Shown in pieces: positions 1 to 64,000 of a stretch of 64,000 bases of DNA. The stretch is from IMG/VR virus record IMGVR_UViG_3300029813_000075, positions 9,554 through 73,553 of that record. One strand, given 5' to 3'. Under the pieces are notes generated by a model that was not told the origin of the DNA, searched no databases, and was given only the letters and a program-made list of their open reading frames with translations. The first letter of the stretch is position 1, and the number at the start of each line of letters is the position of its first letter. Both the position numbers and the translations under genes were made by a program. This DNA is from a virus.

Positions 1-419
1 TCCTTTGCAATCTGAGACGCTGTATCAACCATGATAATCCACTTTTTCAGTTCATTAGCAGGTCGATTGGCTACCTTGAGCAATTCAGAATGCAAGAACT
101 CAGCAAGTGCTATCTCTTGACCTGATTCAAAGCCTTGTTCATCGTACCATTTCCCAACCTCTCTGATCTTGTCCATCTGTTCTTCATTTGGGATATAGAC
201 GGTTCGCTTCTTAACATCAGGATAAGTGTCAAGTATTGCCTTCAAATTCTCAAACGGCTCAGTAAGAGCAATGAACAGTTTCAGGTCTGGAAACATCTGC
301 GCAATCCTTACTCCAAAGGTAGTCTTCCCAGCACCAACATTTCCATAGATTGCAAGTTTGATCTTCTCATCCATGTCCAATACTGGAGCTGCCTTAAGCA
401 TAGGTGATGTATCACTCAT
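1..419 (-). CDS. P-loop ATPase, Sak4/AAA_24 (RecA-fold)-like; 3' end runs off the window; absent from ORF track
   Basis: Manual translation from ATG at 419: MSDTSPMLKAAPVLDMDEKIKLAIYGNVGAGKTT...WIIMVDTASQIAK, open to base 1. Walker A GNVGAGKT and Walker B IIMVD. Confidence 0.75.
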   Translation of the reverse strand, partial: MSDTSPMLKAAPVLDMDEKIKLAIYGNVGAGKTTFGVRIAQMFPDLKLFIALTEPFENLKAILDTYPDVKKRTVYIPNEEQMDKIREVGKWYDEQGFESGQEIALAEFLHSELLKVANRPANELKKWIIMVDTASQIAK

Positions 420-448
420 TCATTCCACATCCATTGAAATAAAGGGGG

Positions 449-467
449 GGAGTAGTTTGCCTACTCC
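449..467 (-). terminator. Terminator-like hairpin overlapping the stop of ORF 461-2188
   Basis: GGAGTAG-tttgc-CTACTCC 7-bp stem, followed on the minus strand by CCCCCTTTATTT. Confidence 0.35.
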
Positions 468-2188
468 TTCTTGTCGCCATGTATTGCAGTGCATGACTTG
501 TAGTGATCGAACACATTGCCTTCTATAATCTCGCCACAGCCAGAGCATCGAGTTGGCCCGATATGTGCCATACTCTCAATTGGCCCTTCACCACTCTCAG
601 ACGCCGCCTTAGGCAAAGAGGTAGCTGCTGGATCAGCCTTCTCGCCAACAGGACTGTCACCCTTCTCCTTTCTCACTTGCTCTAATTGCTTCTTGATGAA
701 AGGCTTATGCTCATCCAGGATTTTCATCTTGGCATCACAGTAAGGCTTCATGATGAACAACTCAAGAGATTCTATCTCTTCAATCCCAGCAGATGCCGGA
801 TAGAGTTCTCGAGTCTCCATGATTGCCTGTCTGATTATCTGTGCCTTTGACTTCTCCCCCTCACTTACCGGAACAGAAGCAGGTACAACCACTGATGGGG
901 GAACAGTAACAGACTCAACAGCCTTAGGTGCAACATCTGAAGCAATTGCAGCAACATCTTCCTTGGCTTTGGAAGGGGTGGGCTGAGGCTCCGACTTTGG
1001 AGTTGTTGGTATAGTAGTGGTGATCTCCTGTCCAACGGCTCCTGATGTTAGTCCATCCACTTTTATAACAAGGGATGCTTCAAACTCGACCCAATTAATG
1101 TCCCGAGTATCATCAGGTGCAAATCTAGTGACTGCTCCTACGCACAGAACCTCAGTCCCTTTATATGTTGATGAGAGGTAATCCAATGGATCGTCTTCCT
1201 GCATGGCATCAGCAAATACTTCCTGCATTCCAACACCAAGATCAAAGACATGATTCCCAAACTTCTTATTCAGAAGTCGAAACTTGAGTTTGTTCACTGT
1301 CTTTTCAGCAGGATCCAATGGTGATACACTAGCTGCCAAAGTATAGATAGCAATGTCTGGATTGTTAAGTCTAGGCTGAATGAGAGGTTGGCCCTCAGCA
1401 GTGGGTTCCTTCTTAGCACGCATTCGTGCCTTACCAGTGTTGGGATCTATCACAGGCATTCCATCAGTATCAGTGATAGGAACCATTTCGCCTGTCGGTT
1501 GCCAATCTTCAATCGGTTTGAATCCGCCCATCCTACCATGAATGACAATAGGTTGCCACATATGAGAGTCTCGGTCTATGGAATCAAATGGAATTGCCTT
1601 TTTAATCAGCCTCTCAACAATGTCCTTACGATCAGCAGGCTCTTCATTTTCAATAAATGCAAATGTGAATCCTGTGTCTTTTTCTCCACTGCTGCGAGTG
1701 AACTCGGTCTCTTCGATCATTGCATTTATCTTATGCCAGAAGTGAAGCGGTTTTCTGCTGCCCTCTTCACCCGGGCCTATGTCCCAGACTGTAGCCTCAA
1801 TGATCTCATCAGTTTTATCTACCAAAAGTAATGATCTATGCCCACTGACTCGCAATGGGTCAAAGTTGTTCTTCTGGGTAAGGATATCACGAGACCCTAG
1901 ATAAACCACAACCATATCCTGCATACCCTCTTTCCTCTTCTCAGCCCGCACTGCACTCTTCAAGTAATTGACACAAATCTCAAGCGGATATTCTCTACGC
2001 TTGGAATGGTCAAGAACTGTCTTGACTACTGATCGTTTGGCAAAAGGAGCAAGGTCTTTACCCACTAGAATAGAAGTGATCTCGACAAGCTTGTCAAGGG
2101 GAATCTGCTTCAATGGTGTTGCAAAAGTGCCATCTTTCTTCCACTCGGCAAGAATCTCGGCACGCTTTTCAGAATTAATGTCTGACAT
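461..2188 (-). CDS. Putative ssDNA-binding (OB-fold/RPA-like) protein with C-terminal C2HC zinc finger
   Basis: 575 aa; beta-rich middle (IIEATVWD, VLCVGAV), Pro/Ala/Glu linker, CSGC-x10-HYKSC tail. Position between a recombinase-like ATPase and the primase/polymerase. SSB call is contextual. Confidence 0.45.
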   Translation of the reverse strand: MSDINSEKRAEILAEWKKDGTFATPLKQIPLDKLVEITSILVGKDLAPFAKRSVVKTVLDHSKRREYPLEICVNYLKSAVRAEKRKEGMQDMVVVYLGSRDILTQKNNFDPLRVSGHRSLLLVDKTDEIIEATVWDIGPGEEGSRKPLHFWHKINAMIEETEFTRSSGEKDTGFTFAFIENEEPADRKDIVERLIKKAIPFDSIDRDSHMWQPIVIHGRMGGFKPIEDWQPTGEMVPITDTDGMPVIDPNTGKARMRAKKEPTAEGQPLIQPRLNNPDIAIYTLAASVSPLDPAEKTVNKLKFRLLNKKFGNHVFDLGVGMQEVFADAMQEDDPLDYLSSTYKGTEVLCVGAVTRFAPDDTRDINWVEFEASLVIKVDGLTSGAVGQEITTTIPTTPKSEPQPTPSKAKEDVAAIASDVAPKAVESVTVPPSVVVPASVPVSEGEKSKAQIIRQAIMETRELYPASAGIEEIESLELFIMKPYCDAKMKILDEHKPFIKKQLEQVRKEKGDSPVGEKADPAATSLPKAASESGEGPIESMAHIGPTRCSGCGEIIEGNVFDHYKSCTAIHGDKKE

Positions 2189-2263
2189 TTGATTTTAACT
2201 CCTAGTTAACTCCTTGTTAACATAGTTTCAAGTTACAATTCCGAAGAACTGCACGGTCTATTG

Positions 2264-2278
2264 TTACGCATTCCGTAA
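2264..2278. promoter_or_regulatory. Palindromic site TTACG-N5-CGTAA, copy 1
   Basis: TTACG-cattc-CGTAA between divergent ORFs 2188(-) and 2282(+). Confidence 0.65.
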
Positions 2279-2281
2279 TAA

Positions 2282-5200
2282 ATGTTACGACACCCCCCGA
2301 ATAATATCATAGTACTTAATAGACAGCCAAGCACATCTAACAGTTGGTTGTGCTGTGGATTGGCAACGAAGAGCATCTTCAAAAAGATAGGTCGTATAAA
2401 CTACGATACTATCAAAGGTGCTGACGCCTATACCCTAGCACGACACGGATCTGATAGACCTGGACCTTGGTTCCAAATGGTTGAGGGCATCATTCCGTAT
2501 CGACCATTCCATAGAACAACCACAGGGCACGATCACACGTATTTTATTTTGGACTTCGATATTGACATTCTTGATCCGCGACCACATCTCCAGCACAACC
2601 CACTTCTTTTGCGAGATGTTAAGATCAGAATAGGAACCAAATTCGTAAAGTCATGGCTTGACCAACATCCTGACTACCAGTTCTTCGCCAAGATCTCAGG
2701 TTCAGGTGTTCACCTTATCCAAAGATACGAAAGTCGAATTGATCCTCAGCGCATGCAACCAGTGGTCAAGCATCTATTCCCTCAGTGTGATCATGCCCCC
2801 ACATTTCCCAAAGACACCAAAGAACAGCCACACCTTTGTGACGAGACCTGCGCTGGTTGGCACTATCCATTTAATTACAACGAAGATGAGAAGGAATGGA
2901 ACCCCAACCTCAAACAATGGACTAAAGTCCTCAAGGTTGCTGGCATGACAGTTAGAATCAACGTAGACCTCAAGATGTTTGAAAGAATACACATGATCAG
3001 GTGGACTTACAGCAAGAACATGAAACTGCCTGACCGATTCAACTTCGCAATACCCATTACAAATTGGGATCCCGATTGGATACTCAAGCACATGTATCAA
3101 CAGAATCTACAAATCCTTTCCTATAGTATTCCTTCATTCCAATTCGAGGGACTACTACTACCTGAGGCCGAGATCTATCGACTGTACACCCGTCAGAAAG
3201 ATGCCAACTATGAAAAGTCTGATTGGTATTTTGTTGAAGTGCCTGATGTTGATGATGATCTGACAGACCTGCAAAAATATACTATTGAAAAGATTGATGG
3301 GCTATTATCTGCTGATGAAACAGTAGTCCCCCCCTGCGTATCTGCTTGGTATTCCAGATGCAAGAAGGGGAAAATCTATTGGGGGCGATATCCCTGGATT
3401 AAGTGGCTTGCAAACAAAGGCTATACCCCAGAAGAGATTGCACTGGTAATCAGATTCAAGGTGAATGATGCAGTCGATAATTCCGATAACAACAAGCATA
3501 TACTGCTCGAGCAGTTACCTCAAGTATATGGATCCCGATACAAGCCGTACCTCATGATGGGCTGTGCCAAACTACAGTTTCATGGTGAACCCACTAGCAT
3601 GGATATTAAGATTGCAGATGAAGAAATGTGCAAGACCTGCAGGAGAACGTACCCTCTTCAAAACTACCCTGACAAAACATTAGCAGGCGAGAAAGATGTC
3701 GGCTTTGAAAAGATCAACAAGCAATGCATAGATATCCTGGATAGTTTTGGATCTAACAATGTGGTTGTACGAAAGGCAACCAGGGCAGGACTCACCACTA
3801 CTATGATTCCTGTGGCTAAAGCACTTGGCAAGAAATTGTTAGTAGTGGTGCCAACAAACAGAATTGGCCGAGAGACCTTCGTCAAAGCTGTTGCCATATC
3901 AAAGGAACAGTTCAATGTCGAAGTACATGGTGCTATGTTTGCAGCGAACAAAAATGCCTGTCTTGTGTTGACAATCCTCAATAAAGGACTCAATGAAAAG
4001 AGACGTACTGACCCTGACCCTGCCTGGAGTAATCCTCTTGCCTGGAATGCATTGCGATATCACTCAAAACCTGTATGTGCAAACTGTAAGTATCGAACCG
4101 AAGAGTTCCCTGTTCCAATCCTTAATAGTGGCATTCCAGTACCAATGATTGACTCTGAGATCACTATGTATCTTAACGGCACTCGAAATAGCGAAGGCAG
4201 CTGTGCCTACATCACTCTATACAAGCAAATCAAGCACCTAGATGTGGTGTTCATTACCTATTCCAAGTTGTTTGCTCTATTCTCAACAGATTCTGATGAT
4301 GCTTATCATTTCAGAGAAGAACTGTTAGAATGCTTTGACGTAATACTGTTGGATGAGGTCTCCCACCTGACAAATCATTCTGCATTGTCACTACATTTAC
4401 TGAGACGTAGCACGCCTCTACCTTCAGATCCTCAAAGCCTGAAACATACAGAATATTCAAAGAACATTCTCTTGGCCTTAGAAGATGAGATCAATCAGAT
4501 GCTGGACTACCGGGACAACAGCACCAGCCAACAGATAGAGACCTTTGTACGTAAGTTCGTTACCTTCTATGAACCTCTATTAGACGATCCTATCACCACT
4601 CAAAAGACCCAACGAGTCGACAATTTCCTTGAATCTGGTGACAGGATGAGAATCATGGAAAACTTCTCGGGTTATCATGAACTAATAGAACGCGCAGCCA
4701 TTGATCACAATATTAGTCTGCACAATATTGAAGGCGTATTATTCCTATTGAATGAACCACAATGGATGCTCAGTTCCATACCAACCAAGTTTCACCCGGT
4801 TGACATTACTCTGATTACAGAACCTGCTACCAGGCATGTAAAAAGATTCGTGCGTGAGTTTGATAGAATGTACAACAAGCAGGTCATTATCACCGATGCC
4901 ACCATGCCCTACGTTAACATGCCTGATTTCTTTCAGATCAACTTTGAAAACTATGAAGTTGGTGATCCTCGAGGCACTAACAAGACACAGCTTGTGATTG
5001 CAGACTCGAGAAACTTGAACATTATTGATCTATTCTTCAACAAGGAAAGAAGTGGGCCATTGCAAACGGATCTGGCTGGATACATCAAACGAATTGCCGA
5101 AGCTCACGATCCAAAGAACATTATGATTGTTGCAGCCAATAAAGCCACAGCTGCACTGATTAGACATTTCATGAGAGATGATAAGATACCACGAATGCAA

Positions 5201-5875
5201 GTGACATGGTATAGATCTGACCTCACTATCGGGGTTGAATCAGACAAGAGAATCATGATATGTATATGCCCGCCATACCCCCCCAAGGGATCTCATGATT
5301 GGCTTGCATTCTATTATCACCTTGATGCACTGCACCTCAATGAGTCAGTCAGATATCTTGGTGATCAACTCTCAAAGACAAGCGCCAAAATAGCATTCTA
5401 TCAGGCCATAGGTCGAGCAAAAGACCCTGTTGTACGAGAGAGATCGGTTGTCTATTGTTGGGGCATCTCTGGTGGTCGAACCAGAATTGAAAGACGTGGC
5501 TCACAGACCGTAATCGAGATGATGGACTTCCAAGACAATGTACCAACACCTTATGTGTTCACAACCTCTCATAGAGATGCCAGAAGTGACAACATAATCA
5601 AAATAGCAAAAACTTGGCTAAAGTCTGGAGTCATTATAGATCCTGTCATGGTTAGAATGGTAGGTCATGTGCGTGAGAGAGGGAAACTTAGCATCTCTCA
5701 AATAGGGAGAATAATGCACATGCCCATCAGCAGACTTGAGAAACATATGACCGCTGATAACCTGCCCATATTCAAATATCTTGGAGTTGAGGTATTTGAA
5801 GAATTTTCTCCCAAATCAACTATCAAAAAAAGGTGGATGTTAAGATATGTCGGAGATGGTATTAGTAGGACATGA
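2282..5875 (+). CDS. Primase-helicase fusion: AEP (PriS) + PriL-CTD-like Fe-S domain + XPD/DinG-like SF2 helicase + C-terminal HTH
   Basis: AEP motifs LDFDID, ISGSGVH, D..R..YS.N; PriL-like PPC...GC.KL...C..C..YPL; SF2 motifs VVVPT, CAY..DVVFITYSKL, LLDEVSH, ITDAT, QAIGR. Walker A reads TRAGLT. True start probably a little downstream of 2282. Confidence 0.8.
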   Translation: MLRHPPNNIIVLNRQPSTSNSWLCCGLATKSIFKKIGRINYDTIKGADAYTLARHGSDRPGPWFQMVEGIIPYRPFHRTTTGHDHTYFILDFDIDILDPRPHLQHNPLLLRDVKIRIGTKFVKSWLDQHPDYQFFAKISGSGVHLIQRYESRIDPQRMQPVVKHLFPQCDHAPTFPKDTKEQPHLCDETCAGWHYPFNYNEDEKEWNPNLKQWTKVLKVAGMTVRINVDLKMFERIHMIRWTYSKNMKLPDRFNFAIPITNWDPDWILKHMYQQNLQILSYSIPSFQFEGLLLPEAEIYRLYTRQKDANYEKSDWYFVEVPDVDDDLTDLQKYTIEKIDGLLSADETVVPPCVSAWYSRCKKGKIYWGRYPWIKWLANKGYTPEEIALVIRFKVNDAVDNSDNNKHILLEQLPQVYGSRYKPYLMMGCAKLQFHGEPTSMDIKIADEEMCKTCRRTYPLQNYPDKTLAGEKDVGFEKINKQCIDILDSFGSNNVVVRKATRAGLTTTMIPVAKALGKKLLVVVPTNRIGRETFVKAVAISKEQFNVEVHGAMFAANKNACLVLTILNKGLNEKRRTDPDPAWSNPLAWNALRYHSKPVCANCKYRTEEFPVPILNSGIPVPMIDSEITMYLNGTRNSEGSCAYITLYKQIKHLDVVFITYSKLFALFSTDSDDAYHFREELLECFDVILLDEVSHLTNHSALSLHLLRRSTPLPSDPQSLKHTEYSKNILLALEDEINQMLDYRDNSTSQQIETFVRKFVTFYEPLLDDPITTQKTQRVDNFLESGDRMRIMENFSGYHELIERAAIDHNISLHNIEGVLFLLNEPQWMLSSIPTKFHPVDITLITEPATRHVKRFVREFDRMYNKQVIITDATMPYVNMPDFFQINFENYEVGDPRGTNKTQLVIADSRNLNIIDLFFNKERSGPLQTDLAGYIKRIAEAHDPKNIMIVAANKATAALIRHFMRDDKIPRMQVTWYRSDLTIGVESDKRIMICICPPYPPKGSHDWLAFYYHLDALHLNESVRYLGDQLSKTSAKIAFYQAIGRAKDPVVRERSVVYCWGISGGRTRIERRGSQTVIEMMDFQDNVPTPYVFTTSHRDARSDNIIKIAKTWLKSGVIIDPVMVRMVGHVRERGKLSISQIGRIMHMPISRLEKHMTADNLPIFKYLGVEVFEEFSPKSTIKKRWMLRYVGDGISRT

Positions 5876-8513
5876 ATATAATCCAAAGACAGACAATCCA
5901 ATCTACTGGTTCATTGACCTAGACAAACAAGTCATAGTGAAGCACTACATTCCAAAGTCTGATTCGGATTCATGTTTCAAACAAAAGGGTCTCACTGAAG
6001 TAGAGATCAGAAGCACAATTGAAGCCAAGGGTGGTAAAGATATCATCAAAGGCATTGATTGGATAACTCAGTACGATGTGTTGAGCAAACAGGAAATAAC
6101 AGTTGCCAGAGTGAGGCTCAAGTCAGCCAAACTTGTGGGCAAGTACAGACTCGAGACTTCTAATGAAGCCAACATCAAGCGCCCATATCGACACTCGTTT
6201 GACAAAACTTGGCTATATGGTCTAAATTACGACTCAAAATTTAAGAGAATCATCACACCAATTAATACGAAATACGAAAAAATGCTCGAAGGCCATGATA
6301 AATTGATACGAGATCGTATGTTACAGTGGACATTCACACCTCTTCCTAAAATCAAAAGAATGGCCCTTGACATTGAGACCCTATCACATGGCAAAGTGAA
6401 GCCCGATGTGAAAGAGGCACAAGAGCCTGTAATCAGTTGCGCCTTTGCCTATTCAGATAACCAGCCTGGAGAAGTGATTGTACTTAGTGCCAATGCAAGA
6501 GGACTGAAATATGAGGCCAAGTCAATGCCCATGCTCACCGAATGGATAAAGGGGGGTCTCTTGAAGGTCATAATAGTCCACAGTGAACATGAACTTTTAG
6601 AACATGTGTTCCAAAGAATCAGAAAACCTGGATATCCTCTCATCTCTACATTCTACGGCCTTGGATTTGATATGCCATATCTGAGAAATAGAGCACTTGC
6701 ACTTGGATTCCCTGAACATGAGATACCAATCAAGGGATACTTACCAAAGTTCTCGCGTCATGAATGGACTATTGAAATCGAGAACAAGATCCATCTTGAT
6801 CTCAATGTACATCTCAATCTATCCGTTATCAAAAATTATGTCCACAAAAACAAATATCTTGAAACTTCATTGGACAAGGTATCTCATGCACTGATTGACA
6901 TGGGGAAATACGAAAGTGACACTCCAATCAGTGAAATGCCTCTTAGTGAACTGGTGTGGTATAACTTCTGGGATGCATACCTCACTCAGAGATTGACTGA
7001 ATTTAACAATGAGATTGTGCTCAAAATCATCTTTCTGTTCATGCGTATTGGCAGACAGTCATTCAAAGATGCAGCTCACAGAGCAATTAGCAGTAAAATC
7101 ATTAATCTGCTCTACGGCTACATGATTGAGAACAATATTCTAATACCAACACGCGAAGATCTCAGGATCTTTGGTACATTGGAATCAGAGTCACGAACAA
7201 ACAAGTCATTCGAGGGTGCAAAAATCCTTGCTACCATCATGGGTGTACATATTGAAACTGACGTTGTGGACTTTTCAAGCTTGTATCCTTCACAAAACGA
7301 CAACTACAACATATCCTTTGAGACCATGAACTGCGGTCATGAAGAGTGTAAAAATGCAATCCATAATCAGATTCCAGAATTAGACCATTATTCCTGCATT
7401 AAGTATAGAGGTATCATGCCCAAGTTGATAGGCTTAATCAAGGATATTCGACTCAAGATCTTCAAGCCTCTTGCCAAAGACCCTGAAATGTCAGCAGTTG
7501 AACAGGCACTCAAGGTCTACATTGTTGCTGCCTTTGGAGTCACAGGTGATAAGAAGTTCAACCTATACTGTCCACCTGCAGGCGAATCAACCACAGCACT
7601 AGGTAGGTACGCCCTTGATCGTCTGCAAGAGAAGGCCGAGTCATATCCTGGAGTGACAGTTATCTTTGGTGATACTGATTCAGTAGGTCTAGTGGGTGCC
7701 ACTCCTGAGATCATCAAGGAACTTGAAGAGTGGTCTCAACGAGTGCTAAACATCGAACTGACACATGAATATCATGCCCTAATCTTTGTCATAGCGGCCT
7801 CTAAATCCAAGAAAGATGAAGGTCTAAAAAAGAACTACTTCTATGTTGAGGAAGGCACCTACAAAGTAGTGGTCAAGGGTCTCGCAGGTAAGAAACGACA
7901 AACACCACCAATCATATCTCAATGCTTCTGGGACTGTCTCAATGGCATTGCTAACGCATTGAAAGACATTGGTGAGGGCATTCACTCACTTCCTAAAGAG
8001 GTAATTGTTGCTGGCGCACGAGAGATAGTAATTCAAATCGTGCGCGACTATTGGGTCAGGATATGGAACCGTAAGGGAACCATCAAGGACTATAGATACA
8101 GCGTGCAAAAGACAAAGACATTTGCTGAATACACAGCATCTACACCACAACACATCAAAGCTGCACTATCTCTTGCCAAATGGATAAAGTCAACTGCCGG
8201 AGATGCATACAGACATGTGCCACCCGAAGTATTGGTTCCCTACGGATCTTACATTGAGTTCGTCAAATCGGCAGCCAGTGACAAGAGAAAGACTCCCAAA
8301 GAACTCACATCAATCAAGAAACATGGCATTAAGATCAATCCAATGCCCATTGAGATGGCTACCATAGAAGATGTTTGTCCTGAGATATATCATTCATCCC
8401 TGCTTTCAACAATGGAACAGATCATGATCCCTCTTGGCATCGAGGAAAAGGATGTAGTCATTCACATGAACGATCCTTTTGGTAGCCAAACATCATTGGA
8501 ACAGTTCACTTAG
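5847..8513 (+). CDS. polB: Family B DNA polymerase, archaeal PolB1-like, with 3'-5' exonuclease and C-terminal PIP box
   Basis: ExoI LDIET, ExoII GFDMPYL, ExoIII YNFWDA; motif A DFSSLYPS, motif B QALK....AFG, motif C FGDTDS, KKNY; PolB1-type ETMNCGHEEC...HYSC insert; ends QTSLEQFT. Confidence 0.97.
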   Translation: MSEMVLVGHEYNPKTDNPIYWFIDLDKQVIVKHYIPKSDSDSCFKQKGLTEVEIRSTIEAKGGKDIIKGIDWITQYDVLSKQEITVARVRLKSAKLVGKYRLETSNEANIKRPYRHSFDKTWLYGLNYDSKFKRIITPINTKYEKMLEGHDKLIRDRMLQWTFTPLPKIKRMALDIETLSHGKVKPDVKEAQEPVISCAFAYSDNQPGEVIVLSANARGLKYEAKSMPMLTEWIKGGLLKVIIVHSEHELLEHVFQRIRKPGYPLISTFYGLGFDMPYLRNRALALGFPEHEIPIKGYLPKFSRHEWTIEIENKIHLDLNVHLNLSVIKNYVHKNKYLETSLDKVSHALIDMGKYESDTPISEMPLSELVWYNFWDAYLTQRLTEFNNEIVLKIIFLFMRIGRQSFKDAAHRAISSKIINLLYGYMIENNILIPTREDLRIFGTLESESRTNKSFEGAKILATIMGVHIETDVVDFSSLYPSQNDNYNISFETMNCGHEECKNAIHNQIPELDHYSCIKYRGIMPKLIGLIKDIRLKIFKPLAKDPEMSAVEQALKVYIVAAFGVTGDKKFNLYCPPAGESTTALGRYALDRLQEKAESYPGVTVIFGDTDSVGLVGATPEIIKELEEWSQRVLNIELTHEYHALIFVIAASKSKKDEGLKKNYFYVEEGTYKVVVKGLAGKKRQTPPIISQCFWDCLNGIANALKDIGEGIHSLPKEVIVAGAREIVIQIVRDYWVRIWNRKGTIKDYRYSVQKTKTFAEYTASTPQHIKAALSLAKWIKSTAGDAYRHVPPEVLVPYGSYIEFVKSAASDKRKTPKELTSIKKHGIKINPMPIEMATIEDVCPEIYHSSLLSTMEQIMIPLGIEEKDVVIHMNDPFGSQTSLEQFT

Positions 8514-8554
8514 AAGAAGGCGGGTTCCCTTTGGCTGGTTCCAAGCACATTTAC

Positions 8555-8768
8555 TCGGAGCCGACTCCGACACCTCAGGGATCCCATTGGTGGAGAGAGC
8601 CGTACGAACTCTCTCCGTTGTGTTTTTGGGCATTTGAAAGGAGGGTGCCTGGAGAAAGTTAGACACCCTCTTGGTGGAATGTCGAGATGGAGCAGTGGTG
8701 GAGTTTGGCAACAATGAGCGAAAGAATGTCGGAAGACGACAAAAAAACGCTCCACTGCATCCAATCTC
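8555..8768. ncRNA. Candidate structured RNA or ssDNA element with four stem-loops; strand unresolved
   Basis: Stems 8555-8570, 8592-8616, 8641-8670 and a nested stem 8684-8768 in a gap with no credible ORF. Confidence 0.45.
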
Positions 8769-8816
8769 TGACCCTATTATATCGTAATAAACTAATAAGT
8801 TCAACGGTTTTGCTCA

Positions 8817-9236
8817 TTATATTCTCGCATTTACTAAATATTGGGGATATTTGGCTCGAATAATAGCAACCATGTCCTTGACTCGATGATTGGCAGTCGC
8901 TTCTTTCAAGGACTGAATCTTCTCCATGATTTGTACATCCAAATCTTGTTGTTCTAAAAGATCTCTTCCTGAGTCGGCCAATTCAAAGAGATGGATATTA
9001 CCCGCCCTATAATGTTTCACATGGCCTTGGTCAATCAGAGAGTTGAATTGTTCTGCAACTACAGTGGAGTAAGGGCCAAACTGATAGGGGAAAAATTTGA
9101 AGTCGGCCTTCTCTTTGGCTATCTCTTTCGCAATCAAGAACAGTTGATGCACAACTTTGGTCTTGCCCTTAACGGGATCGCCTTGGAGCAGAGCCAAGAT
9201 ATAGGATTGGACTGTCATATACATCACCCATTGCAA
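8817..9236 (-). CDS. YwgA/DUF4065 (Panacea/SocA-like) winged-helix protein
   Basis: KGKTK...LFLI, FKFFPYQFGPYS signature, LIDQGHV...FELADSG. Confidence 0.65.
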   Translation of the reverse strand: MQWVMYMTVQSYILALLQGDPVKGKTKVVHQLFLIAKEIAKEKADFKFFPYQFGPYSTVVAEQFNSLIDQGHVKHYRAGNIHLFELADSGRDLLEQQDLDVQIMEKIQSLKEATANHRVKDMVAIIRAKYPQYLVNARI

Positions 9237-9982
9237 AAGTCTGAGAGCTTTGCCTGGTCGTGCAACGGAAATTCAATGCCTAGCCTTCGCGCAAGATTTA
9301 CTGATCGTAGCCACGTCATTGGTTCCTTTTTTCTCATACCAGGAAAGACACAAAATACAGGACATATGTTACACCCTGTACTCTGGATTCCGCCAAAGCC
9401 ATGTTCATCCAGAATCATGTCGACATCCCTATCCGAGCAGTCACGGAGAGGATAGTAATACATCCGACTGTTACGCTTGTGAACTCGAATGAGTGTATCC
9501 TGATTACGTAGTTCGGCCATCCGAAATCTTCTCATCTTCGCCCCATCAGAACCCTTGAGACCAAGTACCAGCACCACATCATCATCGAGCAAATCTATGT
9601 AATTGTCCATTGGCTTCTTCTTCAGCACATGACAACAATAGAAGTAATTCTTGTAAAATTTCCCTGTATCCTTCTTCTTCTTCAAAACCCGGGGGATCTG
9701 TTTGAATGACTCCTGAAGTATGTCTCTGATTGGCCTGTCACCATCATATTTCGTAGTCACAAGTTCATAGCCTGTCAACTCTTGAAGTCGGTGCAGAACA
9801 TCTTTGGCTCCACCTCTATTTAGACCAGTATCATTGAATGCCATGACTACATCCTTAATGTCAACATTCCAAGCTTCAAGCACCATAGCTGTTGAGTCAC
9901 GACCACCACTTGCCAAAATCACCACCTTGCGATTGGTTGGTAATTGGCTATAGTCGGGTCTATGAACAACCATTCCTCTCAA
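9224..9982 (-). CDS. PAPS-reductase-family (PP-loop) protein with PIP-like C-terminus
   Basis: ASGGRDS PP-loop, NDTG, CCHVLKKKP, LGLKGSDG..R, YPL.D, TGCNICP; ends QAKLSDFCNG. Confidence 0.88.
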   Translation of the reverse strand: MRGMVVHRPDYSQLPTNRKVVILASGGRDSTAMVLEAWNVDIKDVVMAFNDTGLNRGGAKDVLHRLQELTGYELVTTKYDGDRPIRDILQESFKQIPRVLKKKKDTGKFYKNYFYCCHVLKKKPMDNYIDLLDDDVVLVLGLKGSDGAKMRRFRMAELRNQDTLIRVHKRNSRMYYYPLRDCSDRDVDMILDEHGFGGIQSTGCNICPVFCVFPGMRKKEPMTWLRSVNLARRLGIEFPLHDQAKLSDFCNG

Positions 9983-10341
9983 TCTTCTTTAACAGTTGTA
10001 GGCTTAGAGTCAGATAACAGTTTGGTGAGCACGTCACCAGAGATCTCAAAGGAACCTGTTTCGAGCACAAGTTTAAGCTTTCTCTCAAACTCTTTCAGCT
10101 TTTCAATGCCATTATGTTGTGTCACAAGCAAAAATTCTGTTGTCTCAAAAGATTCTTGCAACAGATTGATCTCCTTCCATATCTGAACAGATGAAGATTC
10201 AAGTGTTTGGATTCTCTTCTCCTGCCCGAGTGCTGCTGATCCTTCAGTCATATTAGCCGCAGTGCGAAGATCTTTCATCTCATGTTCCATCTCGGCAATC
10301 CGTTTCCAAGGCCACAATTTCTTCCAAAAGCGCAAATCCAT
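9979..10341 (-). CDS. Hypothetical coiled-coil protein
   Basis: 120 aa, overlaps the next gene by 4 nt, heptad pattern. Confidence 0.6.
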   Translation of the reverse strand: MDLRFWKKLWPWKRIAEMEHEMKDLRTAANMTEGSAALGQEKRIQTLESSSVQIWKEINLLQESFETTEFLLVTQHNGIEKLKEFERKLKLVLETGSFEISGDVLTKLLSDSKPTTVKED

Positions 10342-10395
10342 TTTGATTCACTCAATTCTTGACACCGAAATATTATACCGATTGACTTATAATAT

Positions 10396-10410
10396 TTACG
10401 GGACTCGTAA
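10396..10410. promoter_or_regulatory. Palindromic site TTACG-N5-CGTAA, copy 2
   Basis: TTACG-ggact-CGTAA between divergent ORFs 10341(-) and 10419(+), next to TTATAATA. Confidence 0.65.
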
Positions 10411-10418
10411 TAACTACC

Positions 10419-10643
10419 ATGCCAACTCCCAAAGACCTCATTAGGGACATTGACAGACTTCTTGCTGATGCAATGTCACCACTCACATTCATGAGACATG
10501 TTCTAAGTGAAGGTTCCCACACTGGAAGCATAGAAATAAACCCAGACCAATGGGATACGATGATTACCAGTTCAATTCGCAAGCTTGAAGAAATGCGCGA
10601 CAGAGTGAAACGCTATGCCAAAGAAAGAAAGAAAGTGGCTTGA
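10419..10643 (+). CDS. Hypothetical protein
   Basis: 74 aa, first gene of the plus-strand operon. Confidence 0.6.
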   Translation: MPTPKDLIRDIDRLLADAMSPLTFMRHVLSEGSHTGSIEINPDQWDTMITSSIRKLEEMRDRVKRYAKERKKVA

Positions 10644-10797
10644 CTACCAGTGCTGGTCAATCTGCTTCATTTGTCTCTTTGTAGCACTAGCATTCATATC
10701 TTGGGCAATACAAGGTATTAATAGCGTCACAGGTTACTTATTCTTCGGAATGGCATGTCTAGTATTCCTGATCTGGTACAAACTCACTTTCAGGTGA
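10615..10797 (+). CDS. Small membrane protein, 2 predicted TM helices
   Basis: Two hydrophobic stretches; tiles within the operon (start may be slightly downstream). Confidence 0.55.
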   Translation: MPKKERKWLDYQCWSICFICLFVALAFISWAIQGINSVTGYLFFGMACLVFLIWYKLTFR

Positions 10798-10803
10798 CAA
10801 CAA

Positions 10804-10869
10804 TGGTCAGTCGGTCTGCGCTCTCCCAGGCGACACACTTGATGCTTTGTGTGTCTGAACGACTGACCA
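10804..10869. other. Nested inverted-repeat element
   Basis: TGGTCAGTCG...CGACTGACCA (10 bp perfect) enclosing GACACAC...GTGTGTC (7 bp perfect). Confidence 0.6.
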
Positions 10870-10884
10870 CCTTATGGTGATCAC

Positions 10885-11166
10885 ATGACAACAGAAGAAA
10901 CAGAAGCTGGCAACACAATTATTGAAGCTATGATGGCCGATGGTATGTCCAAACAGGATATCTCAGAATCTTTTGATCTAAGACGCAAAGGTCATGACAT
11001 ACTGATTGCATTTTTGAATGACGATGAAAATGATGATTCACTAAAAATGATGATATCATGGCAACCAATGACCGAGAAAGAAAGAGCCGATGAAAAGTTG
11101 CATGAAGAGTTGTACGGTAATTGGCAAGAAGTGCTGAAGTCAAATAGAGAGGGAACCCTACCATGA
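10885..11166 (+). CDS. Hypothetical acidic protein
   Basis: 93 aa, GGTGA RBS upstream, ATGA overlap with the methyltransferase. Confidence 0.65.
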   Translation: MTTEETEAGNTIIEAMMADGMSKQDISESFDLRRKGHDILIAFLNDDENDDSLKMMISWQPMTEKERADEKLHEELYGNWQEVLKSNREGTLP

Positions 11167-12890
11167 CAGAAATACCATCCTACCAAGAAGCCATTGCTAA
11201 GCCCGACAAAATACTCGAGTTTCAAGCGACTGCCGGACTCAAGTTCGGTTCCTGGAGCATGTTCTTCAATGACGACTCAGTCTCTCATCCTGCAAAGATG
11301 AACTTGAGAATGTTAGAATGGATCATTGAGAACTACAGCAAATCAGGCGATCTTATCATGGACATGTTTGCAGGCACCGGATCTACGCTAATTATGGCAT
11401 CCAGAAAGGGAAGAGATGCAATTGGCGTTGAGCTTGAACAACACTTCATTGATACCATGATTGTTCCTAACGTCAAAGCTTCACAGTCACAGACTTTGCT
11501 GTCGGGAGAGCTAGGGAAAATTATGATTGTGAAAGGTGACTCGAGGCGACTCGATCTAATCATTCCTCAGGCAATTGATGCCATTGTTACTTCCCCACCT
11601 TATGCTGGCACCAAGGCATTCGCTGACAAACAATGGATGATTGACAACATACCTGAGATCGAACAGAGAATCCGAGAAGGCAAAACAAAGGGCAACCCAA
11701 GATCACCAAAAGCCGAAATCAAGCACTTAGAAAAAATCAAAGATACAGAACATCCAGATAGCATTGACAACATTGACAACTATGGTCAGGTTGACACAAT
11801 TGTCAGCAGCCCACCTTACTCCGAAGCACTCAGCGTCAAAGCAGGTGGCGGAAGTAAAGACGTTCTTGAAGGCAAGGGAATAAAAGGTCGAGGTAAGTCC
11901 AGCGTACCCGTTCCGTATAGTGAGGGAGAAGATAACATTGGCAACCTAAAACATGGTCAGGTCGATGCTGTATTCAGCAGCCCCCCTTATGGTAAAATGG
12001 AAATGTCCAAGAAATTCAAGTCTGAAGCAGAGAAACTGGCATGGGCAGAGAAACAGTCCCTCATCAATGGCAGGTCAGTAAAGGCTGTACTTGCCAACCT
12101 GGATCGTTGGAAAGATTGGGGCGAAAACACTGACAACTTGGGCAACATGGAACATGGCAATATCGACACTGTGATATCAAGCCCACCTTACGGTGCCATG
12201 CTCAGTAAAAGGTCTGGTGGAGATGATCGGCCTGAAGCCATGCGTAGAGTAATGGAAGAAAATTGGGGATACTCACCAAAAATGGTCGAAAAGATACTAG
12301 CGGGTGAGACCAACGTTGGTGCATTCGTCACAAGACGTGGCTACAACTACTCCGGTGACGATGCCAACATAGGCAACCTGCCTACTGGTGAGATTGACTC
12401 TGTGATATCAAGCCCGCCATATGAAGGGTCTCTTGAAAATCGTGGTGGCACTCAACAGAAGTTCAAGCAAGAGAAAGGCACTCCTGCACCATATTCCAAA
12501 GACCCTGAAAACATTGGCAACAAAACTGGCGAGACCTATCTTGAGGCCATGTTCAAAGTGTACTTGGGTTGTTGGCTGGTGATGAAAGAAGGCGGCACAA
12601 TGGTGATTGTGGTCAAGAACTTTGTCAGGAAGGGCAAGCCTGTCAGACTGGATCTTGATACCATCAAACTCTGTGAGGCCGCTGGATTCAAGCTTGCTGA
12701 TCGATGGTGGTTCAGATTGCCTTTCAGATCCTTCTGGACAATCCAGCACACCAAGAAGTGGGCAATTGCACATCCTGACTCAAAGGAGCATCCATATGCC
12801 ATTTTTGAAGATGTTCTTGTCTTTGAGAAGGTGATTTCAAGCAAGACTTTACTTTTACTCCCCGAGATATGGAGTGATCAGATTGCCTGA
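11163..12890 (+). CDS. Amino (N4-C/N6-A) DNA methyltransferase with five tandem SPPY modules
   Basis: HPAKM, motif I DMFAGTGST, GVELE; five D.(V/I).(T/S)SPPY motifs; single C-terminal MKEGGTMVIVVKN...EDVLVFEK. Confidence 0.9.
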   Translation: MTEIPSYQEAIAKPDKILEFQATAGLKFGSWSMFFNDDSVSHPAKMNLRMLEWIIENYSKSGDLIMDMFAGTGSTLIMASRKGRDAIGVELEQHFIDTMIVPNVKASQSQTLLSGELGKIMIVKGDSRRLDLIIPQAIDAIVTSPPYAGTKAFADKQWMIDNIPEIEQRIREGKTKGNPRSPKAEIKHLEKIKDTEHPDSIDNIDNYGQVDTIVSSPPYSEALSVKAGGGSKDVLEGKGIKGRGKSSVPVPYSEGEDNIGNLKHGQVDAVFSSPPYGKMEMSKKFKSEAEKLAWAEKQSLINGRSVKAVLANLDRWKDWGENTDNLGNMEHGNIDTVISSPPYGAMLSKRSGGDDRPEAMRRVMEENWGYSPKMVEKILAGETNVGAFVTRRGYNYSGDDANIGNLPTGEIDSVISSPPYEGSLENRGGTQQKFKQEKGTPAPYSKDPENIGNKTGETYLEAMFKVYLGCWLVMKEGGTMVIVVKNFVRKGKPVRLDLDTIKLCEAAGFKLADRWWFRLPFRSFWTIQHTKKWAIAHPDSKEHPYAIFEDVLVFEKVISSKTLLLLPEIWSDQIA

Positions 12891-12895
12891 CCATT

Positions 12896-13153
12896 TTGAC
12901 TGCCCTAAATGCGGGCACCCTTGTGGAGAAGAGACAATATACTCCTGCTCCAGACTGCAATGCCCAAAATGTGGGACTGTCTTTGAACCCGAGGAAGACT
13001 GATAGAATGACAGATGAATGTAAGGGAGATCAGACCAGCGCCACTCACCTGCCAGGAATTTACCGCGATGGCGTAATCAGATGCATATACTGTGGGCTTG
13101 TTCAATCTCCCTACTACAAAATCCATACTAAGAGTGATACAGATGCCAGTTGA
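12896..13153 (+). CDS. Hypothetical Cys-containing protein
   Basis: 85 aa with CIYCG; tiles within the operon. Confidence 0.5.
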   Translation: MTALNAGTLVEKRQYTPAPDCNAQNVGLSLNPRKTDRMTDECKGDQTSATHLPGIYRDGVIRCIYCGLVQSPYYKIHTKSDTDAS

Positions 13154-13361
13154 CAAATACGAAGCCATGTATAAAGATCTCAAAGATCTAATTGAAGATG
13201 TTGAATATCTGTACGAAACTGGAATGAATGATACCCCAAATCCTGTCCCTAGCAGCTGTCAGAGTCATTACACATTCTTCAAGGCTATGGTTAAGGCCAC
13301 ATATAACAAAGCCAAAAGACTGAGAACGAAATGGATAGGAAATAGTAACAATGCCAATTGA
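13143..13361 (+). CDS. Hypothetical protein
   Basis: ATG at 13143 (track extends to 13092); helical; overlaps the next gene. Confidence 0.55.
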   Translation: MPVDKYEAMYKDLKDLIEDVEYLYETGMNDTPNPVPSSCQSHYTFFKAMVKATYNKAKRLRTKWIGNSNNAN

Positions 13362-14094
13362 AGCAACAGTCAAGAATCAATTGGTACTTAGTCTCTTCCC
13401 AGGCATAGATATCTTCGGACATGCCTTTGAACTCGAGGGATTCTGTGTTGTCCAAGGTCCAGAGATTGAATTTGGGCGTGACATTAAGACCTGGAACATT
13501 GTTCCTGGCTTTTTCACTGGCCTCATAGGTGGCCCACCATGTCAAATGTATTCCCCCGCCGCCCAAGGTAGTAGCCCTGCTGAAGATATGATACCCGAGT
13601 TTGTGTATGCTGTTGTTATTGCACAACCACAATGGCTTGTCATGGAAAACGTGCGACAGGCACCAGTGCCACAGATCCCTGGCTACGCCATTAGATCAAC
13701 ACTGATAGATGCCTGGCACTATGGAGCTAGACAAAAGAGGATCAGAAGATTCACCTTTGGTTACAAGACCCCAGACGGTGAACTGAGAACATTCCCATTT
13801 GTGGAAGAACCACCACTAAACATCAGAGATCGAGACCCCGATCCGTTCCCCACTGTGACAGCAACTGAGCACAAGTTCAGCAAGAAGCACGATGAACCAA
13901 GAAAGGCAAGTCGTAAGATCGGTAGAACACTCCAAGTGGAAGAGATCATGTGCCTCATGGGTGTACCTGATTGGCCTGAGATGCTTGACATAAAGCGCAG
14001 ATCACAATCAAAGATGTTTGGCAATGGTGTCGAACTTCATGCTGGCAGAGTTGTAGCTCGAGCCATCAAGAGGGGGCTAGAATACTTACCATGA
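13351..14094 (+). CDS. C5-cytosine DNA methyltransferase
   Basis: LSLFPG (motif I variant), GGPPCQ, MENV, QKRIRR, FGNGV. Confidence 0.9.
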   Translation: MPIEATVKNQLVLSLFPGIDIFGHAFELEGFCVVQGPEIEFGRDIKTWNIVPGFFTGLIGGPPCQMYSPAAQGSSPAEDMIPEFVYAVVIAQPQWLVMENVRQAPVPQIPGYAIRSTLIDAWHYGARQKRIRRFTFGYKTPDGELRTFPFVEEPPLNIRDRDPDPFPTVTATEHKFSKKHDEPRKASRKIGRTLQVEEIMCLMGVPDWPEMLDIKRRSQSKMFGNGVELHAGRVVARAIKRGLEYLP

Positions 14095-14195
14095 TAGACT
14101 CAGAGTTTCTATTCAGTGGGTTCGTGATTGGATTCTTTCTCTTGACTCTTCTAGCAATTGCTGTCTGTGGCATTCTATGGTGGATAGAACGATGA
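14091..14195 (+). CDS. 34-aa single-TM peptide, not in track
   Basis: MIDSEFLFSGFVIGFFLLTLLAIAVCGILWWIER; ATGA overlaps with both neighbours. Confidence 0.6.
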   Translation: MIDSEFLFSGFVIGFFLLTLLAIAVCGILWWIER

Positions 14196-14803
14196 AATGT
14201 ATTGACCTCTTCTCTGGACTTGGAGGCTTCTCAGAAGCATTCATAAATCGTGGACATGATGTACTCAGAATAGACAATGATAATCGTTTCAAAGATATAC
14301 CTTACACGACTATCAAAGATGTTGGAACCCTCACATCAACCGAACTCCAAGGTGCATACATCATATTGGCATCCCCACCATGTACTCATTTTTCTGTTGC
14401 TTCTGTTTACAGGCATTGGCCGAAGGGTGTACCTACTAAAGCAACATTAAAACAAATAAATCTAGTAAAATACACCATCAAAATAATCAAAGAGGCCAAA
14501 CCAAAATATTGGATTATGGAGAACCCCATAGGCAAACTAAGAAAAGTGATAGGAACCCCCCCACTCACTGTATATATGTGTGCATGGGGGAAAAAGGCAA
14601 AGAAGCCAACTGATCTCTGGGGGCAACTCCCACCAATAGATATCAAAATGCCGATGAAATGGCAAAAAGCACCAAGAGGCTCTAAGTTAGGGGTTCAAGG
14701 TTATCATGATCCTGCTGCTGCTGCCATGATTCCTTATGATTTCTCATTGGCTGTATGCCTAGCAGCAGAAGGCAACAGCCCACAACAAACTCTCGAAATC
14801 TGA
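14192..14803 (+). CDS. Short C5-cytosine DNA methyltransferase-like protein
   Basis: IDLFSGLGGFS, ASPPCTHFS, IMENP; likely start ATG 14192; ends QQTLEI. Confidence 0.85.
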   Translation: MKCIDLFSGLGGFSEAFINRGHDVLRIDNDNRFKDIPYTTIKDVGTLTSTELQGAYIILASPPCTHFSVASVYRHWPKGVPTKATLKQINLVKYTIKIIKEAKPKYWIMENPIGKLRKVIGTPPLTVYMCAWGKKAKKPTDLWGQLPPIDIKMPMKWQKAPRGSKLGVQGYHDPAAAAMIPYDFSLAVCLAAEGNSPQQTLEI

Positions 14804-14839
14804 CAGGCTGGTAATCAAAAATGATTATATTCTACCTGT

Positions 14840-15097
14840 TCATTCATTGAACCGAGCATCCAAATCTGCAGTACCGTTGAGATAGAAGAGTAAGTTGTCC
14901 TCTTCACAATACCAACCAATATGCTTACGCCTTGGTTTGGATCCATGCCCTTGGTCAATGGTCAACTTCTTGACAGGATTCTTACACACATTGCACAAGG
15001 GTTTCATGTGGGTTCGCGGATATCGTTGCTTGATCTTCCAGATCTCGTTTGGGTCTGTGATCAACCTCTCGTTTCTTGGTCTGCCCACTTTAGACAA
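14840..15097 (-). CDS. Small zinc-finger protein, paralogue of 17710-17892
   Basis: KPLCNVC..P...IDQG...GWYCEED.LFY..G..D. Confidence 0.65.
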   Translation of the reverse strand: MSKVGRPRNERLITDPNEIWKIKQRYPRTHMKPLCNVCKNPVKKLTIDQGHGSKPRRKHIGWYCEEDNLLFYLNGTADLDARFNE

Positions 15098-15353
15098 ATC
15101 CTAACCGCTCCTTCAATTTTCGCCACCTGGATTTTATAGGGCGATACCATCCCCACCCAATTCTTTCGAGAGCACGTTTCAGTGTGTTGAAATTGACCAT
15201 TGCTATCCTAGCGTCTCCAAACTTTCTTGTCATTAGAGGGTGAACACTGCTACTTGTGTACAAGTATATGGTGCCACCAATTCTAACAAGCTTGATTCTA
15301 CCAATCTCAAAGGTATCATCTGAATCACTTGACTTAACATATTTAGGTGCCAT
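15090..15353 (-). CDS. Hypothetical protein
   Basis: 87 aa; tiles within the minus-strand operon. Confidence 0.55.
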   Translation of the reverse strand: MAPKYVKSSDSDDTFEIGRIKLVRIGGTIYLYTSSSVHPLMTRKFGDARIAMVNFNTLKRALERIGWGWYRPIKSRWRKLKERLGFV

Positions 15354-15359
15354 TCAGCA

Positions 15360-15680
15360 TCACCAATTCCCCGTACTATCAGTACTCTGCCAACTAGATT
15401 GAAGAAATGATGAGGCAGCATTCGTGTCTGTATATGTTGCTGTAGCAGTTGCACTTGTTGAATAATAATTAACAGAAATCATCTGAGCACTAGAGCGCCA
15501 CCTATCTTCTGTGATTACTCCATTCACACAATACCTGTAATGTTCATGCCCACAGTTAGGACATGTTATTGTGAGGTTGCCAGTGGCATGTCTATTTATG
15601 CTCACTCTCACCATCTGTCTGCAGTTCGTACAGCCCAACGTTGCCGAATGCCTATCCTGCAAATCCATATCTTCACTCAT
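15360..15680 (-). CDS. Zinc-ribbon protein with Ser/Thr-rich tail
   Basis: CTNC...CPNCGHEH. Confidence 0.65.
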   Translation of the reverse strand: MSEDMDLQDRHSATLGCTNCRQMVRVSINRHATGNLTITCPNCGHEHYRYCVNGVITEDRWRSSAQMISVNYYSTSATATATYTDTNAASSFLQSSWQSTDSTGNW

Positions 15681-15683
15681 TCT

Positions 15684-16022
15684 TCAAGCCATCTCCCGTT
15701 TCTCTCTGAACTCCTGCTTGTCGCAAGATCCGAAGGGCAGTACCTCAATCCATTTGGCCCTCTCTGTCACAAAATCAAACTTCTTGCTGTCCCTCTCAAA
15801 GGCAGCCTGAAGTATCTCAGGATTCTTACAGTAGTATTCAACCTGGCAACGATAGCTTGCAAAGCTCGCACTCGAAAAAGTGCATGAAGCACAACACTTC
15901 ACATGACAGTAAGACGCTTCTATCTCACAGACTCCGAAGTCAAATCCTGTTATGCCTTTCTTGGCACATCCTAGTCCTTGGTCGGGTTCACTCATTTTCT
16001 CATGCCTCTTCTTGCCAGACAC
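15684..16022 (-). CDS. Cys-rich hypothetical protein
   Basis: CCASC...YYCKNP; tiles within the operon. Confidence 0.55.
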   Translation of the reverse strand: MSGKKRHEKMSEPDQGLGCAKKGITGFDFGVCEIEASYCHVKCCASCTFSSASFASYRCQVEYYCKNPEILQAAFERDSKKFDFVTERAKWIEVLPFGSCDKQEFREKREMA

Positions 16023-16416
16023 AGGCTTTGCATTTTATCCACCTGTATTCATCACCCAAGTCTGGATCAATGGCCGAATGAAAACAGTCCTTGGTAAGTT
16101 TGGCCCCACAGTTCGGACAGTGAAGTATATCGTTAAGGTTTATCTCAATCGTTCCCACTTCATCATCCACCTTTGGTTGCAGAGCAGATTTGCCTTCAAA
16201 CTTTTTCTGACTCATTCTCTGACTCAGCACCGCATCAACAAAGAGGTTCATCACTCTTCCAAGTTCCAGTGTCAATGATCGTTCTATATCCATGATAACA
16301 ATCACGATGTTGTCACCAATGCCGTTCTCTTCTCTGTACTTGTTCCAGAAGTCTGCTACATCGTTCTGGATCTTCGGTGTCACCATTTCCTTCCACATAC
16401 TATCTGATTTTTCCAT
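16000..16416 (-). CDS. Hypothetical protein with C-terminal zinc ribbon
   Basis: CPNCG...CKAC; GGAG RBS. Confidence 0.65.
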   Translation of the reverse strand: MEKSDSMWKEMVTPKIQNDVADFWNKYREENGIGDNIVIVIMDIERSLTLELGRVMNLFVDAVLSQRMSQKKFEGKSALQPKVDDEVGTIEINLNDILHCPNCGAKLTKDCFHSAIDPDLGDEYRWIKCKACVWQEEA

Positions 16417-16441
16417 AGATTATCCCCAACTCCTTCTCTGG

Positions 16442-16720
16442 TCATTCATTCTGTACTACAATCCTCTTTGGTCTGATAGTTACTGTGATATCAATTGGCC
16501 CTTGGAGATACTTCACATCTCGTGCTGGTCTGCCTGCTAGAATCTCAAACGGACCCGGATAATTTACCTCAATGTTGTTGATAATACTGACTTGGCACGC
16601 AAACGGTATCTCAATATCATCAATGAACACCTTGAACGTTTCATTATCACTATTCCTAACTATCTTCAACTCTTCAGGATTTTTCGTTCCCACGTCAAAT
16701 TTACTTTCTTGTTTTTCCAT
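16442..16720 (-). CDS. Hypothetical beta-rich protein
   Basis: 92 aa; start region shared with neighbours. Confidence 0.6.
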   Translation of the reverse strand: MEKQESKFDVGTKNPEELKIVRNSDNETFKVFIDDIEIPFACQVSIINNIEVNYPGPFEILAGRPARDVKYLQGPIDITVTIRPKRIVVQNE

Positions 16721-16723
16721 AGA

Positions 16724-16897
16724 TTATCCCTTCTGTGAAACTATCATTACGGTTAGTCCTAGTACTATCAATGCACCAACGGCAAGCATTGTCTCAGTCC
16801 CAAGTATTTTGTGTCCCAATATCACAATACCGATGTATAACATACTGCAACCAAACATGAAAGCATGATCTCTGTTGAATTTAATTTCAGGTGCCAT
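16724..16897 (-). CDS. 57-aa two-TM protein, not in track
   Basis: MAPEIKFNRDHAFMFGCSMLYIGIVILGHKILGTETMLAVGALIVLGLTVMIVSQKG; GGAG RBS. Confidence 0.65.
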   Translation of the reverse strand: MAPEIKFNRDHAFMFGCSMLYIGIVILGHKILGTETMLAVGALIVLGLTVMIVSQKG

Positions 16898-16920
16898 AGA
16901 TTATCTCCAACTCCTGTTCG

Positions 16921-17352
16921 TCACTCATTCTTCAACCACTCCTTGCCGTCAACCACTCCATCTGTCGTCAGCACTGCAACCTTAAGTCCAAACTCAACCG
17001 CCTCTTTGACGGCATTTCTGACCCACCATCTTCTATGTCTTGACCAAGATTCACGCCCGGGCAACAGATTGATTTCAATCTCTTTGCCTGCCAACATATC
17101 ATAGATCAAATCCTCTTGATACGGTTGCAATGTGGTATTGAAATATTTCTGAGCAAACTTGTTCATATGAAAGAACTTGACTATGCCTTCGACCCAAACA
17201 CCAAGGTACTGACCATCAAGACAAGTGACTCGAAGATTTGCTCGCACGAACTCCTTGCCATCTTCTTCCACAGTCCTTACTGTCCACTCAGCTCTGTGCC
17301 ACCGTGAATTTAGATCCCTTTTACAGACAGGGCATTTATCACACAGGGGCAT
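16921..17352 (-). CDS. Hypothetical protein; C-terminal half resembles a decayed terminase/helicase N-terminus
   Basis: CDKCPVC at start; F...LQPYQEDLI...EINLLPGRES in place of a GxxGKS P-loop. Confidence 0.5.
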   Translation of the reverse strand: MPLCDKCPVCKRDLNSRWHRAEWTVRTVEEDGKEFVRANLRVTCLDGQYLGVWVEGIVKFFHMNKFAQKYFNTTLQPYQEDLIYDMLAGKEIEINLLPGRESWSRHRRWWVRNAVKEAVEFGLKVAVLTTDGVVDGKEWLKNE

Positions 17353-17686
17353 CTTTCATCAATTCCATCTGCTCAAGTATCGTATCACATACAATAGTCG
17401 TGTTTGCAATCCCGCCCGTTCTCCCTCGATACTTTTCTATCCACTCTGCCAGGCGATCAAGTGTCGGCTTGTGAATCAGATCTCGGTTAGACTCCTGGAA
17501 AATGATTGACTTCAAAGTGTCCTCAGCATGTGACGCTATGCCCTTGATATCACGAAAAGACAAAAGGGCCATTTTGTAATCATCTTCTTTCAGACTGTTC
17601 TCAGCTGCATCAAGACTATTCTTGAGAGCATGGATTATTAGGTTAGGTTCATTTTTGCTCATTGTTACCACTACCCATATACGCAT
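17339..17686 (-). CDS. Hypothetical helical protein
   Basis: About 105-115 aa; tiles within the operon. Confidence 0.55.
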   Translation of the reverse strand: MRIWVVVTMSKNEPNLIIHALKNSLDAAENSLKEDDYKMALLSFRDIKGIASHAEDTLKSIIFQESNRDLIHKPTLDRLAEWIEKYRGRTGGIANTTIVCDTILEQMELMKDAPV

Positions 17687-17709
17687 TTACTGTATTTATA
17701 TGTTCGCCT

Positions 17710-17892
17710 TCAACTGACCCCTCGATAGTCAGGACTACCATCTGGATAGTAGAAAATCTTGCACTTCCTACAGTACCATCCCGTCTGCTCGTATCTCTCC
17801 TTGCCCTTGTACTTGGCACCAAGATCAATCTTCTGTACATAACAAGGACTATGGCATTTCCCACATAAGGGCTTCTTCCTCTTTCTTGGCAT
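17710..17892 (-). CDS. Small zinc-finger protein, paralogue of 14840-15097
   Basis: MPRKRKKPLCGKC..P...IDLG...GWYCRKC.IFY..G..D; ATG at 17892. Confidence 0.65.
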   Translation of the reverse strand: MPRKRKKPLCGKCHSPCYVQKIDLGAKYKGKERYEQTGWYCRKCKIFYYPDGSPDYRGVS

Positions 17893-18205
17893 CCTTCCTT
17901 TGGCCTGCCAGATCTCTGTTCGCGTTTCCAATAACCTTGGTGTTCTTGGGTTTCTCTCAATCATATCAATACGGTAAACATTACACAATTACCGTTATTA
18001 ACCTATGCAAAAGTCAGAATCATACCATTAAAAGCCAAATAGAGCCATTCTGTAATCAAACGGGAACTAAAATTACGCATTTACAGTAATTCAAAAGATA
18101 AATGACTCATTCTATGCCACGCAGAACTGCTCTCCCTGCATTTTAGAGTTTCATCAACGTTTCGCCATGCACTACGGGTAAACACGCCAAGTTGACACAA
18201 AGATT

Positions 18206-18451
18206 TCAATCATCATCCCAGTATAATTTTTGCATGGTTGAGATCCAAAAAGTGTACAAAGGCCATAGTATCAATATTGCCGTAACGGTGTGACCCGCCA
18301 TTGACCCGTATATCTCCAGGGTTCCAGGTTCACCAAATGGCACTAATGCCCATGTGTCAAAGAACCCTAAAAAATAATAGCTCCCCACCATGAGTACTGA
18401 CAGAACAGCAATGCCAATGACAAACAATCCAACCACGTGTATTTTACCCAT
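18206..18451 (-). CDS. Two-TM membrane protein
   Basis: Two hydrophobic helices; GGTGA RBS. Confidence 0.65.
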   Translation of the reverse strand: MGKIHVVGLFVIGIAVLSVLMVGSYYFLGFFDTWALVPFGEPGTLEIYGSMAGHTVTAILILWPLYTFWISTMQKLYWDDD

Positions 18452-18469
18452 ATCTTCACCTTCTTTTCA

Positions 18470-18706
18470 TTAGTCAATAAGACTGTCAGATATCCCTGGA
18501 TCCTCAACAAGCAAGTCCGATCTGATGAAACTTCGGACCTCTTTCAGCTTGAACTTGAGTCCTGTGATCTTAGCCTGAAGTTCTCCAGTAAACTCTTCAA
18601 GTCTTGCAGTCCTGGCTGTAAGTTCTTCGACCTCACCAACCAGCCGCTGCACCAACTGACGCAATTGAATGTTACTCGTTGGGATTCCTTTCTCACTCAT
18701 TATCAT
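18470..18706 (-). CDS. Coiled-coil protein
   Basis: Heptad repeat LVQRLVGEVEELTARTARLEE. Confidence 0.6.
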   Translation of the reverse strand: MIMSEKGIPTSNIQLRQLVQRLVGEVEELTARTARLEEFTGELQAKITGLKFKLKEVRSFIRSDLLVEDPGISDSLID

Positions 18707-19169
18707 ACCACTCCATAGTCCTCACCCAAATATCACACCACTTGTCAAAAGGAAGAGTCAGATCCATTGGTGACTCTATGAATGCAGCGTCAATGTCGGC
18801 TGAATCCCAAGTAGTGAGAAACACCCGCCATCTCAGGTCTTTGCCTGACGGTGCCACAGTGACAGGGTTTATCCTTGCTAAGAATTTCCTAGCTCTCTTC
18901 TTATCACGCTTGAACAACTCAGACATGACTACCATGACCTCGAGTTGACACTTGTAACTGAACACAAGTGACCGCCCTTTAGTATAGACGGCCAATGGCT
19001 TAATGCTCCTTGACAGCTCTTTGCTAATCTTGTCAATCACCCAATTGCGCGTCTTGGGTTTCTCATTGACACCCTTTCGCTTCCGTTTCCGGGGTTTGTC
19101 AAGCACTCCTGGTCGTGGGTCTTCCATGCGCCTGTGCGGTCTCATTAATCTTGGAAACTTACGCCCCAT
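18693..19169 (-). CDS. Basic hypothetical protein
   Basis: 158 aa, Arg/Lys-rich N-terminus, overlaps neighbours. Confidence 0.6.
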   Translation of the reverse strand: MGRKFPRLMRPHRRMEDPRPGVLDKPRKRKRKGVNEKPKTRNWVIDKISKELSRSIKPLAVYTKGRSLVFSYKCQLEVMVVMSELFKRDKKRARKFLARINPVTVAPSGKDLRWRVFLTTWDSADIDAAFIESPMDLTLPFDKWCDIWVRTMEWYDNE

Positions 19170-19587
19170 TCACAACATCTCCAAGCGCATCCTTGAATTG
19201 TGGATGCATGATTATGTCCAAAATCCCGGGTTCATCAAGAGCAGGTGTAGGGATATCTGCATACAAGTACCATCTATACTTGTCATAGAGATATTTCTCA
19301 CAGATCTCCTTCGCCACATCCATGCCTTCAGCAGTCAACTTATACTTGCCACGTGGCTGGATCAATTCTAAGAGTCCTCTTGCCACCAATGCCTTCACTG
19401 TATCCCAACACTGGAAGGTATCATCCTTCGTATCATGGAACCAGGCAAGTCTCCGAATGTGAGTAAACCTCAATTCATTATAATACTGCAGACACTTGAG
19501 AATAATCTTCTGCCTATATCCAAGTCCACTACCGCCCTTGGTCTTGGTGGGTGGGAAGTGGCTATATGGCATCATTTGACCACCCAT
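19159..19587 (-). CDS. Winged-helix DNA-binding protein
   Basis: IILKCL...LRFTHIRR...VKALVARGLLE...YKLTAEG pattern. Confidence 0.65.
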   Translation of the reverse strand: MGGQMMPYSHFPPTKTKGGSGLGYRQKIILKCLQYYNELRFTHIRRLAWFHDTKDDTFQCWDTVKALVARGLLELIQPRGKYKLTAEGMDVAKEICEKYLYDKYRWYLYADIPTPALDEPGILDIIMHPQFKDALGDVVNGA

Positions 19588-19937
19588 TCAACATTCGCCC
19601 AATCGACATTTAGCATGACCTTGGATTGCCTGTCAAACTGCTTCATGATTTCAGGCACACCATCACCATGCACCGCCTCAAGGACAAAAGTTCTCCACGT
19701 CTTGTGACTCTTGACACGCATCTCGTTCACGTACTCAAAGAAGTCCTTGTTCTTGAATCGCATGGTCAGACTCTTTGCACCTTCACTGGTTGGATAGTCC
19801 TTAGTGTCCCTATGCCTGGGGAAATGGCATAGATTCCACATGTACTCTTCCCAATTGGCAGACCTGAGCAAGGCCTTATGCGCCAAGATTAGATTCTTCT
19901 CATCACTGTTTACTTTGATTGTCAATGTATTCGTCAA
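19572..19937 (-). CDS. Putative tandem ribbon-helix-helix regulator
   Basis: Two similar units: TLTIKV...WEEYMWN and SLTMRF...WRTFVLE. Confidence 0.5.
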   Translation of the reverse strand: MTNTLTIKVNSDEKNLILAHKALLRSANWEEYMWNLCHFPRHRDTKDYPTSEGAKSLTMRFKNKDFFEYVNEMRVKSHKTWRTFVLEAVHGDGVPEIMKQFDRQSKVMLNVDWANVEWVVK

Positions 19938-20205
19938 TCTTGTTCACCTTGCCTTTGAGGTAGTCAACGTCACTCTCGATCCTATCAAGGGTACGTGCAA
20001 TTGTCACAAAATCTCCATTGATAGACTTGAACATTATGTCCTGATTAGTGATTATCGTGTTGATATTCGCCTTGGTCAGGTTGCTAGCATTTGACCGACA
20101 ACATGCCCAACAGATTATGATCGCCATGACTGCAAGTACAATCATAGTAAGTTGTTCTGCATTAATTAGTAGTTCTTGCATTTTTTGGTTTCCTCCACCA
20201 AGCAT
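19903..20205 (-). CDS. Single-TM anchored coiled-coil protein
   Basis: N-terminal hydrophobic helix followed by heptads. Confidence 0.6.
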   Translation of the reverse strand: MLGGGNQKMQELLINAEQLTMIVLAVMAIIICWACCRSNASNLTKANINTIITNQDIMFKSINGDFVTIARTLDRIESDVDYLKGKVNKIDEYIDNQSKQ

Positions 20206-20761
20206 TTGGACATTCCAAGTTATGTTCCATTATTTGTTGTGCCCCTTCTGAAGTGCCAGAATCATACACCACTCCACAAACCTCACACTTCATTGGATCC
20301 CTCATGCCAGCATCGACATTAGGAATCCATTCTATTCCCGGGCATTCATCATAATGCGTGAAGGCATCATCAACATTCAAGTCAGCACCACAAGCGGCAC
20401 ATATCATTCTGTCAGCTTCAGTCTTTACCTTGAGTGCATCAGCCATTTCAGAGACCCAAGTGCGCCTCTCTATGGCTCGCTTGTATGATTTAGGAGTAGC
20501 CTCTTTGAATGTGAATAACTCATGAATCTTGGCCTTCACAGCTTCCAGGGTCATTTCATCAAGAGGCTCACCAGTTGGCTGGTCAACCCGCCTGGGAGTC
20601 CTCATCATGTAAGTGCCTTCAGTGTCACCAAAGACAATTACAGGCTGCTGAAAGAGAGACCCGCAAAATGGGCAACACCGAATCACACTCTGCTTATCTG
20701 CATACTCCGGTTTCATGTGTGCATTGCACTGCCCACATCTGATAGTCTCTTTAACTGCCAT
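20162..20761 (-). CDS. Multi-zinc-finger protein (one C4 and two C2HC fingers)
   Basis: CGQC..CPFC; CAAC-x11-HYDEC; CEVC-x17-HNLEC. Confidence 0.7.
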   Translation of the reverse strand: MAVKETIRCGQCNAHMKPEYADKQSVIRCCPFCGSLFQQPVIVFGDTEGTYMMRTPRRVDQPTGEPLDEMTLEAVKAKIHELFTFKEATPKSYKRAIERRTWVSEMADALKVKTEADRMICAACGADLNVDDAFTHYDECPGIEWIPNVDAGMRDPMKCEVCGVVYDSGTSEGAQQIMEHNLECPNAWWRKPKNARTTN

Positions 20762-21063
20762 TAGGACTCATCCCTTTGAATCATTGTGGTCAGCACTTCG
20801 TACCAGGGAACCTTCTCTGGAGAGTTAGTGACTTTCCACACTTGCCCACAGTCACAACACCTAAGCCATAAGTATCCATCAACATAAATCCAAGGAAGAA
20901 CAATACCTTTCACACATCCATCTTCGGCAGAGGTGTGCATGGCATAATCAAAGGATACTTTGTACCCAATTATCATGCCATCTCTCTCAGTCACACGCCT
21001 GTAGAACGTGCGATCTGGATCCCACCGAATGATCTCTTCCGAGATCACTCTCTCAATGCCCAT
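20761..21063 (-). CDS. Hypothetical protein
   Basis: 100 aa; CCDCG; tiles within the operon. Confidence 0.55.
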   Translation of the reverse strand: MGIERVISEEIIRWDPDRTFYRRVTERDGMIIGYKVSFDYAMHTSAEDGCVKGIVLPWIYVDGYLWLRCCDCGQVWKVTNSPEKVPWYEVLTTMIQRDES

Positions 21064-21478
21064 TGTGAATACCTCTAGCGATTTCCTCTTTTGTGGCCTT
21101 CAACCTTCGGAAGGTCATTCTGTAAGGCTTCTTCGGTGTGCTCGTGCTTATGAAGCCTCGAGTCACCAAGCTCTGATATAGATTCGTGTCCTCTTCGTAG
21201 AGTCCATCATAGTTGAACTTGCGTGTTGGCTTCGACTGTGCCAACTTCACCGTAAGCAACAGTCTGCGCTCTTCAACCTTGGTCAATGGATACTTGTCAA
21301 AGCCATACTTACGCATGGTGGTCTCCATAGACTCTCGCACATCATCCTTGTCGGCCTTCAGTTCATCCTCACGCCTCATGATCTCTTTCAAGACCCTAGC
21401 GTGAAATTCCATCTCGGTAGCAAAAGCCACCTTCTCTTCTGCAATTTGTTTGTTGCTCTTTCTTCCCAACATTCTCAC
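21053..21478 (-). CDS. Hypothetical coiled-coil/basic protein
   Basis: 141 aa; GGTGA RBS. Confidence 0.65.
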   Translation of the reverse strand: MRMLGRKSNKQIAEEKVAFATEMEFHARVLKEIMRREDELKADKDDVRESMETTMRKYGFDKYPLTKVEERRLLLTVKLAQSKPTRKFNYDGLYEEDTNLYQSLVTRGFISTSTPKKPYRMTFRRLKATKEEIARGIHNGH

Positions 21479-21561
21479 CTTTTGTCTAATCGCATCCTAT
21501 TGTAAAACCAAGATACATGAATAGCAAAAAGAGCCCGCCTATCACAATTATCCAAAAAATA

Positions 21562-22068
21562 TCACTCTTGCTTGGCCTCTGCATTTTCTTCCTTCTCCTT
21601 CTCTCGGTAGCTTGCATTGAGACCGTCTATCAATTTCTCGCGGCACTCCTTATGAATGGGCTTACTCATGAACGTGTCATAATTTGTATTGTCCTTAATT
21701 GGCTCACTGCAAAAGAAGCAGTCAGACCATGCCCAAGACTCTGGAAGCTTAAATCTCAAAGTCCTGGCCTCTTGGATCTCAGCCACCTTCTTTTTCAAGT
21801 CTGAGATCTCTGTCCTGGCTCTGAGATGTGCGCTACTTAGGTTCCTGATTGTGGCCTTTGCCTCAGCCAACTCTTCTGCACATCTCCCCCCCCTTGGTTT
21901 GGAAATGATACATTCCTCGAAGTGTATTGCTATATCAGGGTCTTTGATAAATGTGTTACAGACAAAACACTTGATTCCAACACTTTTCTTTTGCCCACCA
22001 ATTTGATCTTCCCAGATCCATTCGCTTTTTCTAATGTAATCTCTAAAACTCACAGATTCTTTTGTCAT
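21562..22068 (-). CDS. Zinc finger-coiled coil-zinc finger protein
   Basis: CFVC-x11-HFEEC, coiled coil, CFFC...HKEC. Confidence 0.7.
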   Translation of the reverse strand: MTKESVSFRDYIRKSEWIWEDQIGGQKKSVGIKCFVCNTFIKDPDIAIHFEECIISKPRGGRCAEELAEAKATIRNLSSAHLRARTEISDLKKKVAEIQEARTLRFKLPESWAWSDCFFCSEPIKDNTNYDTFMSKPIHKECREKLIDGLNASYREKEKEENAEAKQE

Positions 22069-22070
22069 TA

Positions 22071-22316
22071 CTATCGATCCCCCGCCTTCGGTTTAGAGCC
22101 TCGAGGCATAATCGTCATTTCGACCTGTGTGACAAATCCATCATCATCTGTAAAGAGAACCCTATTGACCACGCCCCACAAATGACCCCCCCATGAGACC
22201 ACTTGAGCATCCAAGTCTGTCCATTGGACATACTTCTTTTTCCAAGGCCTTCTAAGTTCATATCGTTTCAGTCTTTGAATCTTTCTTCGTAACCAATCTA
22301 GCATTGCTTTCACCAC
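22071..22316 (-). CDS. Hypothetical protein
   Basis: 81 aa; basic amphipathic N-terminus. Confidence 0.5.
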   Translation of the reverse strand: MVKAMLDWLRRKIQRLKRYELRRPWKKKYVQWTDLDAQVVSWGGHLWGVVNRVLFTDDDGFVTQVEMTIMPRGSKPKAGDR

Positions 22317-23170
22317 TCCAAATGAGGCGTGAACTTAATATTGCCACCGCAGCCCTTGTGTTTGACCTCAATGCATTCACCACCACAATCGTCAGGTTCG
22401 ATTGTTGACACAAAGCAGTTATGCCAGTCCTCAGTCTTACCACGATCTGGTTCCCACCTGTCAGTATCACCAGCGTGACATGCCCACTCCTTGTTGCACT
22501 TGTCACACCAAGCTGCGATCTCACGCATGGCCTGGTGAAACTCATCATAACCGTATAACTTGAACACCTTCGGATCTGTCCAGCCACCACGAATGTCATT
22601 GCCACCATGCACGCTCACAATGATGAACGTGACCTTGGGATGGTTCCTTTCCTTGAATATCGTGTACTGGATATCTGAATCAAGCACATTGGCAAAGTTG
22701 TAAGTGTTGGCAGTCTCGATCTCAGTCCATCCAAACTCCTTCACTCCATCTTCGACCCACTCAGCCATGAGAACGTGCGGATACAACCATTGCTTAGCTC
22801 TCTCGGACTCCATGAACTCTTCAAAGTCACCATTCAATCTCCTGTTGAACTCCATGTGCTCAGTCATGAAGTGCCATAGCCTCAGGTTCAAGTATGTACA
22901 GTCACCGTACTTGGTGATATCAAGAGGCTCATAGTTCCTAAAATCTGGATACTCGTAAAGCTTCTTTCTCCACTTTTGCCAAGACCTGTTTCCACCATCA
23001 CCAGCATCCATTGGATGGACACCAGTGCATTCGGTCAGCATGAGCTGCACCACCTTCTGGGTCTCATTGTACCCTTCCGGTGTCACAGGCTCAGGCAGAC
23101 GATCTTTCTCTTCCTTGGTGCGTCTAGCAGACATGATAGTCATTGCCAGCCGCGTAAACAGATTGCTCAT
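22310..23170 (-). CDS. Viral hypothetical protein with C-terminal Cys/His cluster
   Basis: 286 aa; SVHGGNDIRGGWTDPKVF motif; has its own TATA-like promoter. Confidence 0.7.
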   Translation of the reverse strand: MSNLFTRLAMTIMSARRTKEEKDRLPEPVTPEGYNETQKVVQLMLTECTGVHPMDAGDGGNRSWQKWRKKLYEYPDFRNYEPLDITKYGDCTYLNLRLWHFMTEHMEFNRRLNGDFEEFMESERAKQWLYPHVLMAEWVEDGVKEFGWTEIETANTYNFANVLDSDIQYTIFKERNHPKVTFIIVSVHGGNDIRGGWTDPKVFKLYGYDEFHQAMREIAAWCDKCNKEWACHAGDTDRWEPDRGKTEDWHNCFVSTIEPDDCGGECIEVKHKGCGGNIKFTPHLEW

Positions 23171-23190
23171 TGTTGCTCACTCTCTATTCT

Positions 23191-23206
23191 CGTAATAATT
23201 ATTTAA
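23191..23206 (-). promoter_or_regulatory. Archaeal TATA-like box plus a half-site of the palindrome
   Basis: Minus strand TTAAATAA-TTATTACG, about 21-36 nt upstream of ATG 23170. Confidence 0.55.
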
Positions 23207-23235
23207 GACTTGCGTTTGCGTGTGCCCCCTCACTC

Positions 23236-23415
23236 TCATCGAATGTTGAAAGGATAAGGCAACGGGATATCCCGTAGATCGTTTCCACAATTCCAGCATC
23301 GAATCATCGCAGGGTCAACACTGAGCTTGATATTGCCATTCACAAGCTCTCTTGCTTTGAGTACATTCCTAGTCTGACACTTAGGACAGACTACTGTTTT
23401 TTGCCACCGTCTCAT
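23236..23415 (-). CDS. 59-aa zinc-ribbon protein, not in track
   Basis: MRRWQKTVVCPKC...IRCWNCGNDL; fills the gap exactly. Confidence 0.65.
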   Translation of the reverse strand: MRRWQKTVVCPKCQTRNVLKARELVNGNIKLSVDPAMIRCWNCGNDLRDIPLPYPFNIR

Positions 23416-23417
23416 TC

Positions 23418-23876
23418 TCAGTAACTCCCCTCAGGAGCGATAATCAGACTCATGCTCGTGAATCCGTCTTCAAACTTCACAATGTCGTCAAAGGATCCTG
23501 AGAACCGTGAGAAGTAGTACTTGTCAATAACCTCCTTGACTGTCTTCACACTCAGATCAGTATCGATGGCTATGTAGAAACTACCATCACGCTTATCCTT
23601 CAACATCTTACCAATGATTGCCTTTGGTTCAAGCACAGACTTGAGCTTGTCTAAGATTCTCTGCAGGTCGAAGGCCTTCAACTGCTCGAAGTACCATTCA
23701 ATCTTGTCCTTGAACTGGTAATTCTCGCCATGTTCATCATAGAACTCGTGTGCCCATATCTCTATGTCACCCTCGTCTATGTTCAGCAGCTGCATGAGGT
23801 CTTCCTCAATCGCTGCCCATTCTTGTTCAACGTCACTGTACTTTGCTCTAAATTCCATTATTTTCCTTAACATCAT
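23418..23876 (-). CDS. Acidic hypothetical protein
   Basis: 152 aa; ATGA overlap with PCNA. Confidence 0.65.
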   Translation of the reverse strand: MMLRKIMEFRAKYSDVEQEWAAIEEDLMQLLNIDEGDIEIWAHEFYDEHGENYQFKDKIEWYFEQLKAFDLQRILDKLKSVLEPKAIIGKMLKDKRDGSFYIAIDTDLSVKTVKEVIDKYYFSRFSGSFDDIVKFEDGFTSMSLIIAPEGSY

Positions 23877-24697
23877 AATTTGGCTCTCCCCAAATTTATA
23901 GGCCGCCTCTCAACTCTTGGAGCTAATATCATCTCCACCTTGATTCCGTGAGAGTCAACCATCGAGAGTTTTATTGGCTTGTCTTTAGCAAACTCCAGAA
24001 ATACACCATCGTTACCCAGAATGAACTTGCGAAACAGGTGTAGATATTCCGCATCGTATCTAGTCGCAGCCAAGTCCTTCCAGTAGGCAAGCTCATGCAC
24101 ACAATCATCTGGATCTGCATAGAACTCGGCATTGAACTCACCAAAGTCACCCTCACCTTCAAACACGATCTTGTTCTTCTCTTCAACTGTCAGCGTCAAG
24201 TGCCGCGTTACTTTCATTGCAGACTTGAGAATGCTCTTGAAGGTCTTGCCCTTGATTGTCATTCCCACAGTGAAAGGCAAGCTTGGCTTCTTTGTCCTAT
24301 CATCCTTCGGAATCAATAATGCCAATGACTCTTGGTGCCTGAAGTCACTGTGACCTATCACCATGAACCGCCCACCGCCGCCTGTGTTGTCAAGCTGAAA
24401 CTCAAGCCTCTGCTTGGCTGTGACTGTTGCCCGCTTCAACTCTCCCGCGTTAATGGTTACTACGGTCTCCTTGTCTTTGCTGTCATACTCGTACTCGGCC
24501 AAGGCCGAGCTTGGAACATTCCAGTGTATCATGCACGCCTTATTATCGTCTAGCTGCCTCAGCATAATACCACCATTGCCCAACACCAGTTCCATCTCTG
24601 TCAACAAGGCTTCGCTTCCATCCATGATGGACTTCAACCTCTTGATCACGTCAGCGTCACACGTCACTGCTCTCATCATCTTCGCACAATCCTCCAT
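23873..24697 (-). CDS. pcn: DNA sliding clamp PCNA
   Basis: GIMLRQLD....MIHW.VP..AL.EY, F.GEGD.G, RYDAEYL, LEF..DKPIKL, ILAPRVE; two-domain PCNA length. Confidence 0.93.
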   Translation of the reverse strand: MEDCAKMMRAVTCDADVIKRLKSIMDGSEALLTEMELVLGNGGIMLRQLDDNKACMIHWNVPSSALAEYEYDSKDKETVVTINAGELKRATVTAKQRLEFQLDNTGGGGRFMVIGHSDFRHQESLALLIPKDDRTKKPSLPFTVGMTIKGKTFKSILKSAMKVTRHLTLTVEEKNKIVFEGEGDFGEFNAEFYADPDDCVHELAYWKDLAATRYDAEYLHLFRKFILGNDGVFLEFAKDKPIKLSMVDSHGIKVEMILAPRVERRPINLGRAKL

Positions 24698-24906
24698 TCA
24701 TCAGCGGCAGAGTCAAAGTACTTGACACTCTTGTCACCAAGGAGATACCAGTTTATTCCATAGTGGCCGCCGTATTTCATGTTCAACCTCTCGTACTCTG
24801 CATAGGTCAGCCGAATGTTCTTGCTAGCAAAGTTCGGATACCCAACTGGTTCATTGCTCACAATCACGATCCGGTTGTCAGACTGTACCTCAATCACTTT
24901 CGCCAT
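24676..24906 (-). CDS. Hypothetical protein
   Basis: 76 aa; tiles within the operon. Confidence 0.55.
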   Translation of the reverse strand: MAKVIEVQSDNRIVIVSNEPVGYPNFASKNIRLTYAEYERLNMKYGGHYGINWYLLGDKSVKYFDSAADEWRIVRR

Positions 24907-25161
24907 TCAGTCGGCCTCCACAATCACAAACCAGCTCGATAACTTATCATAGAACTTGCGCGTTCTGTCTTTAATCATGTTTGCTAGCGGCCCCCACTTG
25001 TGACCATCCAATGCCGAGTTCCAATCCTTGATTGTCACCATCCGCGCAAACCCACGCCCACCAAATCTCACTATACTCAATCTGATATCGTTCTTCAGCT
25101 TGAGTTCGTCAAGGCACTCACGCACTATGGTTCTCAGTTCTCTCAGATTCACTTCAGCCAT
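24907..25161 (-). CDS. Hypothetical protein, possible paralogue of 25865-26095
   Basis: RTI.R..L..L.L...VRF pattern. Confidence 0.6.
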   Translation of the reverse strand: MAEVNLRELRTIVRECLDELKLKNDIRLSIVRFGGRGFARMVTIKDWNSALDGHKWGPLANMIKDRTRKFYDKLSSWFVIVEAD

Positions 25162-25868
25162 TAGAGCATCGCCCCCTTCAGTGCCTTGATGATAGCATCC
25201 ACTCTTGGCTTGTCTATGCGCCGCCCACCGTCTTTAATCAAGAACGTGCCGCAGTACTGGCATTTCACGTCAACCAAGAACGTTGCCTTTTCACTACCAC
25301 ACTTGGGTCTCCAAGATCCGCGAACACTATCCTCAACCACATGCCTCTTGTGGTCGACTGTGGCAGATCGCCCTTGAACCATTACCACATCGGAATCGCC
25401 CACCACAACCATTAATTTCTCGTGATTGCAGAAGGCCGCCTTCAAGTGCTCAGCCTCAATGGTTATCACAGCATAATCACCAGCATGTGGATTATCATAA
25501 AGCGCGTGAACTCGGCATCCCATATGGGGGTCAGTAGTGTCATGCCATTTGGCACCTTCCACCTTGGTAGGGCAGGCAATCATCTCCGCCCTCTTCTGCG
25601 CCAACTCAAGGTCGAAGTGCGTGTCACCCAACCACATCTCTTCCCACTCAGGACTAGGACTGTTCGGCATTCTGGGGATATCCCTAAACCTCAATCCCTC
25701 ATCATCGCTATCCATCTCAACCGCCCTGTAGTGTATGGCCTTGCCGCTCTCATCCTTGCACAGCGTTCCTTGCCAAGGATATCCATCATCGGTCCAGTAG
25801 TCGTTGTCACCGCAACCGCCTTGTTCCACCAGTATCAAGTATTCTTTCTCAGTCATTGTTGCCTTCAA
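25161..25868 (-). CDS. Hypothetical protein with C-terminal Cys motifs
   Basis: 235 aa; PKCG...CQYCG. Confidence 0.65.
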   Translation of the reverse strand: MKATMTEKEYLILVEQGGCGDNDYWTDDGYPWQGTLCKDESGKAIHYRAVEMDSDDEGLRFRDIPRMPNSPSPEWEEMWLGDTHFDLELAQKRAEMIACPTKVEGAKWHDTTDPHMGCRVHALYDNPHAGDYAVITIEAEHLKAAFCNHEKLMVVVGDSDVVMVQGRSATVDHKRHVVEDSVRGSWRPKCGSEKATFLVDVKCQYCGTFLIKDGGRRIDKPRVDAIIKALKGAML

Positions 25869-26095
25869 CTCCAGTGTATTACAGCATTGTGAATTTTGTC
25901 TTCAAGTATCTTAATTGCCAAATGTGCAGACAACATCATTTGTTGCCCAAGAGTCCCACTGAACTCTTTGACCCTGATTGCCCAAGCCTCATACTTGGTA
26001 AATCTCACTGTGTACTTGGCACTCAGATCCAACTTCTTCAGGAAGTCGTCTATGATCCTTCTAATTGTCCTTCTCTCATTTGCTGGTCCAGTCAT
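25865..26095 (-). CDS. Hypothetical protein, possible paralogue of 24907-25161
   Basis: RTIRR...LKKLDL...VRF. Confidence 0.6.
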   Translation of the reverse strand: MTGPANERRTIRRIIDDFLKKLDLSAKYTVRFTKYEAWAIRVKEFSGTLGQQMMLSAHLAIKILEDKIHNAVIHWS

Positions 26096-26102
26096 TTCTC
26101 AG

Positions 26103-26348
26103 TCACCATCCACTCTTGTAGAGGCTGCTCCTTGCAACCATCACAATGAAGTGCCTCTCGCCTATCGGGTCATGCGGATAACGATACACCATGAGAATTG
26201 CCTTGTAACCCAGCCGCCTGAAAAGCCGAGCCTCTTCATCTGCCCGATTCAGATCCCTGCAACTGCCTATCGGGTAGTAGATATCTTCGCCAATGTCCTT
26301 CGGTTCCAGCGCGTCAAGTACTGTTATCTTGCCTGTCATTTTACTCAC
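26103..26348 (-). CDS. Hypothetical protein
   Basis: About 78-81 aa; likely ATG at 26340. Confidence 0.55.
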   Translation of the reverse strand: MSKMTGKITVLDALEPKDIGEDIYYPIGSCRDLNRADEEARLFRRLGYKAILMVYRYPHDPIGERHFIVMVARSSLYKSGW

Positions 26349-26463
26349 TCTTGCCTATCAGCGTGTCAATGCGTTTTTCGATCTTGTCCAACTTCGCTTC
26401 GATATCTCTCAACTGCCGCTCAATCTGTTGGCACCAATCTATAGTGGGAATCGTGACGCTCAT
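26341..26463 (-). CDS. 40-aa coiled-coil peptide, not in track
   Basis: MSVTIPTIDWCQQIERQLRDIEAKLDKIEKRIDTLIGKSE; overlaps both neighbours. Confidence 0.6.
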   Translation of the reverse strand: MSVTIPTIDWCQQIERQLRDIEAKLDKIEKRIDTLIGKSE

Positions 26464-27278
26464 TTTACTCTGTCAGCCTCCTCCACCTTGGGCCACTTGG
26501 CAATGGAATCCTTGGTGTCATAGATGATCACGAATCCATCCTTCTTCATGTCCTTATAGATCTTCGACATGAAATCACTGGCCGAATCTCTGATTATCTG
26601 TCTCATGCACTCAGGCACAATGCTCCAGCTATCACAGCCTCTATCATATAGCAGCTCCATGCAGTCAAGACACACAACGCGCCGCACATGAAGAGATTCC
26701 TGCTGCCAACTGTGGTTTTGCCACTCACCACCCTTAGCCATTCTCAAGTGGTAGGTCTTTGAAGTCTCTCCGAAGATTGAAGACCACTCAGACTCGGCCT
26801 CGAGATTTTGCGCCCACGCGAACTTAATGTACAGCCTCTTGTGCTCACATTGCTCATCCTTGTCAGTGTCATTCTTTATCGGTGGATGATAGAAGTCGCT
26901 GTGTTTGAGCTTGGTGCCGCACCAAGGACAGTTGGGCCACTTCTCAGATCGTACTTGCTTGCCGATATCAGCGTCACACTTAGGACACAAGTTGTATCCT
27001 TGGTAGAACGAAGATCGTACAGGACAATTGGGGTGGATGCATGCACACTCAGACTCCCAGAGGCAGTCGAAGCAGTGAGTCTTGCCCGCTGCTATCCGAT
27101 TTCTGTACACTCTGTTCTCAGGGTGGTCCTTCATGTACTGCGTGTCAATGGTGAAGTCCTTACAGTAGTCGTTGGTGTTGGCAAAGTTCTCAGGAAGCCC
27201 CCAGAACTCTGCACCCTTTCTAGTATCCTTAGTTGGGTTCTGCTTGTTTTTCTTGTCGCTCACGGTTGCCAACCTCAC
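26460..27278 (-). CDS. Multi-Cys zinc-binding protein
   Basis: CFDC, C.H..C, CPKC, CPWC, CLDC. Confidence 0.7.
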   Translation of the reverse strand: MRLATVSDKKNKQNPTKDTRKGAEFWGLPENFANTNDYCKDFTIDTQYMKDHPENRVYRNRIAAGKTHCFDCLWESECACIHPNCPVRSSFYQGYNLCPKCDADIGKQVRSEKWPNCPWCGTKLKHSDFYHPPIKNDTDKDEQCEHKRLYIKFAWAQNLEAESEWSSIFGETSKTYHLRMAKGGEWQNHSWQQESLHVRRVVCLDCMELLYDRGCDSWSIVPECMRQIIRDSASDFMSKIYKDMKKDGFVIIYDTKDSIAKWPKVEEADRVK

Positions 27279-27644
27279 AGTTTCAGGTTGTATTCACGAG
27301 GGTAACGGTTGCTTATAAGACCTTCCAATGCAAGTAAGCTTCCCATCGAGTCCAAATTATATATATAATATGGGTTCGAGGGGAAAGATACTTGCAAACG
27401 CATGCTGCCCAAGACCAACCCACCCCAATTACTGTCCACAATCACTCAAGCACCCCTATCCATCCCCACTCCCCCCACAACCACGCTCATGCTTAAAGAC
27501 CACTAGAAGGTGAATTGAAGCCATCTGGGAGTGCAAATGAGTACTTAGATTGTCTGGGTGTCTTTACTGGTGGTGTTTGTGTGTTTCAGTGAAAAGAAAG
27601 TTGGGTCTGAGGCCTTGTTGGTCTCAGATCCCGCATTAGCCTAC

Positions 27645-27821
27645 CTATCCCAACAACAGTCGCATTTCGTACACTATGCCCATTGCACAGATGAATATGA
27701 AGAGCATTATGACCACTGCGGCGGCAAAGACATAATCTTTGATTTCTGTGACTACCTTTGCCACAATGGCGTCAACCTCATAGTCCGAGATAAGAACCTC
27801 GTCAGTGTCAAGCTCAGTCAA
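27645..27821 (-). CDS. Small C-terminal TM protein (probable TTG start at 27821)
   Basis: FAAAVVIMLFIFICAMGIV hydrophobic helix; GGGGAG upstream. Confidence 0.55.
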   Translation of the reverse strand: MTELDTDEVLISDYEVDAIVAKVVTEIKDYVFAAAVVIMLFIFICAMGIVYEMRLLLG

Positions 27822-28219
27822 TACGAGATTCTCCCCCTGAGTTTGCCCATGCCCCAGCGCTCCATAAGGAATTGAGAGAGCAGCTTGCGGTGCCGCGCTG
27901 GTACTGGTAGTCCTTGTTCTCTTGTCCACACTGGTAGGTGTGCGGTCCAATGATGAACGGAACTCACGCCCGCCTTCTTGTTCTTGTCGTCAACGATTAT
28001 GGTGGTGCGTGTGCCTGACAAATACCCATTGCCCTCGCTGTCAGTCCAAAACCTACCTGTCTGTATCTGCAACCAGAAGGACTCATCTTGTAGTGTGTCA
28101 TGTGCCTCTGGTTTGATTGCTACTTCAGTGCCCCATACGGGGATCTCGCTTGGCTTGCCTATTGTTAACTTTACTCTATCCATTATCCGATCACCCTGCC
28201 CGTCTTGACTACTCTCCAA
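27818..28219 (-). CDS. Hypothetical protein
   Basis: About 125-133 aa; tiles within the operon. Confidence 0.55.
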   Translation of the reverse strand: MESSQDGQGDRIMDRVKLTIGKPSEIPVWGTEVAIKPEAHDTLQDESFWLQIQTGRFWTDSEGNGYLSGTRTTIIVDDKNKKAGVSSVHHWTAHLPVWTREQGLPVPARHRKLLSQFLMERWGMGKLRGRISY

Positions 28220-28608
28220 GTGCGGGCCATCAGTCCGTTGAGTGACGCCTGCAGGCAGTGAGCTTCATCTGTTCCTTGTGGGATTAGCCACTTCTGGATT
28301 TGGATTAGTGTCGCATACTCATCATCCTTGGAGGGAGTGTACGCGTCTCTAAAACATTCGTTCTGCTGGTCCTTGGTCAGGGTGTCCCAATCGTTCAAGT
28401 TATGCTTGTAGTCTTCTTCTGCCACAAGGACAGTTATCTCGATTATGTTAGTTGCTTTTGTTGCCATGTTTCCACGCTCTTTGATATCGGTTCCGTTCTT
28501 TATGCTCTCAAGCATATCACGGTCTGCACGCTTTCGCGCTCTACGATCTCCGCGACTCTTGGCGGTCTTCTTGCCTTGGTGCTTGGCTTTGCTGCTATTC
28601 TTACCCAT
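28183..28608 (-). CDS. Hypothetical protein with basic N-terminus
   Basis: 141 aa. Confidence 0.6.
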   Translation of the reverse strand: MGKNSSKAKHQGKKTAKSRGDRRARKRADRDMLESIKNGTDIKERGNMATKATNIIEITVLVAEEDYKHNLNDWDTLTKDQQNECFRDAYTPSKDDEYATLIQIQKWLIPQGTDEAHCLQASLNGLMARTWRVVKTGRVIG

Positions 28609-28611
28609 TGC

Positions 28612-28947
28612 TTAGTCACTCTTCTCTTGCATGGTTGCCTTTACCGCTGCGATTTCCTTGTCCATCTCTGTGCTTTCATACATTATGGCAAGTGCCCTTC
28701 TGTCCTCTTCTAGCACTAGGCTCAGGTTGCCTGAGCTGCATCGGAGACTTTCAAAATGCCCATCTAAGACAGCATTAAGGATTTCCTTGTCGTGCTTGTA
28801 TTTCTCTAAGTCGGCAATCATCTGTTTGCGGTGCTTCTCCATGCTCCCGACAAGCATTTGGATGATTGCGACTTTCTTCTCACGTATTGTCTTTCTCTTT
28901 GTCATTAGTTGTTCACGCTCTTTTGTTGCCTGTAATCTGATGGTCAT
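28612..28947 (-). CDS. Helical hypothetical protein
   Basis: 111 aa; TTTATATG upstream on the minus strand. Confidence 0.6.
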   Translation of the reverse strand: MTIRLQATKEREQLMTKRKTIREKKVAIIQMLVGSMEKHRKQMIADLEKYKHDKEILNAVLDGHFESLRCSSGNLSLVLEEDRRALAIMYESTEMDKEIAAVKATMQEKSD

Positions 28948-29005
28948 GGTTACATATAAACATTTCGTGGTGTACCTAAGGAGAGCTACTTAGGTTGCTA
29001 GCTCG

Positions 29006-29055
29006 AAAGAAGGAGAGAGAAAAAAAAGAGAGAGGGACCAGATCCGGATCCCTCT
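29006..29055 (-). terminator. Hairpin plus oligo-T/pyrimidine tract
   Basis: AGAGGGA/TCCCTCT inverted repeat followed on the minus strand by CTCTTTTTTTTCTCTCTCCTTCTTT, right after the stop at 29054. Confidence 0.65.
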
Positions 29056-29284
29056 ACTGGTCTGTGAATAGTCGGTCTATGGTCTCAAGTGGATCTGTGT
29101 CCTGATTGTTCACATGTGACCAAACCACAGTCTCGATATCCGGCTTTGGATTGTCACTCTTGCCCTTGCAACAAGGGCACCCTTTGCCGTTATAGAATTG
29201 TTCGCGCTCGGCCGCGGTGAAGTCATGCCGAACACCGTAAGCGTCCCAAGGTTCGCCGCACACCTTGCATATCATGTCTCCCAT
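29054..29284 (-). CDS. Small zinc-finger protein
   Basis: CKVCGEPWD...GCPCC. Confidence 0.7.
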   Translation of the reverse strand: MGDMICKVCGEPWDAYGVRHDFTAAEREQFYNGKGCPCCKGKSDNPKPDIETVVWSHVNNQDTDPLETIDRLFTDQ

Positions 29285-29295
29285 TGTGATATCTC

Positions 29296-29502
29296 CTAGA
29301 ATTGCTCAAGGGTTGCCATGATTCCGACAGGCTCGCCGCGCTTGCGTTTAATAAAATCTTGCTGGCACGCTTCACCCTTGAAACCGTCTTTTGAAGGACA
29401 GCAGCCGCAACAGTAGTTTCGGCAATGTTCGTATTCTGAATCGAACACGTCAACGTTCACCAGTACACGGCCGCAACCTTGGCATTTATTCACTAAGCCC
29501 AT
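29296..29502 (-). CDS. Cys-rich microprotein
   Basis: CQGCG...CRNYCCGCCP...CQQ. Confidence 0.6.
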   Translation of the reverse strand: MGLVNKCQGCGRVLVNVDVFDSEYEHCRNYCCGCCPSKDGFKGEACQQDFIKRKRGEPVGIMATLEQF

Positions 29503-29749
29503 AATGCTTAAGGGTCTCCTTGAGCTTTAGCTTGAATGCATCATTTGGCATTCTCAAGCTCTTGTCTGGGTGGATCTCGTTTAGGTGTCTGCCTGTTGTC
29601 GTACTCCAGACATTCTCACTAATCACGAACCCCGAAAAGGGGCTATTGAATGCTATCACCGTCTCATAAGAAAAGTTGAGTGTGAGGTTTCCAACAGATA
29701 CATCTATCTGTTTCGTGTTTCTCTGTGGGTAGGTTAATCTTACTGTCAT
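29486..29749 (-). CDS. Small viral hypothetical protein (start ATG 29749)
   Basis: FSYET.IAF...S.N.WS.TTG.HLN.I motif, recalled from phage hypotheticals. Confidence 0.65.
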   Translation of the reverse strand: MTVRLTYPQRNTKQIDVSVGNLTLNFSYETVIAFNSPFSGFVISENVWSTTTGRHLNEIHPDKSLRMPNDAFKLKLKETLKHYGLSE

Positions 29750-29786
29750 TGTAACCAAACTCACTCTAGGTATATGATGGTAATGG

Positions 29787-29794
29787 TTATATAG
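29787..29794. promoter_or_regulatory. Bidirectional TATA-like box at the main strand switch
   Basis: TTATATAG about 35-38 nt from both ATG 29749(-) and ATG 29829(+). Confidence 0.5.
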
Positions 29795-29828
29795 GTTTGC
29801 ATCCTGTATATGCACGAGGTTCACAACA

Positions 29829-30035
29829 ATGAGCACAGCAATCACACCCATCACACCCATAACACACAAGGATAGACTTAATGACATCATCCACCGTGCT
29901 ATCTCATGGGCGCAAGATCGCGGCATCTCACATGATGATATCGCTTCTATCCTTGTCGAAGAGTACAACGATCTTAATGTCCACTTCTGGGATCATCATG
30001 ACTATGACTCCATCGTGGAAACAATACGATCCTAG
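29829..30035 (+). CDS. Hypothetical His/Asp-rich protein
   Basis: 68 aa downstream of the TATA-like box. Confidence 0.55.
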   Translation: MSTAITPITPITHKDRLNDIIHRAISWAQDRGISHDDIASILVEEYNDLNVHFWDHHDYDSIVETIRS

Positions 30036-30168
30036 ATTTCAAACCCGACCCGCTCTTGCACACATAACCTGCCCAAGACGCTTGGCAGGTCGGGAAAATC
30101 TATGAGATTTGCGATGGGATATTACGGGGTTGATGTTATTGGTGTGTGTGGAGGGGCAGTCGGCATAT

Positions 30169-30189
30169 TTATTACGGAAATAGTAATAA
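30169..30189. promoter_or_regulatory. Palindromic site, one-mismatch copy
   Basis: TTATTACG-gaaat-AGTAATAA upstream of the long plus-strand block. Confidence 0.55.
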
Positions 30190-30206
30190 TAGGGGGATGA
30201 TGAATT

Positions 30207-30524
30207 ATGTCAGAAGTGATAGTAAAGATAAGCATTCCACTGATTCTCGAGGGCACTGCGACAGTTGAAGTGCCAGAATACTTGCTGAGGTCTGATGGGC
30301 CGCTGGCAATGCAGTTGGCTAAGAGCGGGTACGAAATCGAGATGTGGGCATGGAAGAGAGAGCCGATGGTGATGGCTACATTCATGATGGCTGGGTGTAG
30401 CAGTGAGGACAGAGAGCACACGTTCTCGTTGCCAAAGGGGTACGCAGTAGTGCGTCATATGGGGTCGTTCTTCATGCGGCACATGGGCGAGGACACTGTG
30501 GTCCACCTGTTGGCTCTTATGTGA
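30207..30524 (+). CDS. Hypothetical protein
   Basis: 105 aa; C-terminus LPKG...MG...VVHLL resembles the next ORF. Confidence 0.6.
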   Translation: MSEVIVKISIPLILEGTATVEVPEYLLRSDGPLAMQLAKSGYEIEMWAWKREPMVMATFMMAGCSSEDREHTFSLPKGYAVVRHMGSFFMRHMGEDTVVHLLALM

Positions 30525-30536
30525 GGGCTGAAGGAC

Positions 30537-30854
30537 ATGACAAGAGAGAACATGAAGTGGATTGAAAGGCTTGAGCTTAAAGGCACTGAAGGAAAAAACA
30601 TAGAGAGGTTCGTGATACATGTGCCAATGGGAGCCGAGTTCATTGGCGCGCAGCGCAACGCTACGATCTTGGTGATGCTGGTGAGGGATAGGTCTGGAGC
30701 TAGGAACCCCGGGCGCAGTAATAGGAACCGGGAGACGCGGGCGGTGTTGCGAGTGAGAGATGAGATGATGATTGCCGAGGAAGAGAGTCGCTACATTGGG
30801 AGTGACAACATGTGGCACCTGTTCGAGGTCAAGACGGATGATGAGAAGCACTAG
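30537..30854 (+). CDS. Phage-type hypothetical protein
   Basis: HVPMGAE...YIGS..WHLFEV pattern. Confidence 0.65.
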   Translation: MTRENMKWIERLELKGTEGKNIERFVIHVPMGAEFIGAQRNATILVMLVRDRSGARNPGRSNRNRETRAVLRVRDEMMIAEEESRYIGSDNMWHLFEVKTDDEKH

Positions 30855-31308
30855 GTTTCTTGACGACCTGCTCATGCGAAAGGTCATAGGGGATGAATTT
30901 GGGAAGGGCAGTCCTGAGTATAAGGAAATGGATGATCAGTTGAAGGAAGAGGCTGAGATTGGTCTCACCTTCCTGATACATGAGGCTCTTGCTAATGGCG
31001 ACTTCAGAACGCTGATAATGCTGGATGAGATGGGGCAGGAAACACGCCTCTCTATCTGTCAGAGGAATAATCCAAGGTTAGAGAGGTATCATGCAAAAGC
31101 ATGTATCAAAGTGCCTGGCACCCCTAAGGAAAAGGAGAGAGAAAGAATGAACCTATTCAAGTTCTGGACATGGATCTGGTTACGGTGGCGATACCGATGG
31201 GGCACGGGTTGGCTACAGCGTAGGCGGGATGCAGAGTACGAGAAGTGGCGCAAGGCGCAAGATGCGGAGATAGTTCGACAGGCAAAAGAGTCTTCTAGGA
31301 GGAAGTGA
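30772..31308 (+). CDS. Hypothetical protein (likely start ATG 30874)
   Basis: Trp/Arg-rich amphipathic C-terminus. Confidence 0.55.
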   Translation: MPRKRVATLGVTTCGTCSRSRRMMRSTRFLDDLLMRKVIGDEFGKGSPEYKEMDDQLKEEAEIGLTFLIHEALANGDFRTLIMLDEMGQETRLSICQRNNPRLERYHAKACIKVPGTPKEKERERMNLFKFWTWIWLRWRYRWGTGWLQRRRDAEYEKWRKAQDAEIVRQAKESSRRK

Positions 31309-31311
31309 AGA

Positions 31312-31434
31312 ATGACAGAACAACTAGAGAAAGTCAAGATTGCACTTGACCAATTGCTTGCTGAGCTTAATTCCATGAAAATGAGTATCTGTGTCCTTGT
31401 GACTTATGTTGAACAAGAACTGAAGAAAAAGTAG
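31312..31434 (+). CDS. 40-aa helical peptide, not in track
   Basis: MTEQLEKVKIALDQLLAELNSMKMSICVLVTYVEQELKKK; fills the gap. Confidence 0.55.
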   Translation: MTEQLEKVKIALDQLLAELNSMKMSICVLVTYVEQELKKK

Positions 31435-31444
31435 GCAGCAATCA

Positions 31445-31768
31445 ATGAGCAATAAGCAGACATTCAAAGCGTTTGGCACGAAGTTCAACAATATACCGCT
31501 GTATTCCATAGTGCAGGAGAACAAGATCTGGCCGGATGATAAGTTTCTGCTGTCACTGTTCAAGAGCGGTGTGTACTGGTCTGACTCAAGCGATCTGACC
31601 AAGATGGAATTGCTGAGTGGCGTGTTACAGAAATTGGTGTTGGGCATGGACAATTCAACGATTCAGGCGGGCGAGAACGAGAAGGAGCAGAGGTTGATAG
31701 GCATATTCGGCACCCTGAAAGAGATTACAGGGCGGATCGCAGAGAAGCTTGTCGAGGTACCATTATGA
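31445..31768 (+). CDS. Hypothetical protein
   Basis: 107 aa. Confidence 0.6.
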   Translation: MSNKQTFKAFGTKFNNIPLYSIVQENKIWPDDKFLLSLFKSGVYWSDSSDLTKMELLSGVLQKLVLGMDNSTIQAGENEKEQRLIGIFGTLKEITGRIAEKLVEVPL

Positions 31769-31914
31769 ACATGACGTGTCCTAAGTGTGGCGAAGAAGTC
31801 AGCCTCTATGACGGTGACATTGAGATATGGTCGATAGGCGAGAGGCAGGTCACGGTGCGTCATGTGAGTATAAAATGTGACGGCAAGTGGAACTACAAGA
31901 GGAAGGCAAGATGA
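31765..31914 (+). CDS. 49-aa CPxCG microprotein, not in track
   Basis: MNMTCPKCGEEV...; ATGA overlap with the upstream gene. Confidence 0.55.
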   Translation: MNMTCPKCGEEVSLYDGDIEIWSIGERQVTVRHVSIKCDGKWNYKRKAR

Positions 31915-32027
31915 ACGATGGGGCGGGAAACACGAGGACTAGCGCGGTTAGGGCTGTCAGAGATGCATCTTTGCCTTAACGGGCTTGACACCTGTGCCTG
32001 ACACCCCTAAAGGAAGGAGAAAGAACA

Positions 32028-32333
32028 ATGAGTGAAAAAGAACCTGAAATGACGGCATCAACGTGCCCAAGGTGTCAGGCCAGAACCACGAGAGAAAGGG
32101 CGAAGGCAAAGAAGAAGTATCTCAGGATGGTTTGTGGAGTGATGTATGAGATGGATGAGGTAGTGTGCCCGCACTGCGGATTGTACTACCTGGATGCGCG
32201 ACCCGAAGAGGATAATGAAAAGGGTTGTGAAACACATAGTTGTGCTACATGTGGCACTCTCGAACCAGATGAGCATTGTATGGACTGTACTCATTATCCA
32301 AGTAGGAGTTGCCACTGGACACCAAGAGGATGA
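32028..32333 (+). CDS. Cys-rich zinc-binding protein
   Basis: CPRC, CPHC, CATC, CMDC. Confidence 0.65.
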   Translation: MSEKEPEMTASTCPRCQARTTRERAKAKKKYLRMVCGVMYEMDEVVCPHCGLYYLDARPEEDNEKGCETHSCATCGTLEPDEHCMDCTHYPSRSCHWTPRG

Positions 32334-33178
32334 GAACAATGAGTAATGAAACATTTGAGAGAATGAATGAATGGTTCGGGCGAGCACTTGGAGCTGCGGA
32401 TTTCGATCTGCGGTTGCAGGATAAGGAAAAGGGCAAGAGCTGGAAAGAGGCTACTCCACTATCTCTGTTCAACAAGATGATGGGTCACGTCAATAAGATG
32501 ATGAATACAAACCCAAGGGTGGGTCAGGTGCATTCAATCAAGGTTGTGAACTATGCGTTGATGATCGCCACACGACTTGTTGATGAGAATGTGGCCGTAG
32601 AACCTAAACCTGAGAAGATTATAGTCAGGGAAGTCAGAGAAGTCATACACCCACACACAGGTCACACGGAATCGAATGTTGAATTTGGGCCGCCTATAAT
32701 AGCAGGAAAAGATGAATCAGATCCCATTGTCGAAACAGGAAGGCCGCCTTTGGATCTTGGCCCTTTACCCAATGGGCCTGCAATAGAAGCCTTTTCAACT
32801 ACACAGGTTGACACTGCGGGAGACCTTCTGAAGGCTGACTTGCGTGGAATGTATGAACCTAATGGGTCTGAGGATGCAGGATATTACTGCCCTTGGTGTA
32901 ATCACACTGCAAAGTTGGCTACGGGTTGTCATGGCAAGATCTGCTGCATCGCGTGCGGCAAGCCAATCGACTCGAGGTTCGCAGACTTGCTGAAAAAGGC
33001 ACGGCAATCCGATTATGTGGCTTTGAAAAAACCAATCACTTCAGCAGAGATGGCAAAATATCTTGGCACATCATCCAATTGGGCTGGTCAGGTGTTGGCG
33101 CAGCTTGGATGGGAATCAGCAGGATGGCGTAAGGGATTGGGAGCACGATGGAACCCACCGAAGGAGGATGGCAAGTAA
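32309..33178 (+). CDS. Multidomain protein: degenerate MazG-like helical domain + zinc finger + HTH
   Basis: SW....L...M..V......VVNYALMIA; CPWC..CIAC; ITSAEMAKYLGTSSNWAGQVL. Confidence 0.6.
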   Translation: MPLDTKRMRTMSNETFERMNEWFGRALGAADFDLRLQDKEKGKSWKEATPLSLFNKMMGHVNKMMNTNPRVGQVHSIKVVNYALMIATRLVDENVAVEPKPEKIIVREVREVIHPHTGHTESNVEFGPPIIAGKDESDPIVETGRPPLDLGPLPNGPAIEAFSTTQVDTAGDLLKADLRGMYEPNGSEDAGYYCPWCNHTAKLATGCHGKICCIACGKPIDSRFADLLKKARQSDYVALKKPITSAEMAKYLGTSSNWAGQVLAQLGWESAGWRKGLGARWNPPKEDGK

Positions 33179-33771
33179 TGGGATGGCCTGGACTTGGATT
33201 TGGAATGGGACCGCCCAACATGAGTCTGCCTCTTGGTGAGTATAGGATCTGCACTGCATGCGGCGGCCTGAGAGGATGGTTGATCATCATGCCCAAGATT
33301 GTCGGTGGTCCGGCTGAGCTGCTGGGTCGCCTTGAGGATGAGGATACCACAGTGCTGTGTACGAGATGCAGCGAAGGAAAAATCAGTGGTTTGGATCCAA
33401 AATTTGTTGAGAAGGCCGAACCGAGGGTGATTCCGTTCTGGAAGTACCTTAAGGATGATAGGTTCCCAATCAAGATGATTTCAATAGAGGCGAGAGAGGC
33501 AATGGATGGCCGCGGTCTTACGCCTTACGACTTCATTGTGAAGATCAACTGTGAGGTTGTGGAACGTCTGAGAAAGGTGGAGATGAGTGCATGGATTGGT
33601 GAGCCTGGCGTTGAGTTGGCACTTACCTTTGTCCACCACATCTTTGATGATGATGGCAACCTGAAAGAACTCAAGCATGAGAAGCTTCAACTGGACAAGG
33701 AAAAGATTAGGGGGTTTAGTTTCAATCTTGTGAAGATTGACGACATAGTGGAGGATAAGAAAAATGGTTAG
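33148..33771 (+). CDS. Hypothetical protein with CxxC pairs (likely start ATG 33178)
   Basis: CTACGG...CTRCSEG. Confidence 0.6.
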   Translation: MEPTEGGWQVMGWPGLGFGMGPPNMSLPLGEYRICTACGGLRGWLIIMPKIVGGPAELLGRLEDEDTTVLCTRCSEGKISGLDPKFVEKAEPRVIPFWKYLKDDRFPIKMISIEAREAMDGRGLTPYDFIVKINCEVVERLRKVEMSAWIGEPGVELALTFVHHIFDDDGNLKELKHEKLQLDKEKIRGFSFNLVKIDDIVEDKKNG

Positions 33772-34090
33772 CACGAAAGAAGAACTAGAGAATATGGTGG
33801 TCACAGTGCTAGAAAGTCCTAGCATTGCGATTGGTGATGCGAGAGTGACAGTCTCTATTGGGAATGGAGAATCTGTGATCATTGAGACGCATAATGTCGC
33901 TAACGGTGAGAAGTACATAGTCAGTTTCCCTACAAGAGATTGTGAAGATCAAAGCCAAAGGTTGACGCTGAACACAATACTGTATTTTGTGCGATTGGCT
34001 TTGCAGACATCAATTGTGGTGGCTGAGAACGCTGGGGGGTTGAAGGCCAAACTGAAACTGATTGATACTATGACTGAGGCGCCTGAGTAG
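33764..34090 (+). CDS. Hypothetical protein
   Basis: 108 aa; tiles within the operon. Confidence 0.6.
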   Translation: MVSTKEELENMVVTVLESPSIAIGDARVTVSIGNGESVIIETHNVANGEKYIVSFPTRDCEDQSQRLTLNTILYFVRLALQTSIVVAENAGGLKAKLKLIDTMTEAPE

Positions 34091-34102
34091 AGAGTTGGTA
34101 GC

Positions 34103-36022
34103 ATGAGTCTGCGCGATAAGCTCGACAATCTGGATGATCTGTATGACGAGATTGAGTCTGACATAGACAAGAAGAAACGAGCCATCAAACAGAGAATGAC
34201 TGATCTCGAGGATCAGGAAATGTTCGGCACCTTTGAGTCAGATCTTGTCAAGGAGTTTCTTAACAAGCCATATGTTATACTGCCACGTGGCACGAAGGAA
34301 CAGGAGTGGTTGATGATCATTCCCAAGTTCTTTGACTTCAACGTTGGATGGCTGTTGCAAAGCACTGATAGTTACAATGTGTTCATTGTCAACAAGTACG
34401 CTGACTACCTGGGGGCTGTGCCTAAGGAGTTCCAGGGACTGTTCAAGTTCAAACCACGAATGCCGCTCAAGGTACTCGATGGTGTCATGCTGACGGGTGA
34501 GGACCATCAGGATGCTGCCTGGGAGAGATACAAACGTTTCCTCTCAGCCAGGAAGGGATCTGACGCCATTCGTATTAAGAAGGGCAAAGCATTTGATCTG
34601 ATTGCTGCGTTGATTGATGATGGCATTCTTCCATTCATGCGTAAGCCAGTGGCAAAGGAGCACAAGAAAAGGTCAGTGTGGACACTTGGGCATCTTAGTA
34701 CGGATGCCATGAAGAATGTAATGACAAGATTAGAGATGAAATTCTTCAAGGATGCTATGAGCAAGTTCTACAAGACAGGCGCAGTGGGTGTCTATTGGGC
34801 GACAGGCGTGGGCAAGACTCTGATTGGCCTAGAGGTACTTAGCAGCGTGCGGGTAGATGATCGCCCCAATGTGGTGATTAGTGGCACCAGTGCGGCCTTA
34901 CAATTACAGTGGCAACAGAGATTGAGCAGTGTCAAGTTAGCTGCCGAGACCATAGTGGTGCCCTTCCAGAGCTGGCACAAGATCAAAGATATCGATGTGG
35001 GTGTCATGATTATAGACGAATGCCATCATCTTCCAGCTAATTCATTCAGTAAGATCGCCACCATGAACTGTGAATATCGAATGGGCCTTTCTGCCACTCC
35101 GTACCGAGAGGATGGTAGATCTGACTACATCTTTGCCCTGACAGGATTCCCCATTGGTTTGGATTGGAAGGTGTTGATTGATTTGGGTCTCATTATCGAA
35201 CCCGAAATTACATTGTACCTGAGTGCTAACTATGCTCAGAAACGCAAGAAGTTGGGCGAGTTGCTTAGAGATCCAGTAAAGACACTGATCTATTGTTTCA
35301 GTGTACAAGAGGGCAAGTCGTTGAGTCGTGAGTTCAGCATTCCTTTTGTGTATGGTGACACGCCAGTGAAAGAAAGACTCGAGATTATCAAGAACAGCCA
35401 TCAGACCATAGTTAGCAGTGCTATGGGCGAGGGCATCTCTGTAAGGAACATTCAGAGAACCGTGACTTACAACTTCTTGTTTGGTTCTAGGCAGGAAGAG
35501 ACGCAGTTCTTTGGCCGTCTGCTACATGGTGTCGAGAAGGGCAAACATGTCATTCTAATGACGGATGATGAGTATGAGAGGTACGGCAAGCGTCTCTATG
35601 GCATTCAGGAAAAGGGCTTCAAGATTGCAGTGATTCGAGTTGGCGGGTCTGTAAGAGCCTCGAGGCCGAAGCCTGCACCTAGACCTAGACCTAGAGCAAG
35701 ACTTGATACACCGTTTCCAGTTTCTCATTTAAGATCAGAGAAGGTTGAACCTAAGGTGACTGTCGATAAATCGCATAAGTATCCATTTCTTGATGAGAGA
35801 GATGATTTCAGTGAGAGTATGATTGTGAGGATATTGCAGTCTGACTATGCTAAGGAAGAGAGAGGGCTGACAGTGGCTCAGATCAAGAAGATTCTTGATC
35901 ACTATCATGTCGATTATGGTAAGTGGCACAAGATTAGAAACACTGTCAGGAAACTGTACGATAAGAGAGATATTGGTGCTAAGAGAGAAGGCAAAGCACG
36001 CAGGTATTTCATGACGGAGTGA
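34103..36022 (+). CDS. SF2 helicase, XPB/Rad25-like, with C-terminal winged helix
   Basis: ATGVGKT, IIDECHH, GLSATPYREDG, EGIS, QFFGRLL. Confidence 0.88.
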   Translation: MSLRDKLDNLDDLYDEIESDIDKKKRAIKQRMTDLEDQEMFGTFESDLVKEFLNKPYVILPRGTKEQEWLMIIPKFFDFNVGWLLQSTDSYNVFIVNKYADYLGAVPKEFQGLFKFKPRMPLKVLDGVMLTGEDHQDAAWERYKRFLSARKGSDAIRIKKGKAFDLIAALIDDGILPFMRKPVAKEHKKRSVWTLGHLSTDAMKNVMTRLEMKFFKDAMSKFYKTGAVGVYWATGVGKTLIGLEVLSSVRVDDRPNVVISGTSAALQLQWQQRLSSVKLAAETIVVPFQSWHKIKDIDVGVMIIDECHHLPANSFSKIATMNCEYRMGLSATPYREDGRSDYIFALTGFPIGLDWKVLIDLGLIIEPEITLYLSANYAQKRKKLGELLRDPVKTLIYCFSVQEGKSLSREFSIPFVYGDTPVKERLEIIKNSHQTIVSSAMGEGISVRNIQRTVTYNFLFGSRQEETQFFGRLLHGVEKGKHVILMTDDEYERYGKRLYGIQEKGFKIAVIRVGGSVRASRPKPAPRPRPRARLDTPFPVSHLRSEKVEPKVTVDKSHKYPFLDERDDFSESMIVRILQSDYAKEERGLTVAQIKKILDHYHVDYGKWHKIRNTVRKLYDKRDIGAKREGKARRYFMTE

Positions 36023-36399
36023 TAGAGATGCTGAATGTAGTCCAATGTCCTAAATGTGATAGAGATATGATTTGTGAGAGCTTTTCAACAGAAGGTATTT
36101 GGTCATATCGTTTGAAATGTCCTAATGGGCACATCTGGACCTTACAAGAAGTGAAAGATGAGCCTAAGCTGATAGATACTTGCACATTCTGCGGGAAGCC
36201 TCTCTATGATGGTGATGATTGGACTAACTACCTACCAAAGGAGATAGTCATAAAGAAGGGACAAGATGCAGCAGATGCTTACATGCATCGTATATGTAGA
36301 GCCATATGCCCCAACTGCGAAAGAGTCCATCCTACCAGTAGGCATCAGCATGATGGTATTATATGGGCCAGACTCAAGGAGGAATACAAAGATGGGTGA
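36019..36399 (+). CDS. Multi-zinc-finger protein
   Basis: CPKC..CPNGH; CTFC..HRIC; CPNC..H. Confidence 0.65.
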   Translation: MIEMLNVVQCPKCDRDMICESFSTEGIWSYRLKCPNGHIWTLQEVKDEPKLIDTCTFCGKPLYDGDDWTNYLPKEIVIKKGQDAADAYMHRICRAICPNCERVHPTSRHQHDGIIWARLKEEYKDG

Positions 36400-36925
36400 A
36401 GAACCGAAGCCAATTGGCACTGACGACTGTGGCGAATACTACTTCGAGCATGAGAGTGACGAAGAAGTGATGGCATGGATTGACGCACATGATCCTAAGT
36501 CCAAGAGGTTCATGAAAATGGGTCATGATTTCGGTGACAAGATGGTTCCAGGAAGAGGCATTTTGAAAGAGGATGTGACATGGCGGGTGTATGAAATTGA
36601 AACATATCTTGTCTATTCCAAGAGATGCACTAAGGTACGACTCTGGCGTCAAATGTACCCAGACACTCCGTTTCCTCATGAGATTGACATGGACAGAATG
36701 AAATTTTGGCGCATGTGCAAAAAGAGACCCATAGTAGTTCAGGTCAGAGATGTTAGACCCGATGAAAGTGAGGTGGAGACCTTGGAAGGATTCAAACCAT
36801 GTGACCCGAAGGTGCATTACATAATGAAGGGTGTGGATGGTGAGGAATACCCAATTACGAAAGAGATATTCGATAAGACGTATGATATGATAGTGTTCGA
36901 CTTTGACGACAAATGGGGTAATTAA
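36392..36925 (+). CDS. Phage protein with C-terminal PGDYG-like domain
   Basis: KKRPIVVQ...ETLEG...YIMKGVDGEEYP.....FDKTY; ATG at 36392. Confidence 0.7.
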   Translation: MGEEPKPIGTDDCGEYYFEHESDEEVMAWIDAHDPKSKRFMKMGHDFGDKMVPGRGILKEDVTWRVYEIETYLVYSKRCTKVRLWRQMYPDTPFPHEIDMDRMKFWRMCKKRPIVVQVRDVRPDESEVETLEGFKPCDPKVHYIMKGVDGEEYPITKEIFDKTYDMIVFDFDDKWGN

Positions 36926-36927
36926 CT

Positions 36928-37215
36928 ATGATGTTCGATGAAAGACGTGATCGCACACAGGACAAGGGTTGTTGTGTGGTCTGTGACAGATGTACGTGGT
37001 TTGCTAGGGCGGGCCAGTTCTATAAGATAGGTGACAAGATGTTCTGTCTTGAACACTATCTTAAGGCAAGGGTGCTGTACCTTGGTTCATCCACACCGCC
37101 TGAGTCCCTAGACCCGATAGTTAACAACCTCAAGAAGCAATGGCGCGCTTCTACTAAGTCTGGCAAGAAGAGCAAGAAGTCCAAGAACAAGGCAAAGCCA
37201 ATCAAGGCAAAGTGA
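36928..37215 (+). CDS. Small zinc-finger protein with basic tail
   Basis: CDRC...FCLEH. Confidence 0.6.
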   Translation: MMFDERRDRTQDKGCCVVCDRCTWFARAGQFYKIGDKMFCLEHYLKARVLYLGSSTPPESLDPIVNNLKKQWRASTKSGKKSKKSKNKAKPIKAK

Positions 37216-38224
37216 AAGGATGCTTCGCAAAGTACGGCTTCCATAGGTTGGCGTAATGGTCTCTGATTGAGTATTCTACCGTGTCTGTTATCTCACCGTA
37301 TAACTTCTGTGACGGTATCTTTGAACATATCAGTTGGGAAACTGCATAGCATAGAGATACAGCCAATATCTTCGGATTCTTCCCAACGTAGTCGCGGGGA
37401 GTTAATTCATCAGCAACAATTCTGACTGCCTTTTTCAGTTTCTTAAAGAATTTGCTATGGTCTTCGCCCTTTCTTTCTATCCTGTCAGTCAACACAGGAC
37501 TTCTCTCAAGATCGGAGATCATCTTGGGTATCCATTTCTTGAATGATGCTGCCATATGGAATGTGATATCCATATTGTCTTGCATCCACACCTTGTATCT
37601 GGTAAGATAGCGGGGTTTACTATTTGGTATATACACGTCAAGCACCTGCTGATCAGAGAATGGTGCTCTTCGCTTTCTCAGCACTGCCACCAGGCATGTG
37701 CAACCAAGTCTGGCGTTATTGACGAACATGTCAGGAGACTTCAATTTCATTTGCTTTTTGGTCTTTTGAAGAAGATATGAAGCCTCATCTCTAATGGAGT
37801 ACGATATCCCGAGCACTGAGCATGTTCGATTGAGCCTTATCAGGGATCTAAACAATGGTTCATTGGAACCGATCTTGGTACTCATCTCGTATCTGTATTT
37901 CAGTCTGCGGAACTTTGTTTGATTGGCTGGATGCAATGGCTTACTAGCAGCGTCAAAGAATCGTCTCTTTGCATGGTGCCCCATGTAGCTCCCCATTCCA
38001 TCAATTATGTTTGGGCGATTCCCAATCGACACAAACTGAGTTGCTGGAGGTTTGTTCTGTTTTATGATTTCGCCTGCTTGATATGTTGGATTGACCATAA
38101 TCCGATCATGGACTGTCCCACATGTATCACAGACCATGTATCCATTGATTCTATCATGGGTGAGTCCACTACCGCAGTGTTTACATATTCCGTTCCCTGG
38201 CTTCACTTGTATTTGCATTGTCAT
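37202..38224 (-). CDS. tfb: Transcription initiation factor TFB (TFIIB family)
   Basis: Zn ribbon CKHC..CDTCG.V, B-reader-like DGMGSY.G, two cyclin folds (RTC..LG...IRDEA; GKNP..LA...Y), C-terminal HTH SQK...VEYSIRDHY; likely ATG 38224. Confidence 0.92.
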   Translation of the reverse strand: MTMQIQVKPGNGICKHCGSGLTHDRINGYMVCDTCGTVHDRIMVNPTYQAGEIIKQNKPPATQFVSIGNRPNIIDGMGSYMGHHAKRRFFDAASKPLHPANQTKFRRLKYRYEMSTKIGSNEPLFRSLIRLNRTCSVLGISYSIRDEASYLLQKTKKQMKLKSPDMFVNNARLGCTCLVAVLRKRRAPFSDQQVLDVYIPNSKPRYLTRYKVWMQDNMDITFHMAASFKKWIPKMISDLERSPVLTDRIERKGEDHSKFFKKLKKAVRIVADELTPRDYVGKNPKILAVSLCYAVSQLICSKIPSQKLYGEITDTVEYSIRDHYANLWKPYFAKHPFTLP

Positions 38225-38444
38225 TACATTCCACCGATTTGACATATTTATCAACAAATTCAAGACGTTGCATCCCCTTTGCCCAAACTCGAGGGGGGTA
38301 ACATTCATAGCAGCTTAGTGCTACTATGATGGTGTCAGTCTTGGGAAGCAGATTGATGCTATTGACATTTGGAGTGCCACCACACGAACAGATGTTATCG
38401 AGTGCGATGGCTATCTTGTCAATGTCAACTTTTTCTTTGCTCAT
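38181..38444 (-). CDS. Small zinc-binding protein
   Basis: CSCG...CYEC; first gene of the TFB operon. Confidence 0.55.
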   Translation of the reverse strand: MSKEKVDIDKIAIALDNICSCGGTPNVNSINLLPKTDTIIVALSCYECYPPRVWAKGMQRLEFVDKYVKSVECNDNANTSEARERNM

Positions 38445-38504
38445 TGTTGTCCCACACTGGCATGAGATTGGTCACTCATAAATGTTAGTGTTTGAAAACC
38501 TTTT

Positions 38505-38519
38505 TTACGTACCGCGTAA
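38505..38519. promoter_or_regulatory. Palindromic site TTACG-N5-CGTAA, copy 3
   Basis: TTACG-taccg-CGTAA between the TFB operon (-) and the morphogenesis block (+). Confidence 0.65.
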
Positions 38520-38528
38520 TTACTACGA

Positions 38529-38957
38529 GTGGTCACTATGACAGAAGAGGAAAAGGTCACTGAGGCTGAGACGCCAACAATTGAGACGCCAACAACATTC
38601 AAGGTTGACGAACCCAATATACCTGAGTCAAAATCGGCAATGCTTGTTCGGGGCAAACGCAGAAGTGGGGGCAAAGTCGAACCTGCTGAAGCCGAGATTG
38701 AACTTGAGTGGAATGAAGATTGGGAACCTAGATGCCCCATCTGTGGCAAACCCATAGTAGGTAAGTTTGCAGTCAAATGTCCTATCTGTACTGAGGACAC
38801 AATCATGCATCAGTATTGTTACGATGCACATTGGATCAAGGAACATCGAGATCAGGCAATTGTGGTCAGGATAGAGATAGAACAGCACATGGACAAGCAG
38901 GGCAAGTTCTCAGATCCAACTGGTAAATGGGCAATCTCACATGGTCAAAATGCTTAA
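38529..38957 (+). CDS. Hypothetical protein with C-terminal Cys/His finger
   Basis: Acidic disordered N-terminus; CPIC...CPIC...HQYC. Confidence 0.65.
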   Translation: MVTMTEEEKVTEAETPTIETPTTFKVDEPNIPESKSAMLVRGKRRSGGKVEPAEAEIELEWNEDWEPRCPICGKPIVGKFAVKCPICTEDTIMHQYCYDAHWIKEHRDQAIVVRIEIEQHMDKQGKFSDPTGKWAISHGQNA

Positions 38958-39013
38958 GAACATGTGATGCTAGGTATTCATTGCCCCTAGTTTGACGGGG
39001 CAGGACAAATACA

Positions 39014-39490
39014 ATGGATATGAAACTTCTGGATCCAAGCTTAGGAACCCCAATCGCCTTCCCAACGCTATTGGCTAGCACTACTGGCGTTACAGATATC
39101 GCAATTGAATTGGCAGCTAGTACGGCAGATTACTACACTATTGTAGATTCAATCTACTTTAGTTGTGACTCTATCCCAACAAAGGCTGACTTTACTCTCG
39201 ATTTCGTAGGGTATGACAAGACCTTTGCAGTTGAGTATGATGAACTCGGTGTTGATGGGTTCGTTCCCCTCTGGTCATGGATGGACTTTCTCGACCCCAA
39301 TCCGGCAACCACTACTGTTGCCTGGTGGCTCAATAAGAGCATTGTAGGGTTTGTCATGGCACCAACTGGTGATTCTATCAGCATTGATGGTAGGAATGTT
39401 GCTGCTGCTGACAACTATGTTGGCACTGCCGCTATTGCATTGACCATCAACATACATGGCCGTCTGATTGACCAAGATGTGTTCCACTAA
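39014..39490 (+). CDS. Putative virion-associated beta protein
   Basis: Thr/Ala/Asp-rich, at the start of the head module. Confidence 0.5.
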   Translation: MDMKLLDPSLGTPIAFPTLLASTTGVTDIAIELAASTADYYTIVDSIYFSCDSIPTKADFTLDFVGYDKTFAVEYDELGVDGFVPLWSWMDFLDPNPATTTVAWWLNKSIVGFVMAPTGDSISIDGRNVAAADNYVGTAAIALTINIHGRLIDQDVFH

Positions 39491-39531
39491 TCTAGTGTAA
39501 TCCTAGTGCTTGAGATGCCAGATCTACATAG

Positions 39532-39996
39532 GTGATCTATGTGCCCATACAGATTGAGGTCTCTACAAATGTAGAGCAGGCATCTCCTGCTCATGTTTTG
39601 GTTGTCGGAGCCAGGAAAATAGTCGAAAGTCTGACTAGCAGTTATGATAGGGAACTGCAGAGATACAATAAACGACTCAGACTGTTGACTGAGGACCGTC
39701 TTGTATTGCGTAGCCGTCATTCGTCAGGCGGTAAGGACTATCACAGTCGCTATTTTTATGAGAGATATTGGTGTGAGAAAGACAACAAGATCAAGCAAAA
39801 GTTTGTTGGCAAGGCTGTGCCAGAAGATTGGGTGCCCACTGGTGGGTTCCCTTCAGCACCAGTTAATCCAATTGAAGGACTCGAGTGTTCTTTGATTGGT
39901 GGCAATGCCATAATGAAAGCAGACATGTACGAAAGATTCATCCGTCTGTTCGTAGGTCATTTCGTGACACCAATGTTGGCGTGGAGTGATAATTAA
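39532..39996 (+). CDS. Hypothetical protein (YxY..RYW...KFVGK motif)
   Basis: TAATG overlap with the portal; function unknown. Confidence 0.6.
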   Translation: MIYVPIQIEVSTNVEQASPAHVLVVGARKIVESLTSSYDRELQRYNKRLRLLTEDRLVLRSRHSSGGKDYHSRYFYERYWCEKDNKIKQKFVGKAVPEDWVPTGGFPSAPVNPIEGLECSLIGGNAIMKADMYERFIRLFVGHFVTPMLAWSDN

Positions 39997-41483
39997 TGGC
40001 TGTCTTTCTCAGGGAAGATGATTTCCCGACCCCCACTGAACCGTTGCCTATCGAACTGATAAACAGTGAATCTGCTAGGTATATAGCATCACAGAAGCTC
40101 TTGCAAGAGTTTGGAAGGGGCATAGTCAGTATTCCGAGACCTTCTGATCGAAAGTGGGGGGCTAAGCACGACTATGAGATGAAGACCTACGGTGAGATTT
40201 ACAAGAAGGTTGAAATCGTCTATCGTGGTATTAATGTCACTGCTCAGCACACTATGGCCCCTGGATATCGAATCATAGGAAATGATGCTAGTAATCTCGA
40301 GAGGATTCAAGAATGGTCTGAATACATTGGCTTGCATCACACACTCCATAATGTTGTCAGGCATCTTATGATCTGGGGCAACTGTTTCATCGAGCCAGTA
40401 GTCGACAAGAAGAAGCGTACAGATTGGAACGTAATAGAACTCAAGTTGCTTAATCCTGATACCATGTATGTCTATGCCAAAGAGGTCGGGGATATCATTG
40501 GCTACATTCAACATCCTCTTAGCAGACGATGGCGATGGCAGTTGGGTAGGCTTCCTGATAAGCTTAGATCTACTGGCAGGACATATCGCAGTTGGAAGAA
40601 AGAAGTCAAGGACACAGATCCTAGGGCAGTGGTCTTTGATGCTAAGGATATTATTCATCTCAAATGGAATCCTATGCCAAACTCGTACTATGGTGTGAGT
40701 CCGATTGAGGCCATGAAACGCACTCTCACGACTTACGTAGGCATGTTGCAAGATCTATCTGTCATGATCAGAAGCTATGGCACCCCCATGATTGTATGGA
40801 AGATGGGCAGTCCAGAGAGACCTGCAAGCGAGAAGTTCATGCGTGACTTCAGAGAAGCCATGTCAAAGAGAAACATCGGTGACGATCCTATCATTCCAGG
40901 CATTGTGGAGTGGGAAGTGGTCAGTGCTGGTGAAAAGGCCATGCAGATCGAGCCTTACATCCGAGCACTCAGAGATGATATGTTTGCTGGAATTGCAGTC
41001 CCAGAAGTGCTCCTTGGTGGAACCTCATCAGGTGGGCTTGCTGGTTCTGAGGTTCAGTTAGAAGGATTCAGCAGAAGGATGATTGAAGTCCAGCAGTTCC
41101 TTTCTGATATGTGTAGAAAGCAGTTATTTCCACGTGAGATTGATATCGGAGTTGCACCATTCAGCAGACCCGAGTGGACTTCTATTCCTAAGTTATTGTT
41201 CAACCCACCAGAGACCACAGAACAGAAGTATCTGAGAATATCGACAATCATCAACAGCAATCTTGGCACCATTGAAGAAGGCCGAGAGATGTTGGGTCTG
41301 GATCCTAATATCCCTAAGGGTGAGAGGATGATTGACTTGCAGAAGGAGCTTAAGAAGATGGAAGGTCAGATAGCTGCCACAAGAGCCAATGCAACAGGTC
41401 CGGCCAAGACAACTGATCGCGCAAAGGACAAGACCTCATCTCAAAAGCCAAAGGAGAGTCCGACACCTCAGCAAGGCAGGTAG
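39996..41483 (+). CDS. Portal protein
   Basis: IWGNCFIE, IIHLKWN..YYGVSPIE, GTPMIVWK.G, VPEVLLG; 495 aa upstream of the protease and MCP. Confidence 0.92.
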   Translation: MAVFLREDDFPTPTEPLPIELINSESARYIASQKLLQEFGRGIVSIPRPSDRKWGAKHDYEMKTYGEIYKKVEIVYRGINVTAQHTMAPGYRIIGNDASNLERIQEWSEYIGLHHTLHNVVRHLMIWGNCFIEPVVDKKKRTDWNVIELKLLNPDTMYVYAKEVGDIIGYIQHPLSRRWRWQLGRLPDKLRSTGRTYRSWKKEVKDTDPRAVVFDAKDIIHLKWNPMPNSYYGVSPIEAMKRTLTTYVGMLQDLSVMIRSYGTPMIVWKMGSPERPASEKFMRDFREAMSKRNIGDDPIIPGIVEWEVVSAGEKAMQIEPYIRALRDDMFAGIAVPEVLLGGTSSGGLAGSEVQLEGFSRRMIEVQQFLSDMCRKQLFPREIDIGVAPFSRPEWTSIPKLLFNPPETTEQKYLRISTIINSNLGTIEEGREMLGLDPNIPKGERMIDLQKELKKMEGQIAATRANATGPAKTTDRAKDKTSSQKPKESPTPQQGR

Positions 41484-41538
41484 TTCCTTGTAATCAGGAT
41501 TCTTTGCTCATAGATTACAAAAGAAAACGTCTAAAGAA

Positions 41539-41545
41539 TTATAAG
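41539..41545 (+). promoter_or_regulatory. TATA-like box for the protease-capsid operon
   Basis: AAAGAA-TTATAAG, preceded by the inverted repeat TTGTAATC/GATTACAA. Confidence 0.45.
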
Positions 41546-41593
41546 TCCGATGCCGTAGTTCTAGTTGGTGACTCCTGTTCAACGGTGATTTCA

Positions 41594-43039
41594 GTGCCAC
41601 GAAGGGTTGAGGCGTGTGTTGCAGCCACAAAGCGCACACTACACAAACGATATCCCAAGTGGTCTGACAAGCGCATTAATGATCGTGCTTGGGCAATATG
41701 CCAAGACCTTGAGAACAGGGGCAAGTTGAAGGATAGTGCTGACATGAAGCCCAAGATGTTCTTTGTAGAATCCAAGATCATAAAGAGAATGGGTTCTATG
41801 ACTGAAGCTATGGAGTGGCTTGGTGATAATGCGACTCTCACTCCATTTGCCGAATCTCTTCTTGCAGCTGAAAAGGGAGAAGCTGGTAATACCAATTTCC
41901 CACTTTCTATTACTGGCAGTTACACGACTACATCTCTCGACCTTGACGGAGCTGGATCTAATCATGCTATTTCTGAGTCAACCACAGAAGATCCAGCAGT
42001 GTCAACGCACATCCTGATTGCTGGCACTGCCATCAGTACTGGCACAACCAGGAACCTTCATACCTTCTTGAGCAAAGAGTTGGAAAAGGCATGCCCCACA
42101 CTTGCTGGAAAGCCCATCCAACTTGATCATAGTCACAAGTCTGAGGACAACATAGGTAAAGTACTCGCATCTGCATATGATCGAGACCCTGAAATAATCA
42201 AATACATTGGTAGGATTCGTGAGGCTCATGCCGTTACTCCTGCTGTTTCCTCAGGTGACATAGACACCGTATCAGTCGGTGGCTTTGCCAGGGACATGAT
42301 ATGCAACATCTGTGGGGAGTCTAAGGTACCTGACTCTGCTGGCAGAATTGCATGTAATCATAGACTTGGCCGAATCTACGAAGGCCAACGGGCAACTGCC
42401 ATTGGCATTGACATAAATTTCGTAGAATTATCCGTAACCCCTATTCCAGCCGACCCCAGAGCATCTGCTGGCGTAATGACGCATGACTCAATGCAGTCTG
42501 CGTTAGTTGCTCTGGCCGAATCATACATTGGAGCTGATTCAAGCGTGAGTGAAGAACCCGATCAAAGTGTCCAACTCGTGGAGAAGGACACTCTAATTGA
42601 AAAGCTTCAAGTAGAACTCAAGGCAAGTCACACGCGGGAGCGTAAAAGGCTGGCTGAGGGGATTGCTGAAGCTGAGGTAAAAATGGGAGTCACTGCTCCC
42701 AAGGAAAAATCCAACAGGGTCACTTCTCTTTCAGAGAAGTCTATTGAGACCCTTGAGGAAGTGAAATCTACCGTTGACCGACAGTTGGAAATGTTCTTGC
42801 GAAAGCAGGATGATGAGCCAACTTCGAGAGGTAAGACAATTGAGGAATCTCCCGGAGTTGCCGATGAGTTGACCTGGGGAGAGACCAAAGCCGTTGTACG
42901 TGAGATGCTATTTAATTTTGGCCCGCCATCCGCTAGCGCTAAGCGCTCTACCAGTGGGATGATAGGAGATCCACAGTTTGAACAGCATCGTAGGTACAAG
43001 GAAATATTTGCCAAGCAAGAAGGGGGTAGAATAGAATGA
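41594..43039 (+). CDS. Prohead protease fused to a scaffold-like coiled coil
   Basis: IAGTAIS...TL.GKPIQLDH, VSVG, FVELSVTPIPAD; helical C-terminus; GGTGA RBS before GTG 41594. Confidence 0.85.
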   Translation: MPRRVEACVAATKRTLHKRYPKWSDKRINDRAWAICQDLENRGKLKDSADMKPKMFFVESKIIKRMGSMTEAMEWLGDNATLTPFAESLLAAEKGEAGNTNFPLSITGSYTTTSLDLDGAGSNHAISESTTEDPAVSTHILIAGTAISTGTTRNLHTFLSKELEKACPTLAGKPIQLDHSHKSEDNIGKVLASAYDRDPEIIKYIGRIREAHAVTPAVSSGDIDTVSVGGFARDMICNICGESKVPDSAGRIACNHRLGRIYEGQRATAIGIDINFVELSVTPIPADPRASAGVMTHDSMQSALVALAESYIGADSSVSEEPDQSVQLVEKDTLIEKLQVELKASHTRERKRLAEGIAEAEVKMGVTAPKEKSNRVTSLSEKSIETLEEVKSTVDRQLEMFLRKQDDEPTSRGKTIEESPGVADELTWGETKAVVREMLFNFGPPSASAKRSTSGMIGDPQFEQHRRYKEIFAKQEGGRIE

Positions 43040-43632
43040 CTGATGCTGGAAGGCACGGACTAGGACATTCATATCAACTCACATTCGACCATACGACTTT
43101 CACCACACATCACAGAAGTCTTGCACTTGGATACGTCACGAGTGCTGATCAGACCTGTACGACCTTCGATGCTTCTGCATGGGCTGTTGCCAATGCGATC
43201 CAGTTCGCTGGAATTGCACTGATTGACATACCGCATGTGAACATTGCAGATGTACAGACCAGTTCATGGGCAAGCACTGACTACTCATCTCAGTATGATG
43301 CACTGCCTGGCCCACACAAGTGGGAAGTCACAGTCCTTCACCGTTGCAGGACTGATGCTATTGCTGATGAGACGATTAGCCCAGGAGATCCTGTGATGAT
43401 GAGTGATGTTGCCGATCACGTCACAACACTACTTGAAGAGCACAATGGAATGCTTGGAGTAGCAGCCACCACAACCGCAGATGAGATGTATTCGTGCATC
43501 GGCATAGCGGAGACTGGATGCACTGTAGAAGCAGTCGCAGCAAACCATGATGTGCATGAGGCAGTCTGGGATGCTGAGTTGGGTGAGTTTACAGACGCCC
43601 ATCCACTGTTCTGGGTGCAACTATGGAGATGA
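43036..43632 (+). CDS. Capsid decoration/cement protein
   Basis: Between protease and MCP; ISPGDPV...IGIA pattern. Confidence 0.6.
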   Translation: MTDAGRHGLGHSYQLTFDHTTFTTHHRSLALGYVTSADQTCTTFDASAWAVANAIQFAGIALIDIPHVNIADVQTSSWASTDYSSQYDALPGPHKWEVTVLHRCRTDAIADETISPGDPVMMSDVADHVTTLLEEHNGMLGVAATTTADEMYSCIGIAETGCTVEAVAANHDVHEAVWDAELGEFTDAHPLFWVQLWR

Positions 43633-43638
43633 TCATAA

Positions 43639-44715
43639 ATGGCACAAGCACTAACTAATCGTGTTGAATATGGTAGTGGCCTGGTCAAATTTGACGAGGA
43701 TGGCTACACCAACATATACAGCATCGATGAGATGATCAAGACCAAAGTTGACGTCTCAGAACTACGTAAGCAGGCTATGTTCAAGCAGTCCTGGAAGCTG
43801 CAAGAAGTTGACGACATTCTCACACGAGATGTTGCTCGAATCTTGATTCCAGAGATACTGAATGAGCAGATCCAGACCAAGGTGGAAGAAGCTCGTATCT
43901 GGCGAGGTCTAGTAGACGTTATTCGCGTCAAAGGGCCGACATTCTCTTGGCTCATAGAGGAAGGATTTGAAGCAAGTCAAGTTCCTGAAGGTGCCGAAAT
44001 CCCAATTCAGCACGCAACGTGGAAGAAGGAGCACGCTTCAATAATCAAGAATGCAGTTCGCTGTGTGATCACTCGTGAAATGATCGAGGATTCTGCATGG
44101 GACATCATAGGCCGACACGTCAATCAAGGCGGTCTTGCTATGGCAAGGCTAGAAGATTGGATGATCGGTAGCGCACTAAACGATGGTGTTCCAAATGGTC
44201 TAGCAATCTCCGCTGGAGTAGGCGGTGTTGGCAGCAAAATCGAGAGCCATAGGTTCAAGATGGGCGCTGACACTACTGGTAATCCATTGACTTGGCGTGC
44301 TATTGCAAAAGCTCTTACAATTCTGAGGGTTGAGAACTATACACCCAACGTGATGGTAATTCACCCATACCAGATGTACGACCTTCTGACAATGGAAGAG
44401 TTCATTGGCTTCAATGAGAGAGCATATCTGACCCTACCAACGCAGTTGACCTCTGCTATGACCACTGGAACCATTGGTTCAATTGGTGGCATGCGTGTTG
44501 TAGTCTCTGCTAATCAGCCTGCTGGACAGGTGTTGATATTCAACAGTGGAGTCTATGGTGTGCTTGCAGAACGCAGACCTGTGAGCCTTGATCGCTATGA
44601 CGACTACATTCGCCAGATGGAAGGACTAGCTCTGAGCCAAAGACTCATTGCTGTTGCGATCAGACGAGATGCCGCTGTGATGCTCACCGCTGGAAAGACC
44701 ACTCTAGTGACCTAA
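43639..44715 (+). CDS. Major capsid protein, HK97 fold
   Basis: LIPEIL, VPEGAEIP, TREMIEDS..DI, VMVIHP, IGGMRVVVS; 358 aa. Confidence 0.93.
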   Translation: MAQALTNRVEYGSGLVKFDEDGYTNIYSIDEMIKTKVDVSELRKQAMFKQSWKLQEVDDILTRDVARILIPEILNEQIQTKVEEARIWRGLVDVIRVKGPTFSWLIEEGFEASQVPEGAEIPIQHATWKKEHASIIKNAVRCVITREMIEDSAWDIIGRHVNQGGLAMARLEDWMIGSALNDGVPNGLAISAGVGGVGSKIESHRFKMGADTTGNPLTWRAIAKALTILRVENYTPNVMVIHPYQMYDLLTMEEFIGFNERAYLTLPTQLTSAMTTGTIGSIGGMRVVVSANQPAGQVLIFNSGVYGVLAERRPVSLDRYDDYIRQMEGLALSQRLIAVAIRRDAAVMLTAGKTTLVT

Positions 44716-44746
44716 GCACAGACTTCAGCCGTCTAACACAACCTCA

Positions 44747-44787
44747 GGGGAGAGTCAAGTCATGACTTTCCCCGCCCAATTCTTTTT
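44747..44787 (+). terminator. Terminator after MCP
   Basis: 11-bp stem GGGGAGAGTCA/TGACTTTCCCC (one G-U) followed by TTCTTTTT. Confidence 0.7.
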
Positions 44788-44821
44788 ATGTTGCTTACTC
44801 TATTGAAGGAGTGGTGATCGT

Positions 44822-45559
44822 TTGGCTCTTGTTAACACGACTGCTGAGATAACTCGAGTTCGATTAATGCTTGGTGATGCTGCCGAAATGAAGGCAATAA
44901 CCATAGTGAATGAACTACGAATCTCCGAGACTGTAAATTTGGTGAACACAAGATATGGTCAGATTAAAAGTGTAAGTGGAGTTTGGGCAGCAACTGATCC
45001 TACTCATGCAGGCACAAATTATTACAATGGGGGAGAAGGAGGCTCTTTTAGCACCTATACAACAGAGATTACATTAGGTACTTCGTTACCTGGTGATAAT
45101 ACTAATGTCTTGCTTAATTACACATATTTCAAAGGGCTTTCTGACGCTGTGACTGATCAACATGTAACGAATGCAAAAACGTTTGTTGAAGTACAGACGA
45201 ATGAGTCTTTTGATTGGCTTAATGTTGGCAGTGAAAGAAGAGCCAATCTTGCAATAGCGGCCATGACGTATAGGGCGGCTGTTGGTGCATTGATCTACCA
45301 GTTTGCACCTGATATATTGCAAAAGGGATATAATTGGAAGCTTGCTGAGTTCTCAGTAGAGTCAAAGACTTGGGCAGGATCTATGGGAATCAGAGATCTT
45401 ATGGACACCATGAACAAGGAAGTTGACATATACTTGGCATTGTTAGGTGTCTATCAACCATTTGACATTCCTGCAACGGGAGATTGGCGTGATGCGTATC
45501 GTACTTCTGGCCGAGACTTTCATGGCTATAAGATGGATCCCGATGGTGATGTTTACTAA
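44822..45559 (+). CDS. Head-tail adaptor with inserted beta domain
   Basis: EITRVRLMLGD start typical of adaptors; position after MCP; TTG start with GGTGA. Confidence 0.7.
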   Translation: MALVNTTAEITRVRLMLGDAAEMKAITIVNELRISETVNLVNTRYGQIKSVSGVWAATDPTHAGTNYYNGGEGGSFSTYTTEITLGTSLPGDNTNVLLNYTYFKGLSDAVTDQHVTNAKTFVEVQTNESFDWLNVGSERRANLAIAAMTYRAAVGALIYQFAPDILQKGYNWKLAEFSVESKTWAGSMGIRDLMDTMNKEVDIYLALLGVYQPFDIPATGDWRDAYRTSGRDFHGYKMDPDGDVY

Positions 45560-46101
45560 TGTCGTTTAGCTCTCCACTTGCATTCATGGAAATGGCATCA
45601 GACGGGCATCCTATGGTAGATCGCGCTCAGTTTGATGAGGTCATAAGTAAGTATGGATGGAATGTAATCAGACGAAGAAAGGGGAGTACAAAAGATTGTC
45701 CTTGCTACGATGAGATTACGAAGATTGCAGACCCAAACTGTAAGGCATGTGAGGGAACCGGAAACATATCAGGATACCAGGATGAGGTAGTCAGAACAAT
45801 CATGTTGTTTGATGTGCCGAATGGATATTGGTCACTTGGGGATGTTCACACAATTGCAGGAGACTTTGAGAGGATAAAATGTGCTGGGTTCTTTTCTGGA
45901 GTTACTGACATTCAGATTGGTGACATAATTATGTTCACGGCAAGTCCAGCATATTCTACGGACATAGACTATGAAGAGTTCACCATTTACAATCTGGAAC
46001 CGAGAATGGTGGGGGATTCGGGGGGCTTGTGGATTAACATATTTACGAGAGCAGATATGAGAAAGCCTACTTATCCGTTTTCAGGGGCGTTTGAACCATG
46101 A
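45559..46101 (+). CDS. Head-closure/neck protein with zinc motif
   Basis: CPC...PNCKACEGTG; IQIGDII. Confidence 0.65.
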   Translation: MSFSSPLAFMEMASDGHPMVDRAQFDEVISKYGWNVIRRRKGSTKDCPCYDEITKIADPNCKACEGTGNISGYQDEVVRTIMLFDVPNGYWSLGDVHTIAGDFERIKCAGFFSGVTDIQIGDIIMFTASPAYSTDIDYEEFTIYNLEPRMVGDSGGLWINIFTRADMRKPTYPFSGAFEP

Positions 46102-49100
46102 GTAATGACAGGTTTGGAGTAGGGGGGCAAGGAGGTCAGTTGGGAGACTCTTATGACTCTCTTTATCTTGACATGCTAGTTGACGTTAAGATTGGCACTC
46201 CAACCAACCAGTATGTGCTCACTTACAACAGCACAACTGAGAAATGGGAACCACAACCTGCAGGAGCTGGGGCTGACACCAAGACCTATGTGTTTGAGAA
46301 CGGTGTCCAAGTGGGAACCGTTTCCAGGTATGTCAACTTCGATGGTACTGATTTCAATGTCACTGAAAATGCTGGTAGCGATTGGTTTCTAATCGAACTT
46401 GCAGGCGGAGTGGTTGCTCACGACCTCACAGGATCTAGTCATACAGAAGACGCAACAGGTGGCGTGGGGAACGTTCTCAGAGCATCTGGGGCAACTGCAT
46501 TTGCTTGGGCACAGTTAGGACATGGAGATCTTGATTCAGTCACTTCTGATCAACATCACGCCCAACAGCATACCCTTAGTGGTGCTGACCACACTGGAGA
46601 CCTTGCTTATACTCAGATTGATGCCATAGTTGACATAGCCGGAGTAGGTGCTAACAACCTGCTTTCAAGAGCAGACCATGTTCACACAGACCTTGATGGT
46701 TCGTCAAAGGTCACGTACACCAATCTCTCAAGTATTCCATCTACATTTGCGCCAACGGCTCACATCTTGTCAGGCGCGGATCATACTGCTTCGGGACTCA
46801 CAATCGGGCACGCAATCATGGCTGACTCTGCTACTAGCTTTAGTTGGCAAGCCCCTAGTTATTACACGTCATTTACAACAGACTTTGCAGCAGAGAGTCT
46901 TGCTAATCTAACAACCAGAAATCATGGAAGTCTTTCGGATGCGCCAGCAGATGCACACCATTCAGAAACACACACTTTGGCTACTTCTGGTGTTCACACT
47001 GATACTCTGCCTTTTACCGATTTAGAGGTGGGTACTCAGGGATCCATCATCAGACGTGGAGCAGCAGATTGGGAAGAACTGACCAAAGGCACTACTAATT
47101 ACGCATTGGTTGCTGGTGCTACTGATGTTGCTTGGGCACAGTATGATTATACTTGGCTAGCCAATATTCCATCAACGTTCTCTCCCTCGAGTCATGGATC
47201 TTCAGCACACACTGGAAACGTTTTCCCTGCGGCTAGTCAGAACCTTGGTACTCAGTATATGGACATAGGTGCAATTGCAGCACCAACTGACCCAGGGGCA
47301 AATGTGAGAAGGATTTTCCTAGATTCTGGAACTGGAAAGGTGTCTGTAAGAACTAATGCCAGCACAACTGTTTCACTGGAAGAACAAGGCGGAACCGATG
47401 CTGATGCAATCCACGACAATGTAGCTGATGAAATCAATCAGATCGCAGACAAGGCATCTCCTGTTGGTGCAGACGTTCTAATCATTGAAGACTCTGCTGG
47501 GGCAGGATGGGCAAAGAAGAAGGTGTCTATCACCAATCTTCCAGGTGGTGCAGACGCAGACGCTATTCATGACAATGTTGCAGATGAGATTCATCAAATA
47601 GCATTGAAAGGAGCACCAGTTAGTGCTGATGAAATAGTGATTGAAGATTCTGTAAATAGCTGGAATAAGAAACGAGTCACAATTAGCAGCCTTCCGGCAG
47701 GATCCCCATCATTTGGATTACCTGTTTCAATTGACATTGGTGATGCACAGGCTGAAGGGACATCAGGTGATTCTGCTAGGGCAGACCATCAGCACGCTTT
47801 TGTAGCTCCAGGGGCAGGATATCCACTTGATGTTGGTGATACTGAATCTGACGGTACTGCTACTACTCCCGCTAGGTCTGACCACATACATGCTCATGGA
47901 TCTCGGACAAATGCCAATGCTCACAGGTGGAATGATCTTGCAGCCGTGCCCAATACCACTACAACCACAATTGGTAAAGCAACACCTACCGCAGTGGTGC
48001 TTGGAGTTGGTCACAATGGAACGGCAGTCTATTGTAATACATTCTACATAGCAGACCATGCCCACACTTCAACGGCTGGTACAGGGAATCAGGTTGATTA
48101 TACTGATCTTGCCAATATCCCAAGCACATTCACTCCAGAAGCTCACGTTCTAGGTACTTCAGGGCCACACAGCGGCACTTTACCATTGGCTGATTTGGCT
48201 GTTGGATCTCAAGGATCGATTATTAGACGTGGGGGCACAGATTGGGAAGAGTACACTAAGGGCACTCTTAATTATGCTCTTGTCTGTACTTCTACAGATG
48301 CAGTTTGGGCACAATATGATTATTCATGGTTGGCTAATATTCCATCGACATTTGCACCTACATCTCATGGGGCATCAGATCACACTGGTGATGTGCTTCC
48401 GGCGGCCAATCAAGATCTTGGTGCCTATTATCTGGACATAGATGATATTGGGGTTCCTGCTAATCCAGGTGCAACTATACGAAGGCTCTTTGTCAACACT
48501 GCTGATGGTAAGCTTTCAGTAAGAACTAATGGTGGTGTTACTGTCAGCCTCGAAGAACAGGGAGGTGGTGTCACTTGGGGCACACCTACTGGTAACATTG
48601 ACATAGGTGATGGTGCGGTTGAAGGTACATCTGGTGATGCTACCAGAGCAGACCACCAACATGCATTCACTGCACCTACTGCGGGATATCCACTCGACAC
48701 TGCTAATGCAGAAGCCGATGGTTCAGCAACAACACCAGCACGTTCTGATCATGTGCATAGACTAGGCGCACACATTCACACTGCAACAGCAGGAGAGGGC
48801 GGAATCTTGACATGGGCAAACGTTTTGTCTGCGGCTGCTGCTGGAGACCACGACCATAGTGACAACACAAAAGGAAGCGCAGTTCCAGAAGCAAGCATTA
48901 CATTCAGTGCCACTGGACACGACCATGATGGGACAGGCAGTGAGAATGTAAGCTATGCAAATCTGGACAGTGTGCCATCTACGTTTACGCCATCAGCACA
49001 TCAATTGGACTCTGCTACATTCCACACAGTATCAGGTCTAACAACTGGTCAATATCTCAGAGCTGCATCAGCAACTACCTTTGCGTTTCAAGCACGAACA

Positions 49101-49412
49101 TTCACTGTCTCTGCAACCCTGAAGAGTCCTGAAGCAGGTTACACTACAGTGTGGCGGGCACCAGTTGGATGCACCTGTACTAAACTCGAAGGAAGGCAGA
49201 AAGGCGGCACGTCAACAGTCATAAATTGCAGATACAATGGCACAACTGATGTTGCAACTGCTGATCTCACTCTCACTGCTGCTAATCAATGGTACAGCAC
49301 CACTGGAATCAATCAGACAGCATGGAGTGCAACTGATTGGTTGGAGATTGAGGTTGTGACTGTCGCCAGTGCCACAGAGATCACATTTGTGCTGACATTC
49401 ACGGAGCCGTGA
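46098..49412 (+). CDS. Repetitive His-rich fibre (neck/whisker position)
   Basis: 1104 aa, Ala/Gly/Thr/His-rich, several internal duplications, many HxH motifs. Confidence 0.8.
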   Translation: MSNDRFGVGGQGGQLGDSYDSLYLDMLVDVKIGTPTNQYVLTYNSTTEKWEPQPAGAGADTKTYVFENGVQVGTVSRYVNFDGTDFNVTENAGSDWFLIELAGGVVAHDLTGSSHTEDATGGVGNVLRASGATAFAWAQLGHGDLDSVTSDQHHAQQHTLSGADHTGDLAYTQIDAIVDIAGVGANNLLSRADHVHTDLDGSSKVTYTNLSSIPSTFAPTAHILSGADHTASGLTIGHAIMADSATSFSWQAPSYYTSFTTDFAAESLANLTTRNHGSLSDAPADAHHSETHTLATSGVHTDTLPFTDLEVGTQGSIIRRGAADWEELTKGTTNYALVAGATDVAWAQYDYTWLANIPSTFSPSSHGSSAHTGNVFPAASQNLGTQYMDIGAIAAPTDPGANVRRIFLDSGTGKVSVRTNASTTVSLEEQGGTDADAIHDNVADEINQIADKASPVGADVLIIEDSAGAGWAKKKVSITNLPGGADADAIHDNVADEIHQIALKGAPVSADEIVIEDSVNSWNKKRVTISSLPAGSPSFGLPVSIDIGDAQAEGTSGDSARADHQHAFVAPGAGYPLDVGDTESDGTATTPARSDHIHAHGSRTNANAHRWNDLAAVPNTTTTTIGKATPTAVVLGVGHNGTAVYCNTFYIADHAHTSTAGTGNQVDYTDLANIPSTFTPEAHVLGTSGPHSGTLPLADLAVGSQGSIIRRGGTDWEEYTKGTLNYALVCTSTDAVWAQYDYSWLANIPSTFAPTSHGASDHTGDVLPAANQDLGAYYLDIDDIGVPANPGATIRRLFVNTADGKLSVRTNGGVTVSLEEQGGGVTWGTPTGNIDIGDGAVEGTSGDATRADHQHAFTAPTAGYPLDTANAEADGSATTPARSDHVHRLGAHIHTATAGEGGILTWANVLSAAAAGDHDHSDNTKGSAVPEASITFSATGHDHDGTGSENVSYANLDSVPSTFTPSAHQLDSATFHTVSGLTTGQYLRAASATTFAFQARTFTVSATLKSPEAGYTTVWRAPVGCTCTKLEGRQKGGTSTVINCRYNGTTDVATADLTLTAANQWYSTTGINQTAWSATDWLEIEVVTVASATEITFVLTFTEP
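47030..48566 (+). repeat. About 120-aa direct duplication in the fibre gene (47030-47393 and 48200-48566), plus two shorter duplicated modules
   Basis: G.QGSIIRRG...SLEEQGG twice; DADAIHDNVADEI twice; IDIGD..EGTSGD..RADHQHAF twice. Confidence 0.9.
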
Positions 49413-49416
49413 TAGA

Positions 49417-50367
49417 GTGACCTTTGATTGTCAGCGATGTGGGTGGTGTTGTAAGAACATCAACATCAACATCAGTTATTCGGACATTATAAGATGGGCA
49501 AAGCAGAAACGGTTTGACATACTTGGTGAAATCAGTTACGTTGACAATGAAGATCCCAAGAAGAGAGGGTTCTACATCACCAAGACCATTACAGCCCCTA
49601 AGCAGTCGTGCCTGTATCTGACAACTGAAGATGGACTATCTTCTTGTTCTATCTACGATACAAGACCAAGGGCTTGCATAGAGTTCCCAAGTGCACATGC
49701 AAAGGATGAGAAGCAGAAGATCGAGTGTCCAGCAAGAGGGGATTTCGAGCTTGATGCAAAGACCCTCCTTGAGTTGAAGCGTGAACAGGCTTTTGACTTC
49801 ATGCTTGCTGAGGACAGAAAAGAGAAACTGATTCGTATCCTTGCGATAGCCAAGGATGTTCATGAGGGTCTGGGCATACTGAAAGAGTTCGGTGATGACC
49901 CAACGGAGACGTTGAAAGTCACCACTCTGGGAACTGAGAAGACCGCATGGACAGAGGTTGGAACCCTACATCTACAAGAGCAAGACGAACCAACTCATTA
50001 CATCTGGACTGCCACCAAGAAGGCAGAGCATGGCGACTTCGACTTTGCCAATACTGCTTTCTCAGGCACGACCCTCAACTCTGTCACACTGTACGTCTAT
50101 GCGAGGAACGCGAATGGGAATCAGACTGTCGATTACAACATCTGGAATGGGACAGACTGGACAGAGTACACTCTCGACCCGACCGTAGCATATTCTTGGC
50201 TCAACATCGCTGTTCCCGTTCTTGATACTTGGGCCAAGGTGGATGGTGCAAAGCTCTACGTCACGCAACCGAACAATGCAGCTCGGACAGACATGGATGC
50301 TGCATATCTCCTGTGTGACTATTCTGAGGCAGGGGCCGAACAAGTTATAGTCACAACCATGACATAG
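49417..50367 (+). CDS. YkgJ-family (CxxCxxCC, Fe-S/Zn) domain fused to a virion-like beta domain
   Basis: CQRCGWCC, CLYL, CSIYDTRPRAC.EFP; C-terminal half Thr/Asn/Trp-rich. Confidence 0.8.
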   Translation: MTFDCQRCGWCCKNININISYSDIIRWAKQKRFDILGEISYVDNEDPKKRGFYITKTITAPKQSCLYLTTEDGLSSCSIYDTRPRACIEFPSAHAKDEKQKIECPARGDFELDAKTLLELKREQAFDFMLAEDRKEKLIRILAIAKDVHEGLGILKEFGDDPTETLKVTTLGTEKTAWTEVGTLHLQEQDEPTHYIWTATKKAEHGDFDFANTAFSGTTLNSVTLYVYARNANGNQTVDYNIWNGTDWTEYTLDPTVAYSWLNIAVPVLDTWAKVDGAKLYVTQPNNAARTDMDAAYLLCDYSEAGAEQVIVTTMT

Positions 50368-50793
50368 TTGATTGAGATGGATAATGTATTTGTTATCAAG
50401 ATTAGACATACAATAGATGCATCTGGGGCCGTTCCAAACTCCAAGTGGTGTGACTGTGTAGACTCAATTTTGAAGAATCCTAATCCTAACTGTATGAGTT
50501 GTGGAGGGTCTGGGATTATTAAATATCCTAGTAACTTTTCTTCTGATGAAGAAGAGGCCGAACCTAGACGGCTAACTCAGGCGGATATCCGGTTCGAGAC
50601 TGATTCTCTATGGGATGGTGAAGATGAAAATTTCCCTGTGTCTAATATCATGGCGTACTTCAATAAGGATGAGAGCATAGAGCCAGGTAATCAGATCATG
50701 CATAAGGCAAAGCTCTACTCTGTGATTGCCAGCAGGATTGTAGTTGACGTTAATAATGTTCAAAAGTTAGAATGTGCGCTTGTGAGAGCATAA
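50368..50793 (+). CDS. Second head-closure/neck paralogue
   Basis: CDC...PNCMSCGGSG; IEPGNQI; likely ATG 50377. Confidence 0.65.
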   Translation: MIEMDNVFVIKIRHTIDASGAVPNSKWCDCVDSILKNPNPNCMSCGGSGIIKYPSNFSSDEEEAEPRRLTQADIRFETDSLWDGEDENFPVSNIMAYFNKDESIEPGNQIMHKAKLYSVIASRIVVDVNNVQKLECALVRA

Positions 50794-51566
50794 GAAATCC
50801 ATTTAAGGAACCAAACCGTTATCAACTCGGTGATGATTTGAAGCCTCTCTCAAAGCCATATACTATTACTCTCGAAGCGAGTAAGACAGGCAAAGTGGAT
50901 TCTTCTGATTGGGATCAGGGCACTGTGCCCATTGACTTCCCTGTAGCACAAGTTACTGGTGTGTTCTCAGCAGCAGATGGTTCTGGTTCCAACTATTGGA
51001 CAGGTGACTATGTTGGTGGGACAGCATCGGATAACTGGTTACATCTCAGCGCCGCAGCTCTGACTGCAATCGGTGATGATACCAATGTCTGGATTACATA
51101 TCAGACAGGCAACACATATGATGTACCTGCAGGGGTTCCCCTTGGTCAATTCAATGCCGCTGCACTTGTGACTGTTCCAACAGTTCTCAACTCCATAACG
51201 GCAACCAGCGACAATGCCACTCCTGTCGACTATGAAATCACAGGTTTAACTACTGGTCAGACCTTGGCTGCGGAGATACGATTTGTGCCCCCTCTAAGTG
51301 GTGTTGTAATCACGCAGATTGAAGTGAACACCAATGGTACGAATATTGCCATTGGCATCTATGAAGGCTCTGCTACCACAGGCACTGTGTTGAATCTCAA
51401 GTTCACAAAGACTACCATCAATGGACTCTATAATAGCAGTACTGAATATCCCAACCTCAGAATTGTGATTGAGGATGATGCCTGGCGACTTGGAATTGTT
51501 GACACTGGCGCAAATGCCACTCCTGCAACTACCACAGTCACAGTCAGAGGATATCCTCTCATATGA
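50772..51566 (+). CDS. Virion beta protein sharing a domain with the adaptor
   Basis: VTGVFSAADG.GSNYW.G...GDDTNVWITY. Confidence 0.6.
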   Translation: MCACESIRNPFKEPNRYQLGDDLKPLSKPYTITLEASKTGKVDSSDWDQGTVPIDFPVAQVTGVFSAADGSGSNYWTGDYVGGTASDNWLHLSAAALTAIGDDTNVWITYQTGNTYDVPAGVPLGQFNAAALVTVPTVLNSITATSDNATPVDYEITGLTTGQTLAAEIRFVPPLSGVVITQIEVNTNGTNIAIGIYEGSATTGTVLNLKFTKTTINGLYNSSTEYPNLRIVIEDDAWRLGIVDTGANATPATTTVTVRGYPLI

Positions 51567-52021
51567 TCAGACTCAATGCCAAGTCCGAACTTGACCTCAA
51601 AATGCTCGGCTCGAAACTGAAGGGTCTTGCCAGAAAGGTTGCTGCTAAATCATCTGAAGAACTGGCAAAGACCATCAAGAGCAATCTTAAGTCAGGATAT
51701 GTCCGTGCTCCTAAAGGGGCTACTGAGATATGGCAATGGCTGAGTGACAACTACTGGAGAAGTATAGGTTCTCCATCTTTTGCCGAACACTCTGGAATGG
51801 AGATTACAGGCAATCTGATCAATTCAGTTGGAGTACGCATGATCAATGACACCACTTTTGAAGTAGTAGTTGACAATGAATATGCTGCGAGACTCGAGTA
51901 TGGTGATTTGAACATAAATCTGCCACCTAGACCTTACGCTGAGCCAGCCGCCTTTTTCTTTGAAAAAACAGAAGTGGTAGGAAACCTGGTTGAACAACAT
52001 CTGAAGGATGTGTTTGGATAG
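51563..52021 (+). CDS. Tail completion protein, HK97 gp10-like
   Basis: NEYAARLEYG...PPRPY.EPA. Confidence 0.8.
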   Translation: MIRLNAKSELDLKMLGSKLKGLARKVAAKSSEELAKTIKSNLKSGYVRAPKGATEIWQWLSDNYWRSIGSPSFAEHSGMEITGNLINSVGVRMINDTTFEVVVDNEYAARLEYGDLNINLPPRPYAEPAAFFFEKTEVVGNLVEQHLKDVFG

Positions 52022-52731
52022 TGGGATACCAGTATTCTACCACTGTCGGGTTACAGGCAAGTCCTAAGAGACCTGCTGGTCAGGTAGCAGTCTATGACCA
52101 TATAATACTCAGACTGGAGGATATGGTGCCTTCCATTGTGACCAAGTATGGGAAATCAAACATGCAGGCACTCACTTACAGTCTGGAGTATCCCGAACAA
52201 CTCATGTCTTTACCTCACATCTCAGTCACATTTGTGAGTGAGATAAGTAAGGATGTTGGGCTTGGCATGGTTGCTGGCGGGTCAGCAGCAGGAGAACTCT
52301 CAGGCTTCACAAAGGCCATGACCATCTTTCTTGATATTTGGGCACGCAACTCACAGGAGAGAGATCTGATTGCAGACGCAGTTCTCTATTGTATTCATAC
52401 AAGCAGACCTCACTTTGCTGCAAGAGGAATACGCGATCTCAGGCATCTTGAATCAGCCACCCGTAACTTTGAGCAAGATGACACTACAGTGTACCCGCGT
52501 GTGGGTATGCAGGCTACAAAGGTCTGGCGAAAACTATTAAGTCTGCAAATAGAATACGACCTAGTATTCGTTCCGCCATCAGAAGAAGAATTTGCAATCA
52601 TTGAACAGATTGATCTCACAGTGTCTTATGATGGTGATAGTGTCAGTTATCAGATTGGTCAAGCAACCGATTTACCGCTTGATTCATATCTGTTTGATGG
52701 ACTAGACGACATGGAGGATCTAATATGGTGA
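52021..52731 (+). CDS. Tail terminator-like protein
   Basis: YP....LP.ISV, LDIWARNSQERD.IAD pattern; position before the sheath. Confidence 0.7.
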   Translation: MGYQYSTTVGLQASPKRPAGQVAVYDHIILRLEDMVPSIVTKYGKSNMQALTYSLEYPEQLMSLPHISVTFVSEISKDVGLGMVAGGSAAGELSGFTKAMTIFLDIWARNSQERDLIADAVLYCIHTSRPHFAARGIRDLRHLESATRNFEQDDTTVYPRVGMQATKVWRKLLSLQIEYDLVFVPPSEEEFAIIEQIDLTVSYDGDSVSYQIGQATDLPLDSYLFDGLDDMEDLIW

Positions 52732-53195
52732 ACAAAAGTTTCGATTTTTATAAAGACAATCTGCCTTATGGTCACAGTGTAATCAGACAGGTAAAATGGG
52801 ATTCTGCTGCTCAACCAGCGTTAGATGTAGCTCCTGAGGTTGGATATATCCTCTTTGTTAAGGGAATATCATTTGTCATGTCTCAGGACTTTGCCATTTC
52901 TGCTGGAACGATGAAAATAGGGCATAGTCTGTTTGTTGCTCCACATGAAACTATTGAGATCACTGATGCGGATCAGCTGCTTGCCCAATGTGAGGCAGTT
53001 GGACTGTTTGCCTTCCCATCAGGCGCTAACAAAATTCATGGATCGATATGTTTCAATCCCCCTGAACAATGTGATGCAGACAGCACTGAATCTTTCAAAA
53101 TACTTGAAGATCCTGCCGTTACCATGACAGGGGATATTATTCTCACCGTTCATGGATGGCAAATGACGAAGGCTGAATACAATGAGGTCACATAA
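52725..53195 (+). CDS. Hypothetical virion protein
   Basis: 156 aa between terminator and sheath. Confidence 0.55.
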   Translation: MVNKSFDFYKDNLPYGHSVIRQVKWDSAAQPALDVAPEVGYILFVKGISFVMSQDFAISAGTMKIGHSLFVAPHETIEITDADQLLAQCEAVGLFAFPSGANKIHGSICFNPPEQCDADSTESFKILEDPAVTMTGDIILTVHGWQMTKAEYNEVT

Positions 53196-53243
53196 TACTT
53201 ATCAAGAAGCAGTACACATGTGAAACAGTAGTGGTGAACATTA

Positions 53244-55568
53244 ATGTCCGAGTCTCTTCCTGGAGTCAAAGTAGAACGTAGAGAAGGAGCATTGGCGACA
53301 GCACTGCCAGTGAGCCTTAACACGCTTGCCATTGTTGGCACCGCCAACAGAGGTCCAATCAATATTCCTATCGTGATCAACAGCGTATCGGATGCCTATG
53401 ACATATTTGGCTTCCCCGATGTTTACAATAGCACTAGCGAAGGTCAAGAATTGTCCTTGACACGTGGCATCCAAATCGCAAACGATGCAGGTGCATCATA
53501 CATCTATGCAACTAGAGTTGCTTCAAGTTCTGCTGCCAAATCCACACGCATTCTATATGGTGACGGTCAACCAACGCACGATGTAGTCACAATATCGGCA
53601 GCTTCTGAAGGAACTTGGGGAAACGATTTGCAGTTCAAAGTCGAGATTGCTGATGGTCAGACTACTCTCGACAATCATGTTGATTCTCATTTTGGATTTG
53701 TTGAGGATGAAGATCTCTCCCCAACAATAACTCAAACCGCAATTGGCACACAAGAATTTTATTACTATGCAATTACAAGCGCGGCCAATTACTATGCTGA
53801 TGCGAGTGCTAACAACTCGGTAGTGATCACTTATGCTAGTGGCCCTGCTGTGTCAATGATCATCCAACACAGTGATGCCCATCTGTTTCTGACCTCTGCT
53901 GAGGCGGATCCAACAACTCATATCTTTGAATCGAATGATGATCTCCTTGCTCAGACGTTCACTACCATTGACTCTGTGTGGATTAAAGCGGTTAGACTTA
54001 GGATCAAATATGCCGTAGCCGTGCCAGCAACTGGTGATATGCTTGTGTCCATCAAGGCTGTTGATGGAAGCACTGGATTACCAACTGGATCTGCACTTGT
54101 GAGCAAGACTCTTGACATGAGCACATTTGGCGCTCAGGGTGCCCTTGGTACTGCATATGCAACTAAAACATTCGTGTTCGCTACTGCTTACAAACTGGAT
54201 GCAGAGACCATGTACGCCATTGAGGTGTCTAGCTCAGGCGGATGGACAGCAACAGCAGAAGTTTACTTTGGTGGATTCAGAGCTGCGCAAACAGCCGCAG
54301 ATGCTAACACCTATACAAAGGGAGTTGCATGGTTCAATCCTAGCACTGGTTATGTGGCATCTGACGGTGTTGCTGGTGAGGTCCAAGATTGGGCATTTGA
54401 TATAGTCCATGAGTTGCCAGAAGGATACTGTGAGCTGGTGATCAAGAATTGGGGAACCTCATATCCATCTGCTCAATTGAAGCACATTAGATGGTCTGAT
54501 TCAAACACCCCCACAGCAAGTGACGACATAAGCACTCTTGATTATTTCACTGCTGAGTCCAGACTTGTCACTCTGAAGTACGGTGACACAAAAGAGAAGT
54601 TCTGGGTAGTTGATGGGAACGATCTTGTCACCGACATAACTGCTAACTCGAGTCTATGCACCGCAGCCGTAGCCACATACCCCACAGAAGAAGTAGAAGA
54701 GACCACAGGATGGCAACAATTCGGCATCGGCACCGGGACAGCAGGTAACAACGGTGCAATTGATGTGGCATCTACTGACTATGGAAAGGGATTTGCATCC
54801 CTTGAACAGTATTATGTTCACGTAGTCTCTGCTGCTGGGAGATTTGATAGAGCAACCATTTCTGCTCTAGTATCTCACTGTGAGAACATGGCTGAACAGA
54901 AGAAAGAGAGGGTTGCTGTTGCAGGTCATGGATTTGGTAAGTCCCTTGCTGAGGTTATGGCATCATCAGGTGCATATGCTTCCGAGAGGTTATCATTTGT
55001 CAGTCCAGGCATCCTGAGAACCAATGCCTTCACGGGGAATGTGGAGACCCTAAGTGCGGCATATACAGCTCAGTATCTTGCTGGATGGTTGACTCGAGGC
55101 GACATTTCCGAGTCCAATCTTTACAAAACGGTCAACGTTGCTGGTCTTGAGACCTCTTACACGGAAAATGAGGCTGACCAAGTAGCCCAACGTAGAATCA
55201 ATCCCGTCACTGAAATGTCAGAAGGCGGTTACAAGTGGCGAGAGTCAATAACAACTTCGACTGACACATCGAAGCGTGAGATCACCACAGTACGTATTGT
55301 GGATTTTGCAAGTTATGGACTTAGATCTTTGCTTAATTCTTTCATGGGTAAGAAGAATCTACCTGGGATGAGATCTGCAATCAAAAATTCATGTACAGGA
55401 TTCCTAAAGACAATGAAAAATAGGCAGATGCTGTACAAAAATGAAGAACCACCATTCACTGTGGATGTAATAGCCAATAGGGACAATCCAACTCATGTGG
55501 ATGTGATTGTGTCTATAAGACCTGTGTTTGCAATCAAATACATCAATCTGATATTTTACGTGAGGTAA
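53244..55568 (+). CDS. Contractile tail sheath with large inserted domain
   Basis: AIVGTANRGP.N.P..I.S..DA..IFG, EGTWGN, INP, RIVD, V.IRPVFAIKYI. Confidence 0.93.
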   Translation: MSESLPGVKVERREGALATALPVSLNTLAIVGTANRGPINIPIVINSVSDAYDIFGFPDVYNSTSEGQELSLTRGIQIANDAGASYIYATRVASSSAAKSTRILYGDGQPTHDVVTISAASEGTWGNDLQFKVEIADGQTTLDNHVDSHFGFVEDEDLSPTITQTAIGTQEFYYYAITSAANYYADASANNSVVITYASGPAVSMIIQHSDAHLFLTSAEADPTTHIFESNDDLLAQTFTTIDSVWIKAVRLRIKYAVAVPATGDMLVSIKAVDGSTGLPTGSALVSKTLDMSTFGAQGALGTAYATKTFVFATAYKLDAETMYAIEVSSSGGWTATAEVYFGGFRAAQTAADANTYTKGVAWFNPSTGYVASDGVAGEVQDWAFDIVHELPEGYCELVIKNWGTSYPSAQLKHIRWSDSNTPTASDDISTLDYFTAESRLVTLKYGDTKEKFWVVDGNDLVTDITANSSLCTAAVATYPTEEVEETTGWQQFGIGTGTAGNNGAIDVASTDYGKGFASLEQYYVHVVSAAGRFDRATISALVSHCENMAEQKKERVAVAGHGFGKSLAEVMASSGAYASERLSFVSPGILRTNAFTGNVETLSAAYTAQYLAGWLTRGDISESNLYKTVNVAGLETSYTENEADQVAQRRINPVTEMSEGGYKWRESITTSTDTSKREITTVRIVDFASYGLRSLLNSFMGKKNLPGMRSAIKNSCTGFLKTMKNRQMLYKNEEPPFTVDVIANRDNPTHVDVIVSIRPVFAIKYINLIFYVR

Positions 55569-55573
55569 TCAAG

Positions 55574-56134
55574 ATGAGTTCAAACGAACCTACTTCGGTA
55601 AGTCCAATCGGGGATCCAACTCCACTGCAAGGCATCTTCAAGGGTTACAATGTGTACATAACCTTTGCAGGAGCCATTGTTGCAAGGTCAACTGAGATTG
55701 AAGTTTTGGTGAACAACAATCTCGAAGAAATATATGAATGTGGGAATCGTCACCCGTTGATAATTCCAGGTAACTTTTCATGCGGTGGCTCATTGACAGG
55801 GTATTCTTTCGATACTGCAAAGTTCAGCATGGCTGTCGGAATGGAGAGAGACAATGTAGATCCACAGGCTGACATTACCATTGGTGAGAGTACATTCCCA
55901 GATGAAATGTCAACGCCTGAGTTTGGAGAACAACCGTACTTTCTTCCACCAAGATTTCAGATTACATGTGAACTCAACATCGATGGTAGTGGCAAGTACA
56001 TAATGTACAGAATCGATGGGGCTAGGATTAATAACTGGAGGCTTACAGGAACACAGCCAGGAGATGTACGAGAGACTACTACATTCTTGGGTGCATCTAT
56101 CAATAAAATAATTGGAACAACTGCTACAACTTAG
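55574..56134 (+). CDS. Tail tube protein
   Basis: 186 aa directly after the sheath; YECG, GSLT, RFQI, IDGARI. Confidence 0.8.
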   Translation: MSSNEPTSVSPIGDPTPLQGIFKGYNVYITFAGAIVARSTEIEVLVNNNLEEIYECGNRHPLIIPGNFSCGGSLTGYSFDTAKFSMAVGMERDNVDPQADITIGESTFPDEMSTPEFGEQPYFLPPRFQITCELNIDGSGKYIMYRIDGARINNWRLTGTQPGDVRETTTFLGASINKIIGTTATT

Positions 56135-56144
56135 GTGATATTAA

Positions 56145-56486
56145 ATGGCTGAAAAAGTACCTGACGAGCCAAAAGTTGTCACACTAGAAGAGTTTCTAAA
56201 TGCTGGCAAGGTAATCAAGACCATCTTCATTGGCAAAATGAAGATCCGGATCAGACCTCTCACCTTTTTACAAGAGTTCAAAATCGCACAGGTCATTAGC
56301 GAACATATGAAGAAGGGAATGACTCATGAGGTTGCTGATCGAGAATACATGAAGCTTGCAGTGCTCAATGGCGTAGTTGAACCTAAGATGGATGAAATCT
56401 CAATCCATAACTCTCATTGGGGATACATCAAGGCCATATCTGATGCCATTGGTGCGATTACAAAGACCATTGAAAAAAAAGCATAG
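56145..56486 (+). CDS. Tail assembly chaperone (TAC)
   Basis: Position after the tube; IRIRPLT; ends in an A8 run. Confidence 0.8.
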   Translation: MAEKVPDEPKVVTLEEFLNAGKVIKTIFIGKMKIRIRPLTFLQEFKIAQVISEHMKKGMTHEVADREYMKLAVLNGVVEPKMDEISIHNSHWGYIKAISDAIGAITKTIEKKA

Positions 56487-56508
56487 AGGCGTTATTGGCT
56501 ACGCCTCT
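56473..56508 (+). other. Programmed -1 frameshift signal; predicted 176-aa TAC-T product 56145-56674
   Basis: Slippery A AAA AAA, 4-nt spacer, 8-bp stem AGAGGCGT/ACGCCTCT; -1 frame open to TAA 56674 (SIEALLATPLG...PWEFLDMTPNQ...). Confidence 0.85.
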
Positions 56509-56645
56509 CGGTAAGGAATTGTATAATCTTACCGTGTTATTCGACTTTCAAATCAAGCCTTGGGAGTTCCTTGATATGACTCCTAATCAGATCAATCTGC
56601 TAGTGGCTATGAAAGAAAGAAGATCTAAAGAGTTGGTGAGAGAGG

Positions 56646-57893
56646 CTGACCGAAGGAAACAGACTAAGCTATAAAATTGCCGTTGAGGTAGATGAGCAAA
56701 GTTTACTTGATTCAATCACAAAGGCTCTTATCTCTGCTCAGCCATATGTAGAACGCCAAATTGCACAGATGATTCCCACTGGAGCTATAGGCATTAATGT
56801 TGTGGGAGATGTAAGATCTGTAATCAAAGAGGAACTTGCTAGCACATGGGATGTGCTTGGATATGCTCTCTCAGCGCGACAATATGAAGGCAGTAAGACA
56901 CTTGGCGATCTGAATCGTCAGGTTGCAAACCTACTAAGAGAAGAGCCAAATATTGGTTCAAACATTCAGCAAATCTTGGAGACCTTTCTTGCTGGCATGG
57001 TGGAACTCAGGGCCGAGATGCCTGATGGCATTGACGAGTTGATGAAAAGTTCAATTGCAGGACTCCCCAAGTTAGGGCTTACTAGCAGTTCTAATCTCCG
57101 CACATTGGCTATGGAAGTATCCAGGACTCTAAAGAGAGCTGCATCTCAGGACTTGCCAGTATCAGCCATTGACCAATTCAAGTACGTCACTGATGCATTG
57201 ATGAGAATAGCGGGCCATGAGACCTTTACAGATGTGAGAGAACGTGAGCTTGGTGAAAGAGGATTTACTGTTGGGCCAGAAATGACCCTTGGTAAAGCAT
57301 TGGAGTTCATGGGCATTGATAGAGAAAAAGCATTAGAAGCATTCAAGGCCAAATCGCTAGGGGGGAGAAATGAAGATCTTGAGGGCAAGTTTGATTATCA
57401 GATGCGTAGAAAGGTTGACATAACTGCCCTCAGTAAGGCTGGGATCAAGTTTGAAAGAGTCAAGCCTACTCTTGAGACAGCAGACATTGAAGACATAAAG
57501 GGTTACTATGAACAATTCTTAGGAATGCTCAAGGACTTTTGGAGAAGTAAAGCTGTCAGAGAGACCTTTGCAAGATCTATGGCTACTGAGACAGGGATAG
57601 ACATTGACATTCCTGGCAGAGGCATTGAAATTGGTGCAGTCGCAGGCACCACAGTCGCTGGTGGAGTAGAGGCATTAGCTGCGGGCGGGATTCAGACCAA
57701 TTTAATCATTGGTGCCATCAGAGAGGAACTAAAGAGTCGAGCAGGTGACATTGCTGACCAAAGATTTGATAACGTGGACAGGGCACTAAATAGCATAGTG
57801 TCTGTTCTTCAAGCACTGCTCACAAAAGGTAAGGTCAGTGATGATCTGCTCAGTCAGATGGAACGGGACTCTAATGCAGGATTAGGTGGTTGA
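56646..57893 (+). CDS. Tape-measure protein (short, 415 aa); probable CTG start
   Basis: Position after TAC; helical with Gly/Ala hydrophobic segment; frame open from 56646 with GGTGA 6 nt upstream. Confidence 0.65.
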   Translation: MTEGNRLSYKIAVEVDEQSLLDSITKALISAQPYVERQIAQMIPTGAIGINVVGDVRSVIKEELASTWDVLGYALSARQYEGSKTLGDLNRQVANLLREEPNIGSNIQQILETFLAGMVELRAEMPDGIDELMKSSIAGLPKLGLTSSSNLRTLAMEVSRTLKRAASQDLPVSAIDQFKYVTDALMRIAGHETFTDVRERELGERGFTVGPEMTLGKALEFMGIDREKALEAFKAKSLGGRNEDLEGKFDYQMRRKVDITALSKAGIKFERVKPTLETADIEDIKGYYEQFLGMLKDFWRSKAVRETFARSMATETGIDIDIPGRGIEIGAVAGTTVAGGVEALAAGGIQTNLIIGAIREELKSRAGDIADQRFDNVDRALNSIVSVLQALLTKGKVSDDLLSQMERDSNAGLGG

Positions 57894-58599
57894 TGTGACT
57901 AAGGGTGCTGTCATTGGAATGCCAATCCAACTTATGGCTCGTATTGTTTCAGGCGGCACAAATTTAGGTGGGTTGGTTGGTGGGAGAGCAGGAACCCTAA
58001 TTGCCGCTGGCACTGTGGCGGCTACTGCCATTGGAGTTGGCGCTAAGGTTGCAACAGGTATAGCACCTCACATTAATGCAATGTTTTCAAAAGATGCCAA
58101 TAGAGACGCAACTGATCTTGGAGCTATAACAAAGGAAATTATCAAAGAGCTTGTCACCTTCATGGATTTGAATGCTCAAGTAATCAAGATTAATGAAAAG
58201 AGGCGTATTGCTGTCCTTGACATACCAGGAAGAGAGGGCGATTACATTCAAAATCTTGGTGGCAAATCAGCCACATATACTGTATCAGGTAAGTTTTACA
58301 GATCAGATCCTAAGGCTGGCACATCTCAGAGTCCATTTTCTGGAGTATTCAAGACCATGTTTGGTAACGTTGCTGTTGGTCAGGCTCAGTTAATGACCTT
58401 ACTTGTCAGAACAGGGGTTCCTGTACCTTTCATGTGTGAATATGGTATGGCTGAAGTGATCATCAGAGAATTTGACATTGAGGTTCCTGAGGGTCAGCCA
58501 GAATATATCAACTACACCATCGACATGATTGAGTACAGAAGACTCCCAACCCTGTTGAAGATGGTAGGTCTAGCAGCACTGAGCGTGGTGGATAAATGA
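57886..58599 (+). CDS. Tail tube initiator/baseplate hub protein
   Basis: IPGREGDYIQNLG...YTVSG...YTI.MIEY; hydrophobic Gly-rich N-terminus. Confidence 0.75.
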   Translation: MVDVTKGAVIGMPIQLMARIVSGGTNLGGLVGGRAGTLIAAGTVAATAIGVGAKVATGIAPHINAMFSKDANRDATDLGAITKEIIKELVTFMDLNAQVIKINEKRRIAVLDIPGREGDYIQNLGGKSATYTVSGKFYRSDPKAGTSQSPFSGVFKTMFGNVAVGQAQLMTLLVRTGVPVPFMCEYGMAEVIIREFDIEVPEGQPEYINYTIDMIEYRRLPTLLKMVGLAALSVVDK

Positions 58600-60410
58600 G
58601 TTTTGACTTCAATAATATTCCCAATTGGCTCAAGGGTAAACTCAAGCTTGCTACCTTGGCATCAGGACTCACACCTGTCTATAAAATAGAGACTTCTAAG
58701 AGGTTAAGTTCTGGAACCATAGGTGACAAGGTACTACTCAATAGGTTGCCACTTCATATTCAGATCCAAGAGGCTGAATCTGGGATATCAGGACTGTTTA
58801 GAACACTCACAAGTCAGATATCACTGAGTAAGATTTTGGACTTCTTTAGTGCAAACAACATGAAGGCTGACGTGCTTGGCATCATGATTGATGAGGGGCT
58901 GACAAATCCATATAGATTCATCACTAATATCATCTTTCAAGATCAACAAATCTACCGACCTAAAGGTAACAAGTGGTTAAGTAGTGAATTGGTCAGTGAA
59001 GGATTTCCTCTCAGGATCACTCTTGGGTTCTTGACTCCTGAGGGCCATTTCAAACAACATCCATATGGTGATACTATCAGGGTTCCCAAACGTATCATTC
59101 CAGACTATACTGGTGTGGTTGTGGCTGCCACAAAAGAGGTCATTGGTCAGGGTGATCGCTTTCAGGTCACATGCTTTGGATTTGAATATCTATGGGACAA
59201 AGAGGATGCTGGAATATTTGTTGTGTATCCAGGCGAGGAACTGCGAGATGTGCTAGTGCGATTGATGTTGATGTGGGCAACTGGTACTGAGACCTGGGAT
59301 CCTATTGCGCCTCTTCTAAGACCCATACCCATCCTGAAGGCAATGGGCATTGTGACTCCTTCCACTGAAAAGTTGAGGTCTCTCAGTGAGATCAGGAAGA
59401 CCATACAGTTCAGAGACATTGCGAAGAACGTAAAGGTGAATGTAATTCAGCCTACTACTCTTGAAGATGGTGTACATCTCAATGAATGGGGAGAGCCTGA
59501 GGAATTTATGTCGTTTCTTGATGCCATTCGTCAAATCCAAGACAAGGACATAACAGGAACCCAGATTTTCTTTGACCATCATGGCCGACTTGCTGTTCAG
59601 GGAAGAATAGGCGTATTCACAGATGATATTGTGCTTGGTAAGACCCCTCAGACAGGGAAGAAGAGAGCTAGGGTACATGATTGTGTGATTGGTAGCAACA
59701 ACATACATTTGGAGTTCAATTCTGACATGGAAAGCATTGCCAGTGAGATATACGTTTTCTATGATCATCCGTACCCGTTGGCTAGGGAACCGACAGTAGT
59801 TGCCCCAACTCGAGACCAACACAAGATGTTACTTGAAGGTGGGATAAAGGGTGTCGTTGATCATGTGGTAGGAAAGGATGAGACCATCAAATACTATGGT
59901 AGGAAGTTTGGAACTCAAAATGTGTACTTCTATGACAGGGCAGAAGAGTCAGATGTGGGTCCATTTGCTCAGGATTTTGCTGATTCGGTGGCTCAACGAT
60001 ACAAGTATTGGGGCATGAGAGGATCGTCATACATGATCCAAAATCCAAAGATCAAAGTGGGTGACGTACTTAGAACTACTGACATTAGAGGGAATGAGGG
60101 TCTGGGTATTAACTTCGATGCAATCTTAGATATCACAAGAGAGGCTTCCAAGGCTGTTAAGAACTTCATTACTTCACGGTTTAAGAAGTACGATCCCACC
60201 ACTGTTAGAAGGAAGGATGTAAGACTTGCCTTAGGAGAGTTGGCTGACTACTTTTATATTTGGAAAGTGAGACATTACATTGGTAGCAATCTGTTCACTA
60301 CTAAGGCATTCCTTGTCAAAGAACCATTCTCACTGGTTGGCACCAGCAACATATACAGGATACACATGCGCCAGCGCAGGATTAGAACGGCAGGAGAAGA
60401 ACAACCATGA
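58596..60410 (+). CDS. Baseplate hub (T4 gp27/P2 gpD-like)
   Basis: FQVTC.G, FFD..G.L, NPKIKVGDV, YIWKVRH..G..FTT. Confidence 0.8.
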   Translation: MSFDFNNIPNWLKGKLKLATLASGLTPVYKIETSKRLSSGTIGDKVLLNRLPLHIQIQEAESGISGLFRTLTSQISLSKILDFFSANNMKADVLGIMIDEGLTNPYRFITNIIFQDQQIYRPKGNKWLSSELVSEGFPLRITLGFLTPEGHFKQHPYGDTIRVPKRIIPDYTGVVVAATKEVIGQGDRFQVTCFGFEYLWDKEDAGIFVVYPGEELRDVLVRLMLMWATGTETWDPIAPLLRPIPILKAMGIVTPSTEKLRSLSEIRKTIQFRDIAKNVKVNVIQPTTLEDGVHLNEWGEPEEFMSFLDAIRQIQDKDITGTQIFFDHHGRLAVQGRIGVFTDDIVLGKTPQTGKKRARVHDCVIGSNNIHLEFNSDMESIASEIYVFYDHPYPLAREPTVVAPTRDQHKMLLEGGIKGVVDHVVGKDETIKYYGRKFGTQNVYFYDRAEESDVGPFAQDFADSVAQRYKYWGMRGSSYMIQNPKIKVGDVLRTTDIRGNEGLGINFDAILDITREASKAVKNFITSRFKKYDPTTVRRKDVRLALGELADYFYIWKVRHYIGSNLFTTKAFLVKEPFSLVGTSNIYRIHMRQRRIRTAGEEQP

Positions 60411-61633
60411 GAGATGTAGTATTTTACCCAGAATCTGTGGTACTCGAGGTGTATGCTGAGAACCACGAAAGACGTGGCTGGATAAAGATCAATTATCATG
60501 GTCTGATCAGCGATAAAGAGGATTTCGATGTTCATAAGTTTGATAGAGATGCCTGTCTGTTACAGTCCTTTGGATTTAAACCAATCACGGAAGAGGGTCA
60601 GGCCAGTACCAGTAAGATAGCACATCCAATGAATCAACAGTACGGATTCGTTGCGCCCCCCAAGCGTGGCGATAGAGTGCTTGTCATGCGCCAAGGCAGA
60701 AGTTGGTTCGTATTGGGGTCTCTTCCTGCAACTGGTGGGAACGAACCACCCATCAGCCATGTTGACGATCTATCATTCATTCATAGAAGCGGTTCATCTT
60801 TAAGGTTTAATGATCAGTATCCAGGTGTCACTGGTGGGTTTGATGAGTTTGACGGAATTACCGGAAGCACAACACTGGTTGCGCAGCGAGCAATGGTACT
60901 GGCAGGAGGTCGCTTTTTACCATTCGGGTTATTGGCTGAACATGCTTCGCAGACTGATGTTAAGATTGACATTAATGATGGTGCAGAAGGCGGATATGCA
61001 TATTCTGCACTATTTGATAATGAAAAACCAGTTACAGACTACTACTACGATCCTTGGGTGGATACAATCGGTTCAAAGAAGTTTCTCAGTCCACCTGACA
61101 CTGTGGGTGCTAACACTCTTTTCATTCTTCATCAAGGTGCTGGCTTACTCAAGATGGCACCGTTGGATAAGGACTATACCGGGACCAAGCTTACTGCTGG
61201 CGGCTTTACAATCTCAGTCGGCAAGAAGTATTGGGCAGCAGGACTAAAGAATCAGAATGACTGTTCTGGCGAAGATGTTGTTGCTGCTACAAAGGACACA
61301 GATCCAGTTGATGGCGTCATAAGGATTCAGAATGAAGTTGGCGCGTATATTGAATGGACTGCTGCTGGGGGGATTACGGTTGCTACTGCAGATGGACAGA
61401 CATTCACAGTAACATCCACAGGTGCTGGCAATCTTGTTGTTGAAGCGCCTGGTGCAGGAAATGTATTACTTGGTGGTTCTGGAGCTGCGCACAATGTTAT
61501 CAGTGACAATGACAGTACGGACTCTATAGCCCTTAAGGATGGAATATTCCAGGTGCCCATTCTGACTACGACATTTGCTGTGACTCATAATCATGGACTT
61601 ACTGCAGGTCAATCAGACGTGAAGGTGGTATAA
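60407..61633 (+). CDS. Baseplate central spike (gpV-like)
   Basis: OB-fold PPKRGDRVLV...FVLG, beta-helix-like repeats, C-terminal HNH tip motif. Confidence 0.82.
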   Translation: MRDVVFYPESVVLEVYAENHERRGWIKINYHGLISDKEDFDVHKFDRDACLLQSFGFKPITEEGQASTSKIAHPMNQQYGFVAPPKRGDRVLVMRQGRSWFVLGSLPATGGNEPPISHVDDLSFIHRSGSSLRFNDQYPGVTGGFDEFDGITGSTTLVAQRAMVLAGGRFLPFGLLAEHASQTDVKIDINDGAEGGYAYSALFDNEKPVTDYYYDPWVDTIGSKKFLSPPDTVGANTLFILHQGAGLLKMAPLDKDYTGTKLTAGGFTISVGKKYWAAGLKNQNDCSGEDVVAATKDTDPVDGVIRIQNEVGAYIEWTAAGGITVATADGQTFTVTSTGAGNLVVEAPGAGNVLLGGSGAAHNVISDNDSTDSIALKDGIFQVPILTTTFAVTHNHGLTAGQSDVKVV

Positions 61634-64000
61634 TGTCATTACCAAATCTAGGATTCGGGTCAAAGACCGACCATGATCAACTAGGCGGGACTACGTACCC
61701 GCGATACATGGTGATGTATGCTGAGAGGAAACAAACTTCTGATAGTACTCCCAATGATGAAGATCCAATCTTTGGATTCAGAGGTGCAACTACACATACC
61801 ACTGGCACCGATGCCAAGGTGTACATGGGCATTCTCAATGGTGTGCTACCCACTCCTGAACACAATATCACGGTGTCAAATCTGAGTGCTGGCATTGAGA
61901 TTAAAACAGACAGTGTTATTGCCAAGCCTGGCATTATATTCAATCCCCAATCCGCTGCCGGACCTGCGGTAAACGGAAGCCTGTATTTTGATAGTGATGA
62001 TGGTCAGTTGTGGTTATATAGTGGCGGATGGACTGCTCTTACCACTGGCGCGGGAATGACTGCCCACGATCTCACTGGCGCATATCACACGGAAGACGCA
62101 ACGGGGGGCGCTGGGAATTTCCTTAAGGCCGACTCTGCAACCACATTTTCATGGCAGGCACACGGGTTGAGCGCTTCTGATGTAGGTGCATATACCACAG
62201 CTCAGGTTGACAGTGCCATTGATACTGATATTACAACTCATGCAGGTCTGTCAGATGTACATCATACACAGAACCATGCTCTGATAGATACTACTGGTCA
62301 TACTGTGTCAGGACTCACAGGTGGGCATTTCCTGAAGGCTCTCACTGCCACAACCTATGGTTTTCAGGCACATGGACTCAGTGCGTCTGATGTTGGGGCA
62401 TACACAACAGGTCAGACTGACAGTGCGATTGATGCTGATATCTCGACCCATGCTGGATTACCCAATGTTCATCACAGTGAATCCCACGTCTTGGCTACCA
62501 CAGGGCCGCATACTGGTACTCTTCCTTGGACCGACTTGAACAAGACGGGTTCTAGTCTTGCTGATCTGGCTACGAGGACTCATGCTAGTCTGAGTGACGC
62601 ACCTTCGAGTGCCCACCACACAAGATATGCTGATTCTGAGGCAGTGTCGGCAGTACAAGCTGCAAATCCATTGGCTCTGACGAATAGCCTAACAGTCGGG
62701 GGTGACATATCTGCTTCATCTCTTACATTTACCAGTGCTGTCTTCGGTACTTACATACCATATCAAGTGGCAAATACTGGTGTGGCTCCGGTCACGATGA
62801 GTCAGTTTCAATCATTGAGAAGGGGAGTCCTTCAGACACTTCACCCTCTGACTGGAGAAAAGGACCACTTCTATCTGATTGATAGACAGTCTGCATGGAC
62901 AATTGGAAGTACTGGTGGAACTCCATCCGGTGAGAACAACATGTTCAACAATCAGTTGGACAGTAATTGCCTCATAACTGTGGCAGACCTCCCTTACGTA
63001 CTTACCATTACCCATTCTGGGACAATCACCGCTACTGATGTTCTCTATCTGGAGATTCTGGGTCATAGACTGTCTGCTGGTGCATTCACCCTGAAGGAAT
63101 GGAAGGTCGAAGTACGTGAAACTGCTGGTTCGGTCTGGTGGACTGTCCTCGACAGAAGTGGTGTCACAGACCTACCCAACATCGCAGTCCCATTATGGAT
63201 TACTGGAATGGATGGAGTCGCCTACAAATCCATCGACGGAATCCGTCTGACTATCACCAGTGCCGATGGTTCTTCATGGGCACCTCTTGAGATATACCTA
63301 GCCAAACTTGCATTGATTAACACTAGACCTTCTGGAACGCCAGCAGAAGCAATTGGGGCTTTGGACATCGTTGGGGGAACAGTATATGGCAATGTCGCAA
63401 TAATTGGAGGCGACCTGACAGCGGCCAATATCATCACGGCAGGAAATGTCGATGGTGTCGATGTTTCATCTCATGCAGCAGATGGTGACATCCACGTTGC
63501 CCATTCAGGTGTCACAATCATAGCAGGCACAGGACTCAGTGGTGGTGGGACAATAGCAGCTGACAGAACGATCAACTGCGACATAACTCAGTACACGAAT
63601 GCAATGGCACTTGCTCATATAGTCGGGCAAGACCCATTGGCATTGACAAATGGCCTGACGGTTTCTGGATTTAATATTGAGATAGACTCCGCAGATCATG
63701 CGACATTCATTGCCGATGCGGCAGCAGGTTCCGATGCGAGGTTCTTCTTTCGGGAGAACGGTGTGTTCAAAGGACAGCTGCAATATGACTCTGGCAATGC
63801 TTTTGTTTCACTTGAAAACGCTACTTCAGCAGAGTCAATCCGTATGCATAATGCAGGAGGTACTGTGGTTTCAGGAAATATGACAGCGGCGAATATCATA
63901 ACAGCTGGAAATGTTGATGGTGTTGATGTGTCTGCATTCAAGACAGCTTATGACACCCACAATGTTGCGGATAATCATATCGCACATTCAGGTGTGACAA
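61633..64000 (+). CDS. Second His-rich fibre, at least 789 aa, 3'-truncated; absent from ORF track
   Basis: TAATG overlap with the spike; I translated the frame without a stop to base 64000; shares modules with 46098-49412. Confidence 0.88.
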   Translation, partial: MSLPNLGFGSKTDHDQLGGTTYPRYMVMYAERKQTSDSTPNDEDPIFGFRGATTHTTGTDAKVYMGILNGVLPTPEHNITVSNLSAGIEIKTDSVIAKPGIIFNPQSAAGPAVNGSLYFDSDDGQLWLYSGGWTALTTGAGMTAHDLTGAYHTEDATGGAGNFLKADSATTFSWQAHGLSASDVGAYTTAQVDSAIDTDITTHAGLSDVHHTQNHALIDTTGHTVSGLTGGHFLKALTATTYGFQAHGLSASDVGAYTTGQTDSAIDADISTHAGLPNVHHSESHVLATTGPHTGTLPWTDLNKTGSSLADLATRTHASLSDAPSSAHHTRYADSEAVSAVQAANPLALTNSLTVGGDISASSLTFTSAVFGTYIPYQVANTGVAPVTMSQFQSLRRGVLQTLHPLTGEKDHFYLIDRQSAWTIGSTGGTPSGENNMFNNQLDSNCLITVADLPYVLTITHSGTITATDVLYLEILGHRLSAGAFTLKEWKVEVRETAGSVWWTVLDRSGVTDLPNIAVPLWITGMDGVAYKSIDGIRLTITSADGSSWAPLEIYLAKLALINTRPSGTPAEAIGALDIVGGTVYGNVAIIGGDLTAANIITAGNVDGVDVSSHAADGDIHVAHSGVTIIAGTGLSGGGTIAADRTINCDITQYTNAMALAHIVGQDPLALTNGLTVSGFNIEIDSADHATFIADAAAGSDARFFFRENGVFKGQLQYDSGNAFVSLENATSAESIRMHNAGGTVVSGNMTAANIITAGNVDGVDVSAFKTAYDTHNVADNHIAHSGVT

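Follow-up and report, generated by a model that had tools for sequence, protein, structure and literature searches.

The gene blocks of an uncultured, roughly 80-kb archaeal virus from marine sediment are separated by copies of a short inverted repeat, TTACG-N5-CGTAA, and the question raised by these intergenic regions is what such a palindrome does there. The window, that is the whole stretch of 64,000 nucleotides that was analysed, is part of a 76-kb archaeal tailed-virus contig that encodes PolB, PCNA, a TFB homologue and a portal gene. Very little is known of transcription in tailed viruses of uncultured sediment archaea, and a 27-bp site offers a compact and testable handle on it. The preliminary description had read the repeat as either a site for a dimeric regulator or a pair of back-to-back core elements; the element proved to be real, non-random and placed at the head of the main divergent units, and the outward back-to-back geometry did not hold. 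A dimeric regulator site and core-promoter elements are the two leading readings. The palindrome marks nearly every operon start of the virus and is kept in its relatives; it is therefore most probably an integral part of the viral promoters at which a two-part regulator docks.

Perfect copies reported earlier at 2264, 10396 and 38505 (sites C, D and F, Table 1) and a one-mismatch copy reported at 30172 (site E) are all present, intergenic and located at strand-switch junctions, and the CGTAATAA half-sites listed for 8783 and 23191 are likewise both there. Shuffled sequences are expected to hold 0.00 perfect copies, none of 100 shuffles reaching even one, and the expectation for spacing 5 is 0.016 as calculated from the 35 and 34 half-sites in 76 kb. 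TTACG and CGTAA arms are paired at no other spacing from 0 to 15, and in an unbiased scan of all palindromes with 5-bp arms and spacers of 0-12 this element ranks first (Poisson p = 6e-7). A further one-mismatch copy, at 59419, lies within a gene. For the relaxed core TTAC-N7-GTAA, 8 copies are present where 0.53 would be expected, with an excess at spacing 7 only, and six of these copies are intergenic: sites C to F in the window and two upstream of it (sites A and B), which had been missed before. Arithmetic on these counts, with a non-coding share of the contig of at most 8.3%, gives a binomial probability of ~8e-6 for this placement, which contradicts the notion that the motif might be as frequent in coding regions. 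All five clear strand-switch junctions carry the palindrome, the remaining intergenic copy (site A) standing in a tandem context. A half-site matrix trained on the six sites themselves scores them at 22.8-27.4, compared with 14.4 for the next-best match and null maxima of at most 12.4. Shuffles, relaxed-core count, palindrome scan and matrix scores together rule out a chance origin, and a restriction-modification target is rejected because the genome shows an excess of the motif instead of a deficit and has it in promoter gaps only.

Table 1. Palindromic sites, solitary half-sites and associated genes (window positions unless prefixed G000:C1)
Feature	Position	Strand	Description
Site A	G000:C1:293-307		just left of the window; found by the relaxed-core scan
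Site B	G000:C1:2709-2723		just left of the window; found by the relaxed-core scan
Winged-helix protein, 166 aa	G000:C1:4185-4685		candidate binder; from the Salactin-like actin operon behind site B
Site C	2258..2284 (core 2264-2278)	.	TTACG-cattc-CGTAA, perfect; symmetric T/A-rich flanks
Site C neighbours	461-2188 (575-aa gene)	-	opposed to the primase-helicase/PolB operon
Isolated half-site	8783..8790	-	CGTAATAA in the convergent gap after polB
Site D	10390..10416 (core 10396-10410)	.	TTACG-ggact-CGTAA, perfect
74-aa gene	10419..10643	+	directly downstream of site D; helical hairpin predicted
Isolated half-site	23191..23198	-	A/T run and TTATTACG on the minus strand, 21 nt upstream of ATG 23170
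Site E	30166..30192 (core 30172-30186)	.	TTACG-gaaat-AGTAA, one mismatch
TFB/TFIIB homologue, 340 aa	37202..38224	-	second gene of the leftward unit at site F
Site F	38499..38525 (core 38505-38519)	.	TTACG-taccg-CGTAA, perfect

The extended half-site T-W-D-TTAC is common to all 12 half-sites, and the element is therefore about 27 bp long and symmetric. Symmetry continues past the arms that were selected for, with T at -10 from the centre and T or A at -9 in 12 of 12 half-sites, and the two-fold symmetric consensus of roughly 27 bp can be written W-rich/T-W-D-TTAC-(G)-N5-(C)-GTAA-H-W-A/W-rich. The inner C/G of the arms (TTAC/GTAA) is invariant, CG is kept in 8 of the 12 half-sites, and positions +/-3 (G/C) differ between sites; at site E the arms reach 8 bp (TTATTACG / AGTAATAA). 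At the three perfect sites 5-bp arms flank a 5-nt spacer, so that the arm centres are 10 bp, or one helical turn, apart.

The outer arm is overlapped by a TATA-like run. At sites A (three genomes), D (11 sequences) and F, and at site B of the relative G004, a start codon follows 8-11 nt beyond the element, so that about 25-27 nt separate the flanking T/A box from the start; this distance, seen at three sites and in relatives, fits a leaderless promoter. The distances at sites B, C and E are longer, the start codon lying 18-20 nt beyond the element at B and E. Site D, where the TATA-like run (about 10387-10398) overlaps the left arm and the ATG of the 74-aa gene stands 8 nt past the core, indicates the promoter geometry through the conservation of that ATG. 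Site F separates the minus-strand operon of the 87-aa and TFB-like genes from a Zn-ribbon gene that heads the structural operon, with a GTG at 38529 (9 nt past the core) and an ATG at 38538 (18 nt past it), and site E occupies the 29968/30207 strand switch, the ATG at 30207 being 20 nt beyond its core. At site C the sole TATA-like run available to the leftward 575-aa gene abuts the right arm. The ATG at 2282 beside this copy is rejected as the primase start: in the relatives L005 and L016 it is out of frame, and a 1-nt indel occurs in relatives at 2296. Outward-facing promoters set back to back are ruled out at five sites, since the start codons lie only 8-11 nt (A, D, F) or 18-20 nt (B, E) beyond the element; the fitting TATA-like box is on the far side, and transcription would thus cross the palindrome. 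The half-site at 23191 looks like a promoter with one arm only. That at 8783 faces, on the minus strand, a non-coding stretch at 8514-8770, and relatives have several indels at 8696-8731.

As spacers and flanks change, the arms stay in place at corresponding positions of relatives whose PolB is as little as about 50% identical, homologous sites being found in G001, G002, G004, L006, L007, L016-L018, L031-L032 and L037-L046; the motif is thus conserved in related viruses, the preliminary description having named a lack of such conservation as grounds for dropping it. One consensus recurs at six promoters within this genome and at equivalent positions in relatives, and arms persist amid drifting spacers and flanks at sites A, C, D, E and F, the exception being site B in the close relative G001, where one arm has lost a base. 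At site C a 35-nt block is identical in 5 close relatives with both flanks variable, and relatives of 52-53% PolB identity carry TTATC-N5-GGTAA and TTACC-N5-GATAA in this place. The core, right flank and ATG of site D do not vary among 10 relatives with 69-86% identity in the 74-aa protein, and in L046 the upstream DNA is unrelated, yet the A/T box and CTACG-ggact-CGTAA are kept. Only a 31-37-nt island within 30152-30197 at site E aligns to contigs of relatives from three metagenome runs in which both flanks are unlike the window. Arms of site F are invariant in L004, L006 and L007 (TFB 96, 70 and 85% identical, respectively), with two variable spacer positions and, in L007, one flank wholly different. 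Only a degenerate copy at the primase site is retained in L017, and no comparable palindrome was found in G003 (31% PolB identity) or L008 (28% TFB identity). The lineage with the conserved element occurs in many marine-sediment and cold-seep metagenomes.

Arms that are one helical turn apart correspond to the layout of homodimeric winged-helix or HTH regulators, and the element is therefore read as the putative operator of one dimeric regulator embedded in the promoters, a reading with about an even chance of being right. The palindrome would form part of six promoters, those of almost all transcription units, with the TATA-like T/A run overlapping the outer end of one arm, on the side that would drive the adjacent gene, and with the palindrome core filling the gap between this box and the transcription start, which is predicted to lie about 10 nt past the element for the three leaderless genes. 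A single dimeric regulator may sit over the TATA-proximal and start region and switch most viral operons together. Because of this position it would most likely be a repressor that blocks recruitment of TBP/TFB or RNA polymerase. Binding by a dimer, repression upon binding and the positions of the transcription starts are inferred. Several observations count against an operator, namely the low-scoring matches of the candidate binder, the TATA-like look of both flanks, the decay of site B in G001 and the variation at positions +/-3. The predicted starts, at +/-18 from the centre, also match a 36-bp class of bidirectional promoters that would need no extra factor.

Divergent genes flank five of the six sites; the setting is tandem at site A (three genomes) and, in L046, at site D. 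There is an appreciable though minor chance that the palindrome works, without any regulator of its own, as a symmetric core promoter of the crossed, bidirectional type. Each T-W-D-TTA flank would then be a TATA box firing across the palindrome and would double, at about -10, as the A/T-rich proximal element of transcription running the other way, with divergent starts about 36 bp apart. Both flanks are indeed T/A-rich with T-W-D-TTA and the invariant T at -10, and no intergenic region of the contig has a canonical TTTAWATA box, so that T-W-D-TTA may simply be the TATA box of this system; the abutting run at site C and the 23191 half-site, which stands alone at TATA distance from a start codon, point the same way. 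A class of bidirectional promoters whose divergent starts are separated by 36 bp, as is predicted here, has been described in T. kodakarensis (Warman et al., 10.1101/2020.01.31.928960). The predicted geometry would resemble them in its opposite-strand T/A boxes about 17 bp apart, each driving across the other; they differ in having mapped starts and ordinary TATA/BRE elements, whereas here the starts are predicted, an inner C/G is conserved and one site is not divergent. TBP binding would leave that invariant C/G, and the CG of most half-sites, unexplained. Each site has a convincing T-rich box on one side only. The leftward genes at D and F have separate TATA-like boxes of their own, and site A is symmetric without a divergent gene, both of which are evidence that the symmetry does not serve divergent transcription alone. 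Other apparent promoters of the contig lack the element, and solitary half-sites are rare.

The TFB homologue invoked in the preliminary description is genuine; nothing links it specifically to the palindrome. Profile searches matched it to TFIIB (E = 0.005) and P. woesei TFB (E = 0.056), its AlphaFold model has a pLDDT of 67.7, and all of its 36 best-ranked Foldseek matches are to TFIIB/TFB/Brf (E down to 1.7e-6). Such genes are reported in a few archaeal viruses (PMC13700489), and this one lies beside site F, so it is conceivable, if improbable, that the palindrome is a non-canonical core element read by the viral protein as a sigma-like switch, the inner arm, placed like a BREd immediately downstream of the TATA-like box, being what it would contact. 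The lack of canonical TATA boxes and the seemingly fixed position of the element relative to the TATA-like box and start codon would agree with this. A perfect two-fold palindrome is nevertheless unexpected, because TFB binds asymmetrically as a monomer; the DNA preceding the T/A box has no conserved purine run of BRE type; and, as the gene for TFB is itself located behind such a site, host factors must be able to use the element. Dispersed centromere-like sites that serve segregation only, with a winged-helix protein as a ParR-like adaptor and no role in transcription, are highly unlikely. This would account for the gene order at site B, directly downstream of which lies a Salactin-family actin gene (PF25229, E = 4.7e-25) followed by the winged-helix gene, and for the invariant C-terminal tail of the winged-helix protein. 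A predicted complex of the two proteins gave weak support, scoring 0.32 against 0.00 for the best control; 58 of 80 solved complexes attained that mark, as did 2 of 110 mismatched pairs, and a pass at 0.60 or under counts as weak. The runs agreed in at least 55% of contacts with a partner pLDDT of at least 56. Known actin-type centromeres are repeat arrays at one locus and not lone promoter sites, whereas here one copy lies upstream of the Salactin-like gene and the others are dispersed at promoters; the seemingly fixed distances to TATA-like boxes and start codons point to transcription, and site B, expected to matter most, is the one that decays in G001.

If the palindrome is an operator of a dimeric regulator, the 166-aa winged-helix protein is the one recognisable candidate for its binder, a speculative one, possible rather than probable. 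Its AlphaFold model exceeds a pLDDT of 90 over a helix-helix-helix-wing fold, and its Foldseek matches are nearly all dimeric winged-helix repressors (DtxR/IdeR, PcaR, MarR, Fur), at E = 4e-3 to 3e-2; the sequence and fold matches are all weak. Homologues occur in the motif-bearing relatives G001 and G004. That this one protein, encoded in the actin operon, binds all six palindromes as both a global repressor and a genome-to-actin partition adaptor, for an episomal carrier or lysogenic state, would be a long shot. Among about 75 mostly small predicted contig proteins searched, Pfam gave no HTH or RHH above threshold, and the wHTH (19159) and RHH (19572) proteins earlier proposed as binders find no backing in Pfam or PHROG. 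The proteins encoded beside site D (74 aa) and site A (90 aa) were also dropped as regulators, the structure atlas yielding only a helical hairpin for the former and nothing for the latter.

The Thermococcales glycolytic motif TATCAC-N5-GTGATA, bound by TrmBL1/Tgr, is a repressor operator downstream of the TATA box. It shares with the viral element an arm-N5-arm palindrome of equal size, the use of one regulator at many promoters and a TATA-to-start position that implies a block of RNA polymerase recruitment; it differs in arm sequence and in being cellular, the viral element having its outer arm over the TATA-like box, and no TrmB-family protein was found for this virus. Segregation systems for comparison are ParR/parC of actin-type ParMRC and AspA of pNOB8. 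Here too a gene for a DNA-binding adaptor lies downstream of an actin-like ATPase gene and a palindromic site that could also autoregulate lies just upstream of the operon, but these systems have a local array and a ribbon-helix-helix adaptor rather than dispersed single sites and a winged-helix protein whose contact with actin is weakly predicted. Archaeal viruses offer cassettes of a similar kind: a consensus at SIRV2 early genes with Aca8 and inverted repeats in SMV2 together with a putative repressor of the leucine-zipper type (PMC11065993), and promoter-bearing intergenic repeats in halovirus HF2 (PMC8707807). As here, several promoters of a single genome share a short consensus that encloses or adjoins the TATA box and keeps its sequence and position among related viruses, with coordinated control by a virus-encoded factor presumed or shown. 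In contrast to their BRE/TATA consensus and early or anti-defence gene sets, the present element is a strict palindrome between TATA-like box and start at nearly all operons, including structural genes; host and lineage differ as well, this being a marine-sediment tailed virus. The element adds no new principle, as repeated promoter/operator cassettes are known in crenarchaeal and haloarchaeal viruses. An operator would provide a switch that turns the whole genome on or off, perhaps for lysogeny or a carrier state, and a route to the regulator, and a symmetric core promoter would provide natural crossed bidirectional archaeal promoters on a non-canonical TATA box; with either reading, the element allows the starts of operons to be marked in contigs of related viruses.

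Neither the Rfam nor the tRNA scan of the window gave a match, a PAPS-reductase-like protein used as query found no match among metagenome contigs, and the virus was not found in RNA runs. The palindrome scan also recovered TCAAG-N6-CTTGA, which is unrelated to the TTACG palindrome, all 6 copies being within genes. A 139-aa protein at 8817-9236, whose DUF4364 and PHROG matches are weak only, was set aside as a regulator because by eye it has an FGPY motif, a motif of Panacea/SocA-type domains.

The IMG/VR viral contig comprises 76,135 bp, of which the window covers bases 9554-73553, and codes for a family-B DNA polymerase (PolB), helicases, DNA methyltransferases, a portal protein and a TFB/TFIIB homologue. 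Portal relatives in the phage database are haloarchaeal tailed viruses only, near-relatives of the virus are found in marine-sediment and cold-seep metagenomes, and the closest cellular PolB matches are archaeal MAG contigs with 29-34% identity. The TFB homologue matches TFIIB in a profile search (E = 0.005), and the top Foldseek matches of its AlphaFold model are TFIIB, TFB or Brf in 36 of 36 cases (E down to 1.7e-6); by these comparisons it is judged diverged but genuine. Taken together, the gene content, portal relatives, TFB homologue, metagenome matches and PolB matches indicate an uncultured archaeal tailed virus. In one ENA contig, NODE_7 (83,683 bp; loci L016 and L038), polB occupies one end and the genes for the 120-aa and 74-aa proteins of site D (see table) the other, and so this relative probably has a genome of about 84 kb that is circular or has terminal redundancy and whose assembly was interrupted at the region corresponding to 8.5-10 kb of the window. 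PolB consists of 1216-1222 aa in several close relatives (among P0010, P0012 and P0021; loci L031 and L032) versus 888 aa in the window. The Pfam record shows LAGLIDADG_3 in P0010 and P0021 and Hom_end in P0010, the P0010 matches being listed as faint, which suggests that the longer polymerases hold an intein absent from the window's protein. A relative with a 70% identical TFB carries an IS605 OrfB/TnpB-like gene (L006, 5102-6229) inserted between the portal and TFB regions that is absent from the window.

The palindrome TTACG-N5-CGTAA is present in all three perfect copies given in the preliminary description, where 100 shuffles lead one to expect none and the half-site numbers predict 0.016; the one-mismatch copy described there is also present. 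Over spacings of 0-15, TTACG...CGTAA has no copy at any value other than 5, and in an unbiased count of all palindromes with 5-bp arms and spacers of 0-12 this element ranks first (p = 6e-7). The contig has eight copies of the relaxed core TTAC-N7-GTAA where 0.53 would be expected, with enrichment at spacing 7 only, and six of the eight fall between genes even though the non-coding share of the contig is no more than 8.3% (binomial about 8e-6, our own arithmetic). Two of the sites, A and B, lie left of the window and add to the four described earlier. A matrix derived from all twelve half-sites gives scores of 22.8-27.4 to the six sites on which it was trained, 14.4 to the runner-up place and no more than 12.4 to shuffled genomes, and the six are thus regarded as a discrete set. 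A different palindrome, TCAAG-N6-CTTGA, has six copies versus 0.36 expected (window 2010, 17610, 23629, 31334, 35883 and 57460), all within coding regions on either strand; a pattern of codons or peptides and a target of methylation are possible explanations.

Palindrome sites and the actin operon (G000:C1, whole viral contig in its own numbering; other positions, window)
Feature	Position	Sequence	Surroundings
Site A	G000:C1:293-307	TTACG-N5-GGTAA	Left of window; two same-strand genes, no strand switch
Site B	G000:C1:2709-2723	TTACC-N5-AGTAA	Left of window; strand switch, Zn-ribbon/helicase block versus Salactin-like operon
Actin operon (L029)	G000:C1:2742-4685		Left of window; Salactin-family actin homologue, 110-aa protein, 166-aa winged-helix protein
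Site C	2264	TTACG-N5-CGTAA	Strand switch, 575-aa gene versus primase-PolB
Site D	10396	TTACG-N5-CGTAA	Strand switch, PAPS-reductase block versus methylases
Site E	30172	one mismatch	Strand switch, long minus block versus helicase block
Site F	38505	TTACG-N5-CGTAA	Strand switch, TFB versus structural genes

Placement between divergent gene blocks, as originally proposed, holds for five copies, which occupy the contig's five clear strand switches. Alignment of the half-sites (n = 12) shows conservation outside the search constraints: all twelve have T at -10 from the centre and T/A at -9, and eight have G at -3, so that the element is better described as a symmetric unit of about 27 bp whose ends are rich in T/A. 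On the side of the adjacent gene the outer arm is overlapped by a T-rich run (tatatTTAC, taatatTTAC, atatttaTTAC, cttttTTAC). The distance from element to start codon is 8-11 nt at site A in the contig and in relatives G001 and G004, at site D in ten relatives as well as the window, at site F (GTG at 38529) and at site B of G004. This places a T/A box about 25-27 nt upstream of the start codon, as is expected when archaeal genes are leaderless. Sites B and E have their ATG 18-20 nt from the element, behind G-rich Shine-Dalgarno-like runs.

The arms are kept at matching places in relatives at sites A to F, site B having decayed in the close relative G001 by loss of one base of the right arm. 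At site F they are identical in three relatives whose TFBs are 96, 85 and 70% identical, two spacer positions differing, and in L007 unrelated DNA lies on one side. Five close relatives share an unchanged 35-nt block around site C but differ in both flanks; in relatives with 52-53% PolB identity this position reads TTATC-N5-GGTAA (L017) or TTACC-N5-GATAA (L018), and the spacers are unrelated. Ten relatives show no change in the core, right flank or ATG of site D, their adjacent 74-aa protein being only 69-86% identical, and L046, with another upstream gene and orientation, still keeps an A/T box and CTACG-ggact-CGTAA. At site E, contigs from three metagenome runs align only over an island of 31-37 nt (within 30152-30197), with both sides unlike the window. 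G004 (53% PolB identity) contains TTAC-N7-GTAA exactly twice, each time between genes and at the counterparts of sites A and B, with TTACC/TTACT as its preferred half-sites where the present contig has TTACG; no comparable palindrome was found in the more distant viruses G003 and L008.

The ATG at 2282, which opens a 1197-aa primase-helicase ORF beside site C, was rejected as the true start: in L005 and L016 it falls in another frame, and a 1-nt indel at 2296 is present in relatives. Gene callers place the start 65 aa later; the true start lies downstream of 2282, and window 2282-2340 probably serves as a leader. Close relatives also keep a third TTACG, which stands at 2285, 21 nt past the first.

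Four readings of the element, which are not mutually exclusive, were weighed. We hold the chances about evenly balanced that it is the operator of a homodimeric regulator built into promoters. The arm centres are 10 bp apart, and TBP binding would not call for the conservation seen at the inner C/G positions of the arms. Site A and L046 have no divergent gene and are nevertheless symmetric, and at sites D and F separate TATA-like boxes suit the leftward genes. A symmetric "crossed" bidirectional core promoter is possible and rather unlikely; in its favour, both flanks look like T/A boxes, starts predicted at +/-18 relative to the centre correspond to the bidirectional promoters with starts 36 bp apart that are reported as a class in T. 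kodakarensis (10.1101/2020.01.31.928960), and the sole T/A box available to the leftward gene of site C abuts the right arm. The outward-facing arrangement initially suggested, back-to-back promoters with the flank of each arm driving transcription outward, was abandoned for five sites because its starts would lie within or past the observed start codons.

A special element for the viral TFB is improbable, as a monomeric, asymmetric factor would not predict a perfect palindrome, and a pure partition site is more doubtful still. Under the operator reading, a dimeric regulator would occupy the TATA-proximal/start region of the promoters, so that repression would be expected, and the switch would be genome-wide since operons for replication, modification, TFB and structure all have a site at their head. 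The element belongs with the repeated virus-specific promoter/operator consensus sequences described in crenarchaeal viruses, SIRV2 among them (PMC11065993), and in halovirus HF2 (PMC8707807). It differs from these known cassettes in being a strict palindrome with symmetric T/A flanks, in heading nearly all operons, and in occurring in a lineage without canonical TATA boxes and with its own TFB gene.

Among about 75 predicted proteins, mostly small, Pfam and PHROG searches yielded no above-threshold HTH or RHH, and this includes the two binders put forward in the preliminary description (wHTH 19159, RHH 19572). The only recognisable sequence-specific DNA-binding candidate, a lead and not a finding, is the 166-aa protein (G000:C1:4185-4685), whose gene is third in the operon downstream of site B. 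Its MarR/DnaD_N matches are weak; the AlphaFold model has a helix-helix-helix-wing fold (pLDDT >90 over residues 11-90), and its Foldseek matches, with weak E-values, are nearly all dimeric winged-helix repressors. Homologues occur in the motif-bearing relatives G001 and G004. The C-terminal tail (ERKGTKK.LGDA), invariant even in a 41%-identical homologue, is reminiscent of ParR-type adaptors. The first gene encodes the 367-aa actin homologue (PF25229, E = 4.7e-25), and the operon sits directly upstream of the large terminase. Complex prediction for the actin and winged-helix proteins gave 0.32 versus 0.00 for the best control, a mark that 58 of 80 solved complexes and 2 of 110 mismatched pairs also attain, although passes of 0.60 or less count as weak; the runs share at least 55% of contacts, with partner pLDDT of at least 56. 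The operon resembles a partition module of the actin type, here carried by a tailed archaeal virus, and if it is one, this would suggest episomal maintenance.

The canonical archaeal TATA box TTTAWATA is absent from every intergenic region of the contig, its matches being overlapping and confined to a single coding place near 52745. The relative L017 (52% PolB identity) has clear TTTATATA promoters elsewhere, and its repeated AGTTTATATAC promoters carry long leaders. The stretch 8514-8800 after polB is non-coding and without an Rfam match; relatives show several indels in it (6, 2 and 11 nt at 8721-8731). The stretch has at its end an isolated half-site, which could be a one-armed promoter on the minus strand directed into it. 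A 139-aa protein (8817-9236, minus strand) is kept in relatives and has weak DUF4364 and PHROG matches; an FGPY motif was seen in it by eye, which we take to be a feature of Panacea/SocA-type antitoxin domains.

Follow-up and report, generated by a model that had tools for sequence, protein, structure and literature searches.

Was a helicase of the repair type recruited to a viral replication fork? The question is raised by a single gene, P0001 (2282..5875, + strand, 1197 aa), in the window, the whole stretch of 64,000 nucleotides of viral DNA analysed here. From its N-terminal side, the encoded chain carries an AEP catalytic domain and then a PriL C-terminal domain (CTD); these are followed by an SF2 helicase of the XPD/DinG type, into which Fe-S and Arch elements are inserted, and by a small domain at the C-terminus. 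This fusion layout suggests that such a recruitment took place. An initial annotation had described the product as a single-chain PriS-PriL-XPD-like primase-helicase. Each of its domain calls was upheld by independent tests (fold comparison and hhalign), and all the motifs it quoted were found in the gene on the + strand and are conserved among homologues. Of the label itself, the AEP fold, the PriL-CTD and the XPD-type helicase are supported; the PriS assignment is not supported by sequence, and PriL is represented by its CTD only.

Gene, family and genomic neighbourhood

P0001 derives from an uncultured tailed (myovirus-like) archaeal virus. Its start codon is uncertain, with ATG 2282 and TTG 2348 as the two candidates: the homologue P0004, which is 95% identical, starts at residue 23 of P0001, other homologues start near residues 29–31, and residues 1–29 are modelled with pLDDT below 50. 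The two AF2 models of the protein reached pLDDT values of 87 and 93. No match to P0001 was obtained with Pfam, PHROG or NCBIfam models, and tblastn against deposited phage genomes revealed no similarity. The family nevertheless comprises 22 near-full-length homologues sharing 27–95% identity, more than 40 full-length relatives in metagenomes, and 402 related representative clusters (E ≤ 1e-3; metagenomes). With 22 such homologues and 402 related clusters, the open reading frame and its motifs lie far beyond chance. The label currently carried across the whole family is 'hypothetical'.

Immediately downstream, the gene for a family B DNA polymerase, P0002 (5847..8513, +; Pfam DNA_pol_B, 1.8e-23), starts within the fusion gene and overlaps its last 29 nt. 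PolB was likewise located downstream of the fusion gene in all five of the five related viral or MAG loci, which share only 27–54% identity. On the other side lies the divergently transcribed gene of P0003 (461..2188, −), a 575-aa protein of unknown family that had no match in Pfam or PHROG; tblastn matches on the opposite strand show that it is conserved upstream in two related loci (L002 and L006). A scan of 30 other ORFs of the record revealed no helicase of the MCM, SF3 or DnaB type; two further SF2 helicases are encoded in the record. As the record is only ~49% complete, another replicative helicase could lie outside it.

Domain architecture of the fusion protein

The AEP primase-polymerase domain (residues ~30–300; 2369..3181, +) was identified by fold match and by its catalytic motifs. 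The three motifs on which the initial annotation had relied are all present: motif I, D91-x-D93 (FILDFD; 2552–2560), motif II, S139-G-S-G-V-H144 (SGSGVH, residues 139–144; 2696–2713), and motif III, D229 (2966–2968). The top Foldseek matches of this part were all AEPs, and VIA-align placed it in the AEP fold with Z-scores of 13.9 to 9.9 (13.9 for 6sa0, Prim-PolC, then 13.4 and 11.9, with PriS at 10.6–9.9); the best structural matches are Prim-PolC and the LigD polymerase domain (Z 13.9–11.8), above PriS (~10). The catalytic residues are well kept, D91/D93 in 39/40 and D229 in 40/40 sequences, and position 144 of motif II is occupied by His in 26/40 and by Tyr in 14/40. The PriS model of Pfam (PF01896) matched neither P0001 nor any of its 22 homologues, and hhalign of the AEP part against 27 Asgard PriS proteins gave a probability of only 11%; on sequence grounds, membership of PriS cannot be claimed for this part.

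The PriL C-terminal (Fe-S) domain-like module follows (residues ~325–465; 3254..3676, +) and was detected by both fold and profile. VIA-align matched it to yeast and human PriL Fe-S domains, with Z 8.2 (6di2; rmsd 3.9, 129 aligned) and Z 8.0 (8d0k_E), and the next-ranked fold matches were the helical domains of photolyases and cryptochromes, which are related in structure to the PriL-CTD. A comparison with 28 Asgard PriL proteins by hhalign reached a probability of 97.0% (E 9.6e-11, 128 columns), so that the PriL-CTD-like character read from the sequence earlier was supported by fold and profile alike. Pfam PF04104 matched 4/22 homologues (best 6.8e-6) and had no match in P0001 itself. The cysteines concerned are C352 (PPC; 3335–3337), C428 (GCAKL; 3563–3565), and C450 and C453 (CKTC; 3629–3631 and 3638–3640). 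In the hhalign alignment with PriL, C352 corresponds to Cys 1, C428 to Cys 2 and C450 to Cys 4, while the Cys 3 position is occupied by Ala in P0001 and by Cys in the subfamilies without C450, and C453 is an extra invariant Cys relative to PriL. Each PriL-like domain thereby retains four cysteines, one ligand position being swapped between subfamilies, and is a candidate for holding a putative [4Fe-4S] cluster. No match to the PriL N-terminal (PriS-docking) domain was seen, and the gap between the AEP domain and the CTD-like module spans only ~25 residues; the PriL content of P0001 is the C-terminal domain only.

The XPD/DinG-type SF2 helicase (residues ~476–1075; 3707..5506, +) consists of two RecA-like domains with Fe-S and Arch inserts, and its AF2 model has a pLDDT of 93.4 and a pTM of 0.92. 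The best Foldseek match was 8rev_A (E 1.8e-16), and the top 37 matches were all XPD, DinG or CasDinG. With VIA-align, 500–548 residues aligned to XPD/DinG chains versus 300–330 for other SF2 helicases, the extra ~200 aligned residues being found only with XPD/DinG chains. Comparison with 31 Asgard XPDs by hhalign gave a probability of 96.9% (E 1.5e-10), in an alignment where motifs I, Ia, II, III and VI match up, as do the four cysteines, and the PADLOC typeIV_DinG model matched at 1.3e-8. Pfam DEAD_2 (PF06733) had no match in P0001 and matched 3/22 homologues (best E 7e-4). The XPD/DinG layout proposed for this SF2 helicase is thus supported, and the SF2 family it matches is an Fe-S one. Among the motifs, Ia reads PTNRIG (residues 524–529), II (Walker B) D691-E692-V-S694 (4352..4363, +), III T871-D-A-T874 (4892..4903, +), aligned to SGT of XPD, and VI Q1041-x-x-G-R1045-x-K1047 (Q1041-AIGRAK-1047; 5402..5422, +). 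D691, E692, Q1041 and R1045 are invariant in 68 relatives; together with the retained AEP aspartates and the conserved cysteines, they speak for an enzyme that is active.

The Fe-S domain-like insert in helicase domain 1 (3947..4225, +) contains four invariant cysteines, C560 (NAC; 3959–3961), C599 and C602 (CANC; 4076–4078 and 4085–4087) and C641 (SCAY; 4202–4204). They lie between motifs Ia and II, and each aligns to one conserved XPD cysteine (mCL, eC, C.y and iCPY), which agrees with the cysteine cluster originally noted here. All four are invariant in 68/68 relatives, and in the wider family the cysteines are conserved with variable spacing; a putative [4Fe-4S] cluster would be bound at this site. 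The long insert reported before motif III proved to be Arch-like: motifs II and III are 176 residues apart, and the Arch-domain-like insert between them (residues ~705–855; 4394..4846, +), recognised with hhalign and VIA-align, is covered throughout by the hhalign alignment to the XPD Arch region. The small C-terminal domain (residues ~1085–1190; 5534..5851, +) is modelled as three to five helices and then a beta-hairpin, and a separate HMM built for it matched 49 relatives; judged by the modelled secondary structure, it may be a winged helix.

The deviant P-loop

The P-loop of the helicase, K498-A-T-R501-A-G-L504-T-T506 (3773..3799, +), aligns to the XPD sequence A-p-n-G-f-G-K-T and departs from it in a specific manner. 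In general form, K-x-T-R-x-G-x-T-T stands against the A-x-x-G-x-G-K-T of XPD and DinG: Lys occupies position 1, Arg position 4, and the classical position 7 is without Lys, being Leu or Val instead. Positions 1 and 7 are Lys/non-Lys in 133 relatives and Gly/Lys in 7, with no mixed cases, and Arg at position 4 is present in 141/141. The 7 classical Gly1/Lys7 sequences form one nested clade, so the covariation corresponds to at most two evolutionary events. As aligned, the Walker A lysine is relocated to P-loop position 1, not lost.

Among terminases, 'deviant' Walker A motifs have been described, as has an Arg that is conserved at position 3 or 4 of Walker A (PMC6379665). The lambda-type large terminases, with a deviant Walker A and an 'arginine toggle' (PMC6379665), share with P0001 the Lys at position 1, the Arg at position 4 and the absence of Lys before Ser/Thr; they combine a terminase ATPase with a nuclease domain, whereas P0001 contains a two-RecA SF2 helicase. 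The likeness of the two P-loops is probably convergent, an analogy and not a sign of membership. With the Walker A lysine moved in a coupled exchange in ~130 natural sequences, and with a nested reversion, the family offers a clean natural experiment in the P-loop chemistry of an SF2 helicase.

Proposed function and comparison with known systems

We propose, with a probability of about 0.6, that P0001 is a viral replication primosome in one polypeptide with a 5'-3' motor; its primase and helicase activities are predicted. The helicase would bind ATP via the rearranged P-loop, in which Lys498 would replace the classical Walker A lysine and the invariant Arg501 would play the part that the Walker A arginine has in terminase motors. 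By analogy with XPD and DinG, it would translocate 5'-3' on ssDNA as a non-ring motor and, moving in this direction, is proposed to ride the lagging-strand template. The strand-separating pore would be formed by the Arch domain and by the domain with the putative cysteine-ligated [4Fe-4S] cluster, and the tethered AEP domain would synthesise primers on the exposed strand. The PriL-type domain, with a second predicted [4Fe-4S] cluster, would assist it and hold the initiating nucleotide and the template, and the family B polymerase encoded immediately downstream would extend the primers. Where a dsDNA virus encodes a helicase with a primase on its N-terminal side, this order usually identifies the replicative helicase (PMC4889955). 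A broader scenario is put forward tentatively: an archaeal tailed virus lineage may have recruited an XPD/Rad3-type helicase for the fork and fused it to an AEP and PriL Fe-S primase, with the Walker A lysine relocated and with two [4Fe-4S] clusters between which DNA-mediated redox signalling, for instance, might provide a coupling that times primer hand-off.

We know of no XPD/DinG-family helicase that drives a replicative fork; the characterised members act in repair, transcription or defence, as the descriptions of the fold matches also indicate. This favours a repair or restart enzyme, whose XPD-like motor would act on damaged or stalled DNA and whose PrimPol-like AEP would re-prime or fill gaps, the genome being replicated by host MCM and primase. 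The same reading draws on the repair polymerases Prim-PolC and LigD, which rank above PriS among the structural matches of the AEP domain, and on the existence of AEP-SF2 helicase fusions with non-replicative roles, such as IEE (PMC9943667). We nevertheless consider it unlikely, given that the linkage to PolB is tight and conserved in distant relatives, that the scanned portion of the ~49%-complete record showed no further primase or replicative helicase, and that a PriL Fe-S domain is present. In known systems, the latter domain serves de novo primer initiation.

A role in defence or counter-defence, as the effector of a conflict system rather than a replication protein, is highly improbable. 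It is prompted by distant relatives (e.g., P0125, P0157 and P0060) that match Pfam AEP-TOTE, a family named after TOTE conflict systems, by the PADLOC models PrimPol, RT_UG10 and typeIV_DinG, which match the P0001 family, and by CasDinG and DdmD among the helicase fold matches, DinG-like helicases being known to serve type IV CRISPR and DdmDE systems. P0001, however, has no match to AEP-TOTE (PF22548), the AEP of its subfamily aligned to the AEP-TOTE domains of 52 distant relatives with an hhalign probability of 3%, and the name refers to a single setting in which that AEP family occurs and does not describe what the helicase does; the fusion gene itself belongs with PolB to a replication module and does not adjoin nuclease, TPR, OB or TBP genes. 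Least probable of all is a helicase part devoid of ATPase activity that serves as a scaffold or ssDNA clamp and merely positions the primase on DNA. This idea arises because the classical Walker A lysine is missing, with Leu or Val at position 7, and there are precedents for inactive helicase-like domains whose sole role is DNA binding. It fits poorly with Walker B (D691/E692), motif III and Q1041/R1045, invariant across relatives down to 19% identity, and with the occurrence of Lys at position 1 exactly when position 7 lacks it, and vice versa; Mitchell and Rao reportedly described in 2004 that lambda-type terminases function with the same K-x-x-R-x-G-x-[ST] pattern.

If P0001 is indeed a primosome that drives the fork, the set of motors able to do so would be broader than the one now recognised. 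To our knowledge, replicative helicases are ring-shaped members of SF3, SF4 or MCM, or, in herpesviruses, of SF1. Viral SF2 replicative helicases are rare (PMC4889955). In the searchable literature no replicative role for an XPD-type Fe-S helicase was found, nor was any description found of a primase, a PriL Fe-S domain and an XPD/DinG helicase in one chain. The protein would also provide a compact single-gene system for the role of primase and XPD-family Fe-S clusters, with both predicted clusters in one chain and separately mutable. Since ~400 clusters are all labelled 'hypothetical', correct annotation would clarify many genomes of archaeal viruses and mobile elements.

Among known systems, XPD/Rad3 and DinG (SF2 Fe-S; PDB 8rev, 3crv, 4a15 and 6fws) have, like P0001, two RecA-like domains, a four-cysteine insert in domain 1 and an Arch-like insert, with motifs Ia, II, III and VI in register; unlike them, P0001 has its helicase fused to a primase and adjoins a viral PolB, and the identity is only 10–16%. 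The primase half is comparable with PolpTN2 of the Thermococcus plasmid pTN2 (PMC3973330), in which an AEP is followed by a PriL-type Fe-S domain in one chain, and with the monomeric Nanoarchaeum equitans primase (PMC10250227), which also combines the two; both lack the PriL N-terminal domain, as P0001 does. Unlike P0001, neither has a helicase; P0001 further differs in its AEP, whose sequence is not recognisable as PriS, and in the C-x2-C arrangement of its putative third and fourth Fe-S ligands.

Viral and plasmid primase-helicase fusions include T7 gp4, P4 alpha, poxvirus D5 and pRN1 ORF904, and those with SF2 helicases include N15/PY54 RepA (DnaG-SF2) and Sphingomonas phage PAU gp68 (AEP-SF2) (PMC4889955). 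Such fusions share with P0001 the N-terminal primase, the location in a replication module and a small, possibly DNA-binding C-terminal domain, whereas P0001 has a non-ring XPD-type Fe-S helicase rather than one of SF3, SF4 or MCM and includes the PriL Fe-S domain. The herpesvirus UL5-UL52-UL8 complex (PDB 9ut1) likewise associates an AEP primase with a non-hexameric 5'-3' helicase, and its AEP (9ut1_B) weakly resembles that of P0001 in fold (Z 5.1); the complex differs in its SF1 helicase, its separate subunits and a zinc finger in place of the PriL Fe-S domain. On the proposed primosome reading, T7 gp4 and herpesvirus UL5-UL52 would be functional parallels of P0001 that are assembled from different parts.

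The fusion gene and its viral setting

The source record is a linear IMG/VR virus of 76 kb, estimated to be about 49% complete. It is a tailed, myovirus-like virus, since it encodes a portal, an HK97-type capsid protein, a tail sheath and, just beyond the window, a large terminase (5615-7276, + strand, of L068, which comprises record bases 1-9553). L068 also carries a Salactin-family (archaeal actin-like) protein (2742-3842, +; 4.7e-25) and a UvsW/SNF2-like SF2 helicase (323-1852, -). The fusion ORF at 2282-5875 (+) is translated into 1197 residues without a stop. Its start codon is uncertain: a 95%-identical homologue starts at residue 23, corresponding to TTG 2348, other homologues open near residues 29-31, and pLDDT is <50 over residues 1-29 of the model.

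The initial annotation described this product, P0001, as a single-chain PriS-PriL-XPD-like primase-helicase with possibly two Fe-S clusters, and every motif it quoted is present in the translation where it was placed. The archaeo-eukaryotic primase (AEP) motifs are D91-x-D93, S139-GSGVH-144 and D229, and they are followed by PriL-like cysteines C352 (PPC), C428 (GCAKL) and C450/C453 (CKTC). The helicase part comprises the P-loop K498-ATRAGLTT, the cysteines C560 (NAC), C599/C602 (CANC) and C641 (SCAY), and motifs II (D691-EVS), III (T871-DAT) and VI (Q1041-AIGRAK).

A family B DNA polymerase (PolB; 5847-8513, +; Pfam 1.8e-23) starts inside the fusion gene, overlapping its last 29 nt. A PolB homologue lies downstream of the fusion-gene homologue in all five related loci, which have 27-54% identity and are four IMG/VR contigs and one 39-kb contig (L006) binned in a Promethearchaeota MAG; the binning of this one homologous contig hints at an Asgard host. 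In L006 (9518-14485) the polymerase is found in two pieces, matching residues 6-563 and 609-887 and lying about 2.5 kb apart; an intein or a gene insertion could account for the gap. Upstream of the fusion gene and in divergent orientation, a 575-residue protein with no family match is encoded (461-2188, -); it occupies the same position in L006 and in a second related locus, L002, and ends in a C-x2-C ... H-x3-C motif.

A Pfam scan of 30 other ORFs of the record detected neither a further primase nor an MCM, SF3 or DnaB helicase. Two SF2 helicases besides the fusion protein were seen among these ORFs, and both look accessory. The one encoded within the window (34103-36022, +; 639 aa) matches ResIII (5e-11) and Helicase_C, and weakly the XPB/ERCC3 C-terminal family; the presence of XPB-like and XPD-like enzymes within one virus is curious.

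The helicase half and its Walker A motif

Four lines of evidence place the C-terminal half in the XPD/DinG family. A model of residues 470-1197, built from 68 sequences (pLDDT 93.4, pTM 0.92), was compared with the PDB using Foldseek; the first 37 rows are all XPD, DinG or CasDinG (best 8rev_A, E 1.8e-16), followed by DdmD. On realignment, XPD/DinG chains superpose over 500-548 residues with Z 16-17; for DEAD-box, DEAH and RecQ enzymes the alignment covers only the two RecA domains, about 300-330 residues. The longer alignment thus identifies the XPD/DinG family and not just any SF2 helicase. The helicase profile matches that of 31 Asgard XPDs (probability 96.9%, E 1.5e-10, 494 columns), with motifs I, Ia, II, III and VI, the Arch region and the four cysteines in register: NAC-L pairs with mC-L, the C-x2-C pair with its counterpart, and G-S-C-A-Y with g-i-C-P-Y. 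The PADLOC type IV DinG model matches residues 507-967 (1.3e-8), and Pfam DEAD_2, ResIII and DEAD match a minority of homologues. The four cysteines are invariant in 68/68 sequences, at identities down to 19%, and are found again, more tightly spaced, in the wider family. The proposed Fe-S type of SF2 helicase is therefore upheld on both points where it might have failed, the matches falling in the Fe-S family and the cysteines being conserved in homologues.

The P-loop departs from the XPD pattern. In the alignment, K-A-T-R-A-G-L-T stands opposite A-p-n-G-f-G-K-T, so that the classical lysine site is occupied by Leu or Val and the first position by Lys. Among 140 relatives with an alignable P-loop, 133 combine Lys at position 1 with a non-lysine at position 7, the remaining seven combine Gly at position 1 with Lys at position 7, and none has both lysines or neither. 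These cannot be counted as 140 independent observations: in an XPD-rooted tree the seven classical sequences form a single clade, with support 1.0, inside the remaining sequences, so the pattern goes back to two coupled switches at most, one of which looks like a reversion. The exchange between the two positions argues that Lys498 would provide the phosphate-binding lysine. Arg501, at position 4, was considered as a stand-in for the missing lysine and rejected, since arginine, found there in 141/141 sequences, is just as constant in the seven that retain the classical residue.

The P-loop so formed, K-x-x-R-x-G-x-[ST], has the pattern reported by Mitchell and Rao (2004) for the "deviant" Walker A motif of large terminases of the lambda type; we take the likeness as an analogy. 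Nearly all terminases retain an arginine at Walker A position 3 or 4, which has been proposed to act as a toggle linking hydrolysis to movement (PMC6379665).

The primase half and the wider family

An AlphaFold2 model of residues 1-475 (40 sequences, mean pLDDT 87) resolves into two parts in a library-wide structural alignment. Residues of about 30-296 match AEPs, with Z 13.9 for Prim-PolC (6sa0), 13.4 for an archaeal NHEJ polymerase, 11.9 and 11.8 for LigD polymerase domains, and 10.6-9.9 for PriS of yeast, Pyrococcus, human and Sulfolobus; Foldseek matches of the N-terminal model are weaker and also almost purely AEPs. Among 40 sequences, D91 and D93 are kept in 39 and D229 in all, while at the motif II histidine position 26 have His and 14 have Tyr. 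Profile-profile comparison yielded a probability of 11% for PriS and 3% for the AEP-TOTE family, which does not allow assignment to either by sequence. Of the PriS-PriL label, the AEP catalytic domain and the PriL C-terminal domain therefore stand, whereas PriS membership by sequence does not, and "PriS" is to be read as an AEP catalytic domain. Within the AEP, a Cys/His-rich insert (window 2786-2866, residues 169-195: C169, H184, C186, C190, H194) is kept in most close homologues and missing in P0010-P0014 and P0023-P0025, and possibly forms an optional zinc site.

Residues of about 330-465 match the Fe-S domains of yeast PriL (6di2; Z 8.2, rmsd 3.9, 129 residues) and human PRIM2 (8d0k_E; Z 8.0), and then the helical domains of photolyases and cryptochromes, which are structurally related to the PriL C-terminal domain. 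The 320-470 profile matches 28 Asgard PriL sequences (probability 97.0%, E 9.6e-11); the PriL N-terminal domain is absent from P0001. C352, C428 and C450 align with PriL cysteines 1, 2 and 4, respectively. At the site of PriL cysteine 3, P0001 has Ala and subfamilies without C450 have Cys, and C453, an extra cysteine relative to PriL, is invariant in 40/40. Owing to this exchange, four cysteines are kept in every member with one putative ligand position shifted, a pattern to be expected if the domain has to retain a cluster.

P0001 matched no model in Pfam, PHROGs or NCBIfam, and phmmer and hmmsearch against PDB sequences returned only insignificant DEAD-box and DnaA matches. A word-indexed search retrieved 22 homologues (1166-1198 aa, 27-95% identity over >92% of the length), and a profile search of 1.8 billion representatives yielded 402 clusters at E<=1e-3, 112 of them at E<=1e-30. 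By tblastn, nothing similar was detected in 50,697 deposited phage genomes. Ten relatives had no informative source name, being unnamed or "hypothetical protein".

HMMs for the separate domains, derived from the family alignment, were run on the best 170 proteins. The AEP/PriL-CTD/helicase order of P0001 was found in 45, a PriL-CTD/helicase core with a divergent N-terminus in about 28, and the helicase alone in many. According to Pfam and a seed HMM, about 52 relatives carry an AEP-TOTE family AEP. It precedes the helicase in some; in others it comes after the helicase, and a PriL-like domain follows. The latter, circularly permuted form (helicase, AEP-TOTE primase, PriL-like domain) is seen in P0125, P0127, P0157 and similar proteins of about 940-980 aa; the nearest ESM Atlas cluster (941 aa) is 98% AEP-TOTE and mostly archaeal (Methanobacteriota), and in tblastn of P0125 against plasmids and phages only the AEP part matched. 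In the giant relatives P0057-P0063 and P0067 (1750-1950 aa), the helicase profile matches 5-7 separate stretches with large inserts between them; Pfam identified only the N-terminal AEP, and no intein domain, in P0060.

Proposed role and comparison with known systems

A helicase that carries a primase at its N-terminal side is, in dsDNA viruses, usually the replicative one (PMC4889955). Given this domain order, the PolB linkage and the absence of any other primase and of MCM, SF3 and DnaB helicases from the 30 other ORFs scanned, the best-supported reading is that the fusion protein is a one-chain primosome. We infer that its two cysteine sets would bind metal and that the XPD-type motor would run 5'-3' along the lagging-strand template; the tethered AEP would prime, aided by the PriL-type domain, and the primers would be passed to the adjacent PolB.

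The main rival is a role in repair or re-priming, which we regard as unlikely in view of the same polymerase linkage and of the absence of another primase from the ORFs scanned. Less likely still is that the protein acts as the effector of a conflict system. That the helicase part, with its altered P-loop, is an ATPase-dead scaffold is similarly improbable, as the Walker B Asp-Glu and the motif VI Gln and Arg are invariant.

Each part of this one-chain primosome candidate is of a known kind, and so are primase-helicase fusions. Stand-alone XPD/DinG-like helicases occur in viruses, as in SSV-K1 (B494) and several rhizobiophages, and the fusion is not among them. In the literature searched, we found no description of a protein that combines an AEP and the Fe-S domain of PriL, linked to an Fe-S helicase of the XPD type, with two predicted clusters per chain and a relocated Walker A lysine. 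SF2 replicative helicases are rare in dsDNA viruses, the examples being RepA of N15 and PY54 and gp68 of PAU (PMC4889955); P0001 unites an SF2 helicase of the XPD type with an AEP and a PriL-CTD.

What the first reader, a model, noticed from the sequence alone, without database searches (positions are those of the whole stretch)
8484..14803. PIP-box-like tails on PolB and on DNA-modification enzymes: a PCNA-tethered modification system
Seen: PolB ends QTSLEQFT, the PAPS-reductase-like protein ends QAKLSDFCNG, and the short C5 MTase ends QQTLEI. The virus encodes its own PCNA (23873-24697). The first two fit QxxLxxF with the same loss of the second aromatic; the third is weaker. Known: C-terminal PIP boxes dock enzymes on PCNA. 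Inferred: the PAPS-reductase-family protein acts on nascent DNA at the fork rather than in sulfate assimilation.
Basis: partly seen in the sequence, partly recalled or inferred. Interest (0 to 1): 0.72.

Follow-up and report, generated by a model that had tools for sequence, protein, structure and literature searches.

The report
Clamp-docking tails on viral polymerase and sulfur enzyme
In this probable Asgard-archaeal tailed virus, the DNA polymerase ends in an ordinary sliding-clamp (PCNA) docking peptide, a DndC/APS-reductase-like iron-sulfur enzyme ends in a conserved peptide that is both its reactive-cysteine arm and a plausible second docking peptide, and the methylase "tail" is chance.

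Summary
All three tails and the viral PCNA are in the sequence as described, but they are not equivalent.

1. **PolB (QTSLEQFT-COOH):** a genuine archaeal C-terminal PIP box. 41 of 44 homologues keep L-x-x-[FYW] at the extreme end. This is ordinary.

2. **PAPS-reductase-like enzyme (QAKLSDFCNG-COOH):** the motif is conserved. In the 20 closest homologues Q243 is invariant and F249 and C250 are at least 90% conserved.
   - The Cys is the family's terminal cysteine, in an APS-reductase layout: PP-loop, CC-X86-CXXC, then a C-terminal Cys. Part of the conservation is therefore enzymatic.
   - PIP-type motifs are 5.7-fold enriched in this family's tails. They also occur after the Cys, or without it.
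   - An unrelated PAPS_reduct in a complete 93-kb virus ends QRKITEFL-COOH, beside a Dam-like methylase ending QNTLERFF-COOH.
   - A complex prediction with the viral PCNA gave only weak support (0.42; best control 0.00).
   - I put clamp docking at about 50%.

3. **Short C5 methylase (QQTLEI):** it lacks motif positions 7-8 and is at chance level (8 of 96 genes have Q..[LIMV] in their last 8 residues).

"PCNA-tethered modification system" is partly supported: plausible for one enzyme and unproven. Earlier notes of this scan reported PIP-like tails on Asgard restriction methylases in other genomes, but not on PAPS-reductase-like enzymes.

The parts
5847..8513 (+). Family B DNA polymerase (888 aa)
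   Evidence: Pfam DNA_pol_B E 1.8e-23 and DNA_pol_B_exo1 E 6.4e-13; phrog_262 E 1.3e-33.
8487..8510 (+). PolB C-terminal PIP box QTSLEQFT (Thr at position 8)
   Evidence: 41 of 44 homologues have [LIMV]..[FYW] at the extreme C-terminus. Position 7 is aromatic in 41 of 41, and position 1 is Q in only 18 of 41. One is a cellular Hodarchaeota PolB ending GQVNLMEFFG.
9224..9982 (-). PAPS-reductase-superfamily PP-loop / Fe-S enzyme. 252 aa from the TTG start; the true start is probably Met4 at 9973.
   Evidence: PF01507 E 8.2e-5; phrog_424 E 4.7e-25; weak DndC E 6.8e-5 and SspD E 3.8e-4. AF2 pLDDT 94. Nearest structures are APS/PAPS reductases at Z 14-16, then TtuA/NcsA. The Atlas record starts at residue 4.
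9893..9910 (-). PP-loop S25-G-G-R-D-S30
   Evidence: S25, G26, G27, D29 and S30 are invariant in 54 homologues.
9632..9637 (-). Cys116-Cys117 (CC of the CC-X86-CXXC motif)
   Evidence: Invariant in 54 homologues. The motif -CC-X~80-CXXC- ligates the [4Fe-4S] cluster of APS reductases (PMC1175818).
9362..9373 (-). Cys204-x-x-Cys207
   Evidence: Invariant. The structural alignment of the model to P. aeruginosa APS reductase 2goy_B runs over model 7..207 and chain 40..231.
9227..9256 (-). C-terminal tail Q243-A-K-L246-S-D-F249-C250-N-G: terminal-Cys arm overlapping a PIP-type motif
   Evidence: In 54 homologues: Q 50, L/I 46, aromatic 30, C 49. In the 20 closest, Q is invariant and F and C are at least 90%. 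AF2 pLDDT is 80 for 241-250, with a short helix at 246-249.
9979..10341 (-). 120-aa ORF directly upstream of the enzyme, same strand, no family hit
8817..9236 (-). 139-aa ORF overlapping the enzyme's stop by 13 nt (probably co-translated)
   Evidence: phrog_14939 E 2.9e-9; PADLOC candidate PDC-M19A E 6.2e-12.
11163..12890 (+). N6/N4 DNA methyltransferase (575 aa). Ends ...PEIWSDQIA, with no PIP-type tail.
   Evidence: PF01555 E 8.2e-27; tail.
13351..14094 (+). C5 DNA methyltransferase (247 aa). Ends ...RGLEYLP, with no PIP-type tail.
   Evidence: PF00145 E 5.5e-19; tail.
14177..14803 (+). Short C5 DNA methyltransferase (208 aa)
   Evidence: PF00145 E 6.3e-13; phrog_757 E 7.9e-29.
14783..14800 (+). 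Tail QQTLEI: not a PIP box (no positions 7-8)
23873..24697 (-). Virus-encoded PCNA (274 aa) with a 10-residue extension after LAPRVER
   Evidence: Full-length matches to archaeal PCNA structures at E 3e-12; NF002219 E 7.5e-26; alignment A2.

Best explanation
The three tails are three different things.

1. **PolB.** It carries a standard archaeal C-terminal PIP box that docks the polymerase on the viral or host PCNA. That the motif is conserved is shown. That it docks is inferred from textbook knowledge of archaeal PolB.

2. **The PAPS-reductase-like protein.**
   - It is not a sulfate-assimilation enzyme. It is an adenylating, [4Fe-4S]-type PP-loop enzyme built like DndC/SspD and APS reductase.
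   - Its mobile C-terminal arm carries the family's terminal cysteine, a probable nucleophile or persulfide carrier.
   - In this subfamily the arm reads Q-x-x-[LI]-x-x-F-C. My best reading is that the arm also serves as a PCNA hook, bringing a sulfur-inserting or other adenylate-dependent DNA-modifying enzyme to freshly replicated viral DNA, next to the methyltransferases encoded beside it.
   - The cysteine architecture and the motif conservation are shown. Both the chemistry and the PCNA docking are inferred.

3. **The short C5 methylase.** The ending QQTLEI is a chance resemblance.
For: **PolB**
- PIP conservation in 41 of 44 homologues.
- PCNA identity.
- Archaeal PIP motifs sit at the very C-terminus (PMC6881253).

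**Enzyme architecture**
- Invariant SGGxDS, C116-C117 and C204-x-x-C207, and near-invariant C250.
- This is the -CC-X~80-CXXC- plus essential C-terminal Cys layout of APS reductases (PMC1175818). There the Cys sits on a mobile lid (PMC8173546).
- Best structural matches are APS/PAPS reductases at Z 14-16.
- Weak DndC and SspD profile hits.

**DNA context**
- The gene or its homologues lie beside DNA methyltransferases in the window, L082, L085, L092 and L094. That is 5 of 8 loci.

**PIP reading of the enzyme's tail**
- Q243 is invariant and F249 is at least 90% conserved in the 20 closest homologues, down to 44% identity.
- In 121 family representatives, Q..[LIMV]..[FYW] is 5.7-fold enriched in the last 20 residues against the rest of the same proteins (Fisher 8e-6).
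- One subfamily has FCG followed by a separate x-L-[DE]-[EK]-[FY]-[LI] tail. Some Cys-less members end in canonical motifs such as QEKLEAYI-COOH.
- None of 83 distinct tails of bacterial (pro)phage homologues has the motif.
- In the complete 93-kb virus G001, a PAPS_reduct protein ends QRKITEFL-COOH, a D12 adenine methylase ends QNTLERFF-COOH, and a 739-aa protein ends QKKITEWF-COOH. That is 3 exact-end canonical motifs against 0.065-0.087 expected.

**Complex prediction, full-length enzyme with the viral PCNA (weak support)**
- Score 0.42; best of 3 controls 0.00.
- The runs agree in at least 83% of contacts, and the partner's pLDDT is at least 81.
- The pass mark was reached by 58 of 80 solved complexes and 2 of 110 mismatched pairs. 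At 0.60 or under it was reached by only 7 of those 80 and by both mismatches.
- My own alignments were used, so these counts hold only roughly. PIP-PCNA complexes are solved, so the pass may reflect likeness to them.
- No interface was reported.
Against: - Position 8 is a near-invariant Cys (49 of 54) that corresponds to the catalytic tail Cys of sulfonucleotide reductases. The tail would therefore be conserved without any PCNA role.
- Across all 54 homologues the order of conservation is Q (50), C (49), L/I (46), aromatic (30), and 22 of 48 tails lack an aromatic at Q+6. This is the reverse of the PolB tails of the same lineage, where L and the aromatic are fixed and Q varies.
- One of two paralogues in a single virus (L082) reads QTELRLC, with no aromatic.
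- AF2 places the tail with pLDDT 80 and a short helix, not as a floppy linker.
- The complex score falls in the band that the tool calls more often wrong than right unless the guess was likely beforehand. No interface was given, so I cannot say the tail is what touches PCNA.
- G001 encodes no PCNA or PolB and its host is unknown.
- No PCNA was found on any other contig carrying a family member, though these are fragments.
- No DndD/SspC-type ATPase or cysteine desulfurase turned up among the roughly 35 window proteins I scanned.
Confidence: 0.5

Rival explanations
1. Catalytic arm only. The tail of the PAPS-reductase-like enzyme is the mobile lid that carries the reactive cysteine. Q243 and L246 are conserved because they pack on the enzyme when the lid closes. 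The likeness to a PIP box is coincidental, and the enzyme does not touch PCNA.
For: - The terminal Cys is near-invariant and homologous across subfamilies.
- The layout matches APS reductases, where the tail is a lid with the catalytic Cys.
- The aromatic at motif position 7 is missing in 22 of 48 tails, and the Q-to-C spacing varies from 5 to 8.
- The tail pLDDT is 80 with a short helix.
- By count, one extra QxxLxxF tail among 96 genes is expected by chance.
Against: - It does not explain PIP-type motifs placed after the Cys, or present without it, in other subfamilies.
- It does not explain the 5.7-fold tail enrichment, the canonical QRKITEFL-COOH on an unrelated PAPS_reduct in G001, or the weak positive complex prediction with zero-scoring controls.
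Confidence: 0.35
2. Auxiliary metabolic gene. The protein is a real assimilatory APS/PAPS reductase that boosts host sulfur assimilation, as the literature on Asgard and haloarchaeal viruses assumes. The tail is simply its catalytic end.
For: - CC-X86-CXXC plus a terminal Cys is the bacterial APS-reductase signature.
- The top structural matches are APS/PAPS reductases.
- Medvedeva et al. read viral PAPS reductases of Asgard viruses this way (10.1101/2021.07.29.453957).
Against: - The defining tail motifs R(S/E/A)GR(W/F) and ECG(L/I)H (PMC8173546) are absent; the tail is ...ARRLGIEFPLHDQAKLSDFCNG.
- The PP-loop is the canonical ATP-pyrophosphatase form SGGRDS. From my own knowledge, this loop is degenerate in CysH-type reductases.
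- No CysH NCBIfam model is hit. The best hit is a DndC-like model at E 9e-4.
- It is repeatedly linked to DNA methyltransferase genes and never, in the loci seen, to sulfur-assimilation genes.
Confidence: 0.1
3. All non-PolB tails are chance. Neither the enzyme's nor the methylase's tail has any function as a motif.
For: 0.76 chance tails are expected per 96 genes. The methylase tail is clearly at background.
Against: The enzyme's tail is conserved down to 41-44% identity. Chance does not give that.
Confidence: 0.05

Closest known systems
C-terminal PIP box of archaeal family B DNA polymerases (e.g. Pyrococcus furiosus PolB-PCNA, PDB 3A2F, whose PCNA chain is the best PDB sequence match of the window's PCNA)
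   Same: The motif lies at the extreme C-terminus. L at position 4 and an aromatic at position 7 are conserved across viral and cellular (Hodarchaeota) homologues.
   Different: Position 8 is Thr or Ala in this virus's clade instead of an aromatic or Leu. The clamp may be the virus's own divergent PCNA.
Assimilatory APS reductase (CysH group with [4Fe-4S]; P. aeruginosa 2GOY, M. tuberculosis 7LHR)
   Same: - Same fold (Z 13.5-14.3).
- -CC-X~80-CXXC- cysteines.
- A cysteine at the end of a C-terminal tail.
   Different: - Canonical SGGxDS PP-loop.
- No R(S/E/A)GR(W/F) or ECG(L/I)H tail motifs.
- The tail instead reads QxxLxxFCxG.
- Gene neighbours are DNA methyltransferases.
DndC / SspD / BrxP, the PAPS-reductase-domain proteins of DNA phosphorothioation (PMC12914056)
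   Same: A PAPS-reductase-superfamily PP-loop protein set among DNA-modification genes. Weak profile similarity: DndC E 6.8e-5, SspD E 3.8e-4.
   Different: - About half the size of DndC.
- Matches are partial and far below family level.
- No DndD/SspC/BrxC-type ATPase, DndE or cysteine desulfurase was seen in the window.
- It is encoded by a virus, not by a defence island.
- No clamp-docking motif is known for DndC, SspD or BrxP (my own knowledge).
DNMT1 PIP box (eukaryotic maintenance methyltransferase docked on PCNA; listed among PIP clients in PMC6881253)
   Same: The concept is the same: a DNA-modifying enzyme coupled to the replication clamp through a PIP motif.
   Different: - DNMT1's motif is internal, in a long disordered region.
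- The enzyme here is not a methyltransferase.
- Binding here is unproven.
TtuA / NcsA [4Fe-4S] tRNA thiolases
   Same: PP-loop adenylation domain with an Fe-S cluster. Structural Z 12.5-13.3 and weak sequence match over the PP-loop.
   Different: Different cysteine ligand pattern, no zinc fingers, no terminal Cys arm, and an RNA substrate.

Membership tests
PIP box (Q-x-x-[LIMV]-x-x-[FYW]-[FYW]) - PolB tail | Q at position 1, aliphatic at 4, aromatic at 7 | tested here: met
   QTSLEQFT.
PIP box - PolB tail | Second aromatic (or Leu in archaea) at position 8 | tested here: not met
   Thr here. Close relatives have T or A. More distant homologues have F, L or W.
PIP box - PolB tail | Lies at the extreme C-terminus and is conserved in homologues | tested here: met
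   41 of 44 homologues; position 7 is aromatic in 41 of 41. The archaeal C-terminal location is given in PMC6881253.
PIP box - PolB tail | Binds PCNA | not tested
PIP box - PAPS-reductase-like tail | Q at 1, aliphatic at 4, aromatic at 7, near the C-terminus | tested here: met
   QAKLSDF, followed by CNG-COOH.
PIP box - PAPS-reductase-like tail | Hydrophobic or aromatic residue at position 8 | tested here: not met
   Cys250, near-invariant (49 of 54).
PIP box - PAPS-reductase-like tail | Key positions 4 and 7 conserved in homologues | tested here: inconclusive
   In the 20 closest homologues F249 is at least 90% conserved. Over all 54, L/I is 46 of 54 but the aromatic only 30 of 54, and 22 of 48 tails lack it.
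PIP box - PAPS-reductase-like tail | Lies in a disordered, accessible tail | tested here: inconclusive
   AF2 pLDDT 80 (241-250) and 69 (251-252), with helix 246-249. In APS reductases the homologous tail is mobile.
PIP box - PAPS-reductase-like tail | Binds PCNA | tested here: inconclusive
   Weak support only: score 0.42, best control 0.00. At 0.60 or under the mark was reached by 7 of 80 solved complexes and by both of the 2 passing mismatches out of 110. No interface was reported.
PIP box - short C5 methylase tail | Aromatic residues at positions 7-8 | tested here: not met
   The protein ends at position 6 (QQTLEI). Q..[LIMV] occurs in the last 8 residues of 8 of 96 genes.
Sulfonucleotide (APS/PAPS) reductase, CysH | -CC-X~80-CXXC- and an essential Cys at the C-terminal end | tested here: met
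   C116-C117, C204-x-x-C207 and C250.
Sulfonucleotide (APS/PAPS) reductase, CysH | Tail motifs R(S/E/A)GR(W/F) and ECG(L/I)H | tested here: not met
   The tail is ...WLRSVNLARRLGIEFPLHDQAKLSDFCNG. The motifs are defined in PMC8173546.
Sulfonucleotide (APS/PAPS) reductase, CysH | Matches curated CysH family models | tested here: not met
   No CysH NCBIfam hit. PF01507 scores 23.1 bits against a cut-off of 22.5.
DndC / SspD (DNA phosphorothioation) | PP-loop SGGxDS in a PAPS-reductase-type domain | tested here: met
   SGGRDS is invariant.
DndC / SspD (DNA phosphorothioation) | Family-level profile match | tested here: not met
   PADLOC DndC E 6.8e-5 (20 bits, residues 111-192 only), SspD E 3.8e-4. 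NF005316 scores 18 bits against a cut-off of 536.
DndC / SspD (DNA phosphorothioation) | Partner P-loop ATPase (DndD/SspC/BrxC) and a cysteine desulfurase nearby | tested here: inconclusive
   None among the roughly 35 window proteins scanned. Not every ORF was scanned, and a host IscS/SufS could serve.
PCNA (archaeal sliding clamp) | Full-length homology to PCNA over both domains | tested here: met
   PDB PCNAs at E 3e-12 over residues 19-263. NF002219 at E 7.5e-26 over 8-263, below its curated cut-off.

The most novel reading that the evidence does not exclude
Viruses of archaea hook their DNA-modification enzymes to the sliding clamp through C-terminal PIP boxes, so that nascent viral DNA is modified at the fork. 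This would include a DndC/APS-reductase-like Fe-S enzyme whose PIP box is merged with its reactive-cysteine arm, as well as Dam-like, N4 and C5 methyltransferases. The window's enzyme would then be the first clamp-tethered sulfur-inserting (or other adenylate-dependent) DNA-modifying enzyme, with PCNA binding possibly gating the catalytic arm.
Probability: 0.4. Interest if true: 0.75.

Novelty: new variant of a known kind. Interest (0 to 1): 0.55.

Why it matters
**Why the enzyme matters.** Viral "PAPS reductases" are routinely filed as auxiliary sulfur-metabolism genes, including in the first descriptions of Asgard viruses. This family combines four features:
- a canonical ATP-pyrophosphatase loop;
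- APS-reductase-type Fe-S cysteines;
- a terminal cysteine arm without the sulfonucleotide-binding motifs;
- steady linkage to DNA methyltransferase genes.

Together these argue for a DNA-directed chemistry instead.

**If the tail docks on PCNA.** This would be a prokaryote-side parallel to DNMT1-PCNA coupling, and the first PAPS-reductase-superfamily enzyme shown to ride the clamp. It would also give a simple sequence signature, a C-terminal PIP box, for picking out replication-coupled modification enzymes in uncultured archaeal viruses.

**How to test it.** Peptides and recombinant PCNA are enough.

**The ordinary parts.** The PolB result is ordinary. The methylase result is a useful negative.

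Tried and rejected
**Searches that found no close relatives**
- tblastn of the enzyme against 50,697 phage records found nothing at E 1e-3, and only three bacterial-phage PAPS reductases at E up to 5.
- IMG/VR and GTDB scans with the family alignment returned only bacterial-type relatives at about 25% identity, with other C-termini. I used these as a negative set.
- The first metagenome scan with the single protein found nothing.
- The second, with the close-family alignment, gave mostly contigs of 1-2 kb.

**PCNA co-occurrence could not be tested**
- No PCNA was detected on any other family-bearing contig. All of these are fragments, and every archaeal host has PCNA anyway.
- The genome search cannot reach the ENA/JGI records behind L082, L083 and L090.
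- Two related viruses with PolB at 50-55% identity lack the enzyme next to PolB. One of them keeps two methylases there. The module is therefore accessory.
- The 93%-PolB relative's contig ends just after PolB.

**Inconclusive or uninformative**
- Sequence search of the family profile against PDB chains did not align the tail to CysH.
- AF2 of a distant subfamily member (P0127) was meant to show whether its post-Cys tail is floppy. It gave pLDDT 75, then 50, which is inconclusive.
- G001's host could not be established:
  - no PCNA or PolB and no tRNAs;
  - almost no PHROG or Pfam hits;
  - singleton unnamed protein clusters;
  - an uninformative Atlas result for its 739-aa PIP-ended protein.
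- I looked for beta-clamp motifs on bacterial homologues as a cross-domain parallel. Only one small clostridial group (QISIFD / QISLIS) and one QGKLF tail turned up, too few to argue from.

**Considered and rejected**
- The N-terminal QLVLSLF of the 247-aa C5 methylase as a PIP or clamp motif. It is the methylase's motif I strand.
- A count of PIP-like tails on methylases next to family members gave 3-4 of 10, against a 20% loose background. This is not significant.

Full report
**What the window is.** It is 64 kb of a 76,135-bp IMG/VR viral record.
- It encodes a portal, an HK97-type capsid protein and a tail sheath, a family B polymerase and a PCNA.
- The closest named relatives of its PAPS-reductase-like protein come from Candidatus Thorarchaeota MAGs.
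- PolB relatives include a Hodarchaeota cellular enzyme.
- I read it as a tailed virus of Asgard archaea. The host assignment rests only on these names.

**Checking the observation.**
- The PCNA call is right even though Pfam and PHROGs are silent. phmmer against PDB chains gives full-length matches to archaeal PCNAs at E 3e-12, and NCBIfam sliding-clamp models match at E 7.5e-26.
- Among 96 greedy-called genes, only PolB and the PAPS-reductase-like protein carry Q..[LIMV]..[FYW] in their last 14 residues. The motif's frequency in the window's own proteins predicts 0.76 such tails, so the count alone proves nothing (P about 0.18).
- The weaker Q..[LIMV] in the last 8 residues is found in 8 of 96 genes.

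**PolB.**
- Of 44 homologues found with the C-terminal half (93% down to 25% identity), 41 have [LIMV]-x-x-[FYW] at the very end. Position 7 is aromatic in all 41, position 4 is Leu in 34, and position 1 is Gln in only 18.
- This is the known archaeal PolB PIP box. In archaea such motifs sit at the extreme C-terminus (PMC6881253).
- The Thr at position 8 is a peculiarity of this virus's immediate clade.
- This part is real and ordinary.

**The PAPS-reductase-like protein: what it is.**
- 53 homologues were found. Invariant residues are the PP-loop S25-G-G-x-D-S30, C116-C117 and C204-x-x-C207. Q243 and C250 are at least 90% conserved.
- AF2 gives a confident model (pLDDT 94). Its best structural neighbours are APS/PAPS reductases (4bwv Z 15.8, 2goy Z 14.3, 1sur Z 14.2), followed by other PP-loop enzymes, including the Fe-S tRNA thiolases TtuA and NcsA.
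- The alignment to P. aeruginosa APS reductase spans model 7..207 and chain 40..231, ending at the model's CXXC.
- Carroll et al. define bacterial APS reductases by -CC-X~80-CXXC- plus an essential cysteine at the C-terminal end (PMC1175818). Here the spacing is CC-X86-CXXC, and Cys250 is third from the end.
- That cysteine sits on a mobile tail which closes over the active site, within the motifs R(S/E/A)GR(W/F) and ECG(L/I)H (PMC8173546). Neither motif is present here.
- The PP-loop is the canonical ATP-pyrophosphatase form, as in DndC/SspD-type enzymes. No CysH model is hit, and the only defence-family hits are weak ones to DndC and SspD.
- I conclude that this is a new branch of the PAPS-reductase superfamily. 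It keeps the Fe-S cysteines and the Cys arm of APS reductases but probably adenylates a different substrate.
- The substrate is probably DNA-related. The gene, or a homologue, lies beside DNA methyltransferase genes in the window, L082 (two paralogues flanking a C5 methylase, next to a Dam), L085, L092 and L094. That is 5 of 8 loci.
- PAPS-reductase-domain proteins are the sulfur-inserting component of all known DNA phosphorothioation systems (PMC12914056).
- The published reading of such genes in Asgard viruses as sulfur-assimilation helpers is therefore doubtful for this family.

**The PAPS-reductase-like protein: is the tail a PIP box?**

Against:
- The residue after Phe249 is the near-invariant Cys, so the tail is under enzymatic constraint anyway.
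- Over all 54 sequences the conservation is Q 50, L/I 46, C 49, but aromatic only 30. The Q-to-C spacing varies from 5 to 8, and 22 of 48 tails have no aromatic at Q+6. This profile is the opposite of the PolB tails.
- AF2 gives the tail pLDDT 80 with a short helix.

For:
- In the window's own subfamily (20 sequences, down to 44% identity), Q243 is invariant and F249 is at least 90% conserved. Further metagenomic copies read QTHLMQFC, QTELREFC, QTLIRDYC, QLPLSIFC and the like.
- In a more distant subfamily the homologous Cys (FCG) is followed by a separate tail such as HTLDEFL, KSLDEFI, QSLEKFL or IELDQFF. Still more distant members have no tail Cys and carry canonical motifs, some at the very end and some up to about 12 residues from it: QEKLEAYI, QTSIKKFL, QKQLEPYL, QTQILKFI, QDSIESFI.
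- On 121 representatives at 50% identity, Q..[LIMV]..[FYW] is 5.7-fold more frequent in the last 20 residues than elsewhere in the same proteins (Fisher 8e-6). The sequences are related, so this overstates independence.
- None of 83 distinct tails of bacterial (pro)phage homologues has the motif. These belong to other subfamilies.
- The one complex job, full-length enzyme with the viral PCNA and both given as alignments, returned weak support:
  - Score 0.42, best of three controls 0.00.
  - Runs agree in at least 83% of contacts, and partner pLDDT is at least 81.
  - The mark was reached by 58 of 80 solved complexes and 2 of 110 mismatches. At 0.60 or under it was reached by only 7 of the 80 and by both mismatches.
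  - The counts hold only roughly because my own alignments were used. PIP-PCNA complexes are solved, so likeness may contribute.
  - No interface was reported.

**An independent case found on the way.** IMGVR_UViG_3300017963_000016 (G001) is a complete 93,471-bp virus with terminal repeats and 26.7% GC. I reached it through a distant homologue of the window's short C5 methylase.
- A PAPS_reduct protein of another subfamily (PF01507 E 8e-18) ends QRKITEFL-COOH.
- A D12-class adenine methylase ends QNTLERFF-COOH.
- A 739-aa protein of unknown family ends QKKITEWF-COOH.
- A C5 methylase ends KFNLMEFIQEE.
- Three proteins ending exactly in Q..[LIMV]..[FYW][FYWLIM] compare with 0.065-0.087 expected in its 188 genes.
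- It encodes no PCNA or PolB, and I could not establish its host.

Similar tails occur on N4 methylases of other archaeal viruses:
- In the PCNA-encoding haloarchaeal virus PhiCh1 the enzyme ends ...ETSLREFIEVGDTP, and in phiH ...ETNLTEFVEPSDAS.
- The homologue in Methanoculleus virus Blf4 ends ...YVVKSFLTEASP, and that on contig L092 ends ...QTRLEDHMEL.
- A mycobacteriophage homologue stops right after the catalytic domain.
- These are few cases and partly related, against a loose background of 20%.
- Earlier notes of this scan, which I did not check, report PIP-like tails on Asgard restriction methylases in other genomes.

**The short C5 methylase.**
- QQTLEI ends at motif position 6, so the two aromatic positions that enter the PCNA pocket do not exist.
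- A 49%-identical homologue ends GGQVQL, and three further relatives end differently.
- The other two methylases of the window end PEIWSDQIA and RGLEYLP.
- There is no methylase PIP box in this window.

**Verdict.**
- One tail is a textbook PIP box.
- One is a conserved dual-character tail: certainly the cysteine arm of a novel DndC/APS-reductase-like enzyme, and possibly also a clamp hook. I put that at about 50%.
- One is noise.
- The claim of a PCNA-tethered modification system is partly supported, plausible for one enzyme, and directly testable with peptides and recombinant PCNA.

Noticed in passing
L162-L167 (G001 = IMGVR_UViG_3300017963_000016): 26566-27351, 29992-32211, 39096-40298, 59889-60848: This is a complete 93-kb, 26.7% GC virus. 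A PAPS_reduct protein, a D12 adenine methylase and a 739-aa unknown protein each end exactly in a canonical PIP box (QRKITEFL, QNTLERFF, QKKITEWF). A C5 methylase ends KFNLMEFIQEE. Three exact-end motifs compare with 0.065-0.087 expected. It has no PCNA or PolB gene, and its host is unknown.
   Followed up: partly
L156:29709-31055 (PhiCh1), L157:326-1744 (phiH), L158:389-1582 (Blf4), L092:168-1517: N4/N6 methyltransferase homologues of four archaeal or archaeal-like viruses carry a short C-terminal extension with a PIP-like core (ETSLREFI, ETNLTEFV, YVVKSFL, QTRLEDHM). A mycobacteriophage homologue (L159) ends right after the catalytic domain.
   Followed up: partly
window 8817-10341 (- strand): The enzyme sits in a tight three-gene unit. 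A 120-aa ORF lies upstream, overlapping by 4 nt if the TTG start is used. A 139-aa ORF downstream overlaps the stop by 13 nt. The 139-aa protein matches phrog_14939 and the PADLOC defence candidate PDC-M19A (E 6.2e-12).
   Followed up: partly
L082 / L172 / L173 (Ga0315284_10002184 and Ga0315291_10001866): One viral contig carries two paralogues of the enzyme flanking a C5 methylase, with a Dam-type methylase upstream. One paralogue ends QTDLTQFCNG and the other QTELRLCSR.
   Followed up: partly
window 5847-8513; P0056, P0057, P0064: PolB relatives at 92% identity are 1216-1221 aa. One, P0056, has precomputed homing-endonuclease/LAGLIDADG hits (PF05204, PF14528). They therefore appear to contain an intein that the window's PolB lacks.
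   Followed up: no
window 23873-24697 (-): The viral PCNA escapes Pfam's PCNA models. It carries about 10 extra residues (RPINLGRAKL) after the usual LAPRVER end, and its close relatives share an extension.
   Followed up: no
window 13378-13398: The 247-aa C5 methylase starts ...KNQLVLSLFPG. This reads like both QxxLxxF and the bacterial clamp motif QLSLF, but it is the methylase's motif I strand and not a docking peptide.
   Followed up: yes
L115, L118, L044, L034: A small group of clostridial (pro)phage PAPS-reductase homologues ends in QISIFD or QISLIS, and another ends in QGKLF. These resemble the bacterial beta-clamp motif QL[SD]LF. Most bacterial homologues have no such tail.
   Followed up: partly
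Atlas result for window 9224-9982: Among structural look-alikes is an archaeal cluster (97% Archaea) in which a class-V aminotransferase (cysteine-desulfurase-type) domain is fused to a PAPS_reduct domain. This hints at sulfur-transfer chemistry in relatives.
   Followed up: no
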